Source of the DNA: an uncultured archaeon
GTDB taxonomy: Archaea > Altiarchaeota > Altiarchaeia > IMC4 > SCGC-AAA252-I15
Reading direction: 5' to 3'
DNA length: 64,000 nt
Assembly: GCA_902384455.1 (NCBI GenBank)
Contig: CABMCB010000004.1
Coordinates: 1 to 64,000 of the forward strand
Shown: positions 1-64,000 of the stretch, in pieces
Layout: the number at the start of each line of letters is the position of its first letter
Numbering within the stretch: position 1 is the stretch's first letter
Notes under the pieces: model-generated
Databases searched by the model: none
Told to the model about the DNA's origin: nothing
Seen by the model: only the letters and a program-made list of their open reading frames with translations
Made by a program: the position numbers and the translations under genes

Positions 1-131
1 AGGTGGGCCACACCTTCGAATGCCTCGCCGCCTTCCGGTGTGATGGTGCAGGACGTACCCTTGGCACCTTCCTTGGAGTTATGTCGGAACTCCAGGGTGA
101 ACTCTTTGCCGTCGATTTGGATTTTCATGCT

Positions 132-413
132 TCAGCCTCCTGGCTGCAATTGTTTGTCGGGTATCCCACGGTCGATTCGCTTTTTGAGAGCGTCGATGAC
201 CTGCACCAAACTTGGACCCGTTTCCGTGTACTCGGCCTCGTAGAGGTTATCCATAGGCCCCTGTGTGACAGTAGCCTGGGCCTCCCACTCGCCGTTGATG
301 TAGTTTACCACAAGCGAGGCGTTATACTCCGCACAAATAGCGGAAAGTGCCTGCGTTGTGTGGTTTTTGCCCGCCCGCTTAGACGACAGCAGGATGGCTC
401 TCTTCTTCTTCAT
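132..413 (-). CDS. small P-loop-like protein; leaderless start MKKKRAILL
   Basis: ORF 132..467(-). A consensus TTGACA-17-TATAAT promoter on the - strand (449..421) places the TSS at the second ATG (413). SSKRAGKNHTT resembles a degenerate P-loop. Confidence 0.45.
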   Translation of the reverse strand: MKKKRAILLSSKRAGKNHTTQALSAICAEYNASLVVNYINGEWEAQATVTQGPMDNLYEAEYTETGPSLVQVIDALKKRIDRGIPDKQLQPGG

Positions 414-420
414 GGTTGGC

Positions 421-449
421 ATTATATAGGACCGTAGGAATCCTGTCAA
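421..449 (-). promoter_or_regulatory. sigma70-type promoter TTGACA-N17-TATAAT (minus strand)
   Basis: Reverse complement of 444-449 is TTGACA and of 421-426 is TATAAT. Arranged back-to-back with the + promoter at 451..480. Confidence 0.6.
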
Positions 450-450
450 C

Positions 451-480
451 CTTGACGCATTGCACAAATGCCGGTATAAT
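451..480 (+). promoter_or_regulatory. sigma70-type promoter TTGACG-N18-TATAAT
   Basis: TTGACG 451-456 and TATAAT 475-480. The ATG at 488 falls at about +1, implying a leaderless mRNA. Confidence 0.6.
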
Positions 481-487
481 TACTTAC

Positions 488-1234
488 ATGCTAAATATCT
501 CGTGGCTCATACTAACTTTGAACCGATTCGAGAAGTCCAGCATTGTCATCCCCCACAACCGCGAGAATGCAGGGTATCCTGTCAAGGAATTGGTATGGGT
601 GGACAACGGCTCGACTGACGGCATCCGCGACTTTATGGCCTCCCTCAAGCCTAACGTGTCGGTCCTCTATGACCATAACACAGGCGTGGCAAGAGGATAC
701 AACACGGCCATGGTTATGTCAACCGGCGATTGGATGGTCATTACCGGCAATGATATGATTATGCCGGACAACTGGCTTGGGCTATTCGCCAAGTACATTG
801 AGAATATTCCCAATACACATGCTGTTTCTATGTACCACAAGCCTACTGACCAATGTCCTGAGCGCCTTCGAGGCGAAAGGGTTGTGGAGAACGGCTTGGA
901 ACTTATCAACGCTCAAGCTATGGGACGCCGTATCTATTCCCGGGCCCTACTCAAGAAAGCTGGGTATCTACGGGAAGACTTCGGTCTGTACGGGTGGGAG
1001 GATGTTGAATGGGCCCACCGTACCGAACGGGTATGCAGGGAGAATAGCTGGCGCACCTATGTCATTCCAGACCTTGTTCCCAAGACCCTCGAACATTTTC
1101 AGGGTATAGAAACAGACAAATATGATAACACAGTGTATGTAGACTTCAAGAGAAAAGAAGGGGATGACCCCGACAAACGCAAGTTATTTCAGTGGTACTA
1201 TGATAACAACACGCCTTACTTTTCCCCATTTTAG
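488..1234 (+). CDS. glycosyltransferase family 2
   Basis: SIVIPHNREN...WVDNGSTDG motifs typical of GT-A/GT2. Start chosen as the first ATG after the + promoter 451..480 (leaderless); ORF frame 416..1234. Confidence 0.7.
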   Translation: MLNISWLILTLNRFEKSSIVIPHNRENAGYPVKELVWVDNGSTDGIRDFMASLKPNVSVLYDHNTGVARGYNTAMVMSTGDWMVITGNDMIMPDNWLGLFAKYIENIPNTHAVSMYHKPTDQCPERLRGERVVENGLELINAQAMGRRIYSRALLKKAGYLREDFGLYGWEDVEWAHRTERVCRENSWRTYVIPDLVPKTLEHFQGIETDKYDNTVYVDFKRKEGDDPDKRKLFQWYYDNNTPYFSPF

Positions 1235-1236
1235 GG

Positions 1237-1265
1237 TTGACGACTTAATCCTCCTGTGATACTAT
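1237..1265 (+). promoter_or_regulatory. sigma70-type promoter TTGACG-N17-TACTAT
   Basis: Preceded by TTTTAGGG like the other promoters in this block. Followed by about 355 nt with no convincing ORF. Confidence 0.55.
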
Positions 1266-1620
1266 GCTGTCACTGAGGCCGAGCCGGTTCCCCAGTTGAC
1301 CCGTGGGGGATACCATTGCCGGGGATAACGGGTATTCAAATGGCAGTACGGGGCCAAACCGTCGTACATTCCCTGCCTCTTTTCGGCGTGAACATTGGGC
1401 GGCGCTGGCTGAAAAAGACTACCTCGTTTGCACTGGTGGCCAACAGGAGAGGTAGAGAAGCGCGGCGATTGCGGAAGCGCGGAGTTAATCTCCGCCTTGT
1501 GTAAGAAGCACCCCGGTCCCTTCCAAGGACCCAGCTTGCCTGTTTGCGCGGCTGCTTTGGGGAGAACCCTTACTGTCGGTGTGAATCCGACCCCAATGTT
1601 CTTATCTTGCGGGAGAACAC

Positions 1621-1869
1621 GTGAAAACAACCATGAAGAAATTTATGCTCGTGTGGTGTGCGGTGTGTGCCATGCTCAACCTTATCGCCATCATCATCGG
1701 CCTCTTCGAGAGCGACTGGCATACGGTTTGGTTGAACTTCGGCCTGTTACTCCTCAATTCCGCCTGTTTCGTCTACTGGCTCCATGAACTCTGGAAGGAG
1801 GAAAAGCAACGTGTGGCTATTCAACAAGAATCTCTTCAAGCCCGGGACAGCCGTTCGAATCAAGGCTAA
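1621..1869 (+). CDS. small membrane protein (2 TM helices)
   Basis: GTG start after RBS GGGAGAA. Hydrophobic stretches CAVCAMLNLIAIIIGLF and FGLLLLNSACFVYWL. Confidence 0.5.
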   Translation: MKTTMKKFMLVWCAVCAMLNLIAIIIGLFESDWHTVWLNFGLLLLNSACFVYWLHELWKEEKQRVAIQQESLQARDSRSNQG

Positions 1870-2017
1870 CCCCCATAGAGGGCAAGAGGGTGTGGTCCTG
1901 ACCCCCGAATACGGCACGAGGTACGGAGGAATCCCCAAGGGAGCCGTGCCGGTGGGATACGGGAACAGAACGCGCCTGTGGTTTTGGGAGAACGAGCTGG
2001 AAGTCATCAAGCCCTAA
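1811..2017 (+). CDS. hypothetical protein
   Basis: GTG at 1811 with RBS GGAGGAAAA 8 nt upstream. Overlaps the previous gene in another frame. Confidence 0.4.
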   Translation: MWLFNKNLFKPGTAVRIKANPHRGQEGVVLTPEYGTRYGGIPKGAVPVGYGNRTRLWFWENELEVIKP

Positions 2018-2022
2018 GAGGG

Positions 2023-2052
2023 TGGACTTATAAGCTGACCGTGTGATACAAT
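2023..2052 (+). promoter_or_regulatory. candidate promoter (weak -35 TGGACT, -10 TACAAT)
   Basis: TACAAT at 2047-2052, 12 nt upstream of tRNA-Ser. Confidence 0.35.
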
Positions 2053-2064
2053 ATCCTCTCAGTG

Positions 2065-2147
2065 GGAGAGGCGGACATGGGTGCGTCAAGCGCTCTCGAA
2101 AAGCGTCGGGTGTAACAGCCTTGCAGGTTCGAGTCCTGCCCTCTCCG
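2065..2147 (+). tRNA. tRNA-Ser(CGA), class II, CCA encoded
   Basis: Acceptor GGAGAGG/CCTCTCC, anticodon loop CTCGAAA, T-arm GCAGG-TTCGAGT-CCTGC, long variable arm, 3' GCCA. Close to E. coli serU. Confidence 0.8.
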
Positions 2148-2167
2148 CCAAATTGAGGAGGAGTAGA

Positions 2168-2902
2168 ATGAAGAACTTAAAGATTTTCACTGTGCTGACT
2201 ATGCTCGTGATGCTATTCCCTCTCGCGGCTTGTAACAAACCAAGCCCAGCCTCCCCCGCCAAAATCACACAACCTCAACTTCCGCAGGTTCAAGCCTGTA
2301 TTGTCGATACCTGGGCCTGCCTCGGAACCAACTGCATGCCGTCAAGTAAGATTGCCATCGCTTACATTGTGGATGGCAACGGAGCCGCAGTAACCAATGC
2401 TGCGGTCACTTTGTCGTGGGATACCTGGACTTTGGAGCTTCCGTGCATAGGTACCGGGTCTTCTTCGGGAATCAATCAGCCCGGTATGACAGCAACGTCC
2501 ATTGATGGTGGTGTGTACCGATATGTTGCACTCGATTCCAGTATTTCAGGTAAAAGTTGTACCCTAAGCGTAGCAACAGGTGGAAGTACATACACCACGA
2601 CATTCACGTGCATTGATGGCTCCCCTTCCATTGTTTCCGGGGCCTCAGGCGTCACCTGTTCCTGGAATCCGGGCGTTGGAAACTTCAACACCATCGCGTA
2701 TAACGACAACGGAGCAACTACAAATTCCCGAATCGGACCTCCTATTCCATCGAATCCCTACATTCTTTCGAGTGGTGTATTCACCTTCCCAGGTAACGGA
2801 AACAGCTCGGTTGGTTTGTATTTATGGCAGGAAGACGGATTTTCAGGTTTAGGCTCGAATTCCTTCATCCTGACAAATAAGACCTTTGTTCAGTATTACT
2901 AA
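2168..2902 (+). CDS. lipoprotein (signal peptide with LAAC lipobox), Thr/Gly/Ser-rich
   Basis: RBS GAGGAGG; N-terminus MKNLKIFTVLTMLVMLFPLAAC. Confidence 0.6.
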   Translation: MKNLKIFTVLTMLVMLFPLAACNKPSPASPAKITQPQLPQVQACIVDTWACLGTNCMPSSKIAIAYIVDGNGAAVTNAAVTLSWDTWTLELPCIGTGSSSGINQPGMTATSIDGGVYRYVALDSSISGKSCTLSVATGGSTYTTTFTCIDGSPSIVSGASGVTCSWNPGVGNFNTIAYNDNGATTNSRIGPPIPSNPYILSSGVFTFPGNGNSSVGLYLWQEDGFSGLGSNSFILTNKTFVQYY

Positions 2903-2908
2903 TCAAGG

Positions 2909-2937
2909 TTGACTAAATCCAGAAATTGAGGTACAAT
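2909..2937 (+). promoter_or_regulatory. sigma70-type promoter TTGACT-N17-TACAAT (tRNA operon)
   Basis: Sits 11 nt upstream of tRNA-Ala. Confidence 0.6.
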
Positions 2938-2948
2938 ACTTATCTACT

Positions 2949-3019
2949 GGGGCTGTAGTTAAACGGGATAACCTCTGCTTTGCAAGCAGATGTTCAGGGT
3001 TCAATTCCCTGCGGCTCCA
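2949..3019 (+). tRNA. tRNA-Ala(TGC), CCA encoded
   Basis: G3-U70 identity pair, anticodon loop TTTGCAA, T-arm CAGGG-TTCAATT-CCCTG. Confidence 0.85.
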
Positions 3020-3027
3020 CCAAATTC

Positions 3028-3099
3028 GCCCTGTAAGCATAGATAGCGATGCGCCGGTTTTGTAAACCGGTGAGCTCGGCGCAAATCCGGGACGGGGCT
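3028..3099 (+). tRNA. tRNA-Thr(TGT), CCA encoded; unusual T-loop CGCAAAT
   Basis: Acceptor GCCCTGT/ACGGGGC, anticodon stem CCGGT/ACCGG, loop TTTGTAA. Confidence 0.7.
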
Positions 3100-3122
3100 C
3101 CAAGTTAAACTTTGAGGAGGTT

Positions 3123-3383
3123 GTGATGTTCACCTGCTGCAAGTGCCAGAAGTCTTCGAAGCCGGGCGAAAAGGGAATCATGGCTATCCTTGAAACCCGT
3201 CCAAAATCCTACACACAAATCGTCAGTGAACGGCATACGCACCGCGAGAAGGGTACCCTCGTCGAAGAGTTCGTCGACGTGGAACGACCCGTGGAAGTCA
3301 ACACTCGCCGGAGACGTACTCCTCGCTCGTTCACCGAGACTGTGCGCGAGGGCCTAGCCCACGCCACCTGCGTCTCCGCTTAA
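3123..3383 (+). CDS. hypothetical small protein between tRNAs
   Basis: RBS GAGGAGG 6 nt before the ATG; 86 aa; Arg-rich C-terminus. Confidence 0.4.
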   Translation: MMFTCCKCQKSSKPGEKGIMAILETRPKSYTQIVSERHTHREKGTLVEEFVDVERPVEVNTRRRRTPRSFTETVREGLAHATCVSA

Positions 3384-3390
3384 CTAACCT

Positions 3391-3464
3391 GCACTCCTAC
3401 CTCAATTGGTTAGAGGACCCGGTTGATAACCGGGCTGTTCGTGGTTCGATTCCACGGGAGTGCA
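3391..3464 (+). tRNA. tRNA-Ile(GAT), CCA encoded
   Basis: Acceptor GCACTCC/GGAGTGC, anticodon loop TTGATAA, T-arm CGTGG-TTCGATT-CCACG. Confidence 0.85.
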
Positions 3465-3470
3465 CCATAC

Positions 3471-3542
3471 AGGTCATTAGTTCAGCGGCTAGAATGTCCG
3501 ACTCCAAATCGGACGACGTTGGTTCGAGTCCAGCATGACCTG
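3471..3542 (+). tRNA. tRNA-Trp(CCA), CCA encoded
   Basis: Acceptor AGGTCAT/ATGACCT, anticodon stem TCCGA/TCGGA, loop CTCCAAA. Confidence 0.85.
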
Positions 3543-3549
3543 CCAATAA

Positions 3550-3623
3550 CCCTGCTTAGCTTAGAGGCCCAAAGCGCTTCCCTGTCACGGAAGAGAACGA
3601 GGGTTCAAATCCCTCAGCAGGGG
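3550..3623 (+). tRNA. tRNA-Asp(GTC), CCA encoded
   Basis: Acceptor CCCTGCT/AGCAGGG, anticodon loop CTGTCAC, T-loop TTCAAAT. Confidence 0.85.
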
Positions 3624-3632
3624 CCATACTTG

Positions 3633-3661
3633 ACACAAGCATGTGCTTATGGTAGAATTAC
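3633..3661 (+). promoter_or_regulatory. sigma70-type promoter TTGACA-N17-TAGAAT (tRNA operon)
   Basis: Sits 9 nt upstream of tRNA-Lys(CTT). Confidence 0.6.
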
Positions 3662-3670
3662 AACTTACAT

Positions 3671-3743
3671 GGGCCGGTAGCTCAATGGTTAGAGCAAGCG
3701 CCTCTTAAGCGCAAGGTTGAGGGTTCGACTCCCTCTTGGCCCA
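3671..3743 (+). tRNA. tRNA-Lys(CTT), CCA encoded
   Basis: Acceptor GGGCCGG/TTGGCCC (two G-U pairs), anticodon loop CTCTTAA, T-arm GAGGG-TTCGACT-CCCTC. Confidence 0.75.
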
Positions 3744-3749
3744 CCATAC

Positions 3750-3821
3750 GGCGTGTTCGTCTATCGGTCAGGACGCCGCCCTTTCAAGGCGGTAAGGTGG
3801 GTTCGATTCCCACACACGCTG
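3750..3821 (+). tRNA. tRNA-Glu(TTC), CCA encoded
   Basis: ACGCCGCCCTTTCAAGGCGG core closely resembles bacterial tRNA-Glu. T-arm GTGGG-TTCGATT-CCCAC. Confidence 0.8.
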
Positions 3822-3829
3822 CCAATTTT

Positions 3830-3914
3830 GGAAGGATGACAGAGCGGTAATGTGTCCCCTTGCTAAGGGGCAGCCAGGGTAAAACCTGCCCAGGTTCGAA
3901 TCCTGGTCCTTCCG
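3830..3914 (+). tRNA. tRNA-Ser(GCT), class II, CCA encoded
   Basis: Acceptor GGAAGGA/TCCTTCC, anticodon loop TTGCTAA, long variable arm, T-arm CCAGG-TTCGAAT-CCTGG. Confidence 0.85.
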
Positions 3915-3924
3915 CCAATTTAGA

Positions 3925-4009
3925 GGAGAGTTGGCAGAGCGGTAATGCACCTGCTTGGAAAGCAGGAGTCAGGGTAAAACCTGCGGGGGTTCAAATCCCT
4001 CACTCTCCG
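3925..4009 (+). tRNA. tRNA-Ser(GGA), class II, CCA encoded
   Basis: Acceptor GGAGAGT/ACTCTCC, anticodon stem CCTGC/GCAGG, loop TTGGAAA, long variable arm. Confidence 0.85.
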
Positions 4010-4099
4010 CCATAAGCATTGCTGAATCCGTAGGGAAAGCTTTACTCCCTCCTGGATGACGACGGTCAACCAGGAATCAGTAGCCACGCCTGAGCGCGG

Positions 4100-4178
4100 G
4101 GCGAAGTTGGAGCGAGAGGCATGGGTGAGTCGGGGAGATAACAAAGCCTCGATGCGAAGGTTCGATTCCTTTACCTCA
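4100..4178 (+). other. tRNA-like fragment (T-arm GAAGG-TTCGATT-CCTTT with no matching 5' acceptor)
   Basis: Canonical T-arm at 4156-4175, but no acceptor or anticodon arm could be folded. Possible tRNA remnant. Confidence 0.3.
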
Positions 4179-4209
4179 AAAGAAAAGCCCTGCGGTGTCA
4201 GAAGTGCTT

Positions 4210-4280
4210 GCGGGTGTAGCTCAACGGTAGAGCTCCAGTCTTCCAAACTGGCCACGGGGGTTCGATTCCCCCCACCCGCT
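4210..4280 (+). tRNA. tRNA-Gly(TCC), CCA encoded
   Basis: Acceptor GCGGGTG/CACCCGC, anticodon stem CCAGT/ACTGG, loop CTTCCAA. Confidence 0.85.
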
Positions 4281-4286
4281 CCATAC

Positions 4287-4382
4287 GCGACTGATGGTGT
4301 ATATCGGTATCCAGCCCGAGCAAAGCCGTCAGAAGGACGGAAGGACTAGGGTGCGAGTCCCTAGCAGTCGCAATCTACTGAT
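4287..4382 (+). tRNA. aberrant tRNA-like element (96 nt; 7-bp acceptor GCGACTG/CAGTCGC, 6-bp T-stem, no CCA, no clean anticodon arm)
   Basis: T-arm CTAGGG-TGCGAGT-CCCTAG and an internal hairpin CCGTC-AGAAG-GACGG. Possibly a pseudo-tRNA or an unusual tRNA such as a Sec-like 13-bp coaxial stack. Confidence 0.3.
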
Positions 4383-4496
4383 TCCAGACCCAGGAAAGAG
4401 GACCAGGGAAACTGGTTAAGGGCTGAACCTCTACCATCCCGTCGGAATCGGGGCATGAGGGTAGAGGGGAGCGATAAACAATAACCTCCTCAGTGA

Positions 4497-4567
4497 CCGA
4501 GCAAGGTGTTACGGTAGCATGCGTGGTTTGGGACCATGCGGCCCAGGTTCGACTCCTGGTGCTCGGA
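4497..4567 (+). tRNA. tRNA-Pro(TGG), CCA encoded
   Basis: Acceptor CCGAGCA/TGCTCGG, anticodon loop TTTGGGA, T-arm CCAGG-TTCGACT-CCTGG. Confidence 0.85.
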
Positions 4568-4577
4568 CCATTTTTAC

Positions 4578-4659
4578 GGGCGAGTGGCGAAATTGGTATA
4601 CGCACCGCACTCAGAATGCGGCGGGTAACACCGTGTGGGTTCGAATCCCTCCTCGCCCA
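4578..4659 (+). tRNA. tRNA-Leu(CAG), class II, CCA encoded
   Basis: Acceptor GGGCGAG/CTCGCCC, anticodon stem CCGCA/TGCGG, loop CTCAGAA, long variable arm. Confidence 0.8.
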
Positions 4660-4667
4660 CCATTTGA

Positions 4668-4738
4668 GGGCTTGAAGCATTAAGGTGATGCAAGCGGCTT
4701 TTAACCGCTAGAAGACGGGTCAGTACCGTCCGGGCCCA
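4668..4738 (+). tRNA. tRNA-Lys(TTT), CCA encoded; non-canonical T-loop GTCAGTA
   Basis: Acceptor GGGCTTG/CGGGCCC (two G-U pairs), anticodon stem AGCGG/CCGCT, loop CTTTTAA. Confidence 0.65.
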
Positions 4739-4752
4739 CCATTAGGAGCTGA

Positions 4753-5265
4753 ATGAAAGTCCTGTTCCTCGACATAGACGGGGTTGTGGTCCACGCGAAA
4801 TCAGGCAAGGACGTTCATCACCTCGCAATCACCTTGTGGGACCCAAAGTGCAACGAACGGGTCAAGAGGATTTGTCAGAAAACAGGGGCTAAAATCGTTT
4901 TACATTCGGTCTGGTCGTACAGGCCAATTGAGGAAATCAAGACCCTCTTCAGGGAGTATGGTTTCCCAGACGACATACTACACCCAGACTTAACGGCCAG
5001 GAAGCCGGGCGAAAGCCAGCGACAAGAAGGGGCAATCGAGATTTTCAAGGAAAAAAGTGACTATGTCAAGGGTTGGCTTAGCCGCCATCCTGAGGCACAA
5101 CAGGTAGTGTTAATTGACGATGAAACCGAAAACTGGCCATGTCCTTGGGTCAAGATACACCATGGATGGTACAGAGGTGGGATTCAAGAAGAACATGTAG
5201 CACGTGCGGTGGATATTCTCGGTTTAGCTGGGCCTGTGGCGGAATTGGCAGACGCGCAGCCTTGA
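4753..5265 (+). CDS. HAD-superfamily phosphatase-like protein (Pnk phosphatase-domain-like)
   Basis: N-terminal FLDIDGVVV (DxDG motif I), KIVLHSVWS, VVLIDDETENW. The last 36 nt overlap tRNA-Leu(GAG). Confidence 0.55.
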   Translation: MKVLFLDIDGVVVHAKSGKDVHHLAITLWDPKCNERVKRICQKTGAKIVLHSVWSYRPIEEIKTLFREYGFPDDILHPDLTARKPGESQRQEGAIEIFKEKSDYVKGWLSRHPEAQQVVLIDDETENWPCPWVKIHHGWYRGGIQEEHVARAVDILGLAGPVAELADAQP

Positions 5266-5313
5266 GGTGGCTGTGTCCGCAAGGACGTGGAGGTTCAACC
5301 CCTCTCGGGCCCA
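5230..5313 (+). tRNA. tRNA-Leu(GAG), class II, CCA encoded
   Basis: Acceptor GGGCCTG/CGGGCCC, anticodon stem CAGCC/GGCTG, loop TTGAGGT, Leu-type D-arm TGGCGGAATTGGCAGACGCGC. Confidence 0.8.
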
Positions 5314-5327
5314 CCATTATTTTTAGG

Positions 5328-5356
5328 TTGACATCCTTACTCCCTCCTGATACAAT
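5328..5356 (+). promoter_or_regulatory. sigma70-type promoter TTGACA-N17-TACAAT
   Basis: Preceded by TTTTTAGG. Drives paralog 1. Confidence 0.65.
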
Positions 5357-5476
5357 GTGTTCATGGGCAATTCAACGATGACAATATCCTTTACCAGAAC
5401 CAACGGTTCTCTTAATACGGGATATTGGACTCAGCATGACCCAGACTTAAATCCTACGAAAGAGAGCCAACCAGCT

Positions 5477-6064
5477 ATGACATCAGCCCCCGCTTCGTCG
5501 ACCACACCCGCTGCGAAGAAGACCCTCAAGCAGCAGTTGGAGGAAGCCGCTTACAAGGCGGACTGCCTCAAGCTCAGGACCGTCCTACTCGACCTCGTCA
5601 TGAAGAACACCCCCGGCCTGAACGGAAAAGCTGTCAAGCAGAAGGACCCAAAGGTGGCTGCCATCGAGGAAGTCATCAAGAACGGTCGCTGGGGTGGGTC
5701 TTCCAGCATGCAGAACGACGTCAAGAACCTCTGCGAGGCCCTTTTGGGCATCCCCCTCGACCTGACCAAGCCATCCTACATGCCGCAGCCGTTCATGTTG
5801 GCGGTCCCTCTCGACAACATCAACAGCCACGATTACACCGTAGGCAACGTGAGCATGTTCTTCTCAAGCGGTGGGTCGCATGCCATCGAAGTCGTAAAGG
5901 GGGTGGCGCGGACCGGAAACAGTCATGACGCCTCCGAGCTGGGAAACCCTAAGCACTACCGTTTCCCTTCCAAGGCCGAGGCCGAGGAGTTCGTCACCAA
6001 GGTCCTCTCAACCCCCAGCAACATCGCGGAAGTCAAGAAGATGGCTGGCAGGCATTTGCCCTGA
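5477..6064 (+). CDS. paralog 1 of tandem 4-member family (unknown function; C-terminal SKAEAEEFVTKV motif)
   Basis: Start chosen by homology with paralog 2 (MTSAPASS...KKTLKQQLEEA). Conserved ATPGL, PKDPKV, QPFML.VP, SHDY.VG, AVEV, R.GN motifs. Confidence 0.6.
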   Translation: MTSAPASSTTPAAKKTLKQQLEEAAYKADCLKLRTVLLDLVMKNTPGLNGKAVKQKDPKVAAIEEVIKNGRWGGSSSMQNDVKNLCEALLGIPLDLTKPSYMPQPFMLAVPLDNINSHDYTVGNVSMFFSSGGSHAIEVVKGVARTGNSHDASELGNPKHYRFPSKAEAEEFVTKVLSTPSNIAEVKKMAGRHLP

Positions 6065-6071
6065 GCCTTGT

Positions 6072-6104
6072 AGAGCGGGGGAGAAATCCCCCGCTCTTTT
6101 CTGT
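6072..6104 (+). terminator. rho-independent terminator
   Basis: AGAGCGGGGG-agaaat-CCCCCGCTCT followed by TTTTCTGTT. Confidence 0.7.
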
Positions 6105-6132
6105 TGACACACAACCCGTCTTGTGGTACAAT
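6104..6132 (+). promoter_or_regulatory. sigma70-type promoter TTGACA-N17-TACAAT
   Basis: Drives paralog 2; RBS AGGGAGG before ATG 6166. Confidence 0.65.
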
Positions 6133-6165
6133 GCTTTTAGTGAAATCAACCAGGGAGGACTTTGG

Positions 6166-6735
6166 ATGACGACAGCGACCAAGAAAACCGCCAAGCAGCT
6201 CTTGGAGGAGGCGGAAGCCCTCAAGATGCAGAAGGAATTGTCCGATTTCAGGGCGCTTCTCCTGTCGAAGGTGCTCAAGGCCACCCCTGGTTTGGACCCC
6301 AAGGCTCCCGTAGCCCCTCCTAAGGACCCCAAGGTCATCGAGTTGGAGAGAATCTTCAACACGGCCTCGTGGGGTAGCAGCAACACCAAGCAGTCCGTCC
6401 AGCAAATCGTCGAGGTCTTGGTGGGAACCAAGCTCAACACGAAGGACACGAAGTCGAAGCAGTTTATGCTGACCATCCCGGTGATTCCGTGCGCTGGCCA
6501 TGACTATACTCCCGGCAACGTGTGTATGTTCCTGTTCAATGGGCACGACCAAGCCGTCGAAGTCAAGAACAAGACCATCCGCATCGGGAACAGCATGCCC
6601 ACCAACCACCTGAACGACCCCAAGGTTTTCAGGTATCCCTCCAAGGCCGAGGCCGAGGAGTTCGTCACCAAGGTCGCGGCTTCCAAGAAGAATATCGAGG
6701 ACTTGAAAGGCTACCTTGGGTCGGGTGTCCTCTGA
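6166..6735 (+). CDS. paralog 2 of tandem family
   Basis: MTTATKKTAKQLLEEA N-terminus; shares the family motifs and C-terminal SKAEAEEFVTKV. Confidence 0.65.
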   Translation: MTTATKKTAKQLLEEAEALKMQKELSDFRALLLSKVLKATPGLDPKAPVAPPKDPKVIELERIFNTASWGSSNTKQSVQQIVEVLVGTKLNTKDTKSKQFMLTIPVIPCAGHDYTPGNVCMFLFNGHDQAVEVKNKTIRIGNSMPTNHLNDPKVFRYPSKAEAEEFVTKVAASKKNIEDLKGYLGSGVL

Positions 6736-6743
6736 AAAAACGG

Positions 6744-6772
6744 TTGACATCACAGTGCAGTTGATGTAAGAT
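6744..6772 (+). promoter_or_regulatory. sigma70-type promoter TTGACA-N17-TAAGAT
   Basis: Drives paralog 3; RBS CAGGAGG before ATG 6810. Confidence 0.6.
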
Positions 6773-6809
6773 GTACACACGTCGGAAAACTACCCAGGAG
6801 GTTTATCGC

Positions 6810-7406
6810 ATGGCTGACACCAAGACGAAAGCACCGAAGGAATCCTTCGAGGACACGGTCCTGAAGGAGGTCAGCCCCGCCGTCCGAGCCGTCTTGCTCG
6901 AACGTGTGATGTTGGCCACCCCGGGATTGGACCCCAACGGGTTCACGCTGCCGGTCGACGCTCCCAAGGACCCCAAGGTGTTGGCCATCGAGAAGGCCAT
7001 CCGCGACAACCAGTTCAACCACAGCTCGGACAACGACGTTCTGGCAACCATCTTGTCGACTGTCCTGGACATGAAGCTGGAGCCCTATCCAAAGTCCAAG
7101 TCGTCCTTCACCCAACCTTTCATGCTGGTCGTGCCTCTGAACAACACCAACAGCCACGACTACGCCGTGGGCGGGGTCTGCATGCTCCGCTCCAAGGGCT
7201 GCAAAGACGCCGTGGAAGTTGTGAGAGGCAAGGTCCGTGTGGGCAACGACCTTCCGACGAGCAAACTGGGCGACGGCGTGGAACTTCGGTTCGCGTCCAA
7301 GGCCGAGGCCGAGGAATTCGTGACCAAGGTCGTCTCCTCCCTGGAGAACATCCAGAAGGTTCGGGGCTGGGTTCCCGAACTGGACGCCTACCTGGACAAG
7401 ATGTAA
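6810..7406 (+). CDS. paralog 3 of tandem family
   Basis: MADTKTKAPKE N-terminus; ATPGLDPN, PKDPKV, QPFMLVVP, SHDYAVGGV, SKAEAEEFVTKV. Confidence 0.65.
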   Translation: MADTKTKAPKESFEDTVLKEVSPAVRAVLLERVMLATPGLDPNGFTLPVDAPKDPKVLAIEKAIRDNQFNHSSDNDVLATILSTVLDMKLEPYPKSKSSFTQPFMLVVPLNNTNSHDYAVGGVCMLRSKGCKDAVEVVRGKVRVGNDLPTSKLGDGVELRFASKAEAEEFVTKVVSSLENIQKVRGWVPELDAYLDKM

Positions 7407-7421
7407 TCGCCTCCGGGTGCA

Positions 7422-7462
7422 GAGGGCGCGGGGCCACAAGCCTCGCGCCCTTTCTGTTTTTA
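7422..7462 (+). terminator. rho-independent terminator
   Basis: GC-rich stem GGGCGCGGGGCC-acaa-GCCTCGCGCCC followed by TTTCTGTTTTT. Confidence 0.65.
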
Positions 7463-7465
7463 GGG

Positions 7466-7494
7466 TTGACAATGAACAAAAACTGTGATAGAAT
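7466..7494 (+). promoter_or_regulatory. sigma70-type promoter TTGACA-N17-TAGAAT
   Basis: Preceded by TTTTAGGG. Drives paralog 4. Confidence 0.65.
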
Positions 7495-7537
7495 GCTTTC
7501 ACGTTGTTAAAAAATCTAAAACCGGAGGTAGTACAGA

Positions 7538-8128
7538 ATGAGCTCGTCGAAGAAGTCGTCGAAGAAGGTGTCGAAGAAGAGCGGCCTGTCCAAGGCTGGG
7601 AAGGCGCTGTTGGAGCTGGCCTTGAAGGCCACCCCGACCCCGACCCTCCCCGCCAAGAAGACCTCGCCCGTGCCCGTGCCTGTGCCCATCAACCCGCAGG
7701 TGAAGGCCGTCGAGGACGTCCTGGCCAAGAGCCCGTGGGGCCCCGGCGACACTCGCACCAAGCTGTTGGCGGACGTGGCCGCTGCCATCCTGGGCAAGCC
7801 GGTGACCGTCCCCTACGCCCCCTCCACCTGCTCCTCGTCCTGTTCCACAAAGCGCGGGATGGTGGTGGTGGTGACGATGGTGGACGTCCCCGGCTACACC
7901 AAGGGCCAGCCCGTCATGTTCAAGTCGACTGGCGGCTCCCACGGCTTGACCGTGAAGGACGGCAAGGTCGTGCGGATGGACTACTCCCTGCCGGTGGGCA
8001 AGCTGGGCGACCCGAGCGTCCTCCGCTACGCCACCAAGAGCGAAATCGAGGGCCTCGTCAAGCGCTTGACGGCCACCCCCTCGCTCGTGCAGGACACGCA
8101 GTCCTGGATGGAGCTGGTCCTGGCCTAA
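7538..8128 (+). CDS. paralog 4 of tandem family (most divergent; Lys/Ser-rich N-terminus)
   Basis: Retains ATPTP, QPVMF, GGSHG, VLRYATKSEIEGLVKRL, which correspond to the family motifs. Confidence 0.55.
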   Translation: MSSSKKSSKKVSKKSGLSKAGKALLELALKATPTPTLPAKKTSPVPVPVPINPQVKAVEDVLAKSPWGPGDTRTKLLADVAAAILGKPVTVPYAPSTCSSSCSTKRGMVVVVTMVDVPGYTKGQPVMFKSTGGSHGLTVKDGKVVRMDYSLPVGKLGDPSVLRYATKSEIEGLVKRLTATPSLVQDTQSWMELVLA

Positions 8129-8146
8129 GCCGGTCCCTGCTGTACC

Positions 8147-8182
8147 GGGCGGGGGACCTAACCAGTCCCCCGCTTTTTTTTG
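8147..8182 (+). terminator. rho-independent terminator
   Basis: GCGGGGGAC-ctaacca-GTCCCCCGC followed by TTTTTTTT. Confidence 0.75.
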
Positions 8183-8198
8183 TTGGTATACTTACGGC

Positions 8199-8282
8199 GG
8201 GCTTGTGGTGAAATTGGCAGACACGCCTGCCTCAAGAGCAGGTGGCCGCAAGGTCGTGAGGGTTCGAGTCCCTCCTTGCCCA
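8199..8282 (+). tRNA. tRNA-Leu(CAA), class II, CCA encoded; two U-U mismatches in acceptor stem
   Basis: Anticodon stem CCTGC/GCAGG, loop CTCAAGA; Leu-type D-arm; T-arm GAGGG-TTCGAGT-CCCTC. Acceptor GGGCTTG/CTTGCCC. Confidence 0.7.
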
Positions 8283-8292
8283 CCAAATAATC

Positions 8293-8378
8293 GGGCTTGT
8301 GGCGAAACTGGCAGACGCGCCCTACTTAAGATGGGGTGCCCCGAGAGGGGCGTGTGGGTTCAAATCCCACCTTGCCCA
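8293..8378 (+). tRNA. tRNA-Leu(TAA), class II, CCA encoded; same mismatched acceptor as Leu(CAA)
   Basis: Anticodon loop CTTAAGA; variable-arm hairpin; T-arm GTGGG-TTCAAAT-CCCAC. Confidence 0.7.
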
Positions 8379-8383
8379 CCAAT

Positions 8384-8455
8384 ACCCTCCTCGTTCAACG
8401 GACAGGACACCTCGCTACGGACGAGGAGACTGGGGTTCGATTCCCTAGGAGGGTA
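8384..8455 (+). tRNA. tRNA-Arg(ACG), CCA encoded
   Basis: Acceptor ACCCTCC/GGAGGGT, anticodon stem CCTCG/CGAGG, loop CTACGGA. Confidence 0.8.
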
Positions 8456-8461
8456 CCATAT

Positions 8462-8534
8462 GTCCCAGTAGCTCAGCCGGAAGAGCAACCGCCTTCTAAG
8501 CGGTCGGTCGCAGGTTCGAGTCCTGCCTGGGATG
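8462..8534 (+). tRNA. tRNA-Arg(TCT), CCA encoded
   Basis: Anticodon stem ACCGC/GCGGT, loop CTTCTAA; T-arm GCAGG-TTCGAGT-CCTGC; G1-U72. Confidence 0.8.
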
Positions 8535-8542
8535 CCATTTAT

Positions 8543-8614
8543 GCCCCGGTAGCTCAGCGGAGGAGCAGCGGTTTCCGAAGCCGAAGGACAGGGGTTCAAA
8601 TCCCTTCCGGGGTA
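8543..8614 (+). tRNA. tRNA-Arg(CCG) (anticodon assignment tentative), CCA encoded
   Basis: D-arm GCTC-AGCGGAG-GAGC, anticodon loop TTCCGAA with a 4-bp stem, T-arm AGGGG-TTCAAAT-CCCTT. Confidence 0.6.
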
Positions 8615-8620
8615 CCATAC

Positions 8621-8693
8621 GCACTCGTAATTCAGTGGCCAGAATGCCGGTCCTACACACCGGACGTCGTAGGTTCGAATCCTACCGAGTGCA
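8621..8693 (+). tRNA. tRNA-Val(TAC), CCA encoded; C at position 33
   Basis: Acceptor GCACTCG/CGAGTGC, anticodon stem CCGGT/ACCGG, loop CCTACAC, T-arm GTAGG-TTCGAAT-CCTAC. Confidence 0.7.
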
Positions 8694-8703
8694 CCATTTT
8701 TAT

Positions 8704-8775
8704 GGCCTTGTAGCTTAACTGGTAAGAGCGCCCGCCTGAAGAGCGGGATATCCGGTTCGACACCCGGCGAGGCCA
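8704..8775 (+). tRNA. tRNA-Phe(GAA), CCA encoded
   Basis: Anticodon stem CCCGC/GCGGG, loop CTGAAGA; T-loop TTCGACA. Confidence 0.8.
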
Positions 8776-8786
8776 CCATTTTTATC

Positions 8787-8814
8787 TTGACATCCTCCCT
8801 GACCCTGGTATAAT
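8787..8814 (+). promoter_or_regulatory. sigma70-type promoter TTGACA-N16-TATAAT
   Basis: Immediately downstream of tRNA-Phe; drives gene 8842. Confidence 0.65.
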
Positions 8815-8841
8815 GGGGTCATCTTGAAAGGGAGGTTGACC

Positions 8842-9165
8842 ATGAACGCAGTTCTGAACAGCTCAAACGTCCAGTGCCCCAAGCCCGAGGTCGGGATGGG
8901 TGCCACCAAGCTGTACTTCACCGACCGCGCTGCCTACACCATCGTGCGCGTCTCCCCTTCCGGCAAGACCTTCTGGATGAAGCGTGACAAGGCCACCCGC
9001 ACCGACACCAACGGCATGTCCGAGTCCCAGACCTACTCCTACGAATCCTTGCCCGACATCATGCCGGAGGAAGCGGTCCGCCTGTGCCAGGATGGCCAGT
9101 GGCGCTCCGTGGGGATGAAGGTCTTAGTGAGTGCCCGCAGGGAGTACCACGACTACAGCTTTTAA
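8842..9165 (+). CDS. hypothetical protein
   Basis: RBS GGAGG 7 nt before ATG 8842; ORF frame 8824..9165. Confidence 0.5.
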   Translation: MNAVLNSSNVQCPKPEVGMGATKLYFTDRAAYTIVRVSPSGKTFWMKRDKATRTDTNGMSESQTYSYESLPDIMPEEAVRLCQDGQWRSVGMKVLVSARREYHDYSF

Positions 9166-9167
9166 GG

Positions 9168-9196
9168 TTGACATCAACCAACTCGTCTTGTAAAAT
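9168..9196 (+). promoter_or_regulatory. sigma70-type promoter TTGACA-N17-TAAAAT
   Basis: Preceded by TTTTAAGG. Confidence 0.65.
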
Positions 9197-9224
9197 GTTC
9201 CCACCTCAAGCATAGGAGACGTCC

Positions 9225-9743
9225 ATGGGCCGCGAAGTGCGAATGGTTCCCCCCGGTTGGCAGCACCCTCAGGAGGCTGATGGCAGATACAAGCCTCTCC
9301 TCGACGGTAGCTTCGAAAAGGCCCTGGCCGAATGGACCGAGGGCAAGAAGAAGTGGGAAGAGGGTTTTCGGGAGAACTGGGGCGCGAAAGAAGGCGAACC
9401 CAAGTGGAAGCCCAAGGAAGCAGATGAGACGTGTTCCTGGGTCGAATGGAATGGTTCCAAGCCCCAGAAACGGGATTACATGCCAACCTTCCCAGAAGGC
9501 ACCGCCACTCACCTCATGATGTACGAGACATGCACGGAAGGTACGCCCATCAGCCCCGCTTTCGCCACGCCCGAAGAACTGGCCCACTGGTTGGCTGATA
9601 ACGGGGCCTCGGCCTTCGGAGACATGACGGCCACCTACGAACAGTGGCTGGCGACCTGCAAGTCCGGCTGGGCTCCCAGCGCCGTCTTCACATCCCAGAC
9701 CGGCCTCACGAGCGGGGTCGCGGCCACCAAAGAGCGCGGTTGA
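9225..9743 (+). CDS. hypothetical protein
   Basis: RBS AGGAGACG; 172 aa, Trp- and Glu-rich. Confidence 0.5.
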   Translation: MGREVRMVPPGWQHPQEADGRYKPLLDGSFEKALAEWTEGKKKWEEGFRENWGAKEGEPKWKPKEADETCSWVEWNGSKPQKRDYMPTFPEGTATHLMMYETCTEGTPISPAFATPEELAHWLADNGASAFGDMTATYEQWLATCKSGWAPSAVFTSQTGLTSGVAATKERG

Positions 9744-9769
9744 CATAAGCCCCCTCACTTTAGTAGAAT
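9740..9769 (+). promoter_or_regulatory. sigma70-type promoter TTGACA-N18-TAGAAT (tRNA-His)
   Basis: Overlaps the stop codon of the previous gene; 14 nt upstream of tRNA-His. Confidence 0.6.
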
Positions 9770-9783
9770 GTGCGTCTTGTGGT

Positions 9784-9857
9784 GTGGGCGTAGCTTAGCT
9801 GGTCTAAAGCACTGGGTCGTGGACCCGGCATCGGGAGTTCGAATCTCCCCGCTCACC
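9784..9857 (+). tRNA. tRNA-His(GTG), CCA encoded; position -1 is T rather than G
   Basis: Acceptor GTGGGCG/CGCTCAC, discriminator C, anticodon loop TCGTGGA, T-arm GGGAG-TTCGAAT-CTCCC. Confidence 0.7.
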
Positions 9858-9888
9858 CCAGAAGGCGTACACCAAAAAGGAAACGACC

Positions 9889-10176
9889 GTGCCTCAAGTA
9901 CATGCCAAAGCCCACCCCCTCGCGGGTAAGACCGTGAAAATCCTCAAGGGGGATTTCAAGGGCGAGGAATATCGCCTGGAAGACTGGTGGGACCGTGTGT
10001 CCGGCGAGTCTTGGATGAACTGCGAAGGTAACCCTGCCTGCATCGAGTACGCCCTGCGCTCCTCTGGGCTCCGCAACAAGGAAGACGCGACCCCCATCGA
10101 CAACAACGTGGTCTACGGGAAAATCGGGGCGTTCGGCAAGCTGATGCACGTCTCGACGCTTGACACGCTGGGCTGA
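9889..10176 (+). CDS. hypothetical protein
   Basis: GTG start with RBS AAAGGAAAC; 95 aa. Confidence 0.45.
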   Translation: MPQVHAKAHPLAGKTVKILKGDFKGEEYRLEDWWDRVSGESWMNCEGNPACIEYALRSSGLRNKEDATPIDNNVVYGKIGAFGKLMHVSTLDTLG

Positions 10177-10207
10177 GTCTGTTAAACTGCGTTCACTGGA
10201 GGACGTC

Positions 10208-10300
10208 ATGGACAAGCTTTTGATGGTAGTCGGCGGCATCTTGTTGGTCGTGGTGTTCATTTCGGTGTTCGCCATCTTCGGCGGAACCCTCGTGTACTAG
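10208..10300 (+). CDS. small hydrophobic peptide (30 aa, single TM helix)
   Basis: RBS GGAGGACGTC before the ATG; MDKLLMVVGGILLVVVFISVFAIFGGTLVY. Confidence 0.35.
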   Translation: MDKLLMVVGGILLVVVFISVFAIFGGTLVY

Positions 10301-10437
10301 CTGTGGCCGTCCACTGCCGTCGCTGTGTTCAACCTGCCCGCGCTGACATGGTGGCAGGCTGTGAAGCTGACATGGCTCTGCTCCCTCCTGTTCAAGAGTT
10401 CGAGCGTGTCGACCAAGAAGGACTGAAAGGAACCGGC

Positions 10438-10632
10438 ATGAAGCTCCTGAAGCTGAAGCACAACGGTGAGGCGGGCATCCAGCCGATGACCCAGCCGTCC
10501 AAGGAAGAGAAGAACCCTGAAATCATCTTCCGCTTGACCATCAAGCGGGGGAGCATCCAGGTCCAGGTCGACCTGACCGTCGACGAGGCCATGGACCTTC
10601 TGGAGCCGGTGCTGCAGTACACCAACAAGTAG
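10438..10632 (+). CDS. hypothetical small protein
   Basis: RBS AAGGAACC before ATG 10438. A longer ORF from 10303 is possible. Confidence 0.35.
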   Translation: MKLLKLKHNGEAGIQPMTQPSKEEKNPEIIFRLTIKRGSIQVQVDLTVDEAMDLLEPVLQYTNK

Positions 10633-10640
10633 GAGCTCCC

Positions 10641-11042
10641 GTGGCCAGCTACAACGACCCGAAGAAGGTGCGGAAGGACAACATCTGGCTGTACGCCCAG
10701 AACAAGCCCTCCCTCATCATCAAGGACCTGGAGAAGTACGGGGTCCCTGCGGAGGACGCGCTTCAAATCCTTCTGGCTCGTGGGGTCTGCAAGTGGTTGG
10801 CAGCACGTCGGGACCTTATCCACACCAAGGACGCCTGGAAAGAGCAAATCCGTCAGTGCCATGAAGAAATCCTCAAGCTCAAGGGAGCTGGTGACTTCAA
10901 GGCCCTCAACAAGGCCCGTGGACGCCTGGAAGCCCTGAACGTCTGCCGTCAGCAGGTCCGGGCCATCTGTAAGAGCGAACGCTGGAGAGTGCCGGACTTC
11001 GACGGTAAAGCTGCCGAGCTTCTCAAGAGGTTGGAGAAATGA
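10641..11042 (+). CDS. hypothetical protein
   Basis: GTG start after RBS GTAGGAG; 133 aa. Confidence 0.5.
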   Translation: MASYNDPKKVRKDNIWLYAQNKPSLIIKDLEKYGVPAEDALQILLARGVCKWLAARRDLIHTKDAWKEQIRQCHEEILKLKGAGDFKALNKARGRLEALNVCRQQVRAICKSERWRVPDFDGKAAELLKRLEK

Positions 11043-11401
11043 AACGAAACACCTTCCTGGTTCTCGCACTCGGATGTCTGGTGTGGCATGCCCAGGCATT
11101 TGACAACACCTGTTCAACAGCCATGAAAGAAGCAGTCAGCTTCTTTAACAGTCTCCCCTCCAATGCAGTGAATGCTCAAATCACGTCCGGGGGAATTGGA
11201 ATCTCTTCTTGCCATGCCTGGGTCGTAACTTGGGGTACGTCCTGCGACGAAAGTTCAGGAACTCAAGCCTCAGCTACTCAAGCCTCAGATACCCAAGCTG
11301 CCGTCTACAAGCCTAAGCCAGACTGGCGGACGTTCCCGACCAAGTATCGGAAGCCCAGCAAGGCTTCAACACCGACGAAGGATGGGATGATACTCAAGTG
11401 A
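11039..11401 (+). CDS. secreted protein (signal peptide), Ser/Thr-rich
   Basis: MKRNTFLVLALGCLVWHAQA N-terminal signal; the ATG overlaps the upstream stop. Confidence 0.55.
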   Translation: MKRNTFLVLALGCLVWHAQAFDNTCSTAMKEAVSFFNSLPSNAVNAQITSGGIGISSCHAWVVTWGTSCDESSGTQASATQASDTQAAVYKPKPDWRTFPTKYRKPSKASTPTKDGMILK

Positions 11402-11637
11402 AAAAGACCAAGAAGGTCAAGAAGACCAAGAAACCCACAACCTACATCAAGAACCTGGGAGAGTTCCTGGACAAGTACTACCCCAGCCTGACTCCAAACG
11501 ACAGGGCCAAGCGCATCCTCATGGCCGAAATTCGTGTGGCCTTGGACAAGTACTTCAAGACCACGAGCGCATTTAGGGATGACGCCGAAAGCATCTTCAT
11601 CGAAATCCTGAGGGACCTACGTGGCTTCTCAATCTGA
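11398..11637 (+). CDS. hypothetical protein, Lys-rich N-terminus
   Basis: GTG start overlapping the upstream stop; 79 aa. Confidence 0.45.
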   Translation: MKKTKKVKKTKKPTTYIKNLGEFLDKYYPSLTPNDRAKRILMAEIRVALDKYFKTTSAFRDDAESIFIEILRDLRGFSI

Positions 11638-11830
11638 CAAACTCGTCGAAGGTGTCAAGAAGCGCATCGGCAACGAGCCGTGGTTCAAAGGTGTGTGCAT
11701 GGACGGTCTGACCGATGACATGACGTTGGCGGAGGCCATCGACCATGCAACAAGTGAAACCATCTACTGGGACAGCCCTTACTTGGCTGGCCCGAAGGAT
11801 GTTTTCCAAACAAGTGAGGAGAAGAAGTAA
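11621..11830 (+). CDS. hypothetical protein
   Basis: GTG start; 69 aa. Confidence 0.4.
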   Translation: MASQSDKLVEGVKKRIGNEPWFKGVCMDGLTDDMTLAEAIDHATSETIYWDSPYLAGPKDVFQTSEEKK

Positions 11831-12094
11831 ATGGGAGAGCTCATCGCCATTTTCGCAGCCGTCATCATCGCCATCGGCGTTGCCGTAGGTATCGTCAAGG
11901 TGATGCAGACCAACACCAAAACCGTGGACGTCAAGAAGACCTTGACCGACACGGAGAAGGCCACATGGTTGGCCGACCACCTTTCTTCGACTTCGGTCAG
12001 CTTTGCTGGGACATGTCTCGTGGAAGACCACACCTATGAGGTGAAGCGTCTCCTCCGCAAGCTTGCCGATTACGAGAAGGGCAAGCGCGTCTGA
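11831..12094 (+). CDS. membrane-anchored hypothetical protein
   Basis: N-terminal TM helix LIAIFAAVIIAIGVAVGIV. Confidence 0.5.
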   Translation: MGELIAIFAAVIIAIGVAVGIVKVMQTNTKTVDVKKTLTDTEKATWLADHLSSTSVSFAGTCLVEDHTYEVKRLLRKLADYEKGKRV

Positions 12095-12255
12095 TGGGTA
12101 GTGGAATCGTACTCGCGTTTATCATCGGGATTCTTTGGGGCATAGGCATAGGTGCCGCATGCACCAAAAAAGACCGTTGTGAATGTTGCGAGTACAACCG
12201 TAGGAAGAATCAGGAGAAGACGCCTCAAGGGCACGGCTGCTGCGGAATTCACTGA
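12094..12255 (+). CDS. small Cys-rich membrane peptide (53 aa)
   Basis: ATG overlaps the upstream TGA. TM helix IVLAFIIGILWGIGIGAA, then CECCEY...GCCG. Confidence 0.35.
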   Translation: MGSGIVLAFIIGILWGIGIGAACTKKDRCECCEYNRRKNQEKTPQGHGCCGIH

Positions 12256-12268
12256 AGGGAGCTGTCTT

Positions 12269-12526
12269 GTGATTGAAGGGCTCACCGCACAAGAGAAGCA
12301 GGCGTTCCAAATCAAGCACTGCATGAACCGCTTAAAAGAGCGGTTTGACTTGGGACCCGAACACTACTACCAAATCCTCAACCGAATTGCTAACGGAGGG
12401 GGTACGATGGTCAAGCCCTCAAAGACCGTCAAAGATACCTATGTGGTCCGACTGAATTACTTGGGTAACCGCTTGAAGGTCGTGGTCGACAGCAAGCACA
12501 GCCACATGCTCACGGTGTACAAGTGA
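12269..12526 (+). CDS. hypothetical protein
   Basis: GTG with RBS AAGGGAGC; C-terminal part of ORF 12152..12526. Confidence 0.45.
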   Translation: MIEGLTAQEKQAFQIKHCMNRLKERFDLGPEHYYQILNRIANGGGTMVKPSKTVKDTYVVRLNYLGNRLKVVVDSKHSHMLTVYK

Positions 12527-12735
12527 AACAAGACAAGGCCATCCGCCAGGACGAAGATGTACCGGCACAGACCAAGAGGGCAGGGTACCGGAAGCTCCGC
12601 AAGCAGGAACTGGAGCGCAAGGGGCTTATCAACTGTGGCCGGTGCCCCTTTAACAAGCACGAAAACGCCAATCGAAAACCGGCCCATTCAAGCTGGAAAA
12701 CAAGCCGAAAGACCCGGTATAAGGGTCAGGGATAG
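12523..12735 (+). CDS. small basic protein with CGRC...H.N (HNH-like remnant?)
   Basis: GTG overlapping the upstream stop; 70 aa, Lys/Arg-rich. Confidence 0.4.
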   Translation: MKQDKAIRQDEDVPAQTKRAGYRKLRKQELERKGLINCGRCPFNKHENANRKPAHSSWKTSRKTRYKGQG

Positions 12736-12787
12736 GTTCCGGCAGGAATCGTCCAAAAAACACCCCTTTAAATGCAAGGGAGAGGCC

Positions 12788-12964
12788 ATGGGCAAGGTAT
12801 ATGCCAAGGGAAAGCACCGTACTTGTGGGGTTTGTAAGCCTCACAAGGTGGGTTGGGAGCCCAAGAAGAAGCTGAAGGTCCGGGTCAAGGAAAAATCCAT
12901 GGCCTTGGATATCCGCGATGTTGACCGGGATTTGATGAACGGCAGGCCGGACCCTGGAGTTTAA
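12788..12964 (+). CDS. small basic protein (CGVC motif)
   Basis: Strong RBS AAGGGAGAGG before ATG 12788. Confidence 0.4.
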   Translation: MGKVYAKGKHRTCGVCKPHKVGWEPKKKLKVRVKEKSMALDIRDVDRDLMNGRPDPGV

Positions 12965-12971
12965 AAAGTAG

Positions 12972-13000
12972 TTGACAGGTCGAAAAGCTTCTGATACACT
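12972..13000 (+). promoter_or_regulatory. sigma70-type promoter TTGACA-N17-TACACT
   Basis: Upstream of paralog A1. Confidence 0.6.
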
Positions 13001-13042
13001 GTGTGAGCGTTGGACATCAAATCCGGGAGGATATTCGAAACC

Positions 13043-13780
13043 ATGGAAATGGCAAGCTGGTTCGAGGACAAGAAGGGCCAAGGGTATATCTTCCTCACGG
13101 ACGAGGACATCATCGCCCACCACGGGGGAGACAAGAACGGCATCAACTGGAACGACTTCGTCGGCCACCACGGACTGATGCAGGTCTTCCACCTCCCCGA
13201 CGCCTACAACCATTACGAGGGCTTCGTCCGCATGCCGGACGTCATCCGCAAGACCATCCTCGCGGGCAAGATGGACATGATGTTCGCCCACGCCGACAAC
13301 CTGTGCGAGGCGACCCCCGAGTTCATCCCCATGATGCACCGGCTGTCCTCCCGCTACAGCAAGGTGGCGTCCGCCCTCTCCTCCAGCCCCTACAGGGACT
13401 GGCACATCGAGAAGGGAAAGCCCACCCTCCACATGCAGATGAAGGTCGGCATCGAGAACGGCTTCAAGGGCTCGACTATCGGGGAAATCCTGCGCCACCC
13501 CCTGTGCGACGAGAAGACCATGTTCCTCGCCTTGGAAGGTGCCCGTGAGCTGATGGACGAGTACCCGGAGCACCACCACTACCGGAACATGGTGGAGAAC
13601 CAGTACGTCACCAAGAAGGTCCTGAACTTCATCCTCAAGAACATCCCCCACGTGGATGTGAAGGAGTGGGCCGAGGCCAGGTTGAAGACCTGCAAGGACC
13701 TGAAGCTTACGAAGGTCACTCTGACCCGTAAGAAGGTCAAAACCGTCCAGATAGACAAAGCCCTGGTAAGGAGCCTGTGA
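13043..13780 (+). CDS. paralog A1 of a duplicated family of unknown function (MEMASWFE...FLTDEDIIAHHG)
   Basis: RBS GGGAGG. Shares its full-length scaffold with 15333..16121 (ASWFE, FLTD.D.IA, W.D.VGH.GLM.VF.LP, MPDVIRK, KMD..FAHA.NL.EATPEF, KGSTIG.ILRHP.C.E.TM.LAL). Confidence 0.6.
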   Translation: MEMASWFEDKKGQGYIFLTDEDIIAHHGGDKNGINWNDFVGHHGLMQVFHLPDAYNHYEGFVRMPDVIRKTILAGKMDMMFAHADNLCEATPEFIPMMHRLSSRYSKVASALSSSPYRDWHIEKGKPTLHMQMKVGIENGFKGSTIGEILRHPLCDEKTMFLALEGARELMDEYPEHHHYRNMVENQYVTKKVLNFILKNIPHVDVKEWAEARLKTCKDLKLTKVTLTRKKVKTVQIDKALVRSL

Positions 13781-15093
13781 TGAAGAAACCACTCAAGGTC
13801 GTCATGCTGGACTTCACCGGCACTATCGACGTCAGCGAATACAAGTACACGCCTTCGAAGACGTCGTACTTCCCCGGCGTCAAGACGAAGGCCGAGAAGG
13901 CGGAGGAAGCCCGCTCGAAGTACCGTGGCGGGTGCAAGTACCCCACCAAGGCGGCACGGAAGGCGGCGCAGGCGGAGCGTAAGGCCGAGCGCAAAGCGGC
14001 CTTATTCCCCAAGACGACGACCGCTCTAGCTCCGACTACCGAGACTTTCGACCGGGACAAGTATCCACGTCGTGCGGCCTTGCTCGACAAGCGTCACGGC
14101 AGCATCATCAACGCCTGGGAGCCCAGCCTGAGCCGATACGTCGACAAGCGCTGGGACGCCGACCTGCAGCGGTACGTCATCATCGAGGGAACGACCCCGT
14201 CAGCCCCTCCGCGCCGCAAGACGTACCTCAAGTGGAACTACGCGCTGAACCGCAACGTCGAGAGCTACTGGGACGATGTCCAGGGTCGGTGGGTTCCGGT
14301 CGAGGAAGAGCTCATCCCGAACAAGCATCATTCCGGACTGTCCGGGGAGCCTCGGTTCCATGGTGAGCAGCCAAAGTACGTGTACGACAGCCTGACGAAC
14401 ATGTGGGTCCCCCGCGAATCTCAGGGCAGCTTCTTCGAGAACGTCGACGACGGCAGCGGTTCGTTCGAGCATCGAGAGAAGGGTGCTCTCCGTACCGGCA
14501 CTTCCCAGTACTACGGCGGAAGCAAGGCCAGCAAGCCCAGCGGAGCCAAGGACTACTTCGGCAAGCTGTACGGGATGGGCAAGGCGTTCCTCGCGTCGAC
14601 GTACTACTACGGTCCCAACAAGGAGTGCGTCAAGTTCCTCCGGAAGTTGCTGGACAAGACCGGCGCGAAAATCGTGTACTCCTCGACCCGTCGCTACGAC
14701 GGCTGGAAGAAGTGCGCGGAGTTCGTGGGCCTTCCCCTTCACTACTCCCTGGGCTACACACACCCAGCTTTCGGCGTGACCCCCGAAATCCCTTACGAGT
14801 ACAAGGGCTGGGGTGGCAAGGGTGGCTGGGGAAATCAAGGCGGCGTCGAGCCCGAAGGCCACTACGTGGAAGAGGAAGGAGCCGGGGACTACAGCTACGC
14901 TGGCTGGAAGCAGCGTGAGAAGGAAATCCGCAAGTGGTTGGATGCCTTCAAGCGCCCCCTGGCCAACTACGTCATCCTCGACGACGACCCCATCAACAGC
15001 CCCGAAATGGCCAAGCATTGGGTCCCGTCCATCAAGGCCAACGGATTCAAGGAAGCGGAATACAAGCAGGCCCTTCGAATCCTGAGCAAGTAA
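13780..15093 (+). CDS. HAD-like phosphatase with large cap insertion
   Basis: N-terminal LKVVMLDFTGTID (DxTGT), C-terminal KIVYSSTRR and YVILDDDP. C-terminus resembles the HAD protein at 4753 and the Pnk phosphatase domain. Gly-rich GWGGKGGWGNQGG. Confidence 0.5.
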   Translation: MKKPLKVVMLDFTGTIDVSEYKYTPSKTSYFPGVKTKAEKAEEARSKYRGGCKYPTKAARKAAQAERKAERKAALFPKTTTALAPTTETFDRDKYPRRAALLDKRHGSIINAWEPSLSRYVDKRWDADLQRYVIIEGTTPSAPPRRKTYLKWNYALNRNVESYWDDVQGRWVPVEEELIPNKHHSGLSGEPRFHGEQPKYVYDSLTNMWVPRESQGSFFENVDDGSGSFEHREKGALRTGTSQYYGGSKASKPSGAKDYFGKLYGMGKAFLASTYYYGPNKECVKFLRKLLDKTGAKIVYSSTRRYDGWKKCAEFVGLPLHYSLGYTHPAFGVTPEIPYEYKGWGGKGGWGNQGGVEPEGHYVEEEGAGDYSYAGWKQREKEIRKWLDAFKRPLANYVILDDDPINSPEMAKHWVPSIKANGFKEAEYKQALRILSK

Positions 15094-15332
15094 TCAATCG
15101 CCCTCCCCTGTGCAACGGGGGAGGGAAGGAGAACTGGGTACAAGGCTAACCCAGTGCCGAGTCTGGAGCGAAAACCTGTCCACGGCCACCCAGAGGCCTA
15201 ACCCTGAGGTCGCGCACTTCAGGGCGACTAGAGGGCAGTACCTAACTGTAGGGTAACTGGCACCCCAGCCTGTCTGGTCCGGGGAACATACAGTCAGATA
15301 AGCGGCTACTTTAACCGAGGAGAAAGACGACC

Positions 15333-16121
15333 TTGTCGGAAATGGCAAGCTGGTTCGAAACCGAGAAGGGATTCTTGTTCTTGACCGATGGCGACGTCAT
15401 CGCCTACAACGAGAACCGTGGGGTGCCCAAGTCGCAAATCGACTGGAACGACTATGTCGGGCACGACGGCCTCATGAAGGTGTTCGGCCTCCCCAACAAG
15501 TGGTCGCACCAGGAAGGTTTCGTCTCCATGCCCGACGTCATCCGGAAGATGCTCTTCGACGGCAAGATGGACTTCCTCTTCGCCCATGCGGGGAATCTCT
15601 CGGAAGCCACTCCGGAGTTCCTCCCCGTCTTCCAGCGCCTGGCTCCTCGTTTCCCCCACGTGAAGAACGAAATGGAGCGGAACCCCTACTTCCAGATGTT
15701 CCTGAAGAGCGGCAGGATTCCCAAGCTCATCAAGAGCCTATCCCTGCACCGGCAGATGCAGGTGGGCATCAAGCACGACTTCAAGGGCTCGACCATCGGC
15801 CAAATCCTCCGGCACCCGCATTGCGAAGAGCGGACCATGCTCTTGGCCCTCTCAACCCGGAAGACCCGCGAGTACATGAACGAGTACTCCGACCTGCACC
15901 ACTACTTCAACATCGTGCACAATCTCTCGACGACCAAGGCGGTCCTGGAGTACATCGTCAAGAACATCAAGCACTCGCGGGTGGTGTCTGCCGCCCAGAC
16001 CCGCCTTGAGGCCATGGTCCCCAAGAAGACGAAGAAGAGTACCTTGAAGTTCAAGAAGACCTCCATCAAGGCCAAGAAGTTCCGCACCGGCAGCAGGGCC
16101 ATCGTCCGAAACCTCGCCTAA
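15333..16121 (+). CDS. paralog A2 (duplicate of A1)
   Basis: TTG start at 15333 or ATG at 15342 (MSEMASWFE / MASWFE). Preceded by a 240-nt structured spacer with no sigma70 consensus. Confidence 0.6.
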   Translation: MSEMASWFETEKGFLFLTDGDVIAYNENRGVPKSQIDWNDYVGHDGLMKVFGLPNKWSHQEGFVSMPDVIRKMLFDGKMDFLFAHAGNLSEATPEFLPVFQRLAPRFPHVKNEMERNPYFQMFLKSGRIPKLIKSLSLHRQMQVGIKHDFKGSTIGQILRHPHCEERTMLLALSTRKTREYMNEYSDLHHYFNIVHNLSTTKAVLEYIVKNIKHSRVVSAAQTRLEAMVPKKTKKSTLKFKKTSIKAKKFRTGSRAIVRNLA

Positions 16122-16131
16122 GGAGGGTGTC

Positions 16132-17211
16132 GTGAAGCTCGAAGACATCGGATTCTACACCCTGAGTGACGGACGCGCCCAAAACGTGTCTGTCACTTCC
16201 CCGCTCCAGCGCTGTGAGCTCATCCTGACCGGCGCTTGCAACTTCCGTTGCGAGTATTGCCGTGGGCTGAGCCAGCATGCAAAGGGGACCCTCTCCCTCG
16301 ACCAGGCCAAGGCTGTCGTGAAGAAGTGGGCCAGCCACGGTCTGGTGAACATCCGATTCAGCGGCGGGGAGCCTACCTTGTGGCCCGGCCTCGTCGAGCT
16401 CGTGAAGTACACCAAGTCCAAGGGTGTCAAGCGGGTGGCCCTGTCCACCAACGGCTCCGCTTCCCCTGAGCTCTACAAGGAACTCTACGGAGCCGGTGTC
16501 AACGACTTCTCTGTGTCCCTGGACGCCTGCTGTGCGGCCACAGGTGATATGATGGCCGGGAAGGGTGGGATGTGGGAGCGGGTGGTCAACAACATCCAAA
16601 TGCTGTCCAAGGTCACCTACGTGACCGTGGGCGTGGTCCTGGACGAGCGGAACGTACCTGAGCTTCCCGGCATCATCCAGTTGGCGAAGGACCTAGGCGT
16701 CAGTGACATCCGAATCATTTCCACTGCCCAGGAAAACAAGCCTCTGCCCGTCGAGGATATCCAGGACGACCCTCGGTATCCGATTCTGAAGTACCGCCTC
16801 AACAACATACGGCACGGTCTGAACGTTCGTGGTCTGAAGCCGACAGACTCCAACCGATGCAGGCTGGTCCTGGACGACATGGCAATTGCCAATGGCATTC
16901 ATTTCCCCTGCATCATCTACATGCGAGAGCATGGGGCTCCTATCGGGTCCGCTGACCAGTCCATGGAAGCGATTCGGGCCGAACGCGAAAGGTGGGCTCT
17001 AACCCATGACACGCATACCGACCCCATCTGCCAAAAGAACTGCCTCGACGTCTGCATCGACTACAACAACCGATGCGCGGCGTTTGCAGCCGACCGCATT
17101 GCCCGAGGAGCTGGACCCGACTCAGTTCACCTTCGAAAGGTGGATGGCGGGGTCCATCAAGGACCTGGGAGTGCCGTGCCGGACCAAGTGGATTCTGTCG
17201 GGGTACGGTAG
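16132..17211 (+). CDS. radical SAM enzyme, MoaA/SPASM-like
   Basis: CNFRCEYC (CxxxCxxC), FSGGEPTL, ALSTNGS, C-terminal Cys cluster CQKNCLDVCIDYNNRC. GTG start after RBS AGGAGGG. The last ~40 codons look like out-of-frame sequence, so the 3' end is uncertain. Confidence 0.7.
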   Translation: MKLEDIGFYTLSDGRAQNVSVTSPLQRCELILTGACNFRCEYCRGLSQHAKGTLSLDQAKAVVKKWASHGLVNIRFSGGEPTLWPGLVELVKYTKSKGVKRVALSTNGSASPELYKELYGAGVNDFSVSLDACCAATGDMMAGKGGMWERVVNNIQMLSKVTYVTVGVVLDERNVPELPGIIQLAKDLGVSDIRIISTAQENKPLPVEDIQDDPRYPILKYRLNNIRHGLNVRGLKPTDSNRCRLVLDDMAIANGIHFPCIIYMREHGAPIGSADQSMEAIRAERERWALTHDTHTDPICQKNCLDVCIDYNNRCAAFAADRIARGAGPDSVHLRKVDGGVHQGPGSAVPDQVDSVGVR

Positions 17212-17371
17212 GGACATCCTCACCAAGGCGATTGTGGGCTGGTGTCCTGGTGAGAGCCTTATGTGCCGCCCCAAGGTCAAGCACGTGGCCGTCATGGTCA
17301 ACGTTGACGACGGTTTCTACTGGTTCCACCTTCGGGAGAACGAGTTCAAGGAATTGTATAATCAGGGTTGA
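17144..17371 (+). CDS. small protein overlapping the 3' end of the radical SAM gene (+1 frame)
   Basis: RBS GAAAGGTGG before ATG 17144; 76 aa; MAGSIKDLGVPCRTKWILSGYG... Could instead be the C-terminus of a frameshifted longer product. Confidence 0.4.
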   Translation: MAGSIKDLGVPCRTKWILSGYGRDILTKAIVGWCPGESLMCRPKVKHVAVMVNVDDGFYWFHLRENEFKELYNQG

Positions 17372-17396
17372 CAAGACCCTCTACCCATGATAAAGT
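17368..17396 (+). promoter_or_regulatory. sigma70-type promoter TTGACA-N17-TAAAGT
   Basis: The -10 ends 7 nt before ATG 17403, implying a leaderless mRNA. Confidence 0.55.
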
Positions 17397-17402
17397 GAGC
17401 AC

Positions 17403-17663
17403 ATGAAAGTCATCTACAAGTACCCCATACCCATCAAGGACATGTTCTCCCTGGAGCTCCCGAAGCACAGGAAGATTCTTTCCGTCCAGTACCAGGGAAC
17501 CACCCCGGTCATGTGGGTACTCGTGGACCCGGAAACCCCCAGGGAGAAGGTGTGGTTCGACATCTTTGGTACGGGGCATCCCATGGACCGCTGGTTCGGG
17601 GAATACATCACCACCATCCAGGACCCAGAGCACCCTCTCGTGTGGCATATCTTCGAAAGGTAG
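17403..17663 (+). CDS. hypothetical protein (86 aa)
   Basis: First ATG after the promoter; MKVIYKYPIPIKDMFSLELPKH. Confidence 0.5.
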   Translation: MKVIYKYPIPIKDMFSLELPKHRKILSVQYQGTTPVMWVLVDPETPREKVWFDIFGTGHPMDRWFGEYITTIQDPEHPLVWHIFER

Positions 17664-17694
17664 CCCATGAAACGCTTCAAAGCCTGGCTCAAGA

Positions 17695-18558
17695 ATGTGT
17701 GGTTCAAAATCTGGTACACCTGCTGAGGTACGTGTGAAACGACCCTTCGAATCCCTAACCTTTGAGGAACAGTTCTTCATCGAGGACTACCGCAGGAAGG
17801 TCCAGTCCGGGGCCTATCCCGTGCAGATGATATGCGCGGACGCCTGTGTCTTCTGGGACAACTTCCGTGAGTTCTTGGCGGCATGTAAGGATGCAGGTAT
17901 CCGGAAGATTTACTTGACCGGCCAGAACATGGACAGCCTTCAGTACCCCCGCCCCCACCTCATGTCCCTCATTCAGTATTTGAAGGACCACGGCTTCTCC
18001 ATCGGCATCAGAACGAACGGACTGCTTGCCCCCGTCCGGATTCCTGAAATCCTCGCGTGTAATGACGAAATCGGATACACCATCAACAGCTTGGACACCG
18101 AGTGTAACGTACAGACTATGGGACCGGCAGCCGCGAAACTGACGAAAGAGCATTGGGAATGGGCACTCAACTTGACCCAGTGCCGGGTGTCCACGGTTGT
18201 CCATCGGTACAACATGAACAAGGTGTTGGACCTCACAAAATTCCTTTCCGAATACCCTACGGTCGCTTACCATCAACTTCGTCGGGTGTCTACAGACCAC
18301 CGCTACCCTCAGTTCCAGGAAGACATTGAAGCCTTCGAAGAACTAGCTTTCTTCATCGAAAGAACCTATCCTATGCTCCGGGAATTCTACGGAGCCCCCA
18401 TCTACAAAATACACGGCAAAGAAGTGTCCTTGTGGCGTACCGTGGAGACGTCCATTAACAGCTTCAACTACTTCACGGACGGAACCTGGAGCAAGGAGTA
18501 TTTCGTAGTTGAGGGGTACGAGAAGGCCAGAGGGTTGACATCCCCTAAGGATGTATGA
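17695..18558 (+). CDS. radical-SAM-like / TIM-barrel protein lacking the canonical Cys triad
   Basis: GIRTNGLL (the TNG motif shared with gene 16132), CADAC. Alternative GTG start at 17734. Confidence 0.45.
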   Translation: MCGSKSGTPAEVRVKRPFESLTFEEQFFIEDYRRKVQSGAYPVQMICADACVFWDNFREFLAACKDAGIRKIYLTGQNMDSLQYPRPHLMSLIQYLKDHGFSIGIRTNGLLAPVRIPEILACNDEIGYTINSLDTECNVQTMGPAAAKLTKEHWEWALNLTQCRVSTVVHRYNMNKVLDLTKFLSEYPTVAYHQLRRVSTDHRYPQFQEDIEAFEELAFFIERTYPMLREFYGAPIYKIHGKEVSLWRTVETSINSFNYFTDGTWSKEYFVVEGYEKARGLTSPKDV

Positions 18559-18799
18559 TACCTTGGTATAGGTGGGTCAGCGTGGAAGGACACGCCTGAA
18601 AGAATGAAAGGGCCCCTCTTGCTAAGGGGACGGGCAGCGATAAGCGGAGAACGCCGCCGCCCAGGCTAGGTACCAACCCGCGAATGTGCGAGTAAACACT
18701 TAAGCGGAGGTCTTTCTGGGTCCTGTTTTACTACAGCGCCCCGTGAAACCTAGAGCCGGAATCAATCCCGGTACCCACCGACTTTTATCAGGAGTCACC

Positions 18800-19507
18800 A
18801 TGAAAACTATCCTAAAAACCCTCGTCGGCAGCCGTGCACACGGGCTCCACACCGAAAAGTCGGATTACGACTATCGGGGCGTGTTCGTCGTACCCACCTC
18901 GGAAATCCTATCCCTGGGGTACAAGGAAAAGGCCACCTCCTGGCTCGAAGGTCAGGGGGAGGACGCTACGGCCTACGAGCTCCACCATTTCCTGAACCTC
19001 GCCACCCATTCGAACCCTTCCATCCTGGAAGTCTTGGTCAGTCCGGTCGTCGAGGAAACCATCGAAGGCCGCGCCCTGCAGGAACTGTTTCCGGCCCTGT
19101 GGAATTCGAAGGACGTTCTCAATGCCTTCGGAGGCTACTCGGCCAACCAGCGCAAGAAGTTCCTCGAAGATAAGGATGGGCGTCCCTGGAAGTTCGCTGC
19201 GGCCTACGTGCGCGTCCTTCTCCTGGGCATCGAGCTCCTGAACACAGGCAAGATGAACGTGAACCTCAACGTACAGGAAGCTGCCCTGGGGAGTGCAGGC
19301 ATCAACCTGGGCAACTTTGCCGGTGGGTTGCGTGACTACATCTACTCCATCAAGACCGGAAACGGCATCAAGAAGGGCGAGGTTGTCGATTGGGCTGAGT
19401 ATCTGAGCGGCCAGCTCAAGGAAGCCTACGAGCGGAACCCCAACAAAGTGACCGATGTGGAGAGAGTCAACGACTTCCTCCTGAAGGCACGAAAGGCGAA
19501 CTGGTAA
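18800..19507 (+). CDS. nucleotidyltransferase (Pol-beta superfamily, PF10127-like)
   Basis: LVGSRAHGLHTEKSDYDYRGVFV, the GS...DxD nucleotidyltransferase signature. Start chosen at MKTILK with RBS CAGGAG. Confidence 0.6.
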   Translation: MKTILKTLVGSRAHGLHTEKSDYDYRGVFVVPTSEILSLGYKEKATSWLEGQGEDATAYELHHFLNLATHSNPSILEVLVSPVVEETIEGRALQELFPALWNSKDVLNAFGGYSANQRKKFLEDKDGRPWKFAAAYVRVLLLGIELLNTGKMNVNLNVQEAALGSAGINLGNFAGGLRDYIYSIKTGNGIKKGEVVDWAEYLSGQLKEAYERNPNKVTDVERVNDFLLKARKANW

Positions 19508-19818
19508 TGCTCTACGTCCGAATTGAGCTCTGGCCAGGGGGTGACCGGGACCGGCGTAAGGTCCTCGGTGAAATGGCCATTGCCAATGACTGCTCGGGCT
19601 CTATGGCTACGGGGAACTACAACGTCTGGCACCGGACCGACCCAAAGCCTGAGAAAATGCTGGACGACCCACAAAAGCCAGGCCAAGGGTTGTTTCTTCG
19701 GAACTGGTTTGGTAAGATGAAGCCTGCTCGGGTGGAGAACCACCCCAGGCAGGCCGTGACGGTTTGGCATTTGATTCGTAAAGCCATTGAAGCCTCCGGG
19801 TTTCGGGAGAAGTCATGA
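19507..19818 (+). CDS. hypothetical protein
   Basis: ATG overlaps the upstream TAA; 103 aa. Confidence 0.45.
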   Translation: MLYVRIELWPGGDRDRRKVLGEMAIANDCSGSMATGNYNVWHRTDPKPEKMLDDPQKPGQGLFLRNWFGKMKPARVENHPRQAVTVWHLIRKAIEASGFREKS

Positions 19819-20036
19819 AGCACCTGGCCGGTGTCTGCCCTACATGCAAGCACCACGCTCGTTTGACCAACGACCGTGAGTGGGAAAGGTCCAACAGGTA
19901 TCGTTGCGCGGGTACCACCATGAGGGACCTCGGTGACGGAAAGCAGTTTGAAGACATCTGTCTCTGCCTTGACCCCTTTCACGCAAACATTTCTGGGTGG
20001 AGACACCCTAACAAAGACATGAGGAGACAAAAATGA
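19815..20036 (+). CDS. small Cys-rich protein (CPTC...C)
   Basis: 73 aa; overlapping start and stop. Confidence 0.45.
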   Translation: MKHLAGVCPTCKHHARLTNDREWERSNRYRCAGTTMRDLGDGKQFEDICLCLDPFHANISGWRHPNKDMRRQK

Positions 20037-20386
20037 TTCCCCTGAGCATCGTCGTTGTCATCGGAGTACTGTGCTTCGCCTTCGGAGGTCTGATTGCCTA
20101 CGCTATCGCTCTCCGGGAACGTGCGCGGCTGGACCACGAAATCCTCGAAGTCGTCAAGGGCACGGACGCCGCCCTGGTCTTCGTGGGGAACTACCTGGGC
20201 CGCATGGACCGTTACATGTCCACCTTGGCCCATGACTGGGAAGAGGCAACCCGCGAGGACTTTGGAAAGGGTGCTACCAACCAACCGCCTCCGGGAGCTC
20301 CTCCAACCACAGCAGTGAACAAAGGAAAGAAGTCAGTTCCGCCTCCACCGCCTCCTCCCGACAAACCAATCACAAAAGGCCTTTAA
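20033..20386 (+). CDS. membrane-anchored protein with Pro-rich C-terminus
   Basis: TM helix IPLSIVVVIGVLCFAFGGLIAYAIAL; PPPPPPPDKP tail. Confidence 0.5.
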   Translation: MIPLSIVVVIGVLCFAFGGLIAYAIALRERARLDHEILEVVKGTDAALVFVGNYLGRMDRYMSTLAHDWEEATREDFGKGATNQPPPGAPPTTAVNKGKKSVPPPPPPPDKPITKGL

Positions 20387-20397
20387 AAAGGAAAACC

Positions 20398-20865
20398 ATG
20401 ACCCCCTACGATTCCACTATCGACACCCTAAAGCACCGTGAGCTTGTGGTGTACTACATCCACCTCATCATCGACGAGCTCATGACCCGGGCGGAGCTTC
20501 ACGACCTGTCCAAGCTATCCCCCGAAGAGAAACCCCTCTTCGACGAGTTTACCCCCAAACTGAAGGCCACGCCTTACGGGAGCCCTGAGTACCACGAGAA
20601 CGTCGCACGTCTCGGGGAGGCTCTCAAGCACCACTACGCCGTCAACCGGCACCACGTCGAGCACTTCCCTGACGGCGTCAAGGGCATGAACCTCGTAGAC
20701 CTCATCGAAATGATTTGTGACTGGAAAGCCAGCACTTACCGGCAACAGGGCGGGAACCTTCTCCGGTCCATCGACCTGAATACCGACAGGCTGCAGCATT
20801 CCGACCAGCTCGTGACCATCTTCGAAAACACCGCCAAAGAGATTCTGGAGAGAAATCCTCAATGA
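20398..20865 (+). CDS. putative HD-domain-like phosphohydrolase
   Basis: His/Asp-rich motifs ELHDLSK, HHYAVNRHHVEH, DLIEMICD. Assignment is tentative. Confidence 0.4.
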   Translation: MTPYDSTIDTLKHRELVVYYIHLIIDELMTRAELHDLSKLSPEEKPLFDEFTPKLKATPYGSPEYHENVARLGEALKHHYAVNRHHVEHFPDGVKGMNLVDLIEMICDWKASTYRQQGGNLLRSIDLNTDRLQHSDQLVTIFENTAKEILERNPQ

Positions 20866-21146
20866 AAACAGCCAGAAATGCCGTCATTGACCTGAATAGG
20901 GCCCTAAACGTCGATTCTGAGGCCATTACGGCCCTCTTCAGCATCCAGGTCCAGTGCAAGAAGGAATTAGGGGAAAAAACCCCCTTTAAATGCAAACCAA
21001 GTGCTACTACGGACGGTAGCGTAAGCTACACCATCAGTATGCTGGACCTTCTCCGTGGCATTTTCGAAGATAAGGGCATCCACTACGATATGAACGCCCG
21101 GCGACAAATCGTCGCTTTTAGGATTGACAACCCTTACGGGTTATGA
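20862..21146 (+). CDS. hypothetical protein
   Basis: 94 aa; overlapping start and stop. Confidence 0.45.
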   Translation: MKTARNAVIDLNRALNVDSEAITALFSIQVQCKKELGEKTPFKCKPSATTDGSVSYTISMLDLLRGIFEDKGIHYDMNARRQIVAFRIDNPYGL

Positions 21147-21152
21147 TACTAT
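21124..21152 (+). promoter_or_regulatory. sigma70-type promoter TTGACA-N17-TACTAT
   Basis: Preceded by TTTTAGGA; lies inside the 3' end of the previous gene. Confidence 0.6.
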
Positions 21153-21170
21153 GGTCTTGAAGGAGGAGAC

Positions 21171-21401
21171 ATGAGCAAGTTACCTTTCCCAGCACCGAAA
21201 CTTCCGAGCCTTCCGCCCATGCCGAAGGTCAGCTCGAAAGACTTCTTGGATGGGCTGGCCGTTTGCATCGTCTTGGCTGTTTTCTTGGCCTTTGTTTGTG
21301 GCGTGGCGTATGTCATCGGATGGAAAGACTTCCTGTGCATAGCCGCAGGAATCTGTGTGCTTGGCTCAATCGCTTGGGCCTGTGACAGGCTGGGTTCGTG
21401 A
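21171..21401 (+). CDS. small membrane protein (2 TM helices)
   Basis: RBS AAGGAGGAG; hydrophobic stretches. Confidence 0.55.
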   Translation: MSKLPFPAPKLPSLPPMPKVSSKDFLDGLAVCIVLAVFLAFVCGVAYVIGWKDFLCIAAGICVLGSIAWACDRLGS

Positions 21402-21751
21402 ACTGCTCCCAGTGTGGCCAACACACCGACGAGGTCTGGGTGGTCCTGTGGGCCAAGGACATGGGCAAACTCTGCCGGTCCTGTTTCGATGAAGTCAGCG
21501 CCTGTCCTCCCAAAACAAAGGAGCGGGTCCCCGAGGCCGAGAAGCAAGCCAAGCGTGTAAAAGCCTTGGAAGCTGCCCGTGTTGCAAGCGTGGCAGCCCG
21601 AAAGCAAAGAGCCGCCGACCGTGCGGCACAAAAGGCTGAGACGGAAGCCCGCAAGCGGGCCGAGAACCCCGAACGATACGACGCTCAGCTTGCCCAGCGT
21701 CGTGAATCAATCAAAAAGGCCCAGACAGCCTTACTCGCAAAAAGGAGTTGA
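21398..21751 (+). CDS. zinc-ribbon plus coiled-coil protein
   Basis: CSQCGQH...CRSC, then an Ala/Lys/Arg-rich helical tail; GTG start. Confidence 0.5.
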   Translation: MNCSQCGQHTDEVWVVLWAKDMGKLCRSCFDEVSACPPKTKERVPEAEKQAKRVKALEAARVASVAARKQRAADRAAQKAETEARKRAENPERYDAQLAQRRESIKKAQTALLAKRS

Positions 21752-21776
21752 CACCCGCCCAGTCTTGATGTACCAT
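21748..21776 (+). promoter_or_regulatory. sigma70-type promoter TTGACA-N17-TACCAT
   Basis: Overlaps the stop of the previous gene. Confidence 0.6.
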
Positions 21777-21802
21777 GTCTAAGCTAAAGGATTACGACGC
21801 TC

Positions 21803-22003
21803 ATGGCAAAGCTAAGGCTCATCTACGACATCTACCTTGTGAAGGGACCTTTCTCCGAGGAAGAGTACATCGAAACCCTGGAGTTTGGAACAACCAAGGC
21901 TCTAGCGGAGTACCTCGACAAGTTACGAGAAACAACCAAACAGGACTACGTAGGGAGAATCTCCCTGCTCCTGGTCAAGGACAAGGAAGGAGTAAAGACG
22001 TGA
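21803..22003 (+). CDS. hypothetical protein
   Basis: RBS AAGGA; 66 aa. Confidence 0.5.
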   Translation: MAKLRLIYDIYLVKGPFSEEEYIETLEFGTTKALAEYLDKLRETTKQDYVGRISLLLVKDKEGVKT

Positions 22004-22221
22004 CGAATCCCGATGAAAAGACATTCTATCTGGACCGCCTTCACATCTTCGAACGTGTGGAAGGTGGAGCCCCTCGCCGTATTTGCATCGTGGCCGGGGA
22101 AACCCTCGAAGACATGCACCAGAACGCCGAGTTCCTCCTGCAGCTCCTGAACGACTACGCCGAGAAGGAAGTCACCCCCGAAGAACTGGAGGCCGCTGCC
22201 AATGCCGACTCTCACCCCTGA
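22000..22221 (+). CDS. hypothetical protein
   Basis: GTG overlapping the upstream TGA; RBS AAGGAAGGAG; 73 aa. Confidence 0.45.
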   Translation: MTNPDEKTFYLDRLHIFERVEGGAPRRICIVAGETLEDMHQNAEFLLQLLNDYAEKEVTPEELEAAANADSHP

Positions 22222-22486
22222 GCAGGCCCGATTAGTCCGACAGACGTTCTACACCCCCTTGAAGGGAAACGGCGACCATGATATGATGCACGTGGTCCAC
22301 GACGTGGCCCGTGGCATCATCTACCGGGTCTACACCGACAACTACTTCACCAAGAACCTGGGCCAGCAGGAACTGCTGGAGAAGCTTCCCAAGGCCGGGG
22401 AGTTCACGACCACCTCGTCCGAGTTCCAAAGCGTCTTGGCGGATGCCGCCAAGCAAGGCATCCTCAACCAGCCGCTCCCAGCCTAA
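22202..22486 (+). CDS. hypothetical protein
   Basis: 94 aa. Confidence 0.45.
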   Translation: MPTLTPEQARLVRQTFYTPLKGNGDHDMMHVVHDVARGIIYRVYTDNYFTKNLGQQELLEKLPKAGEFTTTSSEFQSVLADAAKQGILNQPLPA

Positions 22487-22501
22487 ATCAAGGAGAAGAC
22501 C

Positions 22502-23656
22502 GTGCTCATCTGGACCGCGATGCTGATTCCCGTATTGACGGTGCTCGTCCTTGCCTTCTTCTTCAACAAGAAAATGGCCTGGTGGGAGTACCTCGTGGTC
22601 CTGGGCATCCCGGCCCTCATCATCCTCGGCATCAAGGCTGACGTGGAAGCTTCCCAGGTCCACTGCACTGAATACTGGGGGGCCTACCTGACCAAGGGGG
22701 CGTACTACGAAGAGTGGAACGAGTACATCCACCAGACGTGTACCCGAAGTTACCCCTGCGGAACGGACAGCGAAGGCCATATCGAATGGTGCACGGAAAC
22801 CTATGACTGCTCCTACGTGGCCACCCATCCGGAATACTGGGAGGTCACCAACAGCATCGGGGAAGACTTCTCCGTAAGCAAGCAGTACTTCGAGAACCTC
22901 TGTAAGCTCTGGGGAAGCCGAGTGTTCGTGGACATGAATCGCCACTACTACACCGAAGACGGGGATGCCTACGTCACAACGTTCGACAAGGACTATGAAC
23001 ACACCATCCCCACCACCACGAAGCACTCTTACGAGAACCGTGTCCAGGCCTCCCACAGTGTGTTCAACTTCCGGGAGTTCAAGAAAGGCGAGGCTCAGCA
23101 GCTCGGGCTGTTCGACCACCCTCCCATCAACTCCTTCGACCAGACTTCTGTCTTGGGTACCCTAAGCTCTCACCAGGATAAGAAGTACGTCGACTTCACC
23201 AACGCCTACCTTGGGGCACCTTCCAAGTTCCGCATGTATATCCTGTCCTGGCAGGGCAAGGGCCAGGACATCGCTGTGCAGCAGGAGGCCTATTGGAAGG
23301 GCGGCAACAAGAATGAGATTGTCATCTGCGTTGGGATGGACAGTGCCAACACCAAGGCCGAGTGGTGCAAGGTGTTCGGGTGGTCCAAGAACGAAATCCT
23401 CAAAATCAATATCCGCGACTGTGTCGTGGGCCAGAACACCCTGGACTTGAAGGTGCTGGCCGGTTACGTGAACGAGCAGGTCAAAGGGAAGGTCATTCGT
23501 CGGGACTTCAGGGAATTCTCGTACCTGACGGTCGACCCTCCAACATCCGCAGTGGTATGGACGTTCATCGTGACGGCCCTACTGTGCGGAGGTCTGGCGT
23601 GGTTTTCCGTCGTGAACGAGTTTGACCGGGACTGCCCAAGCGGTTCCAGGTACTAA
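22502..23656 (+). CDS. membrane protein (N- and C-terminal TM segments, Cys-rich ectodomain)
   Basis: GTG start; 384 aa. Confidence 0.5.
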   Translation: MLIWTAMLIPVLTVLVLAFFFNKKMAWWEYLVVLGIPALIILGIKADVEASQVHCTEYWGAYLTKGAYYEEWNEYIHQTCTRSYPCGTDSEGHIEWCTETYDCSYVATHPEYWEVTNSIGEDFSVSKQYFENLCKLWGSRVFVDMNRHYYTEDGDAYVTTFDKDYEHTIPTTTKHSYENRVQASHSVFNFREFKKGEAQQLGLFDHPPINSFDQTSVLGTLSSHQDKKYVDFTNAYLGAPSKFRMYILSWQGKGQDIAVQQEAYWKGGNKNEIVICVGMDSANTKAEWCKVFGWSKNEILKINIRDCVVGQNTLDLKVLAGYVNEQVKGKVIRRDFREFSYLTVDPPTSAVVWTFIVTALLCGGLAWFSVVNEFDRDCPSGSRY

Positions 23657-23672
23657 AAACAAGGAGCATAAG

Positions 23673-24218
23673 ATGAAATACGTCGGATTGGCAGTCGTCG
23701 GAATCGGGCTCTTCCTGGCCCTGATGGCGGGGATGATGTACTTCTCCGTCAGCAACCAGGAAATCACCCTGCGGAATCAGGTCAAGGCCCAGCAGGAGAA
23801 CCTGAAGGTGGTCTTCGACACGACCTGGAAAATCATCCAGCAGCAGGCCGAGGTCGCGGACCAGTACAAGGACGCCTTCGCCAAAATCTATCCGGCCCTC
23901 ATGTCCGGACGATATGGCAACCAGCGCGGCGGGGCCCTCCTGTCCTTCATCAAGGAAAGCAACCCGGAATTCAACATCAATCTGTACGAGAAGCTGGCGA
24001 ATTCCATCGAGGCCCAGCGTATCACCTTCGCGGGTGAGCAGAAGAAGCTCATCGACCTGAAGCGTGAACATGACAACCTCCGCCAGACCTTCCCCAACAA
24101 CCTCATCGTGGGTTCCCGTCCTGAAATCGTCCTCGAAATCGTGACTTCCGACAAGACGAACGAGGCCTTCAAGACAGGCAAGGAAAACGACGTCAAGCTG
24201 TTCGGCAGCAAGAAGTAA
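23673..24218 (+). CDS. membrane-anchored protein (LemA-like?)
   Basis: RBS AAGGAGC; N-terminal TM helix, then a helical domain. Confidence 0.45.
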   Translation: MKYVGLAVVGIGLFLALMAGMMYFSVSNQEITLRNQVKAQQENLKVVFDTTWKIIQQQAEVADQYKDAFAKIYPALMSGRYGNQRGGALLSFIKESNPEFNINLYEKLANSIEAQRITFAGEQKKLIDLKREHDNLRQTFPNNLIVGSRPEIVLEIVTSDKTNEAFKTGKENDVKLFGSKK

Positions 24219-24225
24219 GCTGTAC

Positions 24226-24300
24226 GAGGTAGGTAGCTCAACAGGTAGAGCCGCAGGATGGTATCTGCGAGATTGAGGGTTCGAGTCCTTCACGACCTCG
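24226..24300 (+). tRNA. aberrant tRNA-like element (8-nt anticodon loop GATGGTAT, no CCA, imperfect acceptor)
   Basis: D-arm GCTC-AACAGGTA-GAGC, stem CGCAG/CTGCG, T-arm GAGGG-TTCGAGT-CCTTC. Possible pseudo-tRNA, frameshift-suppressor-like tRNA or att-site remnant. Confidence 0.3.
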
Positions 24301-24326
24301 CCTAAAAAATTCAAGGAGAAGAAAGT

Positions 24327-25229
24327 ATGGCCACGTCGCAAAAGCAGGAATACGAGTCGTTCGGTGATTGGGCAGCGGCCAACCTGAAGAAGGTGGTGCT
24401 CCTGGTCCTGTTGGTGGTGGGCGGCATCTTCGCTCTGACGGCGGTCTTCAAATCGTTCTACACCGTCCCTGCGGGTAACCGTGGGCTGGTGTTCAACTGG
24501 GGCGCCTTGGACAAGACCCCCATCGAGCCGGGGCTGCACATGAAGGTTCCATACAAGCAGCACGTCGAACTGTTCAACGTCCAGATGCGCGAGTCCCGTT
24601 TCGAGAAGCTCGGTGCGGCTTCGTCCGATGCTCAGCAGGTCATTTCGGACATCGCCGTGAACTTCGAAATCATCCCCTCGATGATTGGGGATGTGCGGGA
24701 AACCTACGGCGGCTGGGAAGGCTTTGCGGGCGGTATCTTGCACAACGCCATCCAGCAAACGTACAAGGACATCACGGCTCAGTACAAGGCGAACGCCATC
24801 TTGGCGAACCGGGAAAAAATCAGCCAGCAGCTCCACGAACAGCTCGTCGAGAAGCTGAAGGATTTCCGCTTCGTCAACATCGTGATGACCACGGTGAACA
24901 ACATCGACTTCTCGCCCGAGTATGCGAAGGCCATCGAAGAGAAGCAGGTGGCCGAGCAGGAGGCCCAGAAGGCCGTCTATCAGGCGCAGCAGGCGAAGAA
25001 CATGGCCGAAGCGCAAATCAACGAGGCCCGAGGCCGTGCGGAAGCCGCCAAGCTCCTGCGTATCCAGACGGACAAGACGGTCTTGGCCCGTATGTGGATT
25101 GACAAGTGGGACGGCAGCTTGCCCCAGGTGCTGACTGGCAGCAACCAGGGTATGATGCTTAACCTTCAAAACCTCGGCACGAAGACCGCCCCGGCCAAGA
25201 AGGATGAGAAGTCCAAGGACGACGAGTAA
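24327..25229 (+). CDS. SPFH/band-7 (prohibitin/HflK-like) membrane protein
   Basis: TM helix followed by YTVPAGNRGLVFNWGAL...GLHMKVP...VELFNVQ; coiled-coil Ala/Gln-rich C-terminus. Confidence 0.65.
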   Translation: MATSQKQEYESFGDWAAANLKKVVLLVLLVVGGIFALTAVFKSFYTVPAGNRGLVFNWGALDKTPIEPGLHMKVPYKQHVELFNVQMRESRFEKLGAASSDAQQVISDIAVNFEIIPSMIGDVRETYGGWEGFAGGILHNAIQQTYKDITAQYKANAILANREKISQQLHEQLVEKLKDFRFVNIVMTTVNNIDFSPEYAKAIEEKQVAEQEAQKAVYQAQQAKNMAEAQINEARGRAEAAKLLRIQTDKTVLARMWIDKWDGSLPQVLTGSNQGMMLNLQNLGTKTAPAKKDEKSKDDE

Positions 25230-25263
25230 CCCCTTCCAACGGTAGGCTCCCGCCAAGAGCTTT

Positions 25264-25297
25264 AGCCCTCCTCGCCCCAGTGGGGAGGGCTTTTTAT
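25264..25297 (+). terminator. rho-independent terminator
   Basis: GCCCTCCTCGCCCC-agt-GGGGAGGGC followed by TTTTTATT. Confidence 0.7.
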
Positions 25298-25301
25298 TAG
25301 G

Positions 25302-25330
25302 TTGACAGAGGTCCCCGTAAATGGTAAACT
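25302..25330 (+). promoter_or_regulatory. sigma70-type promoter TTGACA-N17-TAAACT
   Basis: The -10 ends 7 nt before ATG 25337, implying a leaderless mRNA. Confidence 0.55.
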
Positions 25331-25336
25331 GTATAC

Positions 25337-25507
25337 ATGGAACCAAAGAAACCCAAGCTCCCACTTCCGACCGACGTCATCAAGGCGATGTACGAAGAGC
25401 GCCTTAAGGTCCAGGAAGACAAAGAAAAGCAGCTTGCCAGCATGTTTCCTCCAGGGAAGAAAGCCCCTTATATGAAGTCCCTTTTCGACCTGATTGGGCT
25501 AAACTGA
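25337..25507 (+). CDS. small hypothetical protein (56 aa)
   Basis: First ATG after the promoter; its stop overlaps the start of the next gene. Confidence 0.4.
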   Translation: MEPKKPKLPLPTDVIKAMYEERLKVQEDKEKQLASMFPPGKKAPYMKSLFDLIGLN

Positions 25508-25710
25508 TGAACCGAGTTTGCCCCTCTCTCACCAAGAAGGCAAACAAGGTTTTAAAGGGCTCTACCGTTTGTGTAAATCCTCAGCAGGGATACATCCTGG
25601 AGTATCGTCTGGAAGGTCAGCAGGCCATCGTTCCCCTCGGAAGAACCCTCAAAGAAGCCGAAAAGAAGCTTATCTGGATTAAGAAGCGACTCCCCACAAA
25701 TAAAGCTTGA
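25507..25710 (+). CDS. hypothetical protein
   Basis: 67 aa; translationally coupled to the previous ORF. Confidence 0.45.
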   Translation: MNRVCPSLTKKANKVLKGSTVCVNPQQGYILEYRLEGQQAIVPLGRTLKEAEKKLIWIKKRLPTNKA

Positions 25711-25735
25711 CAGCACCCCTCCCCTGCAGTATACT
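25707..25735 (+). promoter_or_regulatory. sigma70-type promoter TTGACA-N17-TATACT
   Basis: RBS AAGGGAGG follows before ATG 25764. Confidence 0.6.
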
Positions 25736-25763
25736 GGCCTCAGACTAAGAAAGGGAGGACGCC

Positions 25764-26291
25764 ATGACCACCGCAACACGCAAAAGCCCGGTCACCAAAA
25801 AGGCCAAGGCCTTGGTTCTGGTACCCTTCAAGACCCCCCTCAAGACTTCTGGCTGCATGGGCTGCGGAGCCCCTGTGGCACACCGCTGGGTGGACCCGGA
25901 TACAGGCCGTAAGTTCGAGGCCTGCGACAACCAGCGCTGCCAAGCATTCGTCTGGAATTCCATCCCCCAGAGCACCAAGGAGCTGCTGGAGCAGCGTCTC
26001 TGGGCCAAGCTGGGGGCGGTCTACGCCTCCGAAATCGAAATCACTCGGGATTCCAAGACCAAGCCAACCATTAAGGGACGTCCAGCCACCAAGTGCTGGG
26101 CCGTCTGGAACAACCTGGACGGGGACACTGCCGACGCTATGAAACTTTATGAGCTCTACAAGTTCAAGCCAAAGGAACGTTACATGGTCTTCACGGACAA
26201 GGGCAGGTTCGTTGCCCTGGTCAAGACGAAAGCTCATGCCGAGTCCCTGGCCAAGGACACGCAGGTGGTGGTCTTCTGGGGAGGTTTCTAA
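25764..26291 (+). CDS. hypothetical protein with CxxC...C..C zinc-ribbon-like N-terminus
   Basis: CMGCGAP...CDNQRC. Confidence 0.5.
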   Translation: MTTATRKSPVTKKAKALVLVPFKTPLKTSGCMGCGAPVAHRWVDPDTGRKFEACDNQRCQAFVWNSIPQSTKELLEQRLWAKLGAVYASEIEITRDSKTKPTIKGRPATKCWAVWNNLDGDTADAMKLYELYKFKPKERYMVFTDKGRFVALVKTKAHAESLAKDTQVVVFWGGF

Positions 26292-26833
26292 TGAAAATCG
26301 ACCCGAGAAACTTCAACATCACTCCGGAATCCGTCTCCGAATTGGAGGCGAATTACGACACTCGGGTGGTCCTCGAAGACTACTTCATCGACTACACGGT
26401 GTACAACGGCCCCATCAACAAGAGATTCTTCACCACGTTCCTGTATCGCCTAAAGAAGAGCGTGGACCGGGACGAGATTTGGAAGAAGAGATATCTGGGT
26501 AAGGATGTGGATAGCTGGGAGCACTTGGAACAGAAGCTCTACCGGGGACCCGACCCTCCGGAGTACGCTCAACCCCACGAGCTTCATTGGAAAATCGACA
26601 TCTACTTCCGACCGCGCAAGAAGAAGCTCACCGAAAGGGAGTTTGTCGCTCAGCCTCTTGGACTCCTCTCCAAGATACTGGCAAGCCTGATTGCCGTCAT
26701 CACTCTGGACACTTTCTTTCCCGCCAAGGATGGGGAAAGCAATGTGGGCCGGAATGCCCTCGGAGCCTTCGTGTTTGTGGAATATCTGAACGCCAAGCAC
26801 GAGGAAGACCAACGAAGAGAAGCGCAGGAATAA
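26291..26833 (+). CDS. hypothetical protein
   Basis: 180 aa; ATG overlaps the upstream TAA. Confidence 0.5.
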   Translation: MKIDPRNFNITPESVSELEANYDTRVVLEDYFIDYTVYNGPINKRFFTTFLYRLKKSVDRDEIWKKRYLGKDVDSWEHLEQKLYRGPDPPEYAQPHELHWKIDIYFRPRKKKLTEREFVAQPLGLLSKILASLIAVITLDTFFPAKDGESNVGRNALGAFVFVEYLNAKHEEDQRREAQE

Positions 26834-26844
26834 AGGAGAACAAC

Positions 26845-27036
26845 GTGGACCAAAGCAACTACATGACGGACCAGGAGCTGGCCGACTGGAACTACATCCT
26901 GAACCACTGGGTGACTTATGGCCCGGTCGTCAAGGAGTACATCATCCGCCAGACCCTGCTGCAGGGTAAGCCAATAACGGCCAAGGACATCAAGGCCTTC
27001 GAAACGATGATGGACCTCAACGCTCCTCAAGATTGA
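26845..27036 (+). CDS. hypothetical small protein
   Basis: GTG with RBS AAAGGAG; C-terminal portion of ORF 26587..27036. Confidence 0.4.
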   Translation: MDQSNYMTDQELADWNYILNHWVTYGPVVKEYIIRQTLLQGKPITAKDIKAFETMMDLNAPQD

Positions 27037-27061
27037 CAAACATCCTCGATTCAGGTACAAT
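27033..27061 (+). promoter_or_regulatory. sigma70-type promoter TTGACA-N17-TACAAT
   Basis: The -10 ends 7 nt before ATG 27068, implying a leaderless mRNA. Confidence 0.6.
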
Positions 27062-27067
27062 GCACCT

Positions 27068-28210
27068 ATGAACGACTCTGTCCTGGAAATCCAAAAACTT
27101 CTCCGTAGCGGCCAGACTCCCGAGCAAATCTGTGAGCCTCTGGGCATCGAGGTGCGTCGTAAGGACGGCAAAGTGCTGTTCTCCTACGACCAAATCGAAA
27201 GCCACAAGTTCAAGGCTCATCCGGTGGTCAAGGAGTGCCGGGGACTCATCCTCTACGAGGACAACTGGGACATCTGTTCCATGGCCTTCTCGCGCTTCCT
27301 CAACTATGGGGAAGACGGGGCAGACCCCCTTCCCGAGGACCTGAGCGGCTGCTACGTGCTGGAGAAGGTTGACGGCACGATGGTGTCCATGTACTGGGAC
27401 CGCAACGACAAGAACTGGCACTGCGCGACCCGGTCCATGATTGACGCCGAGGGTACGGTCAACAACCTGGACCTGGGAACCTTTGCGGCCCTCTTCTGGA
27501 ATGCGCTGAGCACCACGAAGTTTGACGACGTCAAGGGAACCCTGAAGTGGGGGCGTACCTACGTGTTCGAGCTCACGTCCCCCTACAACCGGGTGGTTAC
27601 GTACTACCCAGAGACTTCGGCAACCCTCCTCATGGTTCGCCACAATGCAGACGCTATGGAGTGTGCTCGGGGAGAGGTCGAAAAGATTGCCGAATACCTC
27701 GGATGTGCTGTGGTGAAAGCTGTCAAGGCCACAGATTTTGCTGCCCTACTCAAGATGCAGAAGGAGGACGGGTCCCAGCTCGACCCTGAGTTCGAGGGGT
27801 ATGTCATCGTCAAGGAAGACGTCCCCTCCCACAAGCGGAACAAGCTGAAGAACCCGGCCTATCTCGCCCTCCACAGGGTGGCCACCAGCGTCAGTGAACG
27901 CAACCTCCTGGAGCTGGTCAAGATGGGAGTCCACGACGATTTCCTGGGGCGTTTCCCTGAGTGGAAGCCTTCCATCGACAAGATGGTCCAGGGCCTTGTG
28001 AATATGGACCGCATCATCCGGCTGGACTGGCAGCGCCTGTGCCACATTGAGGACCGGAAGACATTCGCCATCGAGGCTTGCAAGTGCCGGTTTCCGTCCT
28101 TCCTCTTTGCGCTGAAGAACAACAAGGTATGCCTCTACACCCTCAAGCAGTCCATCATCGACATGCGGACCGATGCGCTGCTGGATTCCATCGAGAAGGC
28201 GAATAAGTGA
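27068..28210 (+). CDS. rnlA: RNA ligase (T4 RnlA/Rnl1-like)
   Basis: Nucleotidyltransferase motif I LEKVDGTMV (KxDG), 380 aa, immediately upstream of a Pnk homolog. Confidence 0.65.
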   Translation: MNDSVLEIQKLLRSGQTPEQICEPLGIEVRRKDGKVLFSYDQIESHKFKAHPVVKECRGLILYEDNWDICSMAFSRFLNYGEDGADPLPEDLSGCYVLEKVDGTMVSMYWDRNDKNWHCATRSMIDAEGTVNNLDLGTFAALFWNALSTTKFDDVKGTLKWGRTYVFELTSPYNRVVTYYPETSATLLMVRHNADAMECARGEVEKIAEYLGCAVVKAVKATDFAALLKMQKEDGSQLDPEFEGYVIVKEDVPSHKRNKLKNPAYLALHRVATSVSERNLLELVKMGVHDDFLGRFPEWKPSIDKMVQGLVNMDRIIRLDWQRLCHIEDRKTFAIEACKCRFPSFLFALKNNKVCLYTLKQSIIDMRTDALLDSIEKANK

Positions 28211-28437
28211 GTGAGTGCCAGCATGCCTACACTGTCAGGAATACAGTCCACTTCCTGGAGTGTGAGTATTGCGGGCACAAACTCCCTACAGGCTTCAAGC
28301 ACACCTGCGAAACATGTCTCGACGTTGGATGGATATGGGTGGACAAGCTAACTGACCGACGCAAGGAATGCCCTGACTGTAAACGTGGGGTAGACCCTGA
28401 AATCAAGAGGAGATACGGAACATGGGTAACCCCTTAA
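28207..28437 (+). CDS. zinc-finger protein (multiple CxxC)
   Basis: CEYCGH...CETC...CPDC; GTG start. Confidence 0.45.
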   Translation: MSECQHAYTVRNTVHFLECEYCGHKLPTGFKHTCETCLDVGWIWVDKLTDRRKECPDCKRGVDPEIKRRYGTWVTP

Positions 28438-28460
28438 GATTCTGCCCGGACTGCAAGTAC

Positions 28461-28598
28461 TATGCACCTGAGTGTCCATAACAAGGACGGCTTGTGCAGG
28501 GCTTGGCGTGAAAAAGACAAAGAGACGGTGGTCGAAAAGCCTCCTGTCAAGGACTGGAGCTACTGGCTCAACTGGGTCATCGGAAGGAAAAGTAAGTG
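28461..28598 (+). CDS. small ORF (45 aa), possibly the 3' part of a frameshifted zinc-ribbon gene beginning at 28421
   Basis: The ORF 28421..28480 (MGNPLRFCPDCKYYAPECP) and this ORF overlap in different frames. Confidence 0.25.
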
Positions 28599-29477
28599 AG
28601 ACTCTACCAAATGTATGGCTTGCCTGGCTCCGGCAAGAGCACTCTCGCGGCCAAGATGTGCCGGGAGAACGGGCACCTCGTGCGGGTCAACAAGGACCTG
28701 CTGCGGGAAATGCTCCTGTGCAATCACTGGGTCCCCAAGAAGGAGAAGACCATCGGGCGTACTGCCCTGGAGCTGGTCCGCTACCTCCTCAAGGAAGGCC
28801 ACGACGTCATCGTTGACGAGACGTCCCTCAACCCTATCCACGAGCAGAACTACCGCCGTATCGCGGACGAATACAAGGCTTCCTATGAGCTCATCAAGAT
28901 GGACACCCCTGTGTCCGTTTGCGTACACCGGGATGCCGAGCGCATCAAGAGAGGGGAGCGTGGTGTTGGCCGTGACGTCATCCTGAACATGGCGTTCCAG
29001 TACAACATCTTCCGTTCCCCCAACACCTGTGTGGTCTTCGACATGGACGGAACCCTGGCCGACTGCAGCCCCCGCAGGCACTTCGTCCGGAACCTCAACG
29101 GTGACCCCAACTGGAAGAAGGACTGGAAGTCGTTCTTCGACCACATCATGGACGATACGCCCCGGCCTACGGTGGTGGCTGAGCTCATGAAGGCTCGTGA
29201 GGAAGGCCATGACGTCATCATCGTGTCTGCCCGTCCCGAGGACCGCCGAAAGGTCACCGAGGACTGGCTGATGAAACATTCAATCCCCCACGACCGTATC
29301 ATCATGCGGCGTAGCGGTGATTCCCGCGACGATACCATCGTCAAGCAGGAAATCATCGACACCTACATGGACAAGTCCAAAATCGTCCGGTGGTTCGACG
29401 ACCGGCCCAGCGTCATCCGTCAGGTGAGGACCAACGGGATTCAGGTCATCGACGTCGGACAGGGAGAGGAATTCTGA
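28596..29477 (+). CDS. pnk: polynucleotide 5'-kinase/3'-phosphatase (T4 Pnk-like)
   Basis: N-terminal P-loop YGLPGSGKST; C-terminal HAD phosphatase motifs VVFDMDGTL, IVSARPE, WFDDRP. Confidence 0.75.
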   Translation: MRLYQMYGLPGSGKSTLAAKMCRENGHLVRVNKDLLREMLLCNHWVPKKEKTIGRTALELVRYLLKEGHDVIVDETSLNPIHEQNYRRIADEYKASYELIKMDTPVSVCVHRDAERIKRGERGVGRDVILNMAFQYNIFRSPNTCVVFDMDGTLADCSPRRHFVRNLNGDPNWKKDWKSFFDHIMDDTPRPTVVAELMKAREEGHDVIIVSARPEDRRKVTEDWLMKHSIPHDRIIMRRSGDSRDDTIVKQEIIDTYMDKSKIVRWFDDRPSVIRQVRTNGIQVIDVGQGEEF

Positions 29478-29707
29478 TGAAACTCAAGCCGACACAGCGT
29501 GGATTCCAACGCAGTGAATTCATCGACCGCTATGGTCAGTTCTGCTCCCTGCAGGAGAGCTCCTTGGCTACGGAGGGGTGTATCTGGCTTGGGGTGGATA
29601 CAAACGTAGAGGGCAAGGAAATCCTAGGGCGTATGCACCTGACCCAGAAGATGGTCAAGGACCTACTGCCCCACCTCAAGAAGTTCGCCAGGACAGGGCA
29701 TCTTTAG
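29477..29707 (+). CDS. hypothetical protein
   Basis: ATG overlaps the Pnk stop; 76 aa; last gene of the + block. Confidence 0.45.
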   Translation: MKLKPTQRGFQRSEFIDRYGQFCSLQESSLATEGCIWLGVDTNVEGKEILGRMHLTQKMVKDLLPHLKKFARTGHL

Positions 29708-30483
29708 GATTCCAGAAGCTTCTTGATATTCTCTGGACGGTCCAAGGCTTGGAGAGCCAGGTAGACGTCGAAGTCAAAACTCTTGGCCTCGCTCTCCAAC
29801 GCTTTGGGAACAAACCGGAAGCTTTTCGACAGGGTCACGTTCTTGAATCCAGCCCGAGCATTCGACCGGGCTTCCAAGAAGTTCCTCGTAAGCCCTTCCT
29901 GATACTTTGATTCGATGTTCTTGAAGACGATACCCTTCGACCCGTCCTCATCCAAGGAGTTAAAGAAGTCCCTCTTGTATTGGCTGACTGATTCAATGAG
30001 CTTTACAAAGGGCGAGTTTATCTTCCGGAACGAATCCTCCAGGTAAACGCGCCTAATCTTCCACGGCTCGTCCTTCAGAATAACACCCTTGAACTTCATG
30101 ATATCCACTAGGACGAGCTTAAACATGCCGTGGGAGAAGTTCAGGTTCTCCGCTCCAAGGGGTCCCAAATCAAACAGAGGCTCCATGGACTGCTTCTGGT
30201 CGGATACAATCACACAATCAAACACACAATCCCCCAGAAGCTTGTGGATAGGGATGTTCTTGATGTGCAGGAAGTTATTCGTGAGGTTCTTTCCAAGGCT
30301 CGTGCCGTTACAGCACTTCTTGGACACGAACAAGGAATTGCCGTCAGCCATCGAGCTCAAAACAGCCCGGTAGCCGCTCAGTAGTTCCTCGGCCACCCAC
30401 TCAGGGTCCTGCCAAAGGTCGTTCACAAGCTGGATAGGATAGGCGTATTGCAACGCACTGTCACTAACGTAAAGGTAAGACAA
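29704..30483 (-). CDS. hypothetical protein in a low-GC segment (weak ligase-like motifs)
   Basis: GC about 48% against about 58% in the surroundings; EGIVFK and GDCVFDCVIV are reminiscent of ligase motifs IV and III but no KxDG. Confidence 0.4.
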   Translation of the reverse strand: MSYLYVSDSALQYAYPIQLVNDLWQDPEWVAEELLSGYRAVLSSMADGNSLFVSKKCCNGTSLGKNLTNNFLHIKNIPIHKLLGDCVFDCVIVSDQKQSMEPLFDLGPLGAENLNFSHGMFKLVLVDIMKFKGVILKDEPWKIRRVYLEDSFRKINSPFVKLIESVSQYKRDFFNSLDEDGSKGIVFKNIESKYQEGLTRNFLEARSNARAGFKNVTLSKSFRFVPKALESEAKSFDFDVYLALQALDRPENIKKLLES

Positions 30484-30503
30484 TTTGTACCTACACCCTA
30501 GTT

Positions 30504-31775
30504 TTAATTCCGAATAACCAGACGAGGAATGCTGTTGACCTTCTTAGCAAGACGGTCAAGGTTCTTGATGACATTGTAAATGTCAGCATCCGCACTGGAA
30601 CAGGCCGACGAGTTTTCCCTAGTTACGACAGGGTTACGGTTCTTCCTTGTAGACCTGTCGTATAAATCCAAAGTATCCTTACGCAAGTATCCGCAGCTCT
30701 CTAACTGTGTGTGTTTGAGTAGCTTTTTATTGGCCTTCTTGATTCGGTTGATGAAGTATTCCCAGGAGACTTCCCGGATGTTCTTGAAGAACCTTGAGGG
30801 CATTGAACCACAGAAGGCCTTCTGGGCCTCCCTCATGCTGTCGAAGCCAATCATGTACTTCTCTTCGGGCTCCAGGTTATTCTGGGAGATATCCCACGGA
30901 GTTGGCCGCTGCAAGAGAAGGTACACAAGCTTTGAGGATTTATTCGGACCTACGTAAACATCCAGCTCTTCGCCATCCGCTGTGATAGTATCTGGAATGT
31001 ACCCGTAGGAAGCCTTCATCAGCTTCCCATCCTTCATAACCCCATCTTCCTTGTAACGACGAACGGCTCCTTTGGGCCATTCAATGCAACATTCAATTCC
31101 GTGCATCGTGATAGTGCCCTTCACAGGGTCACTCTTCTTAAGGCTGAGGTGTGGCTGTCTCTTGACGGCTTGGTGAAGGTCCCAAGCCAAACGAATACGG
31201 TCCATGTTATAGGATTTGGATACTGTAGGGCTTACAGCACCATCTTCTTCGAATCCGTAGGCGGGCCCCTTCTTCTTACGAACTTGCTCAGCGGTGACAC
31301 TGGGCATGCTCCCAAGATATTTCTTCAGTTCTGCCTGGGTGCTATGGAATCTTGCACTTGAAGAACTACTGCCGTCTGACTCTACAGACTTATCAATAAA
31401 TCCAGAAGCTTCTACCCCAGGAGGTGACATCCCCAAGGTTTCATTTCGAACGTTATCGTGGGACGGACCAGTGTCAGGGAGAGCTTTCCCAAAACCTTGA
31501 CCCCCCACACCACCATAACCTGTCCGGGCTGCCGAAGGGTCATGTCCAGTACCCTGCTTGAGTGCCTCTTTCTGAGCCATCTTCCACTCGCGGGTCTTTA
31601 CAGCGGAGCCCATGGAAGCAAAGCTGGCTCCGCTTTTCTCCATATCTTCTTTGGGGGTCTTGTGGGGCTTACGTGCGTCAAGATTCGCATTGGCTGTCTT
31701 GACGAGCTTCGTCTTTCGAAAGCTGTCAATCCAACGTTCGTAGCTCGGGGTTCCCTTTTTGTGCTTACCGGACAT
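30504..31775 (-). CDS. hypothetical protein (423 aa); C-terminal region with a pyrophosphatase-like SYGYIPDT...DGEELDVYV segment
   Basis: Motif resemblance only. Confidence 0.4.
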   Translation of the reverse strand: MSGKHKKGTPSYERWIDSFRKTKLVKTANANLDARKPHKTPKEDMEKSGASFASMGSAVKTREWKMAQKEALKQGTGHDPSAARTGYGGVGGQGFGKALPDTGPSHDNVRNETLGMSPPGVEASGFIDKSVESDGSSSSSARFHSTQAELKKYLGSMPSVTAEQVRKKKGPAYGFEEDGAVSPTVSKSYNMDRIRLAWDLHQAVKRQPHLSLKKSDPVKGTITMHGIECCIEWPKGAVRRYKEDGVMKDGKLMKASYGYIPDTITADGEELDVYVGPNKSSKLVYLLLQRPTPWDISQNNLEPEEKYMIGFDSMREAQKAFCGSMPSRFFKNIREVSWEYFINRIKKANKKLLKHTQLESCGYLRKDTLDLYDRSTRKNRNPVVTRENSSACSSADADIYNVIKNLDRLAKKVNSIPRLVIRN

Positions 31776-31776
31776 G

Positions 31777-32166
31777 TTACTTCTTTCCTTGAACCCCGCT
31801 CTTTAAACAAACAACGACGCAGAGATTGCCCGCTTCTGGAGAAGTCATGAGTTTTGAAATCGCATTTCTCGTAGACTTTGCAAGAAGCATCGAAGTCTCG
31901 AAATCAACATCAGCATTCTTTAACATGAAGTCAGACACAGTACCGTTGGAATGCTTGACGAAGTCCATGATTTTCGCGTAGCCTTTGAATTCAGGACTTT
32001 CCACGAAAATCAAATCATCCAGTTCAATCTGACTGGCTTCGACAAGATGCAGATAGACCTTCAGATTCTCTTTGGAGTTCTGACGCCAGACACAAAAAAG
32101 AGACTTCCTTTGTGGTGGAAGGTCTGTGTTACCGACATGCTCGAATTTAGGAGGTGTATTGTCCAT
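31777..32166 (-). CDS. hypothetical protein
   Basis: ATG at 32166 with RBS AGGGAGC; late motif 20 nt upstream. Confidence 0.45.
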   Translation of the reverse strand: MDNTPPKFEHVGNTDLPPQRKSLFCVWRQNSKENLKVYLHLVEASQIELDDLIFVESPEFKGYAKIMDFVKHSNGTVSDFMLKNADVDFETSMLLAKSTRNAISKLMTSPEAGNLCVVVCLKSGVQGKK

Positions 32167-32185
32167 CGTAAGCTCCCTAATATAA

Positions 32186-32199
32186 CCCAAAATTTAGGG
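32186..32199 (-). promoter_or_regulatory. late-gene motif CCCTAAATTTTGGG (copy 1)
   Basis: One of six copies of a near-palindromic motif upstream of - strand genes. Confidence 0.5.
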
Positions 32200-32211
32200 A
32201 TGAAATACCCT

Positions 32212-32282
32212 TTTCTCATAAATAAAAACGCCCCAATTTGAGCGTTGCCGAACCAAGTGGGCAAGAGGCTTGGGGCGTGTGC
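32212..32282 (-). terminator. rho-independent terminator (minus strand)
   Basis: On the - strand: ACGCCCCAAGCC...GGGGCGT long hairpin followed by TTTTTATTTATG. Confidence 0.55.
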
Positions 32283-32340
32283 TGCTTACGAGAAACGCTA
32301 AGCGTCTCCGCAACTCCTCCTACACTAGGTAGGTGAGCTA

Positions 32341-32745
32341 TTAGACCTGGGAAGAACTGTTGAGGGACTTCCCGAGCTTGTCGAAGGCGTCCTTGAACGA
32401 CTTCGCAAGGTTGGCATCACCAGGGTGTGACTTGATTTCCTGGTGAATCTTCAAGGCTTCCCGAATCTGGTCACCCATTTCCGACTGGGCGATACTCTTC
32501 AGAAACTGCTCCTGGTCGGCAGGAGACGCAGCCGCAAGAACTTCCAGGCTGGTCATCATGTCTTCGTAATTCATCGACGGGTTAATCGAGCTCATGCTTT
32601 TCTCCAGTTTTGATTTCTTCATCCGCTTGAAGTATTCGATTTGCTGAAGGCGTTTGACGGCTGCCTTCTTGGACGAGGGTTTCGAAAGCCGCTTGCTTCC
32701 GTCTTTGCTGAAAACTGAGTATCCGCTTCCCTCTTTGCGAATCAT
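32341..32745 (-). CDS. hypothetical protein (Lys/Ser-rich)
   Basis: 134 aa. Confidence 0.45.
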   Translation of the reverse strand: MIRKEGSGYSVFSKDGSKRLSKPSSKKAAVKRLQQIEYFKRMKKSKLEKSMSSINPSMNYEDMMTSLEVLAAASPADQEQFLKSIAQSEMGDQIREALKIHQEIKSHPGDANLAKSFKDAFDKLGKSLNSSSQV

Positions 32746-32746
32746 C

Positions 32747-33364
32747 TTAGCCCTTCTTGGCCTTCTTCACGAACTTACCGTACTTGCTGTCCTCACTATC
32801 CTCGCCATCACCCGGCTTGACAGGGAGAGGCTTAGTAGGCTTCTTCGCCTTGGCAGGTGGAGGAGCCCCTGGCTTCTTCGTAGCCGCTTGAGTGATGGAA
32901 GCCTTCGCTGCACGAGTAGCAGCAAGACGTTGCTTCCACTGGAAGTACCCGGCAGTCCCTTTGACAGGACCCCGGACACCCTTCTCAAGTCCCGGAGGAA
33001 CTTCACCCTCAGTGCGGGCATAGGCCTCGGGGGTCTTTCCTGCGAGAGAGTTCAGTCGGTTCAAGACAATCCCAATGACCGGCCCGGGGAGAATTGCGAA
33101 GATGATTTCGCGCTGCTCAGGAGAGGCGTCCTGGAGCTTCTGGACCATCTTCTCGATTTCTTCTCGGTCCCACTCGCGCTTGTCCCCAAGACCTTCAGAA
33201 GGAGATTTGTCGTTCTCAGCCGTAAGCTCAATCCCCTTCAGGATAGCCTGGCCCTCCGCAGACTTGTAGAACTCGTGTCTGACAGTCGGAGGCATTGAAA
33301 GGATAGCCTGAATAGCTCCTCGAAAGTCCTCGTTGCCTTGTTCTTTGGTATAGTCGATTTTCAT
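32747..33364 (-). CDS. hypothetical protein with Lys/Pro/Ala-rich basic C-terminus (scaffold-like?)
   Basis: RBS AAGAGGAAC; late motif 35 nt upstream. Confidence 0.45.
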   Translation of the reverse strand: MKIDYTKEQGNEDFRGAIQAILSMPPTVRHEFYKSAEGQAILKGIELTAENDKSPSEGLGDKREWDREEIEKMVQKLQDASPEQREIIFAILPGPVIGIVLNRLNSLAGKTPEAYARTEGEVPPGLEKGVRGPVKGTAGYFQWKQRLAATRAAKASITQAATKKPGAPPPAKAKKPTKPLPVKPGDGEDSEDSKYGKFVKKAKKG

Positions 33365-33400
33365 GGGTTCCTCTTAAGCAGTGTTTCTCCGTCTAATTAA

Positions 33401-33417
33401 CCCAAAATTTAACGGGG
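33401..33417 (-). promoter_or_regulatory. late-gene motif CCCCGTTAAATTTTGGG (copy 2)
   Basis: Lies between the GT9 gene end and the 33364 start. Confidence 0.5.
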
Positions 33418-33419
33418 TT

Positions 33420-34529
33420 TTACTTGCAAGCGACGTCTACGATGCCCTTGAGTTTTGATGCTATTTCAGCGTAAAGAGGGTCTTTGGGACTACAATAGGC
33501 CTCTTTAAGTGCCACCGCTTCCCTATCATTCGCTCGTTTAATCAAGGTATCTAAGGCCTTGGCGATGTCCGACAGGAACATTTCCTGAGAACACTCGGGG
33601 TATTTTACAGCCACAGGTACCTTAGTCTTAGGGCAAACATTCATCCAATCGTGTGTTCTCCACCAGCAGGGAGAGCAAGCCTTGCTTCTCAGGTTTATGT
33701 TATTGGGATACCCGAAGACAGAGGGTGGGGTGGAGCTAAACAGTACCAAGGAATCTGTACCTACCGCCTTAGCCAGGTGGGCAATCCCACCTTCAATAGA
33801 CACGTTGAACTGGGCACCCTTCAAGAGCTTGGCTGTCTTGAATACATTGTCGCAGTCCATGACCAGTACAGTGTCTGAAATCCGGGTATCTGTCGGAAGA
33901 CCTACTTGAATCGGAATGAATCCCTTGGTTTGTAGGTACAATGCTACAAGAGTCCAGACACTCCCGGGGAAACACTTTGTCTGTTTATCACCCCAGGCAG
34001 CATTACACAAGGTGACGTACTTGGCGTTCTTGTACGGGTTATCCCACCCATCCGCCAGGGACACGTTAACGAACATGTCCTCAATACTACCTTGGAGAGC
34101 AGCACTATCATAGAAGATTTCCCAGAAAGGCTTCTTAAGCTTCTCCATAGCAGGAATATCTTCAAGGAATTTGTGGAAGAGGTATCCGTACTTACGAAAC
34201 TTCTTATCAGTCTCCTCTTTGTAATCTCGCACACTCTTCAGCTCAAGAGCCTTATCAGAGAAATGCACCTTTGCCGCATAGTGGATTTCGTAAAAGATGT
34301 CGAACTTAGAGGCGTACTTCGAGGCGTAGTTCTCAATCCGGCTTACGCTTTCACGAACTACCTCGTTAACACAGGGGCACCCGTCGAACACATCGAAAGC
34401 TCTGCAGACAGCAAGGGTAATCCTACTGTTTGGGAACTTTCTTTTAATCGCGGCGCAGTAAGCAGAGACGTTGAGGTTGTCCCCGAGGCCCCCACCTTTA
34501 GATACGCCGATGTTCAGTACCTTATCCAT
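33420..34529 (-). CDS. glycosyltransferase family 9 (heptosyltransferase-like)
   Basis: N-terminal GVSKGGGLGDNLNVSAYCAAIKRKFPNSRITL matches the GT9 GLGD.L / ALK..YP motif; low-GC gene. Confidence 0.6.
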   Translation of the reverse strand: MDKVLNIGVSKGGGLGDNLNVSAYCAAIKRKFPNSRITLAVCRAFDVFDGCPCVNEVVRESVSRIENYASKYASKFDIFYEIHYAAKVHFSDKALELKSVRDYKEETDKKFRKYGYLFHKFLEDIPAMEKLKKPFWEIFYDSAALQGSIEDMFVNVSLADGWDNPYKNAKYVTLCNAAWGDKQTKCFPGSVWTLVALYLQTKGFIPIQVGLPTDTRISDTVLVMDCDNVFKTAKLLKGAQFNVSIEGGIAHLAKAVGTDSLVLFSSTPPSVFGYPNNINLRSKACSPCWWRTHDWMNVCPKTKVPVAVKYPECSQEMFLSDIAKALDTLIKRANDREAVALKEAYCSPKDPLYAEIASKLKGIVDVACK

Positions 34530-34536
34530 TTGACCC

Positions 34537-36825
34537 TCAGGGCTTCTGCCACACGTAGATGTAAGACACCTTCAGTGGCGCAATCCCCATTCGCTTGAAA
34601 AAGGCATTCACGAAGTTATGTTTTCCTGAAGTTTCATTAGCGCAGTCGTCCACGGCAATCAAACAACCGGACGGAAGCCTCTCGTAGCAAACCGCCAGCT
34701 CCCCTACTACATGAAGCTCAGACAACCCATAGGGGGGATTGTGGTCGTAGCTATCAAGGAACAGGAGAGAGGTGTTACTCAGGTCCATCTTGAGAAGTTC
34801 AGTGATTGAATCCCCCTGAATAATCTCAGCCCCTCGACTGAACGAACGGGCCAGTTTCACGTGACCTGGGTCAATGTCAATCGACTTCACGGACCCTCCC
34901 AGGTTAGCGACAAGCCACTCCCAAACACGGGTAGAACATCCCTGGCCGTGCCAATCCTCTGTCCAAGTACTCCCTGTCTCAACCACCTGGACAGAAGCCC
35001 CAGCATCAATCAGCTTCTGAGCAATCAAGCTGAAAGCTTCCCACCTGTGAGATTTCCCCAACTTAGGTCCGAATTCAATATTGAACTCGTCTGTAAGCAT
35101 TTGAGAATCCTTTACTATGGGGTTTTTTGAAAGCAGAGTCAGCATTTCACTGAACACCATTCCATTACCTACTCTCATTTCGTAAGTAAGCTCGTGGTCA
35201 CCTGTGTCAATGAAACTGACATTGGAATCCTCGTCCACGAGTGTATTCCAGGGTCTAAAATCTTCGTACCTGTTGGGGTTTGAAGTATACTTGAAGAAGA
35301 TTTCCTTCTGCATCTTGGACATATCGTAAAAAGGAAGCATGCCCCACCGAAAAATGTCACTCAAAAGCATCCCGTCCTTCTTAGGCTCTGGCGGAAACCA
35401 CCCTCTGTCTTTCCTGTACTTAAGGAAGTAGTCTTTACCATCTTCTCCAACAGCGTAGTAGTAGGCTCCCAAAGGACGTCGGTGCTGTACACCGATAAAC
35501 GAAATGTCCCAAGTGTCATACGCTCTGTATTTCTTTCCGTCGACTTCAAGCTCGATGTCTACCTTCTTCTTCAGTTGATAGATAGGTCTTACAGTATTAA
35601 GACGCTCGTTTCGGTCTACTCCAATCAGGCGGACACTGAACAGGCCGTGGGTAACCTTCTCCAGCTCCCTCTTGAAGTGGAGATACACGTTCCCAGAGCA
35701 GCGAAGCTTAGCAGCCCAGGGTAGGAATTCCAGGTGGGTGGCTTGTTCTACGTAAATGGTGTGGGCTCCAGAAGCAATTACCCTATCGAAGGTATCCTGC
35801 ATGCCTGAATACGTCGAGTCTGTCATGTTGTGATGGGACACCGACAGAAACAGGTAGGCTTCCGCTTCAACAAAATCCCGAGTAAACGTGCACTTGGAAC
35901 CTACCGACTTGGCAATGTGATTTGAAGCGTCCACCCAAGATTGGCCACACTCCACTCCGGTTACCTTGCCTGAACAGCCTGCAGCTTCCAAGGACATCGA
36001 GAAGTGGCCTAGGTTGGAGCCGAAATCACAAACACTGCTCTTGAGCAGAGCGGACCCATTGTAAACTCTGTCTGCAGACAGGATAGTTTCAATCCGTGAA
36101 TCGGATAAACGTCCCACAGGGTGAAGGTGTTCCAATCCGAATACGGGCTGATAAATCTCAGGAAGGTCGAACTCCTTCCCATAAATCGGACCGTACTTGG
36201 ACTTCTCAAGGAAGGCTTCAATCGCAGGAATCATACAGGTAAAGTCTCCTGCGTGTACCATACCGTCACTTTTAGGGGCAGGTACCAGGAACCCGTCGGG
36301 GGTACTGTGTTCACTGAACACATCAAAGAAAGTGTAGCCCCGTCGAGAACAAGCTTCCTTAAGAAGCATGTTCATTCTCGAAATGTAGGTCTGCCTCTGA
36401 GCATCAGAGCCGAGGAAAGGGAAGTCAGGGTTATTAAACTTCTGTGACTTGGAAATCTCTACCGTAGGTAAGACACCCTCGACTGCAACTCTCAAGCTTC
36501 GGTCGCCCACAACCTCCGCAATAGCTTCCATGTAGCGGAGAACTAAATCCTTGATTGTTTTCTCGTAGGTATCATGAAACTTGTTAATGTGACACCGGCA
36601 GTCAATCTCCCCAAAACAAAAAACGACAGCGTCCCCAGGCTTGACATTGTATTGGTTTAAGTCAATGAGAGAGGTCTTCTTATTTCCGAAAGTGTGCATC
36701 AAGAAAGGACCAAGGTGATGTACCTCAATGGGTACACTCAGCGCATTAGTCACTTTGAGGGAATTCCACCCGTGATGGCTATGACTATCCCCGAATGTAT
36801 GCAAGGTCATATCAGAGTTATACAC
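34537..36825 (-). CDS. multidomain enzyme: SGNH/GDSL hydrolase plus two class-I SAM methyltransferase-like domains
   Basis: HTFGDSHS (GDSx), VCDFGSNLGHFS (MTase motif I-like), VVETGSTWTEDWHGQG, LFLDSYDHNPPYG; 762 aa; low GC. Confidence 0.55.
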   Translation of the reverse strand: MYNSDMTLHTFGDSHSHHGWNSLKVTNALSVPIEVHHLGPFLMHTFGNKKTSLIDLNQYNVKPGDAVVFCFGEIDCRCHINKFHDTYEKTIKDLVLRYMEAIAEVVGDRSLRVAVEGVLPTVEISKSQKFNNPDFPFLGSDAQRQTYISRMNMLLKEACSRRGYTFFDVFSEHSTPDGFLVPAPKSDGMVHAGDFTCMIPAIEAFLEKSKYGPIYGKEFDLPEIYQPVFGLEHLHPVGRLSDSRIETILSADRVYNGSALLKSSVCDFGSNLGHFSMSLEAAGCSGKVTGVECGQSWVDASNHIAKSVGSKCTFTRDFVEAEAYLFLSVSHHNMTDSTYSGMQDTFDRVIASGAHTIYVEQATHLEFLPWAAKLRCSGNVYLHFKRELEKVTHGLFSVRLIGVDRNERLNTVRPIYQLKKKVDIELEVDGKKYRAYDTWDISFIGVQHRRPLGAYYYAVGEDGKDYFLKYRKDRGWFPPEPKKDGMLLSDIFRWGMLPFYDMSKMQKEIFFKYTSNPNRYEDFRPWNTLVDEDSNVSFIDTGDHELTYEMRVGNGMVFSEMLTLLSKNPIVKDSQMLTDEFNIEFGPKLGKSHRWEAFSLIAQKLIDAGASVQVVETGSTWTEDWHGQGCSTRVWEWLVANLGGSVKSIDIDPGHVKLARSFSRGAEIIQGDSITELLKMDLSNTSLLFLDSYDHNPPYGLSELHVVGELAVCYERLPSGCLIAVDDCANETSGKHNFVNAFFKRMGIAPLKVSYIYVWQKP

Positions 36826-36844
36826 CCCAAAGTAGCGGGTTGTA

Positions 36845-36885
36845 AAATAAAAAAGGCCGGAGCCCGAAGGCCCCGGCCTGTAAAA
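36845..36885 (-). terminator. strong rho-independent terminator (minus strand)
   Basis: On the - strand: AGGCCGGGGCC-ttcg-GGCTCCGGCCT followed by TTTTTTATTTT. Confidence 0.8.
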
Positions 36886-36895
36886 GACCCTTCGC

Positions 36896-37345
36896 TTAGA
36901 TTGCGAAGTGCTTGTCGTTCGGAGTGACCGCCACCTGTACCGTTGTAGGACCAGTGATTGTGGTCACCAGCACGGAGAGGACGTCCCCGGCTTCGAACTG
37001 AGTGAGTGCCTGACCGCCAGAAACGGCGGGAGCGAAGTTGAAAGGAACTCCGGTGTCAGCCACCAAGTTGGTCACTGCAGCATCGCAGGTGGCCAGCGTA
37101 GTGCTCCGGGTCACGTTCTTGACTTCGACAGTCCCTGAAGTTTCAGCCCCGGGAGCCGCAACAATGACCTGTTCCACGAAGCCGGAGAAGGGAGCTACGA
37201 AGAAAATCAGCTCCGCCCCAGTAGTGGCGTTGACCGTAACGCGCTTACGGTTCAGTTCCTTCAGAGCGCCTGCAATCTGCTCCAGGTTGGCGACACGAAC
37301 GTTCTTCTTGTGCAGGATGTTCGAAAACAACTCGGTAAATCCCAT
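36896..37345 (-). CDS. abundant late protein (Ala/Thr/Val-rich; structural candidate)
   Basis: 149 aa, followed by the strongest terminator in the window; late motif upstream. Confidence 0.5.
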   Translation of the reverse strand: MGFTELFSNILHKKNVRVANLEQIAGALKELNRKRVTVNATTGAELIFFVAPFSGFVEQVIVAAPGAETSGTVEVKNVTRSTTLATCDAAVTNLVADTGVPFNFAPAVSGGQALTQFEAGDVLSVLVTTITGPTTVQVAVTPNDKHFAI

Positions 37346-37430
37346 GCTGATTTCCTCTTCTGCTTTCGCAGGTAGTCTCCGGCTTTGCCGGGTCAGCGCC
37401 GCCCAAGGCGGGTATTCGCTGCTTAAACTA

Positions 37431-37446
37431 CCCCAAAATTTAGGGG
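37431..37446 (-). promoter_or_regulatory. late-gene motif CCCCTAAATTTTGGGG (copy 3)
   Basis: Upstream of gene 36896..37345. Confidence 0.5.
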
Positions 37447-37449
37447 ATT

Positions 37450-37842
37450 TTAGCTGACCATCAGGTAAATGTCGTAGGCACCAGAAGTGCCAGAAGTCCC
37501 GAATTTAAGGCCACGATACCGAGTAGTAATCCGAACAATCCCGTCAGCCCCGGTAGTGGTAATTGCCGTAACCCAGGTACTCCCGTCAAGGGTCCCCTTA
37601 ATCACAGGGGTGGCTGTACCTACAACCTGGAGGGATACCTCGTTGAAAGGTCCGCACCAGAGAGGTACGTTGGTAGTGGCATCAACATCCTTGTTCCCAG
37701 TAGCTGCCTTGTAGAGGTACCCGTGAAGAACGAAACTGCGGGCGTAGAAATCGTAGGCAGCGTCGGTCTGGGAAATAACCCGGCCATTGAGCTTGGCGAG
37801 GTCCAGGATGGTACCTGGCTTAGAGTTCTTAATTCCGAGCAT
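37450..37842 (-). CDS. hypothetical late protein (Thr/Gly-rich; structural candidate)
   Basis: 130 aa; RBS AAGGAGCC. Confidence 0.45.
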   Translation of the reverse strand: MLGIKNSKPGTILDLAKLNGRVISQTDAAYDFYARSFVLHGYLYKAATGNKDVDATTNVPLWCGPFNEVSLQVVGTATPVIKGTLDGSTWVTAITTTGADGIVRITTRYRGLKFGTSGTSGAYDIYLMVS

Positions 37843-37869
37843 TGTGGAAGGCTCCTTGGTTTGGCTAAT

Positions 37870-38424
37870 TTAGCCCAAAATTTTGGCTTGTTTACGGCGT
37901 CTTTTGTAGGCCAGGTTTGTTTCTTTAATCTTTTTACGGTATTTTGGGTCTTTACGGTACCTGTTCCTCATGTACTTAAGGTTAGCCAGGTATCGACGTT
38001 CTTTAAAGCACTTCCGGCAAAGCTTGGCACAGGAGGGCTTCGGAAGGATTACTTGCTCATCACAATCTTCACACCGAATCCCGAAGGGGATGTTAAACTC
38101 TACGATAAGGGCCTGAATGTCAGCATCCCGAACTCTGAGTTTGGCAGCCATTCGGCGGACTTTCCAACCACAAAGTCGAAGGTTAAAGATTTTGGCCCTC
38201 AACCCCTCCAAGACACGCGGGGACAAGTCCGTAACACAAGATAGCTTTCTGAGAACCTTTCCTTTTCGAACAATGCTAAGAATGGTTTCTTCGCCCAGTT
38301 CGAAAGTCTCGGAAATATCCTCAATCTTGTCTCCACGCTTGAAACACCGACGAATCTCCTCATCCCTGTAGTGGATGTAGTCGAGCTCTTTCGGGTCTTC
38401 AACAGCGTGGATTTCAAGAGCCAT
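37870..38424 (-). CDS. putative DNA-binding protein (HTH plus C-terminal Cys pairs)
   Basis: EETILSIVRKGKVLRKL; CEDCDE...CRKC; basic tail. Confidence 0.45.
   Translation of the reverse strand: MALEIHAVEDPKELDYIHYRDEEIRRCFKRGDKIEDISETFELGEETILSIVRKGKVLRKLSCVTDLSPRVLEGLRAKIFNLRLCGWKVRRMAAKLRVRDADIQALIVEFNIPFGIRCEDCDEQVILPKPSCAKLCRKCFKERRYLANLKYMRNRYRKDPKYRKKIKETNLAYKRRRKQAKILG
37873..37887 (-). promoter_or_regulatory. late-gene motif GCCAAAATTTTGGGC (copy 4)
   Basis: 25 nt upstream of start 37842. Confidence 0.45.
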
Positions 38425-39707
38425 TAGAACTCAAGACCTCGAAAAGGTACGATGATTTGGTCCAGAGACTTGTCCGTCAGTACTCCGGTCATGTCAATGA
38501 ATCGAGCGTCCCCTACTGCGTATCGTGGGGTGATTTCAAACATGGCCTGGCACTGAGGAGACTCGTGGATGTCCAGGGTATTGACGTAAGCGTCCGGAGT
38601 GACGCCACCGCCGTTGACAACAAGGTTACATCCGTTGTTCATCCGCATAAACAAGCCGGTATGGACGTGCGCTGAAATGAAGACCTTGTACTCGTCTCGG
38701 TCGCGGAGGGAGGCGTTGATTTTGTTCATCTTGGTTTCAATGACCGAAGTGTTGATGGACTTCCCAGGGTTACCGATGCTGAAGTTGGTATCCCCGTGAG
38801 ACGCCCAGATACGGTGTCCCAGGATGGTTGTGTCAATCCATGGGGTCTTAGGCTGGTGCCACAAGACGTTCTTGATGTCACGGACGCGCTGATGGATACC
38901 GTAGTAGATGGTCGTACCCAGAGCATTGTACTTCTGAGCGATAGCCCGCCCCGGATGGATAGCGGTATCCCGGTCATGATTACCTGGGATACAGTACACG
39001 TGAACAACCTTGAAGTTCTTGGCAAGCTGGGCAATCATCTGGCCAAGAATCCACATAGCCCTGCAGGTCTGGATGTGGAGAAGGGCTGAACCGTTAGGAC
39101 CGTGGAGGATGTTTTCGATGAGGTCGCCCAGAAGGAAAAGGTGGAGCTCGGTATCGTCTCGATAGCCCCTCTTGTACTCACAGGCTGTACGTACAATGTG
39201 GGCAACAGTGCGGGCTTCTTCAATCACCCCATACCGATGATTCGTTTCGTCCGGGTCCACATCATGTCCAATGTGGAGGTCGGATACCACCAGGGCCAAA
39301 CCGCGTTGAGTCTTAGCGTGTGTCTTCGCCTTATAGGGGGTAACACGAAGACTCTTCATGCCACCCATTACCCGCTCAAGGTCTTCCAGGAACAGGTCAT
39401 AGTTACCGATGGCCTTAACGGCCTTCCGGTGGGTAGCCTTCATGCCGTCCATTGTAACCTTGTAGGACGGGCTGAGGATTGGAGGGAAGTAGGTGCTCAC
39501 AAGCTGACGGTAACCGCCAAGCTTTGTGAGAGCACAGTGCTGCCCGAGCTGGTACTGGCCTCCGTTGTGGATGTACACGTTGTGGCTCATAAAGTGAGGA
39601 GGCATGCCCACCTGGGTGGCGACCCTCTGAATGTCCTGGGCAATCAAGTCAGAAGTGGTGGATTGGGTGGCCTGAGACTTGAAATCCGGCTTAGTCGCTG
39701 TTGCCAT
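38424..39707 (-). CDS. calcineurin-like metallophosphoesterase
   Basis: VVSDLHIGH, GDLIEN, GNHD, SHGD, AHVH motifs. Confidence 0.7.
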   Translation of the reverse strand: MATATKPDFKSQATQSTTSDLIAQDIQRVATQVGMPPHFMSHNVYIHNGGQYQLGQHCALTKLGGYRQLVSTYFPPILSPSYKVTMDGMKATHRKAVKAIGNYDLFLEDLERVMGGMKSLRVTPYKAKTHAKTQRGLALVVSDLHIGHDVDPDETNHRYGVIEEARTVAHIVRTACEYKRGYRDDTELHLFLLGDLIENILHGPNGSALLHIQTCRAMWILGQMIAQLAKNFKVVHVYCIPGNHDRDTAIHPGRAIAQKYNALGTTIYYGIHQRVRDIKNVLWHQPKTPWIDTTILGHRIWASHGDTNFSIGNPGKSINTSVIETKMNKINASLRDRDEYKVFISAHVHTGLFMRMNNGCNLVVNGGGVTPDAYVNTLDIHESPQCQAMFEITPRYAVGDARFIDMTGVLTDKSLDQIIVPFRGLEF

Positions 39708-40422
39708 TCTCTTCTCTCTTCTTTCGGTCTTTCTTGATTCGAACCGTGATGTCTGAATCGTAAACAGGGTCCCGCATCACCAAGTTTCCTGCCCGGTCTA
39801 CTCCCACATTCCGTCTATTAAACTCGAAAGTAAGTCCCGGACGCCCCTGTTCAATGATACCGTGGTAGAGGTGTTCAAGAGCTTCTACCAAGGCAGGATT
39901 CTTCTTAATCAGCTTTTCTTTAGCCAGTTCAACGGTCATCTTAGCTGCTTCATTACCTAAGAAGGTCATGCTTGGGGACCCGTTAGTCTCTGCCCGGTAC
40001 CTGTCGTAAACCATACGCATACCATCAGCACGAAGCTTATGCAAGATTTTCATGTCCACCCAGGCTCTATGGTCAGACTGACGAAGGTCCCTGTAGTGTG
40101 GCATCTTATAGATTTTGCAGGTCTTGTTAAGCTCGGGCCCACTCACGTAGCAGGATTCGAGGAATTCAATGCGGGGAAGGTAGGGGTTGTTTGGAGCATG
40201 TTCATAGGCAACAACCAAGGTATCTTTGGCAGTGTCTTCACCCTCGGAACCATCCAAGAAAACCAGACGGGGGATGAAAGCATATACCAAACTTTCCTTG
40301 CCGACCTCAGAAAAAGCAAGGACAGTAGCCCCACCCCCTACGAAGCACATATCAATCTCTTCGTAGATTCCCTTCGAGGCCACGTCACTGAGAATGATGC
40401 GTACTTTATCGCCCTTGAACAT
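39691..40422 (-). CDS. hypothetical protein
   Basis: 243 aa. Confidence 0.45.
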   Translation of the reverse strand: MFKGDKVRIILSDVASKGIYEEIDMCFVGGGATVLAFSEVGKESLVYAFIPRLVFLDGSEGEDTAKDTLVVAYEHAPNNPYLPRIEFLESCYVSGPELNKTCKIYKMPHYRDLRQSDHRAWVDMKILHKLRADGMRMVYDRYRAETNGSPSMTFLGNEAAKMTVELAKEKLIKKNPALVEALEHLYHGIIEQGRPGLTFEFNRRNVGVDRAGNLVMRDPVYDSDITVRIKKDRKKREENGNSD

Positions 40423-41122
40423 GTCCAGTCCCTACTTGGGTAGGTGGGTAGATAGAGAGGTAGTAGTTGAGTATCCGGGCCTGGGTAATGATGTTGGAGT
40501 AGTAGTTCAAGGAGTAGAACTCCCTGAAACTCATACCGAGCTTGCTGCACTCGGCAAGGGTAATGTCTTCCAACTTCTTACCGCTTTTAAGGTACTTTGA
40601 AATGCCCACATGATACTTCTGCCAGCTACCAGGACCGCAGTTGTAGGTGATTAAGGTCACCACTCGGTTCTGGTACTCACTCTTAAACCCCCACTTGGTT
40701 GCTTTGATTTGGTTCGCCATATCAAGCCGGTAAGCGGCTTCAATAGAGAACCTGAAATCGTGCAGAAGTCTCCACTTGATTACAGAAAGCGGAATCTTCG
40801 GGTACATACCTGCAACAACATCAGCCTGCAGGCATTCAATACCGTAGCACGGTTCGTTGTTGTAGCGTCTACCAGCAATGGTAAACTCAGTACCAATCTC
40901 AGGCTTATAGCCGGATTCATGGCCAGTCTTGGCCATGTGCCAAAACATGCTCTGATGGTACTTCTTGCTGAACTCTCGGTTGGCGGCGATAATCTCTGCA
41001 ATTTGCCCAGGCTTCAACCTTGGGTTCCGTTTTTGGATGTAGATGTAGTACGGGTCGTAGGCCAGAACTGACTGAAAGAGGCCTACAAACAGCACCACAG
41101 CTAACAGCAGGGATTTCTTCAC
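40406..41122 (-). CDS. secreted protein (signal peptide)
   Basis: MKKSLLLAVVLFVGLFQSVLA signal; 238 aa. Confidence 0.5.
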   Translation of the reverse strand: MKKSLLLAVVLFVGLFQSVLAYDPYYIYIQKRNPRLKPGQIAEIIAANREFSKKYHQSMFWHMAKTGHESGYKPEIGTEFTIAGRRYNNEPCYGIECLQADVVAGMYPKIPLSVIKWRLLHDFRFSIEAAYRLDMANQIKATKWGFKSEYQNRVVTLITYNCGPGSWQKYHVGISKYLKSGKKLEDITLAECSKLGMSFREFYSLNYYSNIITQARILNYYLSIYPPTQVGTGHVQGR

Positions 41123-41200
41123 TTGTCCCCCGTTCTACGGGTTGTTTATTCTCACCTCAGTATACACCGTTTACCGAGGATTCTCACACCCCAAAACTCT

Positions 41201-41452
41201 TTATTTTCCCCACCCCACCAGGATAACAAACTCGACAAACTTACATCCCGGGTCGCAACAGGTGACTTTCTGGTGAACTGTGCCTACCAGACGTGGCGTA
41301 GTTGAAATGTGGTATGGAGGGCAGTTGATGGTGTTCAAATGCCCGTGGGGGCACCGGAAGAACACCGAGCTACGGGTCTTGGGACCATAGTAATCCCAAA
41401 CCAGAGGCTCTTTATCTTGCCTTGTCCTGGGTGAGAAGCGGAGCTTTTCCAC
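41201..41452 (-). CDS. small Cys/His-rich protein (83 aa)
   Basis: FFRCPHGH...CPPYH...CCDPGC; weak RBS. Confidence 0.3.
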   Translation of the reverse strand: MEKLRFSPRTRQDKEPLVWDYYGPKTRSSVFFRCPHGHLNTINCPPYHISTTPRLVGTVHQKVTCCDPGCKFVEFVILVGWGK

Positions 41453-41457
41453 GGAGC

Positions 41458-43404
41458 TTACTCAGATTCCACGGTTACCGTAAAGGGAGGGCTATCCTTA
41501 TAGCCTTTGAGAGCCTTCTCGAACTCTCCCGTCACGATACCCTTTTGAATCTCAGCAGCGAAGTCCTCGAAGTTATCAAACGCCCCAAAGTCCCAGGCGT
41601 CAACACCCTTCTTGACTTCCTTCTTGGCAGGCTTCGATTCCGCTTTCTTCTTCGGAGGAGCCTTCTCGGCAGCAGGAGGAACCGCTGCCGCTTCTTGAGC
41701 TTGCTGTTCGGCCAACTGCTCGGCCTGCTTGTCAGCCTGCTCAACCTGGAAGTCCTGACCCTGTTTCGTCTGCTCTTCAGTGAACTTCTGGGTCATTTCC
41801 AGGTTTTCCTTCTGACTCTTCGTCATCTGCTCAGCCACCTGAATTTGAGCGTAGACGCTGTTCAGAAGGATGTCCCCACCGTCAATGGGCGGCAGGTCGT
41901 TCTCAGCACGAACTTCATTAACCGTCTTGAAGTTCTTGAGCTCCTTCTCGTGGAGCTCAACTTGGTCCATTTCCGTCCCACCATCCAAGCCGACAAACAC
42001 CAGCTCATAGTTGGGGTCGAGATACCGCATAATCTCACGATTCATGCCGTTCTCGAAGAAAGTCAACAGGGGGACCAATCCCTTGTCACGGGAGGCCTTC
42101 AAACGCATTTCAGACTTGGATTCGAACACGGCTCCCTGGCCGTTATTCGACATCTGGGAGGAGAAGTTGATTTCTTCCGGAGCAATCTGGTAGACCGCGC
42201 AGGCCACCTTAATCAAGAAGTCATTGTACTTCGAGAACTCCATTTCACGGTTCGTCTGCTGCATGTTGATGAATTCAAGGCCACCTTCAGCAGCAACGAT
42301 AGGAGTACGCCACGCCCCAGTAATCCCAGCAAGCTGGGCCAGCCAGGCCTTCTTAAAGGCATCCATCTGCGTCTGGCTCATATTGGCCTTGACGTTCAGA
42401 ACACCCTTAGGGCTGGAGCCGCTGGAGAAGAATCGACGGTTGTATTCAGCAGCAAAGAGGATGGCCGTAACTGTCTGAATAAGCTGTTCCACCTCAGAAT
42501 AGCCATACCCAGCCACGTTGATTTCAGTACGAGGCCAAGCGACCATGAAGGCCATTTCGTCCTTGGTGTACTCACACACAATCTGGCCATTCATGACCTG
42601 GACGAACGCCTTCTCGTTGAGGGGTACATTCACCCGAGCCCACCCCTTACCACGGTCGTTGACCATTTGGGTATCAATGGAGTTCTTGATGGGGTTGGTG
42701 TCGTCGAAGAACTTACGGAGGGCAATACGAATAGTGGCGGAATCTACGGCTACGAACTCGTGGAGCTGCCCACCACGAGTGAACACACGTTCAAAGTTAC
42801 CCTGGTCAACAATCAGACGGTCGCGGGTTTCCTTACGGATGAACTGTTCAAAGTAATCCCGAGTATGGGCGGCATCGCCCTCCCCACAGTTAAGGATGAA
42901 TTCCTCATACCGCTGAGCTTTCTTACGCTCAGACTCCGACATTGCCTTGGTCTTGGAGGCACCCTTCTTCTGGACACGGAAACCGAGGGAATGCTTAGTC
43001 CGTGGAACCCGGCAGAAAGAGGACACTTGGTTGACACGAGTATTGACAATAGCAGAGAGAATCTGGCTCTGCTTCACCATTTCATGAAGGGTCTGGTAGG
43101 TCACCCCAGAAATCATCTGCTTATGGGTAAGGGTGTCCGTAAAGGTGAAGGGGTTGAAAAGGAAAGACTTTGGCTTGCCGTCGTGGACTGTCTCGGTCTG
43201 ACCGTCAACGGACTTCTGGAGGTTCTTAAGGGACTCCAAGAGCTCTGGTTCGGACAACCGGGGAATCTCGGTCGGAAGGTCATTTACGGCCTTTAAAAGC
43301 CGCTCTTGTTCTTCGGGTTTCTTAAATACCTGAGGAATCACCTCATTGGCGATTTCCTCAATGCGCTTTTTAGGAATCCCGGGATTCTCAAAGCTGGGAG
43401 GCAT
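41458..43404 (-). CDS. portal protein (putative)
   Basis: 648 aa, immediately downstream of the terminase large subunit, with a Lys/Glu-rich C-terminus; late motif upstream. Confidence 0.55.
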   Translation of the reverse strand: MPPSFENPGIPKKRIEEIANEVIPQVFKKPEEQERLLKAVNDLPTEIPRLSEPELLESLKNLQKSVDGQTETVHDGKPKSFLFNPFTFTDTLTHKQMISGVTYQTLHEMVKQSQILSAIVNTRVNQVSSFCRVPRTKHSLGFRVQKKGASKTKAMSESERKKAQRYEEFILNCGEGDAAHTRDYFEQFIRKETRDRLIVDQGNFERVFTRGGQLHEFVAVDSATIRIALRKFFDDTNPIKNSIDTQMVNDRGKGWARVNVPLNEKAFVQVMNGQIVCEYTKDEMAFMVAWPRTEINVAGYGYSEVEQLIQTVTAILFAAEYNRRFFSSGSSPKGVLNVKANMSQTQMDAFKKAWLAQLAGITGAWRTPIVAAEGGLEFINMQQTNREMEFSKYNDFLIKVACAVYQIAPEEINFSSQMSNNGQGAVFESKSEMRLKASRDKGLVPLLTFFENGMNREIMRYLDPNYELVFVGLDGGTEMDQVELHEKELKNFKTVNEVRAENDLPPIDGGDILLNSVYAQIQVAEQMTKSQKENLEMTQKFTEEQTKQGQDFQVEQADKQAEQLAEQQAQEAAAVPPAAEKAPPKKKAESKPAKKEVKKGVDAWDFGAFDNFEDFAAEIQKGIVTGEFEKALKGYKDSPPFTVTVESE

Positions 43405-43437
43405 TTCGTTTATCCTGGACTTGTTTTCTTCCTAAAA

Positions 43438-43455
43438 GCCCAAAATTTAGTGGGG
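43438..43455 (-). promoter_or_regulatory. late-gene motif CCCCACTAAATTTTGGGC (copy 5)
   Basis: 35 nt upstream of the portal start. Confidence 0.5.
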
Positions 43456-43460
43456 TTTCA

Positions 43461-45329
43461 TTAAAGAAACCAGGAAATATCCTGTGGAGGGGCTTCATCG
43501 GGGTTCTCCAGAGGGACGTAAGTATGACCTAAAACCTCGGGCGGGAACACAGGGAAATTCACCTTATTATCGTTGGGGTCAATCCCCGTAAAGATTCTAT
43601 CATCCATGAAGGTATAAATCATGTTCTCTTGGGCCTTTGCCAAACCCTCTGCAATGGCCCGGGTAATACCAATAGCTGAGTCTACCACGTCCTTGCTGTA
43701 GATGGGAAGGTGGTCAGGCTTCTTTCCATCCCAGACAATGCGCTCTGTCTCAAAGAGGAGCTTGGTGTGCTTAGGGTACCTTACAGCCCCCGCCCAAAGC
43801 ATGTTACGGTAAAGGACATAGTCCTTGGTATTGATGTTGTGCTTCTCAGAGTCCATGCCGTTACGAACGGCCTTTTCCAGGACATACTGAGACTGGTACT
43901 GGTCGTAGGAGATATAACGGCACCCCGTCATCCCTACCAAGCTTTCGATGACTTCGTCAACGTTCATATGGCTGACGACAGCTTGGTGTTTGAGGTCAGG
44001 CTCCCAAACCAGAATCTGGTCAATTACGATGATGTTTTTAATAGTCGTATTGACCGTTTTCCCCGTATCATCAACGAAAGTGGAGGCAATGTTACAGGGC
44101 TCCCCGTGTCCAATAACCACGGTTGTTGAGTCTCCTGAGATACTCAAGTCAACGTGGATAGCCCAAGCCCGTGTACGGTCAACTCGGGAAATGTTAGAGG
44201 CCAGAATACGCTTGATGACAAACTTCACCTTCTTGCCAGAAGCGTCCGTAATCTCCTGGATTTCATCCACTGTAGTGAGGAGCGGTTCAATGCTGTTATC
44301 AATAGCCGACTGAATGCGCTCGTCGTTGTAGAAGAATCGGTTGAGGATGATAGGAGGTACAGTACAGAACTTCATCCTCGAATTGAGAGGGTCCGTCTCG
44401 AAGTGGGTCTTGAACGAAATAGGGACGTCCCACTGCTCAAACCTGAACGTAGGCTCTCCGTTGTACCGAGGATTAAACTCCCAGGTACAGCCACGAACGC
44501 CCAACAGGATACCACCATCCCCCTTCTGGGAGTTCTCATACATGCGGATAGTGAAGTCGTCGACACGCCGAGGGAAGGAAATGATGACTCCCAGCCATGG
44601 GAGTTTACGGGATACGGCGGAGGTCAATAGGGTATTGTAGATGATTTCAGCCTTACCCACGTTGATGATTTCGTCTCCACTACGTACTGTTTCGAACTTG
44701 TCCTCGAACTCGGAAGCTTCGTCCATGCAGAAGAACAAGACATTGTAACCTTCGAAGTTACCAGCCTCGCTATGCAAGCTGTTGCAGCGGATGTTATTGG
44801 CTGTTTCAACGGCTGCGTCCGTAATACGCACTTCCATACGGGAACCACAAGAGCGGCGAAGAGGGGCCCCCCGGAAGCTGACTTTGAAGTTGTCGAGAAG
44901 CCACTTCCAGTTCTTGATACGGGAAGTGAACTTACTGAAGAAGATTTTACGGGCCTGTTGAGCTGTCGGGGCCACGTTCATGATGTCGATGTTTTCTTCT
45001 TGAGGGAAGTCGAAGTAGGCGTGGGGGTCCTTCATACACAGAAGAATGTAGAAGAGGTAGGCCTGAAGGACGGAGGTAACATAGTCCTTTCCAGAGCCCT
45101 TGCCCCACAGGAACACACCTACGCGCTTGACCCGGTCCATAGAAAAGACCTTGACAGGGTCATCCCCAATTAGTTGGAAAATAGCGTCGTATTGCCGAGG
45201 CGAAAGACCAGCCTGATGCAAATGTTCCTTAGACGTGACGAATTCTCGGAAGTGTACTGGTTTACACCAGTAATCCGCCCGCCACGTCTCAGTATCAGTG
45301 AATAGGATTTGGTCGATTAAGCCTGGCAC
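43461..45329 (-). CDS. terminase large subunit
   Basis: Walker A FLWGKGSGKDY, Walker B VLFFCMDEASE, C-terminal RNase-H-like nuclease region. Confidence 0.75.
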   Translation of the reverse strand: MPGLIDQILFTDTETWRADYWCKPVHFREFVTSKEHLHQAGLSPRQYDAIFQLIGDDPVKVFSMDRVKRVGVFLWGKGSGKDYVTSVLQAYLFYILLCMKDPHAYFDFPQEENIDIMNVAPTAQQARKIFFSKFTSRIKNWKWLLDNFKVSFRGAPLRRSCGSRMEVRITDAAVETANNIRCNSLHSEAGNFEGYNVLFFCMDEASEFEDKFETVRSGDEIINVGKAEIIYNTLLTSAVSRKLPWLGVIISFPRRVDDFTIRMYENSQKGDGGILLGVRGCTWEFNPRYNGEPTFRFEQWDVPISFKTHFETDPLNSRMKFCTVPPIILNRFFYNDERIQSAIDNSIEPLLTTVDEIQEITDASGKKVKFVIKRILASNISRVDRTRAWAIHVDLSISGDSTTVVIGHGEPCNIASTFVDDTGKTVNTTIKNIIVIDQILVWEPDLKHQAVVSHMNVDEVIESLVGMTGCRYISYDQYQSQYVLEKAVRNGMDSEKHNINTKDYVLYRNMLWAGAVRYPKHTKLLFETERIVWDGKKPDHLPIYSKDVVDSAIGITRAIAEGLAKAQENMIYTFMDDRIFTGIDPNDNKVNFPVFPPEVLGHTYVPLENPDEAPPQDISWFL

Positions 45330-45556
45330 TTTTTGGTCGCCGCCTTTTTCACCTTGGCTACAATCTTAGGACAGGCTACGGTAAGAACGAGTTTCGGCAC
45401 TTTACCTGCCTCAACTTCGAACTCTGCCTTCATTACGTTATGGATTTCAGTCTTGACCCCGTTCTCACTCACGTTGTAGACGTGGGTATTCAGGGAAGAC
45501 CCGTCGCACTCAACAACGACGTAGGGAGGTACGAACTTACCTTCTTTGAAGCTCAT
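45317..45556 (-). CDS. hypothetical small protein
   Basis: RBS AAAGGA before ATG 45556. Confidence 0.4.
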   Translation of the reverse strand: MSFKEGKFVPPYVVVECDGSSLNTHVYNVSENGVKTEIHNVMKAEFEVEAGKVPKLVLTVACPKIVAKVKKAATKKCQA

Positions 45557-45557
45557 G

Positions 45558-46247
45558 TTACTTATCCTTTTCACTCTCGAAGATATCTCGGAGAGTTACA
45601 GATTTACGAATGAGCTTGGCCAGCTCGGTGAAAAGAGCTTCCTTCAAGGAAGTATCCACGAGGATGTTATCCGCTGCTTGGCGGAACAGGACAAGGAATT
45701 CAGTGATGCGGTCAGCTCCGTCACCTGTACCCTTGATGTTGACAGACACTTCAGGTACACCGAGGCTCTTACTGAGTTCGATGAACTGAGCAAGACTCTG
45801 ACGCATTTTATCACGAGCCATGAGCATCATAGCCCGGTCTTTTGCGGAGTAGGAACTAGCAAGGTACTCGTCAGAGAGCGAGAGGTCGTCTGTGGCACTC
45901 TCGACAATAAGGTCCAGCATTTCCCGGTTCTTTTTTACGGTCCCAAGGAAACTGTCAAACCCCTCGCTACGAACAAGCGAAGTGGACTCGGTGGAACCTT
46001 GAGGAACAGAAAGGTCGGGAATCTGTAGGAGAGCTGAAGGAACTGCCCGCTGAAGGTGACGCCGATGGGAGAACAAAGCCATCGGCGTCAGGGGAAACGC
46101 CTTCTCTGCAAAGTGCCCACTGTACTTCGACAGGACATCAGCAAGCGGCATCTGTTCGAGAAGGTCTTTGTCGATTTCAGCGACAACCTTATCGTCCCGA
46201 TGCTGGCAAATGCGACATCTTGGAAGTTTCAGGTAGGAGTAGGCCAT
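45558..46247 (-). CDS. possible terminase small subunit (CxxC N-terminus)
   Basis: Position upstream of TerL; 229 aa. Assigned by position only. Confidence 0.35.
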   Translation of the reverse strand: MAYSYLKLPRCRICQHRDDKVVAEIDKDLLEQMPLADVLSKYSGHFAEKAFPLTPMALFSHRRHLQRAVPSALLQIPDLSVPQGSTESTSLVRSEGFDSFLGTVKKNREMLDLIVESATDDLSLSDEYLASSYSAKDRAMMLMARDKMRQSLAQFIELSKSLGVPEVSVNIKGTGDGADRITEFLVLFRQAADNILVDTSLKEALFTELAKLIRKSVTLRDIFESEKDK

Positions 46248-46249
46248 GC

Positions 46250-46720
46250 TTACTTCCTCTTGGGGAATACCGAGGTGATGTTCTTACAGATTTCCGCATA
46301 TACGGAAAACCTGTAAACCACCTTGTTTCTCCACCAGTACCCGAGCTTATACTTTGCCGAAACGTAGGGACAGGACATCACAGCTTTGTAAAGTATTTCC
46401 CTGTGCTCGAAGGTGGAGTCATTCTCAACCAGCTTGCTAGTAAGGTATAAGTCATCCATGCCTGTAAATTCCAAGTAGGTGCTCTTCTTACCAAAGTCCC
46501 ACATTCGCCAGCGTTGCTGGGACACCCTATAAGGGTGGGTTACTCGGAACCACCATTGCCCAACAACACTCTTCTGGAAAGACCGACGAATCCTCCAGGG
46601 GATTGCAAAAAAGTAGGCTTTAGTCCCTTCCCAAGCAGACTTAAAACTTACTTTAATCTGTAACCACTTAGCCCCAATGTAGTCCGAGGCAACCTTAAGA
46701 CACGCTTTAATCTTCTTCAT
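46250..46720 (-). CDS. hypothetical protein (Trp/Arg-rich)
   Basis: 156 aa. Confidence 0.45.
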   Translation of the reverse strand: MKKIKACLKVASDYIGAKWLQIKVSFKSAWEGTKAYFFAIPWRIRRSFQKSVVGQWWFRVTHPYRVSQQRWRMWDFGKKSTYLEFTGMDDLYLTSKLVENDSTFEHREILYKAVMSCPYVSAKYKLGYWWRNKVVYRFSVYAEICKNITSVFPKRK

Positions 46721-46723
46721 GGG

Positions 46724-47521
46724 TTACTCCTTGGGCGGTTTGGGCTTGTTCTTGGAACCTGCAGGACGTCCCCGACCGCGCTTCACAGCAACCCCAGTGA
46801 CTGGAGCCACAGGCTGTCCATCAACAGAAGCTTGGGCTTCCTTGCCCTTTGCTTCAGGAGCAGACTTCTCGACAGTCTCAACAGGCCGTTCAGGAACAGC
46901 GATGCCCTTCTTCCGCATGTTGAGAGCCGTAGCATCATCAACCATGATGATGTGGCCTTCCTTGTTACGCATAGCGACACGCCGCACGGTCTTGTGCTGG
47001 ACGAATTCCTTGACATCGTTGGGGTCCTGAGCTTCCCCAGGATGAGAGAACTTCGGGGTCAAAGCCTTCACCATATCCTTACCAAGAAGACCCTGCTCTG
47101 CAGAGGTGAATACGCCCAGGGTGTACTTACCTGCAGTGACACCATCATGAGCCTTGGCTTGGCTACGAACTTCGCTCAGGTTCTTCTTCGCCCTATCGAA
47201 TTCTACGGTGCGCTGCATGTCGTTCTGGATGTACTGCTCGGGCCGCTTCTTACCAGGCCACAATTCGCGGACTCCCTTGTAAACCATGACGAAGTTTCCG
47301 TCTTTGTCCTGGCTGGCAACGTAGGGAACGCACGGGCAGATGAGAGGGACTTGGTAAACGACGCCGTTGATGGACTTGGGGGCCACACTCTTGTACCCCG
47401 ACTTGCACTTCATGCAAGTGGTATCGCGTTCCTCAAAGATGAACCTGGAAAGTTCAATGAGGCTGCTGGTACCTACTGGCATTGCGTATCTTTTCTCGGA
47501 AGCTGGGTTTTGCTGAGTCAT
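46724..47521 (-). CDS. hypothetical protein with AT-hook-like basic tail
   Basis: C-terminus KRGRGRPAGSKNKPK. Confidence 0.45.
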   Translation of the reverse strand: MTQQNPASEKRYAMPVGTSSLIELSRFIFEERDTTCMKCKSGYKSVAPKSINGVVYQVPLICPCVPYVASQDKDGNFVMVYKGVRELWPGKKRPEQYIQNDMQRTVEFDRAKKNLSEVRSQAKAHDGVTAGKYTLGVFTSAEQGLLGKDMVKALTPKFSHPGEAQDPNDVKEFVQHKTVRRVAMRNKEGHIIMVDDATALNMRKKGIAVPERPVETVEKSAPEAKGKEAQASVDGQPVAPVTGVAVKRGRGRPAGSKNKPKPPKE

Positions 47522-47904
47522 TTGGTACTACCTTTCTTCGCGTTACGGCCCGTCAGGAGCCGCTTAATGTCTTGAAAAAACCACTTAAAACTGAGAAGGG
47601 TCTTACGGAACCACGAGGGCTCTTTCCAGATACGGAACCTATTCTTGTAATCAATAAGCTCCATATCCCTGTGGTTTACAAGGTCCTTGTCGTCAACGTC
47701 GATATAGGCAACCTTGTCCAAACAGATAATCCCGCTCATCTTCTTATCTGGTCCGTCGTACCAGAGCGTAAAGGTACGGTCCCTGACAGAGTTCAGCGCC
47801 AAAGACAGGTTAAGAATCTCAGCTTGGCTCAGAAGTAAATCTTTTTGAGAGCCACTCACCAAGTGTATTCTCACCAACCTGTAGGCGGTTAAGTCTTCTG
47901 GCAT
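47518..47904 (-). CDS. hypothetical protein
   Basis: Overlaps the 3' end of 47819..48409 by 86 nt, so the start is uncertain. Confidence 0.35.
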   Translation of the reverse strand: MPEDLTAYRLVRIHLVSGSQKDLLLSQAEILNLSLALNSVRDRTFTLWYDGPDKKMSGIICLDKVAYIDVDDKDLVNHRDMELIDYKNRFRIWKEPSWFRKTLLSFKWFFQDIKRLLTGRNAKKGSTK

Positions 47905-48409
47905 CTTCCTTACTCCTCCGAATGCTCTTGATATTCAGGTACGGAATATCCTCAAAAGCTTTCAGGTACGGTCGAAGTTTCGACTTCGGCCCCATTGCCT
48001 CGTCCAGCGTGATTTTGGACGACTGCAACCACCTTTGCGCGGTGGATGGCTGGATTCCAAACTCGGTGGCGATGTCCTTCAAGGCTTTAAGCTCCACGTA
48101 GTGTAGGAGCAAGCACTTGAACTTGTCTGGCGTGAGAACCTTTACAGCGAACCTTAAAAACTCAACGTAGTTCATCTTGTAATGGTAGGTGTAGACTGCC
48201 CGAATCTTACGGGAAATCACCTTCCGACGCCTTACGACTTCGCACGGAGGGAGCTCAAGGAGTTCTGCGATTTCCTTAGTACGACGGCGCTTTAGCGCCA
48301 GGGAAATAAAGTCACTCTCCAACGGGGTCAGATAGCTACTGGAAATAGCTAAGAGAACTTCGTGGGAGACTTCCCTCACATCGTCGGAAATCTCAAGCAG
48401 GGTGCTCAT
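47819..48409 (-). CDS. sigma-factor region-4-like HTH protein (transcription regulator)
   Basis: LKDIATEFGIQPSTAQRWL and TKEIAELLELPPCEVVRRR resemble sigma70 region 4; late motif upstream. Confidence 0.5.
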   Translation of the reverse strand: MSTLLEISDDVREVSHEVLLAISSSYLTPLESDFISLALKRRRTKEIAELLELPPCEVVRRRKVISRKIRAVYTYHYKMNYVEFLRFAVKVLTPDKFKCLLLHYVELKALKDIATEFGIQPSTAQRWLQSSKITLDEAMGPKSKLRPYLKAFEDIPYLNIKSIRRSKEDARRLNRLQVGENTLGEWLSKRFTSEPS

Positions 48410-48477
48410 TAGAGCCCAGCTCGTTTAGGTTGTAAAAGTCTTTCCCTGGTACTGAAGCGCACTGTGCACTCTCCTAA

Positions 48478-48493
48478 CCCCAAAATTTAGGGG
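48478..48493 (-). promoter_or_regulatory. late-gene motif CCCCTAAATTTTGGGG (copy 6)
   Basis: Perfect match to copy 3; upstream of gene 47819..48409. Confidence 0.5.
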
Positions 48494-49002
48494 TTATCAC
48501 GAGAACTGGTCGAAAGGTGCGGAATAGCAACCCAGCGCTTCACCACCCGGTTGGGAAGCTGTACTGCAATCTGGGCCATAAGAGCCTTCTTTCGAAGCAC
48601 CTTTCCGGAAAAGCCTCCAAGGATTCCTTCGGTCACACGAACCGCCTGTCCGACTGAAATCCTGCTCTTCTTGAGAAGAACCTTCTTCCTGAAAGCTTTA
48701 ACTTGAGAGTCAGGAATAGAAGGAGGAAGGCCTTTCTGGTTTACGTTGAAGAATTCTCCAACCCGCCTTGACTTAATCAACTTGACAATTTCGACCAGCT
48801 TCTTGTCATTCACTCTGATAAGTACATACCCTTCAAGGAGTGAATCTTCCTTTTCGTCGATGTCCAAGTTGTCTTTCTTGAACTCGAAGATAAGGACTTC
48901 TTTTAAATCGCCCGACTTCGGGTTGTATCCGCCCTTCTTAAGTTCCGCCATAAAGGCGTCTTTGGAAGAGACAGAGCTTTGAATTGCGTACCACTTGTAC
49001 AT
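48487..49002 (-). CDS. NusG-like transcription factor (NGN plus KOW)
   Basis: N-terminal KWYAIQSSVS (compare NusG RWYVVQ) and KOW motif GQAVRVTEGILGGFSGKV. Confidence 0.6.
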   Translation of the reverse strand: MYKWYAIQSSVSSKDAFMAELKKGGYNPKSGDLKEVLIFEFKKDNLDIDEKEDSLLEGYVLIRVNDKKLVEIVKLIKSRRVGEFFNVNQKGLPPSIPDSQVKAFRKKVLLKKSRISVGQAVRVTEGILGGFSGKVLRKKALMAQIAVQLPNRVVKRWVAIPHLSTSSRDNP

Positions 49003-49017
49003 AGAAAACCTCGGGTG

Positions 49018-49629
49018 TTAAATCAGCTTCTTAAACTCCGTACCCTTTGCAGTTTTCACAAGAGAATATCCGTTGGTAGCTACTTCCAAGAAGGCGTGTT
49101 GGTGGGTTACAAGGAGGAATCTCATGTTCAACTGTTCGGACAAAGACTTTAACAACATTGCCACCTTAGGCACGTACTCAGAAGACACGTGCGAAAAGGA
49201 CTCGTCCAAGAACATGATGGGCTCACGTTGAGGCCTGATAGAAGCCAGCATCAGAGCCTTCAAAACGAACGCCACAACGTCAACCACCCCTCCACCACAA
49301 CTTGTCATGATGTCCAGCTCAAGACCGTCGTTCTGCAGGAGCTTGAACTTGGTGAGTACCTTCTTCTCGGCAGACACCTCGATGACAAACTTGTAGTCGA
49401 ACCCAAACACTTCCTTCACAGCCATCGTAACGACCCTTTCGAACATTTCGATGGTTGCTTTCTTCTTCTGTTCCCCAATCCGTTTCAGTGTCTCCCCGGC
49501 CTGCTCCAAGACCTTCATCTGTTCCTGCAAACCCTGCAACTCAGTTCGAGACTTATCCAACAAAGCCTTGTTGGCCTTGACGTCGTAAGCCATAGACTGG
49601 ATTTTAGCTTCAAGCTCAGCGAGGGGCAT
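49018..49629 (-). CDS. Rad50/SbcC-like ATPase, C-terminal lobe (split gene product)
   Basis: Signature-like TSCGGG, Walker B IMFLDES, H-loop LLVTHQ. Confidence 0.65.
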   Translation of the reverse strand: MPLAELEAKIQSMAYDVKANKALLDKSRTELQGLQEQMKVLEQAGETLKRIGEQKKKATIEMFERVVTMAVKEVFGFDYKFVIEVSAEKKVLTKFKLLQNDGLELDIMTSCGGGVVDVVAFVLKALMLASIRPQREPIMFLDESFSHVSSEYVPKVAMLLKSLSEQLNMRFLLVTHQHAFLEVATNGYSLVKTAKGTEFKKLI

Positions 49630-49961
49630 TAAAGTTCGTCCACCATACCTTTAGGGGGTTCTTGAGCAACTTCAATGGGAGGTAGAGCCGAGGCTGCTTT
49701 CCCATTCAGTTTGTCCTCGACCAACTTAGCAGCAATCTCTGCAGCGGCGATGGATTTGTCCAAACGCTCACTTGCAGACTTAATGTTCAGTTCCATCTTT
49801 TCGATAGAGGCTTTAAGGTCCCCTACGTTGGCCAGTCCTAAAGACTTGAGCTCGGCCAGGAACCGCTCTCTCTTCGTCTCGTTGTCTGCCTTTTGTGACT
49901 TAAAGAATTCCATCTTACCCTTCAGAGTGACAAGTTTGCTGGCAATCTCTTGATTATCCAT
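49629..49961 (-). CDS. coiled-coil protein (possible Rad50 return coiled-coil segment)
   Basis: 110 aa heptad-rich; TAATG overlap with the downstream ATPase lobe. Confidence 0.45.
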   Translation of the reverse strand: MDNQEIASKLVTLKGKMEFFKSQKADNETKRERFLAELKSLGLANVGDLKASIEKMELNIKSASERLDKSIAAAEIAAKLVEDKLNGKAASALPPIEVAQEPPKGMVDEL

Positions 49962-50766
49962 GGCTTGAAGAACTCCCGAACGAAGTAACTTTTGGACCTA
50001 CACGGAGCATTGCATCCGAGCACATGTTCCGAAAAATACACTCCCTGCAGACCTTCTCTTTTGGGTTGGCGTAGAAGATGCCTTTATTGATGTGGTCGTT
50101 AGTATCCTTAAGGATTTCCAAAGCCGCCGAACGTTGCATTTCAGACAACTGTACCGGAACCTTAGCTCCAGACCGAAGCATCAAAAAGAACGCCTCTCCG
50201 ACCTTCTTACCCATCTTTTTTTCAAGGGCCATGACGTAGAGAAGCAACTGCATTCCCTTGATGTATGTCATGTCCTTGGAGGTCTTGAAGTCCCCAACCC
50301 AAAGAACCTCACCCGTATCCTTCACCCAGTCCACAGACCCTTGAATCCACAGACCCTTCTCCAACTCAAACGGGTTAAAGTATGTGCCTACCGAATACTC
50401 ATTGTATACGTCTCCCAAGTCCATGCCCAGCTTCTTAACCGTAGAGATAGAAAGCTTAAGAAGCTCTCTCGTCTTATCTCGGATAGTCTCTTTTGTTTCC
50501 CCAGTCATGAAGAGGATGACACCACGGGAGCGCTGTTCGGAGAACACTCTATCGAACACAGAATCAAAGATGGAAAGAATGTATTCCTCGTTCAGGGGTT
50601 TGGAATGCAGGAATCCAGCCTTCAAGCAGTCGTGAACCACCGCGCCTTCCAAAAACCAGCGGTTGTTCTGGGGAATAGTCGACTTACGCTTTTCGATGTA
50701 CTTGTATCGAAAAAACTTGGGGCAGGACCTGTAAGCGCTTAGAGAAGTGTAGCTTAGAGCAATCAC
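49954..50766 (-). CDS. PD-(D/E)xK nuclease, Cas4/RecB-like
   Basis: N-terminal SYTSLSAYRSCPKFFRYKYI and C-terminal Cys cluster CRECIFRNMC. Confidence 0.6.
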   Translation of the reverse strand: MIALSYTSLSAYRSCPKFFRYKYIEKRKSTIPQNNRWFLEGAVVHDCLKAGFLHSKPLNEEYILSIFDSVFDRVFSEQRSRGVILFMTGETKETIRDKTRELLKLSISTVKKLGMDLGDVYNEYSVGTYFNPFELEKGLWIQGSVDWVKDTGEVLWVGDFKTSKDMTYIKGMQLLLYVMALEKKMGKKVGEAFFLMLRSGAKVPVQLSEMQRSAALEILKDTNDHINKGIFYANPKEKVCRECIFRNMCSDAMLRVGPKVTSFGSSSSHG

Positions 50767-51752
50767 ACGCTTTCCTCAGCCTTGTCGAGAAGGTTAAAAA
50801 TCATGGTTCTTACCGGCTCTCGAATGGTCTTTAATTCTCTGACCAAGTGCCGGATGCTTTCAGGTCCACTCAGCTCAACGTTACCTGATTCAAACTTGAT
50901 GAGTTCCCCGAGACGATTGATTTCAGCCTCTGCTTGCTTCGTCTCCCGAACCTTGTCAAGGTCGAAAATCTTGTTGGCGGGTAGAGCACTCTTCAGCTCT
51001 CTGTAGTATAAAGCCCTTTTCTCCGTATCTAAAAGGGTAATTGTAACTTTTCTGTTCAGGTTTGACTCGACCAAGGACCCCCTGGTAAGGCTTCCACGGT
51101 TAATAATCGTTGTTTTTCCTACCTTTACCTCGCCCAGGTCATCGTGGACATGTCCATTGAAATGGAAGTCAACAGGGCTTCCAACAAGCTGGGAGTACAA
51201 GGTATAGGGCTCGTAAACAGGTCGCTTGACGTACAGGTCCCCATGGCTCATGTGAATGTGAACGCCGTTAAACGGGCGTCCTTCGATAAGATTGTCATGA
51301 TGCTTTGTCATGTCCGGCATGTAGTTCTTGATGTCGGCTTCGTAGTTGTCTGTCTTCGGAGCCCCCGTAATCCACACTTTATTCCAGCTATTGAACATAC
51401 TTCCTGCTGAAAGAAGCGTTAGACACCCCGAGCTCACCAATGTTCCCAATGGTTGCCGGTCAACACTGCTCTCATTGCGGTCCGGCACGTCGTGGTCCCC
51501 GATGATTCCGTATACTGGGCAGGGCAAAGACTTGAAGTACCCAATGAGCTTGTTGACAAGAGAATATGGATTACGCATCCAGTTCTTGAGGTGGAAGAAG
51601 TCACCCGAACACAGGATGAGCTCAGCACCCTCAGCCTTGGCAATATCCCGAATCTCGTCAAGCTTACGGAAGCACGTCTCTTCGTAGTTGTCGATTCTGG
51701 CGATTGGGCCTACAGCAGAGAGGTGAGGGTCAGTGAAGTGCAGGATTTTCAT
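50763..51752 (-). CDS. Mre11/SbcD nuclease (T4 gp47-like)
   Basis: ILHFTDPHL, GDFFH, GDHD, GHVH phosphoesterase motifs. Confidence 0.75.
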   Translation of the reverse strand: MKILHFTDPHLSAVGPIARIDNYEETCFRKLDEIRDIAKAEGAELILCSGDFFHLKNWMRNPYSLVNKLIGYFKSLPCPVYGIIGDHDVPDRNESSVDRQPLGTLVSSGCLTLLSAGSMFNSWNKVWITGAPKTDNYEADIKNYMPDMTKHHDNLIEGRPFNGVHIHMSHGDLYVKRPVYEPYTLYSQLVGSPVDFHFNGHVHDDLGEVKVGKTTIINRGSLTRGSLVESNLNRKVTITLLDTEKRALYYRELKSALPANKIFDLDKVRETKQAEAEINRLGELIKFESGNVELSGPESIRHLVRELKTIREPVRTMIFNLLDKAEESV

Positions 51753-52213
51753 GAACTTCCCTTTAAGTAGTTTAAAGCCTTAAAAAGTAATTGATTACCC
51801 CGAGTATCTGATTTAAAAAAACCCAATCCGCTGTTGCACTGTCTACAAAGAAGCCCCCTAACCTTTCCTGTAGTGTGGTCATGGTCTATACTAAGAATAC
51901 CAGACTTACAGACCTCTCCGCATATAGCACAGACCCCTCTCTGAATACTCATCATGTTCTCAAAAGCTTCTTTAGTAAGACCATAAGATTCGACTAACTT
52001 ACTACGATGATATTTATACCTAACATCCTTATGTACAGTAGACTTAGGATTACTTAACCTTTTTACTCGGGAACACGTCATACAAAACTTACATACAGAT
52101 TTCCCAATCTCGTCTCCAGGAAATCTTTTCTCAAAATGAGTCAATGGTAGGAACCCAGATTTTGATTTTCTGGGGTTAACACATTTGGGATTACTACAAG
52201 TTTTAGCAATCAT
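51749..52213 (-). CDS. HNH homing endonuclease
   Basis: IDHDHTTGKVRGLLCRQCNSGLG HNH motif; AT-rich relative to its neighbours. Confidence 0.7.
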   Translation of the reverse strand: MIAKTCSNPKCVNPRKSKSGFLPLTHFEKRFPGDEIGKSVCKFCMTCSRVKRLSNPKSTVHKDVRYKYHRSKLVESYGLTKEAFENMMSIQRGVCAICGEVCKSGILSIDHDHTTGKVRGLLCRQCNSGLGFFKSDTRGNQLLFKALNYLKGSS

Positions 52214-52388
52214 CTAAACTCCTAACAACTTTAAACTTATTCTTTTTAGGGCGTCCTCCCAAAAGCCCATTATCTCTTGAGGCTCTGGACTTTCTTTCGG
52301 TTTTGGTAAGGGCTGCTTTCTGCATCCTCTTCCGAACTGTAGGGTCAACAGGACCCTCGTAGGTGTATTTGATGGATTTCCTGGACAT
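52203..52388 (-). CDS. small basic protein
   Basis: ATG overlaps the Rad50-N stop (TAATG); 61 aa. Confidence 0.35.
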   Translation of the reverse strand: MSRKSIKYTYEGPVDPTVRKRMQKAALTKTERKSRASRDNGLLGGRPKKNKFKVVRSLDDC

Positions 52389-53455
52389 TAGAGGGGCCTC
52401 TGGCAGGTAGGGCAAATCTTAACCTGCTCCTCAAGGGATTTAATCTGTCCTTGGTAATCGAACAGACGGGATTCCAGCTCGGCTTGCCTACTATCAATGT
52501 CAACAAACCCAGCAAAGAGAACCTTGCTCTTACTCAAAAGAGTACTTTCGGTCTTCAAAAGCTCAAAAGACTCTACAAGAGAACCCAAGGAGGTTTCCAA
52601 GACTGCGATATCCTTGGGCAGTTCGTCAGACAGTGAATAGGGGTGAACCCCCTGCATTCTATCCAACAAAACTTCCAAGGAGCTTTTCTTTGTCTGGAGG
52701 CCCTGACCATCTTTCCAAAGAGATAAAACTTCCTGAAGCTTAAACTCAAAAGGAGCCAGGTCAGCTTCCCGAGCCTGGAGGCTTTCCATCCCGTCGAGCA
52801 ATGTCTTGTAGTAAATGACCCTCTTCTTTTCATCCTCGATGGAGGACTGAAGAGCTTTGATTTCCCTGACAGTCTCTAAAAGAGCATCTACTTCCTTGGA
52901 AAGAGTTTCGTACTTCAAAAGGTCAGAGACGTTACCCTGAAGTACTTCAGCCTTGGTCTTAGACTTCTGGTACTCCGAGTTCCCTTCACGAATAGCTGCA
53001 TAGACAATGTTAATCCCAGAAAGGCTACTGACAGCCTTCGTGATTACAGTGGTTGAATCCGACAGGAGGAAGGGAGTGTCGAATTGTCTGCAGAAGTTGA
53101 GGTCTAAAGACTGGTCTTTGTCAAGAACCAGCTCAGGAGTTCTGAGGTTTCGAGAAACCTCATCAGGGACATCACGTCCAACCTTGCAATAGGTGCTACT
53201 TCCGGAGAAGTAATTGTTTACACCCTTGCCTTTAGTGATGGCCACCCGTAGTCCGCTATCCAGGTACTGCGTAACCTCAAGCTTGGACTTACCGTGCTTG
53301 ACAAGCTCTAAGCCCCCCTGGTTTCGATGAAGCAGGTACAGGGCTCGGATGACTGCACTCTTCCCAACGTCAGATTGGCCCACCAACACAGTCAGTGGGC
53401 CAATCTCGACTTCAGCATCGCTAATGGACTGGAAGTTCTTAAGTGTGAGCTTCAA
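52388..53455 (-). CDS. Rad50/SbcC-like ATPase, N-terminal lobe plus coiled coil ending in a CxxC zinc hook
   Basis: Walker A VLVGQSDVGKSAV; long coiled coil; terminal KICPTCQRPL. Confidence 0.65.
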   Translation of the reverse strand: MKLTLKNFQSISDAEVEIGPLTVLVGQSDVGKSAVIRALYLLHRNQGGLELVKHGKSKLEVTQYLDSGLRVAITKGKGVNNYFSGSSTYCKVGRDVPDEVSRNLRTPELVLDKDQSLDLNFCRQFDTPFLLSDSTTVITKAVSSLSGINIVYAAIREGNSEYQKSKTKAEVLQGNVSDLLKYETLSKEVDALLETVREIKALQSSIEDEKKRVIYYKTLLDGMESLQAREADLAPFEFKLQEVLSLWKDGQGLQTKKSSLEVLLDRMQGVHPYSLSDELPKDIAVLETSLGSLVESFELLKTESTLLSKSKVLFAGFVDIDSRQAELESRLFDYQGQIKSLEEQVKICPTCQRPL

Positions 53456-53457
53456 GA

Positions 53458-54648
53458 TTACCCCGTGATTTCGTCCTTGGAAAAGCTCCCTGTCTTAGGA
53501 GCGACCTCCACGACGTCTTCTTCAGAAGCCCCAATCTCAGAGGCCGTCACGTCACGGCTCTCAACAGTTAGGTCGAATTCCGAAGGGTCATACTTCACAG
53601 CCTTCCCGTTCAGCTTCGACAAGAGAACCTGAAGGAGCTTGGGATTGACAGCAAACAGGTTCCAGAAGTTGTTGTAGGAAGACGCCTTGATGGTAGGGTC
53701 GTCCTTCAGGCGGTGCTCACCCTTGGACTCCCGGACAACAACTCCGGAATCAATCCCGCGCTTGATAGCGCTGGTAATGACATCGAAGCCCTTACCATTC
53801 CGAAGGGTCATCGTAGCTTCACCAAAAGGTTCCCCAACACGGTTCTTGATGAACTTCAGGCGCACATTGCGCCCAATCTTCACGTTGACCTTCTTCTTGG
53901 GGTCCTTGTCAGAAGCTACCTGCTTGGTGACGTAGTCCAAGGGCTTCAAGTAAATACGCATGTCGCAGTGGTGCTTGAATGCGTTCCCACCCGGAGTTTC
54001 CTCGGGGTCGCCAAGATTAACGTAAGGGCCAGACTGAGGCTTCGACATGATGTGGTTGATGAAGATGATGGAAGCCCCCGTAGCCCGAAGGTCCGGACCC
54101 TTCACACGAAGGGCCTTGGTAAGAAGCTTGGCCTTGAGCATCATGTCGTTGCCTTCAAGACCCTTCTCGTCCACACTTTCAAGCTCAGCCTTCGTGGTCA
54201 TAACGGCCACGGAGTCCAGGATACACCCACAGAACGCACCCGTAGCCAGGAGCTTCTCCATGAATTCGAAGTTCATCTCGACGGTGTGCTCCTCCAGCTC
54301 AGGGATGTAGATTTGCTCTACAGGAACCCCGAGGGCAATCAGGTAAGTCTTGGAGGTGGATTCCTCATTGTCCATGAGGAGGATTTTCTTTCCCGTGATT
54401 CGAGCAATCTGGGCCAGGATTTGCCACGCCAGGGTGGTCTTACCGCTCGAAGGAGGGCCTGAAATCTCAATGAGCTTACCCATCGGGAAACCCCCGCAGT
54501 TCGAGGCCTGGTTGAATTCATAGAAGTCCGTAGGGTAAATCACGCACTCCGGCATCTGGTCGAATGTACGTACAGCGTTCTTCCCGTGCAGAGCGGTAAG
54601 CTCGTTGATAGCTTCTCTCAGCGCGGCGTTCGTTTCAGTCTTCTTCAT
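53458..54648 (-). CDS. RecA/UvsX-like recombinase
   Basis: GGFPMGKLIEISGPPSSGKTTLA RecA-type P-loop; 396 aa. Confidence 0.75.
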   Translation of the reverse strand: MKKTETNAALREAINELTALHGKNAVRTFDQMPECVIYPTDFYEFNQASNCGGFPMGKLIEISGPPSSGKTTLAWQILAQIARITGKKILLMDNEESTSKTYLIALGVPVEQIYIPELEEHTVEMNFEFMEKLLATGAFCGCILDSVAVMTTKAELESVDEKGLEGNDMMLKAKLLTKALRVKGPDLRATGASIIFINHIMSKPQSGPYVNLGDPEETPGGNAFKHHCDMRIYLKPLDYVTKQVASDKDPKKKVNVKIGRNVRLKFIKNRVGEPFGEATMTLRNGKGFDVITSAIKRGIDSGVVVRESKGEHRLKDDPTIKASSYNNFWNLFAVNPKLLQVLLSKLNGKAVKYDPSEFDLTVESRDVTASEIGASEEDVVEVAPKTGSFSKDEITG

Positions 54649-54649
54649 G

Positions 54650-54928
54650 TTAACTCTTCTTTCCGAGGTCTATTCCACCATCAGCGTCTGGTTTTTTATC
54701 TCCGTTAGTCCCTGTCGGCTGCCCCCCGTCATCGTCGTCCATACCCTCATGGACAGAACCATCGGGGCACAAGGCAACTAAGTCGTGTCCCTCAAACGAA
54801 GGAAAAGCCGCTTTCAGCATCCCCTCAAACCCCACTACCGCATCCATGAAGTCGACCCTTTCTTGTTCCGGGTCATCCTCAATATGATACGAATACGATT
54901 CTCCATCAACAGTCAGGGTGATGTCCAT
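54650..54928 (-). CDS. acidic hypothetical protein
   Basis: 92 aa; Asp/Glu/Gly-rich tail. Confidence 0.4.
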   Translation of the reverse strand: MDITLTVDGESYSYHIEDDPEQERVDFMDAVVGFEGMLKAAFPSFEGHDLVALCPDGSVHEGMDDDDGGQPTGTNGDKKPDADGGIDLGKKS

Positions 54929-55626
54929 TAAGCTCTCTTCTTGATGTAGAAATCGTCCAGCCGATTACAGATTCCAAACAACTTGGGGGCGGCGCTCTTA
55001 TTCTTCTTTTTAACGACCTCTTCGCTCCACAGAATACGCTGCTGGTTAGGAGTAAGCTCCCCCTTTACTGAATCAATTCCGTGTGTGAGGACTCTCCAGG
55101 CGTTCAACCCGACTTCCGCAATCCCAATAGCGTCCACTTCATCCCACATGCGCTTGCGGTCTTCTGCGTTCTTCCCCTCGTACTTCTTAGCCATAGACTC
55201 TACAAGAGAATACTTTGGAAGAATGATAGCAGCCATGTCTTCCTTCTCGGCACTACCGTCGTCAGTCCAGTAGGACTTGAGCTTCTTCGGACTTACAACT
55301 ACAAGGTCAGCATTCTTGGTGGCGTGAAGTGTGTAGACTGCAAAGATGCCGCCCCTTGCGGTTGCCTGACCCACCGCCCCGATTGCCACACCTTCAATAG
55401 CAATCGTGGGTGTTTCCCCTAACTTCTTCACCTTTGAAACCAGAGTCTTGATAAAACTCATGTGTTCCAGGAAGGTGAGAGCATCAGAAGCACTGCCCAT
55501 CTTAAGGGTCGAGTTAAACACGCCGGAATCGACAAACTCCGTCTTCTTGGTTTCAGCATCCCACGACAGGATGGCATACCCACTGTGACGGAAAGCTTGG
55601 TCGACTCCGACGTGAAAGGTTTTCAC
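54928..55626 (-). CDS. RuvC-like Holliday junction resolvase
   Basis: VGVDQAFRHSGYAIL...IAIEGV RNase-H-fold signature. Confidence 0.55.
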   Translation of the reverse strand: MKTFHVGVDQAFRHSGYAILSWDAETKKTEFVDSGVFNSTLKMGSASDALTFLEHMSFIKTLVSKVKKLGETPTIAIEGVAIGAVGQATARGGIFAVYTLHATKNADLVVVSPKKLKSYWTDDGSAEKEDMAAIILPKYSLVESMAKKYEGKNAEDRKRMWDEVDAIGIAEVGLNAWRVLTHGIDSVKGELTPNQQRILWSEEVVKKKNKSAAPKLFGICNRLDDFYIKKRA

Positions 55627-56103
55627 TTATTCGGCCTTCTTTTCCTCGGCTTCAGGAGCCTTCTCGGCCTCTTTCTTGAGAACCGTATCAGCAGCCTTCA
55701 CAAGGTCTTCCTCGGCCTTCTTCTTAAACTCCTCGAACTTCACCAGGAAGTCGTCAGAAAGAATACCCTGGGTTCCAAGGAAGTTCAGGAACGTACCGAA
55801 GTTCCAATGTACTTCCGTAAACCGGAGGTCAACTTCAGTGCCGAACCTCTTGAAGGTGTCTTCCATCTTGGAGTTCAAGGAAGCATTTGCCTTGTTCACC
55901 TCGATGCCAAAGGCCAGGAGGTCTGCCAAAGTGGCATTCCGAAGGTTCTTCTGGCTGTCCGGGTGAATCTCGTTCCCCCGGCCATCCTTCCCAGACTTCG
56001 CCATAGCCCTGCGCTCTTCGCGGTTGGGCATGTCCAGGATAGGAACTTCGATTTTTCCAGGCTCTGGAGCCTGGGGTGCTGTCTCGGGCATGTGCCCCTC
56101 CAA
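55627..56103 (-). CDS. hypothetical protein
   Basis: 158 aa. Confidence 0.45.
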   Translation of the reverse strand: MEGHMPETAPQAPEPGKIEVPILDMPNREERRAMAKSGKDGRGNEIHPDSQKNLRNATLADLLAFGIEVNKANASLNSKMEDTFKRFGTEVDLRFTEVHWNFGTFLNFLGTQGILSDDFLVKFEEFKKKAEEDLVKAADTVLKKEAEKAPEAEEKKAE

Positions 56104-56853
56104 TTACTTCTGGTCCTCGCTTTTTGCCAACAGGTCCTGAACAGCGTAGTCCTCTTTCAAGAACGCTCCGCCTGTATCTCCACAGGCATACGCTACATCT
56201 ACACCTTTGTCAACCACACGGCTCACGAAATTGTTGACGGCGCGAGTAGCATAGACGGAGTTGCATCCAGAGTACCCACTGTATCCGGAAATCCCGGATA
56301 CCCCAGAATACCCAGAGAACCCTGCGAGAGACAAGCTGTTGTTTGCCATGAATCCATATCGACTTCCAGACGCGATAGCGTCTTGGTTGGCTCCCAAGAA
56401 GAGGAACGCCCACTTGTAGACGTCAGTCTGGTGCTTAATCATGTCAAACACCTGCTGATTAGTATACTTGCGGCTTGAATTCTCTTCTCCATCAGTCATG
56501 ACGGCAAAGATGACGTTCGCAGGACGTTCATCTTCCGGCATGTCTCCGAGGCGCTTGCCCGTCTCAAGAATAGCCTGAGCCATTGCGTCGATGAGGGCAG
56601 TACCACCACGGGGCTTGTAGGACGATTTATCCAGAAGGGCAACAGTGTTGATGTCCTGACCTTCGCAGTTTTTCAGGTACCAGTCCTCACAGTCAGCATC
56701 GAACTGAACCAGAGTAAAGCACACCTTCTTACCTTCTTTACCCTGCTGTTCCTTGATGAACTCGTTGATTCCCCCGATGGTATCGTTGGCTGTATGGCCC
56801 ATTGAACCAGACCTGTCCAACACCAAAGTCACATCTGTGTAATTAGGATTCAT
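56104..56853 (-). CDS. von Willebrand factor A domain protein
   Basis: MIDAS motif LVLDRSGSM; 249 aa. Confidence 0.65.
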   Translation of the reverse strand: MNPNYTDVTLVLDRSGSMGHTANDTIGGINEFIKEQQGKEGKKVCFTLVQFDADCEDWYLKNCEGQDINTVALLDKSSYKPRGGTALIDAMAQAILETGKRLGDMPEDERPANVIFAVMTDGEENSSRKYTNQQVFDMIKHQTDVYKWAFLFLGANQDAIASGSRYGFMANNSLSLAGFSGYSGVSGISGYSGYSGCNSVYATRAVNNFVSRVVDKGVDVAYACGDTGGAFLKEDYAVQDLLAKSEDQK

Positions 56854-56950
56854 TCGTTCAACTCCTTAAAAGTTCTCCCGATTTTCCCACCGCTCGGGAG
56901 CACACGGCTGATAACACCCCAGGCTAAGTAACCCCAGGGCTCGGGCTGTC

Positions 56951-57742
56951 TTAGAGGTCCGCCGACAGGTCGTCCATCATCTTGCGCTGGGTGTCATCCT
57001 TAGGAGCCGCAGCGGCAGTAGCTACTGCAGGAGCTGCCGTAGGAGCACCGCTACCGAAAGACGTCTGGCCTGTAGCTGGAGCAGGTTGTGCAGCAGCACC
57101 CGCAGCAGCTTGCTGAGGGTTCTTGGTGGAGCGGCGAACAATCTCACCGTCAACCACCTTCTGCATGATTTCCACAGTGACCACGGGAGCCACGACCTTC
57201 AGGATGTCCATGTCAGACATCTTCTTGACGTAGTCCGCCTTGACCTCTGCGAAATCGTTGGGACGAGCCTGCTTCATTTCAGCAAGGAAGCAGCTTTCCA
57301 GCGGAAGGAACGTCATCTGCTGGAACTTGGGGTTGGAGCAAGAGACGATGAAGTCTCGAACATACATCTTCTCCCCGAGCTGCTTGAAGATGCCGTTGAG
57401 GACGCAGAACGTCCCGTTACCCTTGCCATTGCCGAACACGAAGGCCTTCACGGTGTAACCGAAAGGCTTCGAGACGTTTCCGTCCAAGTCGGTGTAATAC
57501 TCCAGCACCTTAGTGCCGTAGCGGTCGCTGCTCGACATGCCAGCCGCGCAAGCGGGGCAGTGGTCGGGCTGAAGGCACCGCATGTAGCCATACCCGTCCT
57601 TGTAGTGGACGCGGTCCCGAAGAAGGGTCTTGTCAATGAAGACAATGCGCTTCTTCTTGTTTTGTTCGTCTTCCCCGAACTTGAACCGCTCGAACCGTGG
57701 TCCGAGTGAACTGTCATCCCCGAAATTCGTTTCCGTTGCCAT
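56951..57742 (-). CDS. single-stranded DNA-binding protein-like (gp32-like?)
   Basis: Cys/His cluster RCLQPDHCPACAAG, Ala/Gly/Pro-rich linker and acidic tail MMDDLSADL. Confidence 0.45.
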   Translation of the reverse strand: MATETNFGDDSSLGPRFERFKFGEDEQNKKKRIVFIDKTLLRDRVHYKDGYGYMRCLQPDHCPACAAGMSSSDRYGTKVLEYYTDLDGNVSKPFGYTVKAFVFGNGKGNGTFCVLNGIFKQLGEKMYVRDFIVSCSNPKFQQMTFLPLESCFLAEMKQARPNDFAEVKADYVKKMSDMDILKVVAPVVTVEIMQKVVDGEIVRRSTKNPQQAAAGAAAQPAPATGQTSFGSGAPTAAPAVATAAAAPKDDTQRKMMDDLSADL

Positions 57743-57790
57743 TGAACTACTCCCTTGAGTCTAAAAGTTTAAGTGCCCTGTTACAGGCTC

Positions 57791-58429
57791 TTAGAGTTCG
57801 CTACCGAAAGAGGTCTGCCCACGTTCCTGGTTCTTAATGGAAGCCTTATCAACGGCATCCATAGCATTCTCCGTGATGAGCCCCTTAGCCGTGAATCCAT
57901 CCACCTGAATCTTGATTTCACCGTTCAGGATTTGGCTGCGGATGACGTTGACCTGGGAGGCGATAGCCATTGCCCCACGGCTGAGGTCATCGTACACCAA
58001 CTGGACAGCCTGCTTGAAAGACGTTACTGTCTCAAGAGTCTGCTCCCATTCTTCCTTCTCACGGATGCAGGGGAGTTTCTCTCGGAGGCGGAGTAGCTTC
58101 TCTTCGAAAGACTTGGCCTTCTCAATGATGTCTGCGTGGGTAGTGAAGGCCTTTCCAAGTTCGTCCTTGTACTTGATTTCAGCCAAGGCCAAAAGGCGCT
58201 TGACCTCAAGTTCCATTGCGATAGCCTGGACGAGGCAAGTCTTCACCCATTCCTGGTAGTTGCGGGCACCCGCAATAGCAGTATGGAGTTGGTTGAGGTT
58301 GTCAGTTGGGTTAGGAACCGTGAAGGATTTGAGTTCCTTCAGGGACTTGAGCATCGAGACGATTTCAGGCTGGCGCTTCTCCGCCCACTCTACCGGCGTC
58401 GGCAACTTCACTTCCATGTCGTTTCCCAT
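57791..58429 (-). CDS. coiled-coil hypothetical protein
   Basis: Start chosen at MGNDMEV; ORF frame 57791..58450. Confidence 0.45.
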   Translation of the reverse strand: MGNDMEVKLPTPVEWAEKRQPEIVSMLKSLKELKSFTVPNPTDNLNQLHTAIAGARNYQEWVKTCLVQAIAMELEVKRLLALAEIKYKDELGKAFTTHADIIEKAKSFEEKLLRLREKLPCIREKEEWEQTLETVTSFKQAVQLVYDDLSRGAMAIASQVNVIRSQILNGEIKIQVDGFTAKGLITENAMDAVDKASIKNQERGQTSFGSEL

Positions 58430-58697
58430 GCTTTTCCCGCTCCCGTACATACTGTTCCATGCTCTGAACGTCGCTCAGAGCTTCTTCCGCTGTTTTCTTC
58501 CCATCCAAGGCTTCCCAGTGGGAAATCATCCGGGTAATCCGAAGCTGTAATTCCGCAGTCCTCTGTCCAACCAGCTCTTCAGGTACATCTTTTTCCGTAA
58601 GCGAATAGCTGTATTCCGTAGGTTGGTAAAACCCCTGGTCATCCCTACGGCAAATTTTATCGCTTTTGGAGACGGTTAAGTCAAAGGTCCGAGTCAT
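58365..58697 (-). CDS. hypothetical protein
   Basis: 110 aa; its 3' end overlaps the downstream gene. Confidence 0.4.
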   Translation of the reverse strand: MTRTFDLTVSKSDKICRRDDQGFYQPTEYSYSLTEKDVPEELVGQRTAELQLRITRMISHWEALDGKKTAEEALSDVQSMEQYVREREKHGKRHGSEVADAGRVGGEAPA

Positions 58698-59064
58698 TTT
58701 TAATTACTCCGACCGGAATCTGCTGTGCCTTAAGGAGTTCAATCTGCTCTTTAGTAAGAGCCGGGATTTTAATCGAAGAGGGGCCGTATTTCATTACTTC
58801 AAGAAGAGAGTACCCGGCAATGTCACCCCAAGGATTCTCGCCCAAAAGGTCGACCTTGTTCGTGGAGATTCGATTGAGTTTGTCGATGACGCGAACAACG
58901 GTGAGGGCAGACCCCATCATGTCTGGGCTGATTCCGTTGGGGTAGAGAACAGCCATGATAGCAGGAGCCTTGGAGAATGAGTCCCCGTAGGCCTTCTGCT
59001 TCTCCTCTACCAGCTTGCCGATAGACTCCCCTAGTTTTGCGTATCCCGAGTAATCAAATTCCAT
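58681..59064 (-). CDS. hypothetical protein
   Basis: 127 aa. Confidence 0.45.
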   Translation of the reverse strand: MEFDYSGYAKLGESIGKLVEEKQKAYGDSFSKAPAIMAVLYPNGISPDMMGSALTVVRVIDKLNRISTNKVDLLGENPWGDIAGYSLLEVMKYGPSSIKIPALTKEQIELLKAQQIPVGVIKNDSDL

Positions 59065-59093
59065 GTTGTCCTCTCCCCCCTGCTTATAAACAC

Positions 59094-61328
59094 CTAAATC
59101 TGTACTGTCAACCCCAAACTTTCGATTTCTTTAATCTGTCGCTTGGAGCCGAGAATGCGAAGTTCGGTAACCTCGCCTGTTTCCTTGTCAGTATTCGAAG
59201 GCTCAACAAAGTTCCCACCAACATTCAGGAGAACCTCGCTCTTGCCAGGATACTTCTTGAAGATTTCCTTGAGTTCTGGTCCTCGGCCTACGAGGTCCTT
59301 AGGGTCCCCTATAACAATGAGCTTGTTGTGGTAGGGGATGTCCTCCAGCTCCAAACCGTCGACGTAGTCCACCGAGTTACCCCAAGAATACCCAACCGAG
59401 GCGTCAGCCACGATAGGAACGAAGTCCTGGAGCCGAGGTTCTACACAGGCGGTCGGGGTCCTCAGCTCCATGCACTTCTTGACAAGTGCCACCGACTCAC
59501 TTACAGGGATACTCTCATGCACCAGAAAGACAAGTTCGTCGTGCACCTGCATGAGCATGTGCATGTCCCAGTTACGCTTCTTGATTGCCATATCCAGTCG
59601 AATCATGGACATCTTCAAGATGTCGGCAGCGGTACCCTGTACCCGGTGGTTAACAGCCTCACGCAAGGCTTTTGAGATTCGAGACTTCGTGTCTTCAGTG
59701 TAGGGAAGGAGAGCGTCGGGAAGCATGCGCTTGCGACCGTAAATAGTCTCCGCATACCCGCAGGTACGGGCCCGGTCCTTCTCATTGCTAATCCACGGCT
59801 GAACGGTAGGCATCATCCGGAAGTATGTGTCCAAGAGCTTCTGGGCTTCTTCCTCAGAGCAACGAAGCTGCTGGCTCAGACCGTAGGCCTGCATACCGAA
59901 CAACAGACCAAAGTTGATGGTCTTACCCTTCTGTCGGTCAGCGTCTGACACTTTATCCAGAGGTACCCCGAACATGGTCGAGGCTGTCTGCAAGTGGAAG
60001 TCTACTCCGTTCAAGAAGGCGCTCTTGAGGTTGGGGTCACCACACAAGGAAGCGAAAATACGATACTCAATCTGTCCGTAGTCCACGTCCAAGAGATAGT
60101 AGCCCTCGTCAGCCACAAAGGCCTTTCGAAGCACTGCACTGTTGGAAGTATCGTCCTTGGCCTTAGGAATCTGCTGGATGTTGGGAGAGGTGGAGGTAAA
60201 ACGACCGGATACCGCCCCGTAGGAGTTGAGGTTCGAATGCAGGTGATGCTCAGGGTCCAAGGCTCTCGGGAGCTTCTTGAGGAACGTAGTGAGAAGCTTG
60301 TCATTGGCCTTATAGGTCAAAATAGGCTTGACAATGGGGTGGTCTAACTTCTTAAGAGCCGCTTTGTCCGTGCTTGGTGTCTTAGAGTCTTCGGATGTGT
60401 AAGAAGACACAGGAAGCTTCAGTTCACCATAGAGCAGTTCCGACAACTGCTGGGGACTTCCGATATTGAACTTCCGACCAGCCATGGCGAAAATCTCTTC
60501 GGCAAGCTCCCGGTTCTCTTTCGTGAAAGTCTCCGTGGCCTTTCGAAGGCTGTCATCATCAATCTTGATGCCCCGATACTCCATGTTTGCAACGATAGGG
60601 AGTAGCTGGGTTTCGAGACTGTAAATGAACCCCATGTCCGTAAGGTCAAGAAGCTTGTGATAGAGAAGAACAGTAGCATAGGCGTCCGTCGCAGCGTACA
60701 TCTTTCCCAACTCAAGGGAGGCAAGGGCAAAGTTGTAGACACCTTTACCCAAAGCATCTTCAAGATTGAGCATATCCAACCCGAAGTGCTTTTTGTAGAG
60801 CTCTTTAAGAGAAGTGTCTCCAGCGGCTTCAAAGTGACCGTGGTCCAGCCCAGCCTTGGGAAGGAGCTTCATCAAGGACACATCAGCAAGCAATCCAGCC
60901 TCAATCCCTACAGCCTTCAAGAACTTGTAGTCGAACTTGAAGTTGTACCAAATCAGCTTTGTTTCCAGTAGAGGTTTCAGGATGGAAAGAGTTACAAGAG
61001 GGTCTATCTTGACTGTGTCAACATCGGACAGGAGGGGAACATAAAAAGAAACAGGGTGACCATCATCTTCTACCCAAGCCACGGAGATACCAACGAGCTT
61101 ATCCTCACGAGGACGAAGCCCTGTAGTTTCCGTGTCGGCAGCCTTTGGGTTTGGAGACGCCAGAGCCCGCTCGACAAACTGTCTGAGGGTAGCTTCGTCG
61201 TTCACACAATGAAGACGGGCTGACTCAAGCCAGGAGACGTTCTTGGTCTTCTTGGCATGTTCAAGCCGTTGTGAGACGAGGCTACTCTGAAACAGGTCAG
61301 CCTGTTCCGGATTGACGGCGTTTTTCAA
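59094..61328 (-). CDS. polA: DNA polymerase I (family A) with 3'-5' exonuclease domain
   Basis: Motif A LLDVDYGQIEYRI, motif B KTINFGLLFGMQAYGL, motif C QVHDELVF, N-terminal exonuclease region; 744 aa. Confidence 0.85.
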   Translation of the reverse strand: MKNAVNPEQADLFQSSLVSQRLEHAKKTKNVSWLESARLHCVNDEATLRQFVERALASPNPKAADTETTGLRPREDKLVGISVAWVEDDGHPVSFYVPLLSDVDTVKIDPLVTLSILKPLLETKLIWYNFKFDYKFLKAVGIEAGLLADVSLMKLLPKAGLDHGHFEAAGDTSLKELYKKHFGLDMLNLEDALGKGVYNFALASLELGKMYAATDAYATVLLYHKLLDLTDMGFIYSLETQLLPIVANMEYRGIKIDDDSLRKATETFTKENRELAEEIFAMAGRKFNIGSPQQLSELLYGELKLPVSSYTSEDSKTPSTDKAALKKLDHPIVKPILTYKANDKLLTTFLKKLPRALDPEHHLHSNLNSYGAVSGRFTSTSPNIQQIPKAKDDTSNSAVLRKAFVADEGYYLLDVDYGQIEYRIFASLCGDPNLKSAFLNGVDFHLQTASTMFGVPLDKVSDADRQKGKTINFGLLFGMQAYGLSQQLRCSEEEAQKLLDTYFRMMPTVQPWISNEKDRARTCGYAETIYGRKRMLPDALLPYTEDTKSRISKALREAVNHRVQGTAADILKMSMIRLDMAIKKRNWDMHMLMQVHDELVFLVHESIPVSESVALVKKCMELRTPTACVEPRLQDFVPIVADASVGYSWGNSVDYVDGLELEDIPYHNKLIVIGDPKDLVGRGPELKEIFKKYPGKSEVLLNVGGNFVEPSNTDKETGEVTELRILGSKRQIKEIESLGLTVQI

Positions 61329-61346
61329 ATGTAACTGTCCCTGGGA

Positions 61347-61556
61347 TTAGGCGTTCTTCTTGAGCTTCAGCGCCTTGAGGTCCCTCTTGTACTGCTTCTT
61401 ACCGATGCAGTACGTTCCCTGTTTCCTACTGTCCCAAACAAGCACAGGAGCGAGGTGGTCTTCCTTCACGTTCCCTGTCTTGGTCTTTACCTTGCGATTC
61501 GCTGGATGCCAAGGGTCCGTAGAGATTACAACTTCCTTATCCTTCGATTCCTTCAT
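61347..61556 (-). CDS. small basic protein
   Basis: RBS AAGGGAG before MKESKDKEVV. Confidence 0.4.
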   Translation of the reverse strand: MKESKDKEVVISTDPWHPANRKVKTKTGNVKEDHLAPVLVWDSRKQGTYCIGKKQYKRDLKALKLKKNA

Positions 61557-61567
61557 GCCTGGCTCCC

Positions 61568-61738
61568 TTACTTTTTGTCCGTAGGCACACAGTTGTGTGC
61601 AGACATGCGACCACCAATCGTCCGTACCTTCTTGCTGCAGACAGGGCAAACGGCAGCCGAGATTTCCTCACCCTTCGGCTCCTTCGACTTCTGCAACGGC
61701 ATAGACTCTTGGCTCCAGTCTTCTTGATACGCCTTCAT
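61568..61738 (-). CDS. small zinc-ribbon protein
   Basis: RBS GAGGAG; CPVC...C. Confidence 0.4.
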   Translation of the reverse strand: MKAYQEDWSQESMPLQKSKEPKGEEISAAVCPVCSKKVRTIGGRMSAHNCVPTDKK

Positions 61739-61742
61739 GTGA

Positions 61743-62165
61743 CTACTCCTCTTCCTCTTGCTTGTGCCCCTTATCGTAGCCGTCGTAACTGTCTTCCTTC
61801 GGCTTACTCGGGCCGTTCTTGTTGCTCCAATGGGTGTACTTGTTAATCTTGACCGCGTCAGCGGCTCGTTTCTGTTCCTCAACAAAAGGCTCGACCATGA
61901 CGTCGAAGGCAGGAGTATCATCCTCTTCCACCTTTTCGAAATCGCTACAACGGTCCATCAAGCCAGTGTGTTGATGTAGGAGTTTGCACCAGGAGTTCAA
62001 CTTGTCGTTGTGTACGCACAAACTGCAAAAACCGATTGAGTCAATCAGTTTCTTGAACAGCGCAATGCGAAGCTCTGAATCTGTCCGGTAGCCTCCGAAG
62101 TCAAATGTTTCGAGGGCTTCCCAGATTTTTGAGTCTTCGTCATTAAACGTCTGGATGTTCTTCAT
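61743..62165 (-). CDS. hypothetical protein with acidic tail
   Basis: 140 aa. Confidence 0.45.
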   Translation of the reverse strand: MKNIQTFNDEDSKIWEALETFDFGGYRTDSELRIALFKKLIDSIGFCSLCVHNDKLNSWCKLLHQHTGLMDRCSDFEKVEEDDTPAFDVMVEPFVEEQKRAADAVKINKYTHWSNKNGPSKPKEDSYDGYDKGHKQEEEE

Positions 62166-62436
62166 TTGGTCTGAGTTGTGAGAGTTTATGGCCGACCAAG
62201 TCCTTCAGGTTGGCCATGTAGTGCTTAGCGAAGATGATGGTGTTCGAGTTCTTACTCTCGTTAGCTTTGACCAGGACGTTCTTTGACCAAGAAGTCAGGA
62301 TGTCAATCAGCTCCGAGAAAGTCCCTACGAACTCCTTGGTAACGTGTTCGTAAGTCTCCAATTTGACGTACCCCAATTCTACCAACTCTTCGGGGCTAAG
62401 GGCATCCAGAGAAGCCTTTAATTCTGCGCGTTCCAT
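62143..62436 (-). CDS. hypothetical protein
   Basis: 97 aa. Confidence 0.45.
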   Translation of the reverse strand: MERAELKASLDALSPEELVELGYVKLETYEHVTKEFVGTFSELIDILTSWSKNVLVKANESKNSNTIIFAKHYMANLKDLVGHKLSQLRPNEEHPDV

Positions 62437-63084
62437 CTAAGCACCTACCGCTTCGTAGTATTCCTTCACTGCAGGGATTCGCTTCAGAAACATCAGGCTC
62501 TTCTTGACTGTATCGGGATGAGCCCCGATGCTTCCTGCGATGTCTTTCAAAGAATGCCCCTGGAAGGCGAGAAGAACCACGCTCTTGAGGGAGATACTGC
62601 CAATTCTTCCCTGAATCTCTCGATGGTTCTTGGGTAGCTCAAGCTCCCGTACTATGTCCTCAACGAACGCCACTCTTTCGATTTCAGGAAGCTCGTCGAA
62701 AGCCCTGAAGTACGTCAGGAACAGGTTGGAGCGGTCAAGGTCTTCGATGCGGTCGAAGTAGAAGACGTTCCTCACAGGCATGTACTTCTTGCGGTGGTAC
62801 TTCCGCATTTCGTTTGCAATCAAGCTGTGGACGATGGTGTACAGGTAGGTCGAAAAGCTCCGTGCTCGTTCCGGGTCGAACTTACTACAAAGGTCCCTTC
62901 GCACCATGCTCAGGTAGATTTCGCTCTTGATGTCGTCCACAGACTCTGAAGGAATCCCCGCCATGAGAATGGTTTTTGCAATCTTGGAATCCCAATCCCT
63001 GTAAACATCTTCCATGGTCACTTTGGTCACAGTACCCTCCGTAGTTCCACAACCCTGTATAAGCACCGGCTCCCTGAATGTCAA
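62437..63084 (-). CDS. phage sigma factor (sigma70 family regions 2 and 4 / ECF-like)
   Basis: Region-4 HTH LKDIAGSIGAHPDTVKKSL and a region-2-like segment DLCSKFDPERARSFSTYLYTIVHSLIAN. Confidence 0.6.
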   Translation of the reverse strand: MTFREPVLIQGCGTTEGTVTKVTMEDVYRDWDSKIAKTILMAGIPSESVDDIKSEIYLSMVRRDLCSKFDPERARSFSTYLYTIVHSLIANEMRKYHRKKYMPVRNVFYFDRIEDLDRSNLFLTYFRAFDELPEIERVAFVEDIVRELELPKNHREIQGRIGSISLKSVVLLAFQGHSLKDIAGSIGAHPDTVKKSLMFLKRIPAVKEYYEAVGA

Positions 63085-63090
63085 CCGTGG

Positions 63091-63282
63091 TTATTCGTCA
63101 TCATCCTCTGGGAAGCTGGAAACATTCTCATCGTCCCCAGGGTCGTAGTCTTCCGCATCCTCAGCATCCTCGACCTCAACTATTCGGCCCTTGTTAATGG
63201 TCTTTCCGTACAGCTCGTCGAAGAGGTCCTCGACGTCTCTTATAGACTTGTCCTTGATGATGAGGGTCACTCGGTAGTACAC
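63091..63282 (-). CDS. small acidic protein
   Basis: 63 aa; Asp/Glu-rich. Confidence 0.4.
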   Translation of the reverse strand: MYYRVTLIIKDKSIRDVEDLFDELYGKTINKGRIVEVEDAEDAEDYDPGDDENVSSFPEDDDE

Positions 63283-63956
63283 TACAACCTCCCGTGGTAG
63301 TTGAGGTTCTGGTTTACTCGTTCGTTTAGGGGGTTCCCAACAACTAGATTATCGGGGTTTAACCCGTTCAGAACCGCCTGGGCACCACCCTCAACCCAGA
63401 CGTCGTTCCAGTCCTGACCTTCCTTCTTGGGATAGAAAGCCGGTAAGGAGTGCATTCTGCCTGAGACGTCATTATCCCCGGCAAGAGATAAACAAACTCC
63501 AGGGTATTTCTCTTTCAGGGCATTATACACAAGTCCCAGGTTGCAGGACGTAAAACTAATGAATGTAGTGCACCCCGTAGCCATGTACACGCTGGCCCCT
63601 GTCGAATAACCTTCCGCCAAAAATACCCGGAAGTCAGGACCAATGTTGTCTTCTGCACCGATGCGGAATAGGCACCCCTTGCGTCTTCCGTCTTTCTTAA
63701 ACAGCTTCCTGCCGTCTGGGTAGATGTATTGAAGATTCCAAAGGTTGTCCTCAATGTCCATGACAGGAACAACCAGTAGATTTCCCTTAGACCTTGTCCC
63801 AAAGTGGTTCACCGACTTGTTGACCATGTAGGGGGTTAGGGCCTGTTCAGAAAGATTTGAGAACTCCCGAGAACATTCAAGAGCTACCTTCAACTCAAGA
63901 CACACTTCGGGGGTCTTTGGTTCCTTGGGTTTAAGGATGGCATCAAGGGAATTCAC
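63282..63956 (-). CDS. Toprim-domain protein (DnaG-type primase C-terminal part; gene may continue beyond the window edge)
   Basis: RVFLAEGYSTGASV and LAGDNDVSGR (DxD) Toprim motifs; GTG start at 63956 may not be the true start. Confidence 0.5.
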   Translation of the reverse strand: MNSLDAILKPKEPKTPEVCLELKVALECSREFSNLSEQALTPYMVNKSVNHFGTRSKGNLLVVPVMDIEDNLWNLQYIYPDGRKLFKKDGRRKGCLFRIGAEDNIGPDFRVFLAEGYSTGASVYMATGCTTFISFTSCNLGLVYNALKEKYPGVCLSLAGDNDVSGRMHSLPAFYPKKEGQDWNDVWVEGGAQAVLNGLNPDNLVVGNPLNERVNQNLNYHGRL

Positions 63957-64000
63957 GATGTGGTTGGAGTACTCCCTAGTTTTTACGTCGATGTTGAACT

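Follow-up and report, generated by a model that had tools for sequence, protein, structure and literature searches.

A conserved motif at operon heads of the packaging and virion module in an uncultured SPO1-like phage: probable phage-specific promoters lacking a −35 box

The window analysed here, a stretch of DNA of 64,000 nucleotides, comes from a large, uncultured, SPO1-like (Herelleviridae-like) phage, and a short motif recurs on its minus strand between genes of the packaging/virion region. The first-pass annotation had described six copies of a near-palindrome, upstream of named genes and missing from the early plus block, as a candidate late promoter for phage-encoded factors. The pattern (T/A)AAATTTTGGG, hereafter class A, occurred six times in the window, always on the minus strand and upstream of packaging/virion-region genes, and neither the pattern nor the weight-matrix scan of the window found a copy in the plus block or on the plus strand. 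Six matches to TAAATTTTGGG with at most one mismatch were found against 0.93 expected by chance, a number attained by none of 100 shuffles, and the 17-mer of the first-pass annotation gave four matches with at most two mismatches against 0.08 expected. In the weight matrix, the six sites scored 28.9–37.1 bits, compared to a top score of 18.3 among 30 shuffled windows. The six copies and their positions were thus borne out by counts, shuffles and weight matrix. Furthermore, the non-coding share of the minus block amounts to 989 nt (2.9%) and contains all six sites; within the window, the copies were exclusively intergenic and co-oriented with genes (6/6).

The distance from the end of the GGG to the start codon was 19, 36, 86, 31, 34 and 69 nt for the genes starting at 32166, 33364, 37345, 37842, 43404 and 48409, respectively. 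Site 1 (TAAATTTTGGG; 32186–32196; 32.2 bits; ortholog L088:14515) precedes the ATG of the gene at 31777–32166 and, in both the window and L088, lies approximately 30 nt past an intrinsic terminator, which in the window occupies 32227–32246 on the minus strand directly 5′ of the site. Site 2 (33401–33411; 31.1 bits; ortholog L088:13416) is located 5′ of the gene at 32747–33364. Site 3 (37432–37442; 36.2 bits; orthologs L087:5981 and L088:9290) stands 5′ of an 86-nt structured leader and the gene at 36896–37345, a single-gene unit that ends in a strong intrinsic terminator of 11 pairs followed by TTTTTATTTT (36854–36879, minus strand), and the terminator scan called two strong terminators in the minus block. 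The hairpins of the leader are preserved through compensatory changes, suggesting that the DNA 3′ of site 3 is transcribed. Site 4 (AAAATTTTGGG; 37874–37884; 37.0 bits; orthologs L087:5574, L088:8831 and L091:20489) lies 5′ of the gene at 37450–37842. Site 5 (43439–43449; 37.1 bits) is placed at the junction of the large terminase gene with the gene at 41458–43404, for which the call as portal was upheld, and a copy is present at this junction also in L086, L087, L088, L089 and L091. Site 6 (48479–48489; 28.9 bits; orthologs L086:5417 and L091:9931) separates a gene for a NusG-like protein from the gene at 47819–48409, which encodes a 196-aa double-helix–turn–helix (HTH) protein.

A degenerate seventh copy that had been reported at approximately 36818–36833 received no class A score in the weight matrix; the sequence is a different, TATA-type and −10-like box, GGTGTATAAC (36818–36826, minus strand), 5′ of the gene at 34537–36825. 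A second box of this class B, GGTGTATACT (41160–41168, minus strand), lies 5′ of the gene at 40406–41122 and is conserved in L087, L089 and L091. A weak class A-like copy, GAAAGTTTGGG (59113–59123, minus strand), is located just past the DNA polymerase gene and 5′ of the gene at 58681–59064, where it overlaps a TTGACA-N17-TATAAG sigma70-like site. It scored 17.2 bits, below the best shuffle, and was accepted only because L096 holds a strong copy (L096:13973) at the matching spot past the DNA polymerase gene.

Five metagenomic phage relatives with a GC content of 37–49% and a portal identity of 63–80% were compared, of which L086, L087, L088 and L089 were found via portal similarity and L091 via the double-HTH protein. 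Across six junctions in the window and these relatives, the 10-bp core was kept in 20/20 comparisons, two of them with one substitution, while flanks and GC content diverged; the 20 comparisons are non-independent events because the relatives were retrieved by portal or double-HTH similarity. The left arm was variable among the six sites of the window (CCCT, CCCCGT, CCCCT, AGCCA, CCCCAC and CCCCT) and was lost in L086 and L091, which kept the core. The near-palindrome of the first-pass annotation is thus incidental, the conserved part being only the right-hand AAATTTTGGG and a T-A step, whereas the TA-rich stretch 3′ of the GGG was present as described. Over 17 sites, the core carried 1.55–1.87 bits per position, with weaker signals at an AA, a ccCT and the T-A step after the GGG, and the conserved block took in positions −10 to +18, counted from the start of the core. 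The conserved unit is therefore approximately 28 bp long, AA-N3-ccCT-AAATTTTGGG-N-TA. No conserved element was found in the −35 region of the 17 sites, with at most 0.26 bits at −45 to −20 from the core start. The core is short, as would be expected of a chance repeat or of a functionless remnant of a small mobile element; however, the shuffles, the intergenic placement in the orientation of the genes, and the persistence of the core at all 20 orthologous junctions despite the divergence around it leave this explanation a practically negligible probability.

The two arms also raise a role in RNA, as a processing site, a hairpin or an inter-cistron terminator, which we regard as highly improbable. 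A CCCC/GGGG hairpin is possible at site 3 (−11.5 kcal/mol, z −1.95) and site 6 (−14.6 kcal/mol, z −2.95), but the remaining four sites folded no better than shuffles (z +0.02 to −1.28), and the left arm that such a hairpin needs is the part that the relatives dispense with. The core is AU-rich, as are many RNase E sites; however, a processing site right after a terminator, as at site 1, would have no substrate. No Rfam family matched the sites. An intrinsic terminator consisting of a GC-rich hairpin and a U-tract was rejected for class A, as no U-tract follows the motif, the terminator scan called none of the six sites and the left arm is unconserved.

The early block (1–29910, plus strand) is free of class A copies; it carries 22 tRNA genes and near-consensus sigma70 promoters, with 21 sigma70-like sites against 7.5 ± 2.7 expected. 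Such sites were not enriched in the minus block (8 against 13.3 and 6 against 9.4 expected), and a scan for TTGACA and TATAAT separated by 16–18 nt flagged none of the six class A sites. A host sigma70/sigma-A consensus promoter was rejected for class A on both counts. Class A thus tests as a morphogenesis operon-head element that is absent from the early region. The label "late" is too narrow, since relatives have strong copies inside the replication module, 5′ of the genes for helicase, primase and sigma, and a weak copy, described above, occurs in the window itself. Because relatives use it in the replication module too, class A is, judged by its distribution, not strictly late. Contig L002 has two strong copies, one 5′ of a virion-protein operon and the other 5′ of the tail sheath gene, and the L098/L103 contig reads cTAAATTTTAG(G/C) 5′ of portal.

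The intergenic and gene-oriented placement, the one site after a terminator, the conservation at junctions and the early block without copies agree with the regulatory role in phage-specific transcription that the first-pass annotation had suggested. With two strong terminators and no excess of sigma70-like sites, the minus block would also need promoters of another kind. On these grounds, the six copies are very probably promoters, and it is likely that class A constitutes phage-specific promoters without a −35 box that drive the packaging and virion module. Site 1 constrains where transcription could begin. A conserved ribosome-binding site, GGGAG, sits 8 nt past its GGG in both the window and L088, in each case ahead of a conserved start codon, which confines the start point to within 17 nt of the core's first A. 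As the start point would thus be near the core, AAATTT probably serves as the −10 element, a register that we favour with some reserve.

At many sites, a TAnnnT hexamer stands 1–5 nt past the GGG, which permits another register. The core could accordingly be an activator site for a phage protein, such as the 196-aa double-HTH protein, with sigma-A holoenzyme starting at a weak TAnnnT −10 element downstream; GGG-N-TAnnnT would then mimic an extended −10 element, and RNA would start approximately 13 nt past the GGG. Hexamers of this type after GGG-N (TATATT, TAAATT, TAGTTT and TAAAAT), the conservation of the 196-aa protein with its two DNA-binding-type folds and the partly palindromic motif in the window are consistent with such an arrangement. 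However, in the window as well as in L088, this register drops the conserved ribosome-binding site of site 1 from the mRNA, the spacing of the hexamer is variable, and the portal sites read TTTTAG. Moreover, HTH units 1 and 2 of the 196-aa protein do not track the presence of the motif, and the site would centre near −18, which is an unusual position for an activator site. We therefore consider an activator site unlikely.

A site within the transcribed leader was also considered, at which the phage NusG paralogue would load or polymerase would pause, as with ops and RfaH, making transcripts of the late block resistant to terminators. Site 6 directly follows the NusG-like gene, which all relatives retain, and strong terminators do occur within the late block. 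However, a promoter-like box stands after every terminator, as would be expected if transcription started afresh there instead of reading through. L093, L094 and L105 have the NusG-like gene without the GGG core, and the motif is unlike the ops sequence, GGCGGTAGnnTG. A leader site would also call for a separate promoter, and none is conserved upstream of the sites, only about 30 non-conserved nt separating terminator and motif at site 1; an ops-type recruitment site was rejected on this account. A NusG loading or pause site is thus very unlikely.

The window encodes three putative transcription proteins. The first, a sigma70-family protein (sigma-215; 62437–63084, minus strand), probably starts at 63015 (62437–63015, 192 aa), since its database version has 192 aa. 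The family assignment stands, with region 2 above the Pfam cut-off (PF04542, Sigma70_r2, 31 bits against 24, E 2.2e-7) and a PHROG sigma factor match (7.6e-8); region 4 (PF08281) scored 20.2 bits, under the cut-off of 25.7, and the AF2 model was of low confidence (pLDDT 61). The gene sits in the replication module, with homologues in the matching primase-to-polymerase slot of L096, L097, L100, L101 and L102, and a tblastn search of cultured phages gave no match. The homologue is present in L101 and L102, which lack the class A core, and the L098/L103 contig has no sigma gene in this slot though the core-like sequence precedes its portal. In L096, L097 and L100, the sigma gene is itself preceded by a class A copy, so that a class read by this sigma would need another way to start. 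The 192-aa sigma is the best candidate for the reader; with co-occurrence mixed, the link is circumstantial, and we assign it tentatively, at slightly below an even chance.

The second protein, the 196-aa product of 47819–48409 (minus strand) downstream of site 6, carries two tandem sigma region-4-like HTH units. Its description as region-4-like was matched by Pfam (31.2 bits), and the folds closest to its model (pLDDT 87) were those of sigma factors and sigma4 domains, at weak E-values. Profile search, alignment and model revealed no region 2, and it was rejected as a full sigma70 member with regions 2 and 4, having region 4 only, as tandem HTH units. HTH unit 1 does not vary between motif-bearing and motif-less genomes, and unit 2 differs between the motif-bearing window and L091 and is nearly the same in the motif-less L094; with sequences that do not follow the motif, the protein is poorly suited as the reader that it had been proposed to be. 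The third is the product of the adjoining gene (48487–49002, minus strand), whose place beside the double-HTH gene is conserved in every relative. It was rightly called a NusG paralogue, its NGN domain (PF02357) scoring 27.4 bits against a cut-off of 22.2, and the profile search reported no KOW domain, the usual second domain of NusG.

Promoters of this type are known from T4 and Staphylococcus phage K, and the class A sequence is new. The −10 box of T4 late promoters is TATAAATA, and the class A core AAATTTTGGG matches neither this box nor the Kayvirus box TGTTATATTA. T4 late promoters and class A both rely solely on an AT-rich element in the −10 region and lack a −35 box, and both phages have a small, diverged sigma among replication and recombination genes; however, the class A block is longer, with an invariant GGG and an upstream ccCT. 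In T4, gp55 recognises the late promoters together with gp33 and the gp45 clamp (PMC11598898). The window sigma shows no sequence homology with gp55 (tblastn, no phage match) and, in contrast to it, has a putative C-terminal HTH resembling region 4, and no gp33 or clamp-loader logic was identified in the window. Unlike class A, the promoters of SPO1 have two separate elements, −35 and −10, approximately 17 bp apart. Middle and late promoters of SPO1 are served by a cascade of gp28 and gp33/gp34 (PMC13401047). The virion genes of the window are of SPO1-like lineage, and in SPO1 control passes from sigma-A of the host to phage sigmas of approximately 200 aa, the window having two sigma-like genes, but no similarity between the SPO1 factors and the window proteins was detectable. 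phiEco32 and 7-11 also have phage-sigma-dependent promoters (PMC8948821, PMC4331800), with a phage-specific motif found by motif search and validated later, and a phage sigma of ECF size like that of the window (small, regions 2 and 4 only, region 4 being putative in the window); these enterobacterial podoviruses are an unrelated lineage with a different motif.

Staphylococcus Kayvirus combines sigma70-consensus early promoters with 12 late promoters attributed to a phage sigma (PMC7698491); in K and vB_SauM-515A1 (Herelleviridae), the late promoters consist of the long −10 box TGTTATATTA and no −35 box (PMC7698491, PMC11598898). The window portal and the L002 head protein are approximately 40–44% identical to their counterparts in this family, the L002 major head protein having approximately 44% identity to the same Herelleviridae set. 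Like the window, Kayvirus has numerous strong early promoters of sigma70 consensus that carry a TG extension, a few single-block promoters without a −35 box that are concentrated in the virion module, and a phage sigma-like gene, the promoter reader being putative in both. In contrast, TGTTATATTA is unrelated to AAATTTTGGG and closer to class B of the window (GGTGTATAAC/T) and the L093 boxes (TGGTATATTA), and of the two classes in the window only class B resembles it. The window's sigma, furthermore, is without a tblastn match in cultured phages, and class A occurs in the replication module of relatives as well.

Considering these results, we propose the following scenario. Host sigma-A polymerase would transcribe the early plus block from consensus TTGACA/TATAAT promoters, and a phage-encoded factor, of which the 192-aa sigma is the likeliest candidate, would then turn the host core polymerase towards class A sites. 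At these sites, AAATTT would form the −10 element, its A falling at −11 and its T at −7, while TGGG would be the discriminator that separates −10 element and start point, and the conserved T-A step would occupy positions −1/+1, with RNA starting approximately 2–4 nt past the GGG. Each site would restart transcription at an operon head, in one case directly after a terminator. Class A may alternatively be a composite signal, in which a −10-like element for a diverged, minimal phage sigma is joined to a GGG/non-template-strand site where the NusG paralogue or the double region-4 protein boards polymerase, which we consider decidedly unlikely. If it were true, transcripts from class A would be terminator-resistant, and the motif would represent a new kind of Q-/RfaH-like promoter-coupled antitermination device in the SPO1-like lineage.

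The first-pass annotation described six copies of a near-palindromic motif on the − strand, upstream of late genes and never in the early + block. When the motif search was run over the window, the 11-mer TAAATTTTGGG with at most one mismatch occurred six times, each time on the − strand (class A, sites 1 to 6: 32186-32196, 33401-33411, 37432-37442, 37874-37884, 43439-43449 and 48479-48489), against 0.93 occurrences expected by chance, and none of 100 dinucleotide-preserving shuffles attained six. The 17-mer of the annotation, with at most two mismatches, gave four matches against 0.08 expected. With a weight matrix trained on sites from the window and its relatives and a background of 30 shuffled windows, the six sites scored 28.9-37.1 bits compared to a shuffled-window maximum of 18.3, and the remaining high scores were shifted or complementary readings of the same sites, except for a weak copy at 59113-59123 (−). 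According to a simple gene map, the non-coding part of the − block amounts to 989 of 34,253 nt (2.9%) and holds all six sites, each on the coding strand with its GGG end 19-86 nt 5′ of a start codon named in the annotation. The scan of the + block returned zero copies, so both the placement of the copies and their absence from that block were borne out. A literature string search for the core returned unrelated primer sequences only.

Relatives were found through protein similarity among metagenomic phage contigs (L086, L087, L088, L089, L091 with L100, and L096; L086 is the same as L090, L097 and L104), and they keep the gene order at 37-49% GC. The core AAATTTTGGG was present at 20 of 20 orthologous junctions, twice with one substitution: in six of six genomes between the large terminase gene (43461-45329) and the portal gene (41458-43404; approximately 40% identity to SPO1-like and Herelleviridae portals), in three of three at the junction of the NusG-like and 196-aa protein genes, and upstream of the orthologues of the genes starting at 37842 (4/4), 37345 (3/3, there upstream of a leader), 33364 (2/2) and 32166 (2/2). 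Because the left 'CCCC' arm is lost in AT-rich relatives (e.g. aagctTAAATTTTGGG and ataatgAAATTTTGGG), the palindrome is not the conserved feature, and near-palindromy could not be upheld as a property of the motif. Across 17 sites, the information content formed a single block, with 1.55-1.87 bits per position in the 10-bp core and flanking signals of AA at −9/−8, ccCT at −4 to −1, and T and A at +11/+12; there was no conservation at the position expected for a −35 box. More distant relatives retain cnAAATTTT 5′ of the portal gene with the triplet altered to AGC (L103) or AAY (L094, L105), a variation that fits a putative AT-rich −10-like element combined with a clade-specific discriminator. 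Furthermore, contig L002 carries two strong class A copies, one 5′ of an operon for virion proteins and one 5′ of the tail sheath gene; its head protein is approximately 44% identical to the same Herelleviridae set, and its kinship to this clade is putative. Contig L006 has the exact 11-mer twice as well as a weak sigma-like ORF, but was taken as a chance match, as one copy is intragenic and the contig has 33% GC, and other single-copy matches of the viral-contig pattern scan were given no weight, having been chosen by the pattern itself.

Class A sites are, with high probability, promoters with a −10-type block and without a −35 box, an architecture as in the late promoters of Kayvirus and T4. 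The − block shows hardly any other candidate promoters, and sigma70-type sites are unenriched there (8 vs 13.3 expected; 6 vs 9.4 expected). A terminator scan of this block called two intrinsic terminators, both strong (36879-36854 and 32246-32227, −), and site 1 sits approximately 30 nt past a terminator in the window and likewise in L088, with an unconserved spacer sequence. Site 3 heads a self-contained unit that continues with an 86-nt 5′ leader (37346-37431, −) and the 149-aa gene 36896-37345 and closes with the terminator at 36879-36854. In the three hairpins of this leader, five predicted pairs are preserved through compensatory changes across three genomes, which indicates that the DNA following site 3 is transcribed. 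The 149-aa product is 80% identical in L088, and the gene, which stops at a very strong terminator, probably makes up a unit of its own with high expression. In the more distantly related contig L093, TATA-type boxes (TGGTATATTA, AGTTATAAT) replace class A 5′ of the portal and NusG-like genes, and another TGGTATATTA box lies directly 3′ of the terminase gene; in L094, a perfect TTGACA-N17-TATAAT site lies 3′ of the portal gene. Differing promoter types thus appear to occupy these junctions. The match of the L093 large terminase (13818-16067; 749 aa) to intein splicing was faint, and a DUF723 gene comes after it; an intein or homing-element insertion absent from the window is the probable explanation.

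Reading the motif as a hairpin or terminator was rejected, as folding was better than in shuffled sequence at only two of six sites, no U-tract is present and the left arm is unconserved; a known RNA family was likewise set aside, an Rfam search of the window having matched tRNAs only. If class A were instead a site at which the NusG paralogue loads in the manner of ops, separate promoters upstream would be required, and none is visible; this reading was also rejected.

An archaeal TATA/BRE reading of class A, suggested by the database label, was rejected in view of the early promoters of sigma70 consensus, the intrinsic terminators and the gene of the sigma70 family. These features also argue against an archaeal host; together with the Herelleviridae-like portal, they indicate that the window comes from a bacterial virus. 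In NCBI, the window's proteins belong to a contig of 69,214 bp that carries the label 'uncultured archaeon', probably wrongly. Related contigs suggest a full genome size of approximately 148 kb. A nucleotide search with 30-50 kb gave no match among cultured phages, and profile scans of bacterial and archaeal genomes with the portal and the 196-aa protein gave no match. The + block (1-29.9 kb) is an early or auxiliary region, containing 21 sigma70-type sites (7.5 ± 2.7 expected), many with 10-12/12 matches and a TG extension, approximately 15 near-consensus sigma70 promoters (TTGACA-N17-TGnTAnAAT), 22 tRNA genes clustered at 2065-9860, and genes for an RNA ligase, a radical SAM protein and a polynucleotide kinase. 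At 52-60%, the GC content of this block clearly exceeds that of the − block (47-54%). A tRNA-like sequence at 24226-24302 (+) has an irregular anticodon loop (ARAGORN anticodon 'gg'; Rfam tRNA 29.9 bits vs a threshold of 29). The RNA ligase (27068-28210) and polynucleotide kinase (28596-29477) genes form a T4-like RNA repair pair on the + strand with a DNA-ligase-like gene beside it (region 27068-29477, +, and 29704-30483, −), and the two blocks meet convergently at approximately 29.7-29.9 kb. Within the virion-gene block, 33420-34529 (−) resembles a family 9 glycosyltransferase gene, and the 762-aa product of 34537-36825 (−) weakly matches methyltransferases and GDSL lipases. The replication and recombination module (49-64 kb, −) encodes a primase, the sigma factor, a family A DNA polymerase, a RuvC-like resolvase, a UvsX/RecA-like recombinase, an SbcCD-like nuclease, an exonuclease and an ATPase. 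A 97-nt gap in it (56854-56950, −), which contains tandemly repeated CCTGGGGT and possibly a hairpin, is nearly identical in the close relative L096 (approximately 16700-16790).

Considering site 1, we propose the following register for the start point. In the window and L088, a ribosome-binding site GGGAG starts 8 nt past GGG, a conserved start codon (ATG and GTG, respectively) follows it after 6-8 nt, and the two proteins align from residue 6 on. Should this GGGAG belong to the mRNA, transcription would start no more than 17 nt from the core's first A, placing the −10 function inside the core. AAATTT would then span −12 to −7, which puts A at −11 and T at −7, TGGG would be the discriminator separating the −10 element from the start point, and the conserved T-A step would be −1/+1. 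We regard AAATTT as the probable −10 element, with moderate confidence. GGG-N-TAnnnT as an extended −10 element is less favoured: it fits many sites, but its spacing varies, it breaks down at the portal sites (TTTTAG), and it would remove the ribosome-binding site of site 1 from the mRNA.

The degenerate 'seventh copy' of the first-pass annotation, 5′ of gene 34537-36825, turned out to be a TATA-type GGTGTATAM box (GGTGTATAAC; 36818-36826, −) and not class A. The only other exact GGTGTATAM match in the window, GGTGTATACT at 41160-41168 (−), lies 5′ of gene 40406-41122; both are intergenic and are retained in relatives as TATA-type boxes, the class (GGTGTATAA/C-C/T) being represented in L087, L088, L089 and L091. 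This second, promoter-like class is closer than class A to the Kayvirus late box TGTTATATTA (PMC7698491) and also resembles the L093 boxes standing in for class A. A suspected second motif, TGGGGTGT, was superseded by GGTGTATAM, as it occurred three times against 2.8 expected by chance and was unconserved in more distant relatives.

The designation 'late' held in part. Strong class A copies in the window are limited to the packaging and virion module, whereas relatives carry replication-module copies: in L096, L097 and L100, extra copies lie 5′ of the helicase, primase and sigma genes. The weak window copy GAAAGTTTGGG (59113-59123, −; 17.2 bits), just after the DNA polymerase gene, is the counterpart of a strong L096 copy directly after that gene. 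A description as phage-specific (middle plus late) therefore suits class A better than a strictly late one. At 59065-59130 (−), GAAAGTTTGGG overlaps a TTGACA-N17-TATAAG sigma70-like site directly 3′ of the polymerase gene, which may be a dual-class promoter of gene 58681-59064.

The distribution of the three candidate readers over genomes with and without the motif does not discriminate among them, and the NusG-like gene is kept in every relative irrespective of the motif. The 196-aa protein (47819-48409, −) was confirmed as region-4-like, with two tandem sigma region-4-like helix–turn–helix units (alignment; model pLDDT 87), and is kept in 17 metagenomic relatives at 45-86% identity. Its top fold matches were sigma factors and sigma4 domains with weak E-values, and it is not a canonical sigma factor. 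Recognition helix 1 is invariant with or without the motif in the genome, and helix 2, which is not the same in two genomes that bear the motif, is near-identical in a motif-less one; since neither tracks the motif, the protein is a poor candidate for GGG-specific sites. The 192-aa sigma (62437-63015) matched sigma70 region 2 above the Pfam cut-off and region 4 weakly; its AF2 model, from three sequences only, had a pLDDT of 61. Homologues occupy the same primase-to-polymerase slot in L096, L097, L100, L101 and L102, and a class A copy lies 5′ of the sigma gene itself in L096, L097 and L100. The stretch FSTY(L/I)Y..(H/Q)SLI.N at region 2.3/2.4 is common to the sigmas of four motif-bearing genomes and differs in motif-less ones, a contrast confounded with overall phylogenetic distance. 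Like the class A copies 5′ of the sigma gene, two further findings speak against a simple link: L101 and L102 have the sigma and lack the core, and the contig read as L098 and L103 has AAATTTTAG variants though no sigma was found at the slot or across the 42 kb read. We tentatively regard the 192-aa sigma as the best candidate reader of class A, an assignment that is possible and slightly short of even. Neither it nor the 196-aa protein had a tblastn match in cultured phages. In L098 (7954-9196; polymerase 49% identical) the slot is sigma-less, and the portal-upstream element of that contig, cTAAATTTTAGC, is a natural variant usable for testing the motif's reader.

In Kayvirus, 58 early promoters of sigma70 consensus stand beside 12 late ones, which have a long −10 box, lack a −35 box and are ascribed to a phage sigma factor (PMC7698491). 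This programme is the closest known arrangement and T4 late promoters are the classical analogue; both share the architecture of class A but not its sequence, and the candidate sigma has no detectable relative among cultured phages. For phage K, the structure, function and factors of late promoters are stated to be not understood (PMC11598898), and class A bears on this unresolved question of late-promoter recognition in the SPO1 and phage K group. The uncultured sister clade offers a sharply defined 10-bp core, constant across genomes of 37-50% GC, three conserved candidate proteins and natural core variants (GGG, AGC, AAY) in more distant relatives, and therefore a compact in vitro test set. 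The motif is also a practical marker to annotate transcription units in these metagenomic phages.

Follow-up and report, generated by a model that had tools for sequence, protein, structure and literature searches.

A probable multi-chain Rad50 whose arm stops at the zinc-hook motif in a phage recombination module

The window, meaning the whole 64,000-nucleotide stretch of DNA analysed here, encodes a Rad50 homologue in separate pieces. An N piece and a C piece align with complementary parts of Rad50, the N chain stops shortly after the hook motif throughout the family, and the pieces are conserved, evolve under purifying selection and occur together. The split reflects a functional arrangement, not damage to a gene. 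We consider it probable that the products form a non-covalently assembled Rad50 of separately translated chains, which works with Mre11 in a recombination module of a tailed phage. We infer that these chains assemble physically and bind zinc, and likewise where in the complex a third, small coiled-coil (CC) protein is located. The genes discussed below are as follows.

53458 to 54648, minus strand: RecA/UvsX-like recombinase, directly upstream of the module (Pfam RecA, E = 2e-39; phrog_97)
52388 to 53455, minus strand: Rad50 N piece, 355 aa, with ABC lobe I, outgoing arm and the putative zinc-hook motif CPTC
52203 to 52388, minus strand: small basic ORF, 61 aa from the ATG that overlaps the N-piece stop, with the motif RDNGLLGGRPKK
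51749 to 52213, minus strand: free-standing endonuclease VII/HNH-type gene, 154 aa (Pfam PF02945, E = 3e-19)
50763 to 51752, minus strand: Mre11/SbcD nuclease, 329 aa (Pfam Metallophos, E = 3e-13; phrog_100)
49954 to 50766, minus strand: Cas4/RecB-like PD-(D/E)xK nuclease, 270 aa (PDDEXK_1, E = 3e-22; Cas_Cas4, E = 1e-14)
49629 to 49961, minus strand: small CC subunit, the middle piece, 110 aa, predicted to form two helices and a disordered tail
49018 to 49629, minus strand: Rad50 C piece, 203 aa, with a return helix and the ABC lobe II motifs

This arrangement bears out the gene coordinates and three-piece Rad50 layout of the original prediction, with all genes on the minus strand, and domain matches, motifs and GC content confirm the intervening genes it had named (small basic ORF, AT-rich HNH gene, SbcD/Mre11 and Cas4-like nuclease). 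The whole window holds one N-type and one C-type ORF. Stop and start codons overlap as TAATG at the junctions between the N piece and the small ORF and between CC and the C piece, which fits co-translation of one operon. A megablast search of the locus against 50,697 phage records returned no match, so that no sequenced close relative is present in that collection.

The N piece carries the elements of Rad50 lobe I, a Walker A motif (GQSDVGKS, residues 26–33, nucleotides 53357–53380) and a Q-loop (RQ, residues 123–124), followed by a helical arm of about 190 residues (180–195) with a conserved break near residues 264–277. Its C terminus reads KICPTCQRPL; as had been proposed, a Walker-A lobe and outgoing coil run into the CPTC motif (nucleotides 52403–52414), and the stop codon follows four residues later. 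Across 97 sequences G26, G31, K32 and Q124 are nearly invariant. Positions 259–445 of the 878 in the NCBIfam Rad50 model NF003034 align with N-piece residues 153–355, at a score of 28.7 bits that lies below the cutoff of 700. Searching solved structures with a profile of the N family gave archaeal Rad50 as top matches (3aux, E = 4e-15), and chains A and B of Pyrococcus furiosus Rad50 (1F2T/1F2U) were among the structure-search matches. For a profile of the last ~80 residues the top match was 1L8D, the zinc hook of P. furiosus Rad50 (E = 9e-6), with iCPtCGrpl placed on KCPVCGREL and CxxC on CPVC, so that the N-piece cysteines align with P. furiosus Cys444 and Cys447. The alignment thus identifies a zinc-hook CxxC, for which zinc binding is putative. 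All 89 N homologues are half-length (267–577 aa); a CxxC lies within the last 30 residues in 81 of the 89, and the aligned CxxC is present in 86 of 88.

The C piece supplies lobe II. An N-terminal return helix (approximately residues 3–75) precedes the signature SCGGG (nucleotides 49288–49302), Walker B IMFLDE (49201–49218), a D-loop and the H-loop LVTHQ (49099–49113), in agreement with the earlier assignment of a C-terminal lobe with this Walker B and H-loop. Its best match among solved structures is Thermotoga maritima Rad50, from signature to H-loop, over residues 281–350 of the T. maritima protein. The piece matches the whole of phrog_15167 (E = 3e-24) and the C-terminal part of Pfam SMC_N, the latter at 25.6 bits against a cutoff of 40. 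No curated model names either the N or the C piece Rad50; that both NF003034 and SMC_N fall short of their curated thresholds is expected for half-proteins. The length is 198–209 aa in 14 of 14 relatives, and the catalytic motifs are invariant across 15 C pieces. A C-piece profile searched against 1.84 billion representatives matched 3,559 clusters at E ≤ 1e-3, of which 1,983 reach E ≤ 1e-10; the best 150 of the 3,559 are all stand-alone proteins of 118–310 aa. Scanning IMG/VR with the single C-piece sequence gave no match, and an alignment-based scan with the C piece gave four loci.

An alternative is that the two pieces do not belong together: the N piece would then be an ATPase of AAA_15/OLD type with a solitary or defence-like role, and the C piece an ABC fragment unrelated to it. 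The N piece does match Pfam AAA_15 and AAA_23 (and phrog_16465, E = 5e-23), its best solved-structure match as a single query is an OLD-family ATPase (E = 0.002), and many PADLOC ATPase models match its first ~45–75 residues. However, the AAA_15, OLD and PADLOC matches are restricted to the P-loop region, for which reason we rejected the N piece as a defence system, and Rad50 becomes the top match once the family profile is used. The signature, Walker B and H-loop missing from the N piece are exactly those present in the C piece, so the N piece is predicted to be unable to hydrolyse ATP alone. Both halves occur in the same nine of nine phage records and in all retrieved loci with enough flank. 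This explanation is accordingly very unlikely.

Conservation of the split was examined in seven close relatives with the whole module (L011, L012/L013, L014, L020, L021, L022 and L024), which share 42–56% identity with the window in the N piece and 62–82% in the C piece. The order RecA, N, a variable small ORF, Mre11, Cas4-like nuclease, CC, C and NusG is kept in all seven, the RecA/UvsX-like gene being a conserved neighbour of the module. The same three pieces, with the same lengths, are present in 7/7, and none has an uninterrupted Rad50 at the locus. More distant loci (L007, L016, L017, L025, L026 and L027) also hold N, Mre11, a CC-like ORF and C together. The single-polypeptide antiparallel coil by which Rad50 links both lobes is absent here; the return strand and lobe II are on separate chains in every locus examined (more than 20). 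N-piece length correlates with C-piece length (rho 0.84, p = 0.002; 10 lineages). All three Rad50 pieces show pN of 0.07–0.46 against pS of 0.60–0.98, a pattern of purifying selection, and for the CC piece dN/dS is ~0.10 between L021 and L022.

These observations bear directly on whether a Rad50 gene was recently broken by the HNH element and frameshifts, leaving a pseudogene or decaying copy. An AT-rich HNH-family gene does lie between the pieces (GC 0.374, against 0.47–0.49 in its neighbours), and CC and C are read in different frames, the stop codon of the one overlapping the start codon of the other. However, the HNH gene is a genome-specific insertion that sits between the small basic ORF and Mre11 and interrupts none of the Rad50 pieces, and all seven close relatives are identically split with no HNH gene at this junction. 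Synonymous sites are saturated while amino-acid change is low in all pieces, the catalytic motifs are invariant, and neither the 89 N homologues nor the best 150 C homologues include a full-length Rad50. The relatives already contradict a recent disruption, which we regard as extremely improbable, and the original suggestion that the HNH element marks one is refuted. Its other suggestion, a naturally multi-subunit Rad50, is favoured by the split relatives, the complementary mapping of the pieces and purifying selection.

The HNH gene is instead an unrelated selfish insertion at an inter-gene junction. It carries an Endonuclease_7 domain and is sporadic and variable in position among close relatives, L020 having a 47%-identical copy upstream of RecA; the endonuclease VII/HNH family is multi-copy in many phages. 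The gene is therefore of homing type, with putative homing activity. Set against L011, the insertion boundaries show that it replaced the 3′ end of the small basic ORF and took away nothing else. That ORF, whose real start is likely the ATG at 52388, has its sole homologue among the relatives in L011 (53% identity) and is an operon passenger, not a Rad50 part.

A single Rad50 chain might also be restored, through protein splicing or through frameshifting or bypassing by the ribosome, and the CC stop and C start do overlap by one base. Against this, ~2.4 kb encoding four other proteins separates N from CC, and the ends of the pieces show nothing resembling an intein. L004 has its pieces on opposite strands, and in further lineages they are far apart, the halves lying ~39 kb from each other in Microbacterium phage Magritte and ~108 kb in Tunturiibacter phage Tunturi_5. 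Restoration of one chain is thus hardly credible.

The structure of the assembled protein was modelled with AlphaFold2 as an artificial N-CC-C fusion, using an unpaired alignment of 88 N-only and 8 C-only rows; above ~8 C-only rows MAFFT misaligned N-only arms onto C-only sequences. Mean pLDDT was 80.8 (42.6 without an alignment), with lobe I at 90–98 and lobe II at 81–96, the latter from a shallow alignment of 8 sequences. The pTM was 0.40, and the second CC helix reached a pLDDT of only 61–68. The top matches of the model in a Foldseek search of the PDB were Rad50 chains (7zr1_D, E = 9e-12). The hook and first CC helix were modelled as helix-hook-helix at pLDDT 70–85, at a junction imposed by the fusion. 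Return helices that clearly belong to the arm add up to ~130 residues (37 + 41 in CC and ~52 in the C piece) against ~180–195 in the outgoing arm, so that the arm is not fully matched, and the shortfall grows in longer-armed relatives (slope 0.3–0.5).

In the CC piece, two helices of ~37 and ~41 residues are predicted on either side of a G-L turn, with a disordered tail after the second. The predicted helices uphold the coiled coil originally proposed for this gene. That it is the return coil, and its position in the complex, we only infer: its length does not scale with the arm, and no Rad50 region shows detectable similarity to it. The N piece maps onto Rad50 as far as the zinc hook, and the C piece from signature to H-loop. 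Searches of Pfam, PHROG, PADLOC and NCBIfam gave no family match, and with the CC piece as query a homology search recovered a single relative. Orthologues of 95–112 aa are present in all close relatives. Near the C piece of L002, L004, L007, L016, L017, L018, L025, L026 and L027 there are proteins that match CC in size and share a helix-G-hydrophobic-helix pattern; their equivalence to the close-relative proteins rests on size, position and helix pattern, an hhalign comparison of close with distant CC-like proteins giving a non-significant probability of 17%.

It is conceivable, though we lean against it, that N and C alone make a two-chain Rad50 and that CC is an accessory factor (a hook cap or latch, or an Mre11–Rad50 adaptor or regulator) rather than part of the arm, with the N arm partly unpaired or folded back on itself. 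The constant length of CC (65–110 aa, while N arms range over 335–531 aa, with rho about 0 for CC length across the 10 lineages) speaks for such a role, as do the short return helices, the missing family or Rad50 match, and the other genes that stand between the CC gene and the C piece in L004, L016 and L017. On the other hand, wherever a locus was checked for one, the C piece is accompanied by a small protein with the size and helix pattern of CC, CC is under purifying selection, and the fused model gives the helix-hook-helix described above, with its imposed junction.

In the multi-chain Rad50 that we favour, the N piece would give ABC lobe I with its Walker A and Q-loop, the outgoing arm helix and the C-terminal CxxC; lobe II, with its signature, Walker B, D-loop and H-loop region, and the return helix would come from the C piece. 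Lobes I and II would associate non-covalently into one nucleotide-binding head, and one Zn2+ held by CxxC motifs would join two N pieces, as in the Rad50 hook. The C-piece helix would pair with the head-proximal part of the N arm, and the 110-aa CC would be a fixed-size third subunit, most likely packed on the hook-proximal part. The complex would act together with the nuclease Mre11, whose gene lies between the pieces, and the Cas4-like nuclease and RecA would help to process DNA ends for recombination-dependent replication, making the locus a recombination and end-processing module of a tailed phage.

All five phosphoesterase motifs of Mre11/SbcD are present (DPH, GDFFH, GDHD, HMSHG and GHVH), NCBIfam Mre11/SbcD models match below their cutoffs, and Mre11, encoded between the Rad50 pieces here and present in related loci too, is their predicted partner. 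The product of 49954–50766 has a PD-(D/E)xK core and four candidate Fe-S cysteines, Cys15 and C240-x2-C243-x5-C249 (pattern C...CxxCx5C). PDDEXK_1 and Cas_Cas4 match above cutoff, and TIGR00372 scores 60.5 against a cutoff of 65; the locus has no CRISPR context, so we call the protein a Cas4-like nuclease rather than Cas4 proper.

Searchable literature yielded no description of a split, fragmented or two-part Rad50/SbcC; an earlier description is possible. The module shares with canonical Rad50/SbcC and Mre11/SbcD systems (archaeal Rad50, Escherichia coli SbcCD and T4 gp46/gp47) the head motifs, long arm and CxxC hook, as well as the Mre11 partner gene and a recombination context beside RecA/UvsX. 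Canonical Rad50 keeps both lobes and both arm strands in a single chain. The N chain described here ends four residues past the hook, lobe II is a separate protein of ~200 aa, a third, small helical protein is always present, and the pieces are separated by Mre11 and a nuclease gene. The crystallised catalytic domain of P. furiosus Rad50 (1F2T/1F2U) was reportedly made from two co-expressed fragments, and there too separate N and C lobes assemble into an ATP-binding head. That protein is a laboratory construct lacking arm and hook, whereas here the two-chain state is natural and includes the arm. RloC and other Rad50-like ABC ATPases, compared by description, likewise have a coiled-coil insert tipped by a CxxC hook, but RloC has its ATPase and an anticodon nuclease fused in one chain, with no Mre11 partner.

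Rearranged gene architecture of the same kind, in the same family, is known from the Mre11–Rad50 fusions Mimivirus R555 and Bacillus phage 0305phi8-36 gp8, the latter lacking one P-loop NTPase segment (Yoshida et al. 2011, PMC3175470). We found that gp8 contains an N piece of the same family as that of the window, and identified the missing segment as gp5, three genes downstream. Phage 0305phi8-36 thus has an Mre11–N fusion and a separate C piece, which explains the apparent absence of an ATPase segment from the published fusion. The PHROG families matched by the N and C pieces, phrog_16465 ('exonuclease') and phrog_15167 ('ATPase'), are catalogued as unrelated, and their annotation does not link them as halves of one enzyme. 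Thousands of phage proteins annotated as 'exonuclease', 'ATPase', 'RecN' or 'chromosome segregation protein' can be corrected to halves of one enzyme.

The role of the long Rad50 arms and zinc hook in DNA-end processing is still debated, and experiments on them usually use engineered truncations or split constructs. The compact pieces described here (355 + 110 + 203 aa) are usable for structural and biochemical work. A more speculative and rather unlikely reading is that the break at the hook is itself functional, a free-ended hook and fixed-size CC making the Rad50 arm an openable gate that would be assembled, exchanged or released without unfolding the head. If so, phage Mre11–Rad50 would have a different way of admitting or holding DNA, and would provide a natural test of whether Rad50 function needs covalent continuity through the hook. 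More generally, if the chains assemble as proposed, a large natural family with a multi-chain arm ending at the hook would mean that covalent continuity of Rad50 is dispensable in vivo.

A tight minus-strand operon spanning 49018-54648 of the window encodes RecA, Mre11 and Cas4-like proteins together with two Rad50-like ATPase fragments and a small helical protein, referred to here as the N piece, the C piece and the CC piece. The original prediction placed this three-piece layout at 49018-53455, and both the description and every motif held when checked by coordinates:

53458-54648, minus strand, RecA/UvsX-like recombinase (family scans)
52388-53455, minus strand, N piece, ATPase fragment of 355 aa (family scans)
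52203-52388, minus strand, small basic ORF
51749-52213, minus strand, endonuclease VII/HNH gene (PF02945, E 3e-19)
50763-51752, minus strand, Mre11/SbcD (family scans)
49954-50766, minus strand, Cas4-like PD-(D/E)xK nuclease (family scans)
49629-49961, minus strand, CC piece, helical protein of 110 aa (without family match)
49018-49629, minus strand, C piece, ATPase fragment of 203 aa (family scans)
48487-49002, minus strand, NusG-like gene (family scans)
47819-48409, sigma-70 region 4 protein

The 64 kb window holds no Rad50-like ORFs besides those of the module. The NusG-like gene directly follows the C piece, both here and in every close relative with recovered flank, and is itself mostly followed by a sigma-70 region 4 gene, so that a transcription factor is held fixed beside a repair module.

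The N piece carries a Walker A motif (GQSDVGKS) and a Q-loop, thereafter consists of helix only, and terminates, as predicted, at a zinc-hook-like motif (...KICPTCQRPL*). The C piece contains the predicted Walker B (IMFLDE) and H-loop (LVTHQ), plus the signature SCGGG. Because all motifs of the C-terminal ABC half (lobe II) are absent from the N piece and the P-loop is absent from the C piece, neither is an ATPase alone. Archaeal Rad50 chains are the top solved-structure matches of the N-piece family profile (3aux, E 4e-15), ahead of SMC6 and RecN. N residues 153-355 align to positions 259-445 of 878 in a curated archaeal Rad50 model, the stretch up to the hook. When the profile is restricted to the final ~80 residues (30 family members), its top match is 1L8D, the crystal structure of the zinc hook of P. 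furiosus Rad50 (E 9e-6), with the family's iCPtCGrpl lining up with KCPVCGREL. The C piece aligns to T. maritima Rad50 across the region bounded by signature motif and H-loop. By sequence, the N and C pieces read as complementary parts of one Rad50. Both halves also match collinearly a 374-position PADLOC model of a defence-system ATPase, PDLC04135 (mad3), with N residues 2-71 on positions 4-91 and C residues 16-187 on positions 178-334; this model is a short relative of the head in unsplit form.

Two explanations had been offered for the split, a multi-subunit enzyme or a gene disrupted by the HNH element. The fourteen C-piece relatives (62-82% identity) are all 198-209 aa long. For close comparison we fetched nine contigs from these relatives and one IMG/VR contig. 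Seven (L011, L012/L013, L014, L020, L021, L022 and L024) hold the whole module, in 7/7 cases in the order RecA-N(355-356 aa)-Mre11-Cas4-CC(95-107 aa)-C-NusG, and the truncated contigs L019 and L023 hold the CC-C part. An uninterrupted full-length Rad50 at this locus, sought as refuting evidence, was found in none of these close relatives (the seven with the whole module, L019 and L023). Synonymous sites are saturated between relatives (pS 0.60-0.98), and non-synonymous change is far below synonymous in every piece, CC included (CC dN/dS ~0.10, L021 versus L022). Aligned C-piece orthologues show no variation in their catalytic residues.

The HNH gene is AT-rich, with a GC content of 0.374 against 0.47-0.49 in the flanking genes. 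The window and L011 agree along the small basic ORF as far as ...GGRPKK, beyond which the window has ~450 extra bases with the HNH gene; this insertion replaces the last ~75 nt of the small ORF, and likeness to L011 resumes at the Mre11 start. The gene is absent from the small-ORF/Mre11 junction in all seven whole-module relatives, which are split likewise, and the disrupted-gene explanation is thereby refuted: the HNH gene did not cause the Rad50 split. Rather, a mobile, free-standing endonuclease gene has inserted itself at the junction between two genes. In L020 a copy with 47% identity lies upstream of RecA (72-665), and the endonuclease VII family turns up across 1,750 phage records, frequently as multiple copies and at odd positions. 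Module junctions collect varied passengers in different relatives, among them an unrelated 128-aa ORF (L021 2188-2574), a 61-aa ORF (L022 3715-3900), an HNH-like Cys-rich ORF (L016 9527-10156) and a patatin gene (L016 8193-9074). The small basic ORF (window 52203-52388, minus strand; L011 5654-5884), found among relatives in L011 only, has a conserved, AT-hook-like KYTY-GP-DP...ARDNGLLGGRPKK motif.

The multi-subunit reading is supported by the same pieces in the same order in seven relatives and by low non-synonymous change in every piece, and the division extends well beyond them. All 89/89 detectable N-piece homologues are 267-577 aa long; a CxxC lies within 30 residues of the C-terminus in 81/89 and is in register in 86/88 of those aligned. 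An exhaustive C-piece profile search returned 3,559 cluster representatives at E<=1e-3, of which 1,983 reach E<=1e-10, and the best 150 matches are all 118-310 aa and matched over nearly their entire length. A short C piece is present in every fetched N-piece locus with enough flank, in varying arrangements:

N-Mre11-CC-C: L007, L025, L026, L027
N-CC-C-x-Mre11: Sporomusa prophage (L018), Bacillus prophage phBC6A51 (L002)
C piece on the opposite strand: L004
Mre11 fused to the N piece, C piece three genes downstream: Bacillus phage 0305phi8-36 (L001)

Both halves were found in the same nine records of a phage collection. They lie ~39 kb apart in Microbacterium phage Magritte (OR553905.1, genes 2 and 155, 284-934 and 93850-94497) and ~108 kb apart in Tunturiibacter phage Tunturi_5 (PP885688.1, 19407-19646 and 127684-128400), annotated in these cultured phages as 'exonuclease', 'hypothetical protein' and 'ATPase'. 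Halves that are unlinked yet co-occur are hard to reconcile with anything but two subunits of one enzyme. By these results the split is design, not damage.

The CC piece matched nothing in family scans and only one homologue by sequence search, and has orthologues by position in all close relatives. Distant loci encode a 65-95 aa protein beside or near the C piece with the same layout: two helices, the first of ~40 and the second of ~35-40 residues, joined by a G-hydrophobic turn. Close and distant sets showed no significant similarity when compared profile to profile (probability 17%), so we infer their equivalence from their shared size, position and helix pattern. In ten lineages, N pieces range from 335 to 531 aa and are longer where C pieces are longer (rho 0.84, p 0.002); their length shows no correlation with that of CC (rho ~0). 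This suggests that the N-terminal helix of the C piece serves as the adjustable return strand close to the head, and CC would be a fixed module, most plausibly at the hook-proximal end. The separate chains would assemble into one complex, with zinc presumably bound at the hook.

We modelled an artificial N-CC-C fusion from an alignment of 88 N-only rows and 8 C-only rows, left unpaired. Mean pLDDT was 80.8 (90-98 in lobe I, the N-terminal ABC half; 81-96 in lobe II); folded without an alignment, the fusion was poor (42.6). Predicted N-piece helices span 148-228, 234-265 and 278-344, and the CxxC forms a short hairpin; in fusion numbering, CC helices at 359-395 and 401-441 precede a disordered CC tail, and a C-piece helix spans 468-540. 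The outgoing arm has ~180-195 residues against ~130 residues of clearly arm-like return helices; either some of the N arm stays unpaired or is folded, or there is an unpredicted contribution from the break region and the CC tail. The low-confidence break at 264-276 coincides with the conserved YSLS-D/E-F patch, which may be an elbow or docking site. In full, this patch (N residues 264-282, nt ~52610-52666) reads G-(I/V)-S/H-x-Y-(S/T)-L-(S/T)-x-(D/E)-(F/L/Y) in an otherwise fast-evolving arm. N-piece arms of L007 (8001-9008) and L004 (8001-9107) contain tandem peptide repeats, for example VEVYRLHILQRMRQ... and LTPLPSRPENPSKLIILSEYCQ, suggesting that arm length evolves by repeat expansion.

The contig carries genes for a portal, a family A DNA polymerase, a sigma-70 region 4 protein and a NusG-like protein, and is the genome of a tailed phage. 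The 'uncultured archaeon' label of its source record (proteins VVB50692.1, VVB50687.1 and VVB50686.1) seems to be an artefact of binning; a bacterial host is probable. Three tight arrays at 2065-9860 (plus strand) hold 22 tRNA genes covering most amino acids, unusual for a ~69 kb phage contig, and the ARAGORN call at 24226-24302 is an odd tRNA whose anticodon has 2 bases.

The system resembles Mre11-Rad50/SbcCD in its parts and partner nuclease. A single-polypeptide arm is a defining feature of Rad50, SbcC and SMC proteins, and here the window's Rad50 differs from them. One of the closest precedents is the P. furiosus Rad50 head made from two fragments in the laboratory (1F2T/1F2U); the Mre11-Rad50 fusions of Yoshida et al. 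2011 are the other (PMC3175470). That study described the 0305phi8-36 fusion as lacking one P-loop NTPase segment (PMC3175470). We find that gp8 of this phage (L001 2675-4984) combines an Mre11 domain and an N piece of the window's family in one protein, and that gp5 (6001-6711), annotated 'ATPase', is the matching C piece, which explains the segment reported missing. PHROGs catalogues the halves as separate families, 'exonuclease' and 'ATPase'. We found no description of a split Rad50 or SbcC in the full-text literature, where an earlier mention is possible. The window's Rad50 belongs to a split form of a well-known enzyme; this form has very many members and is apparently new to the literature.
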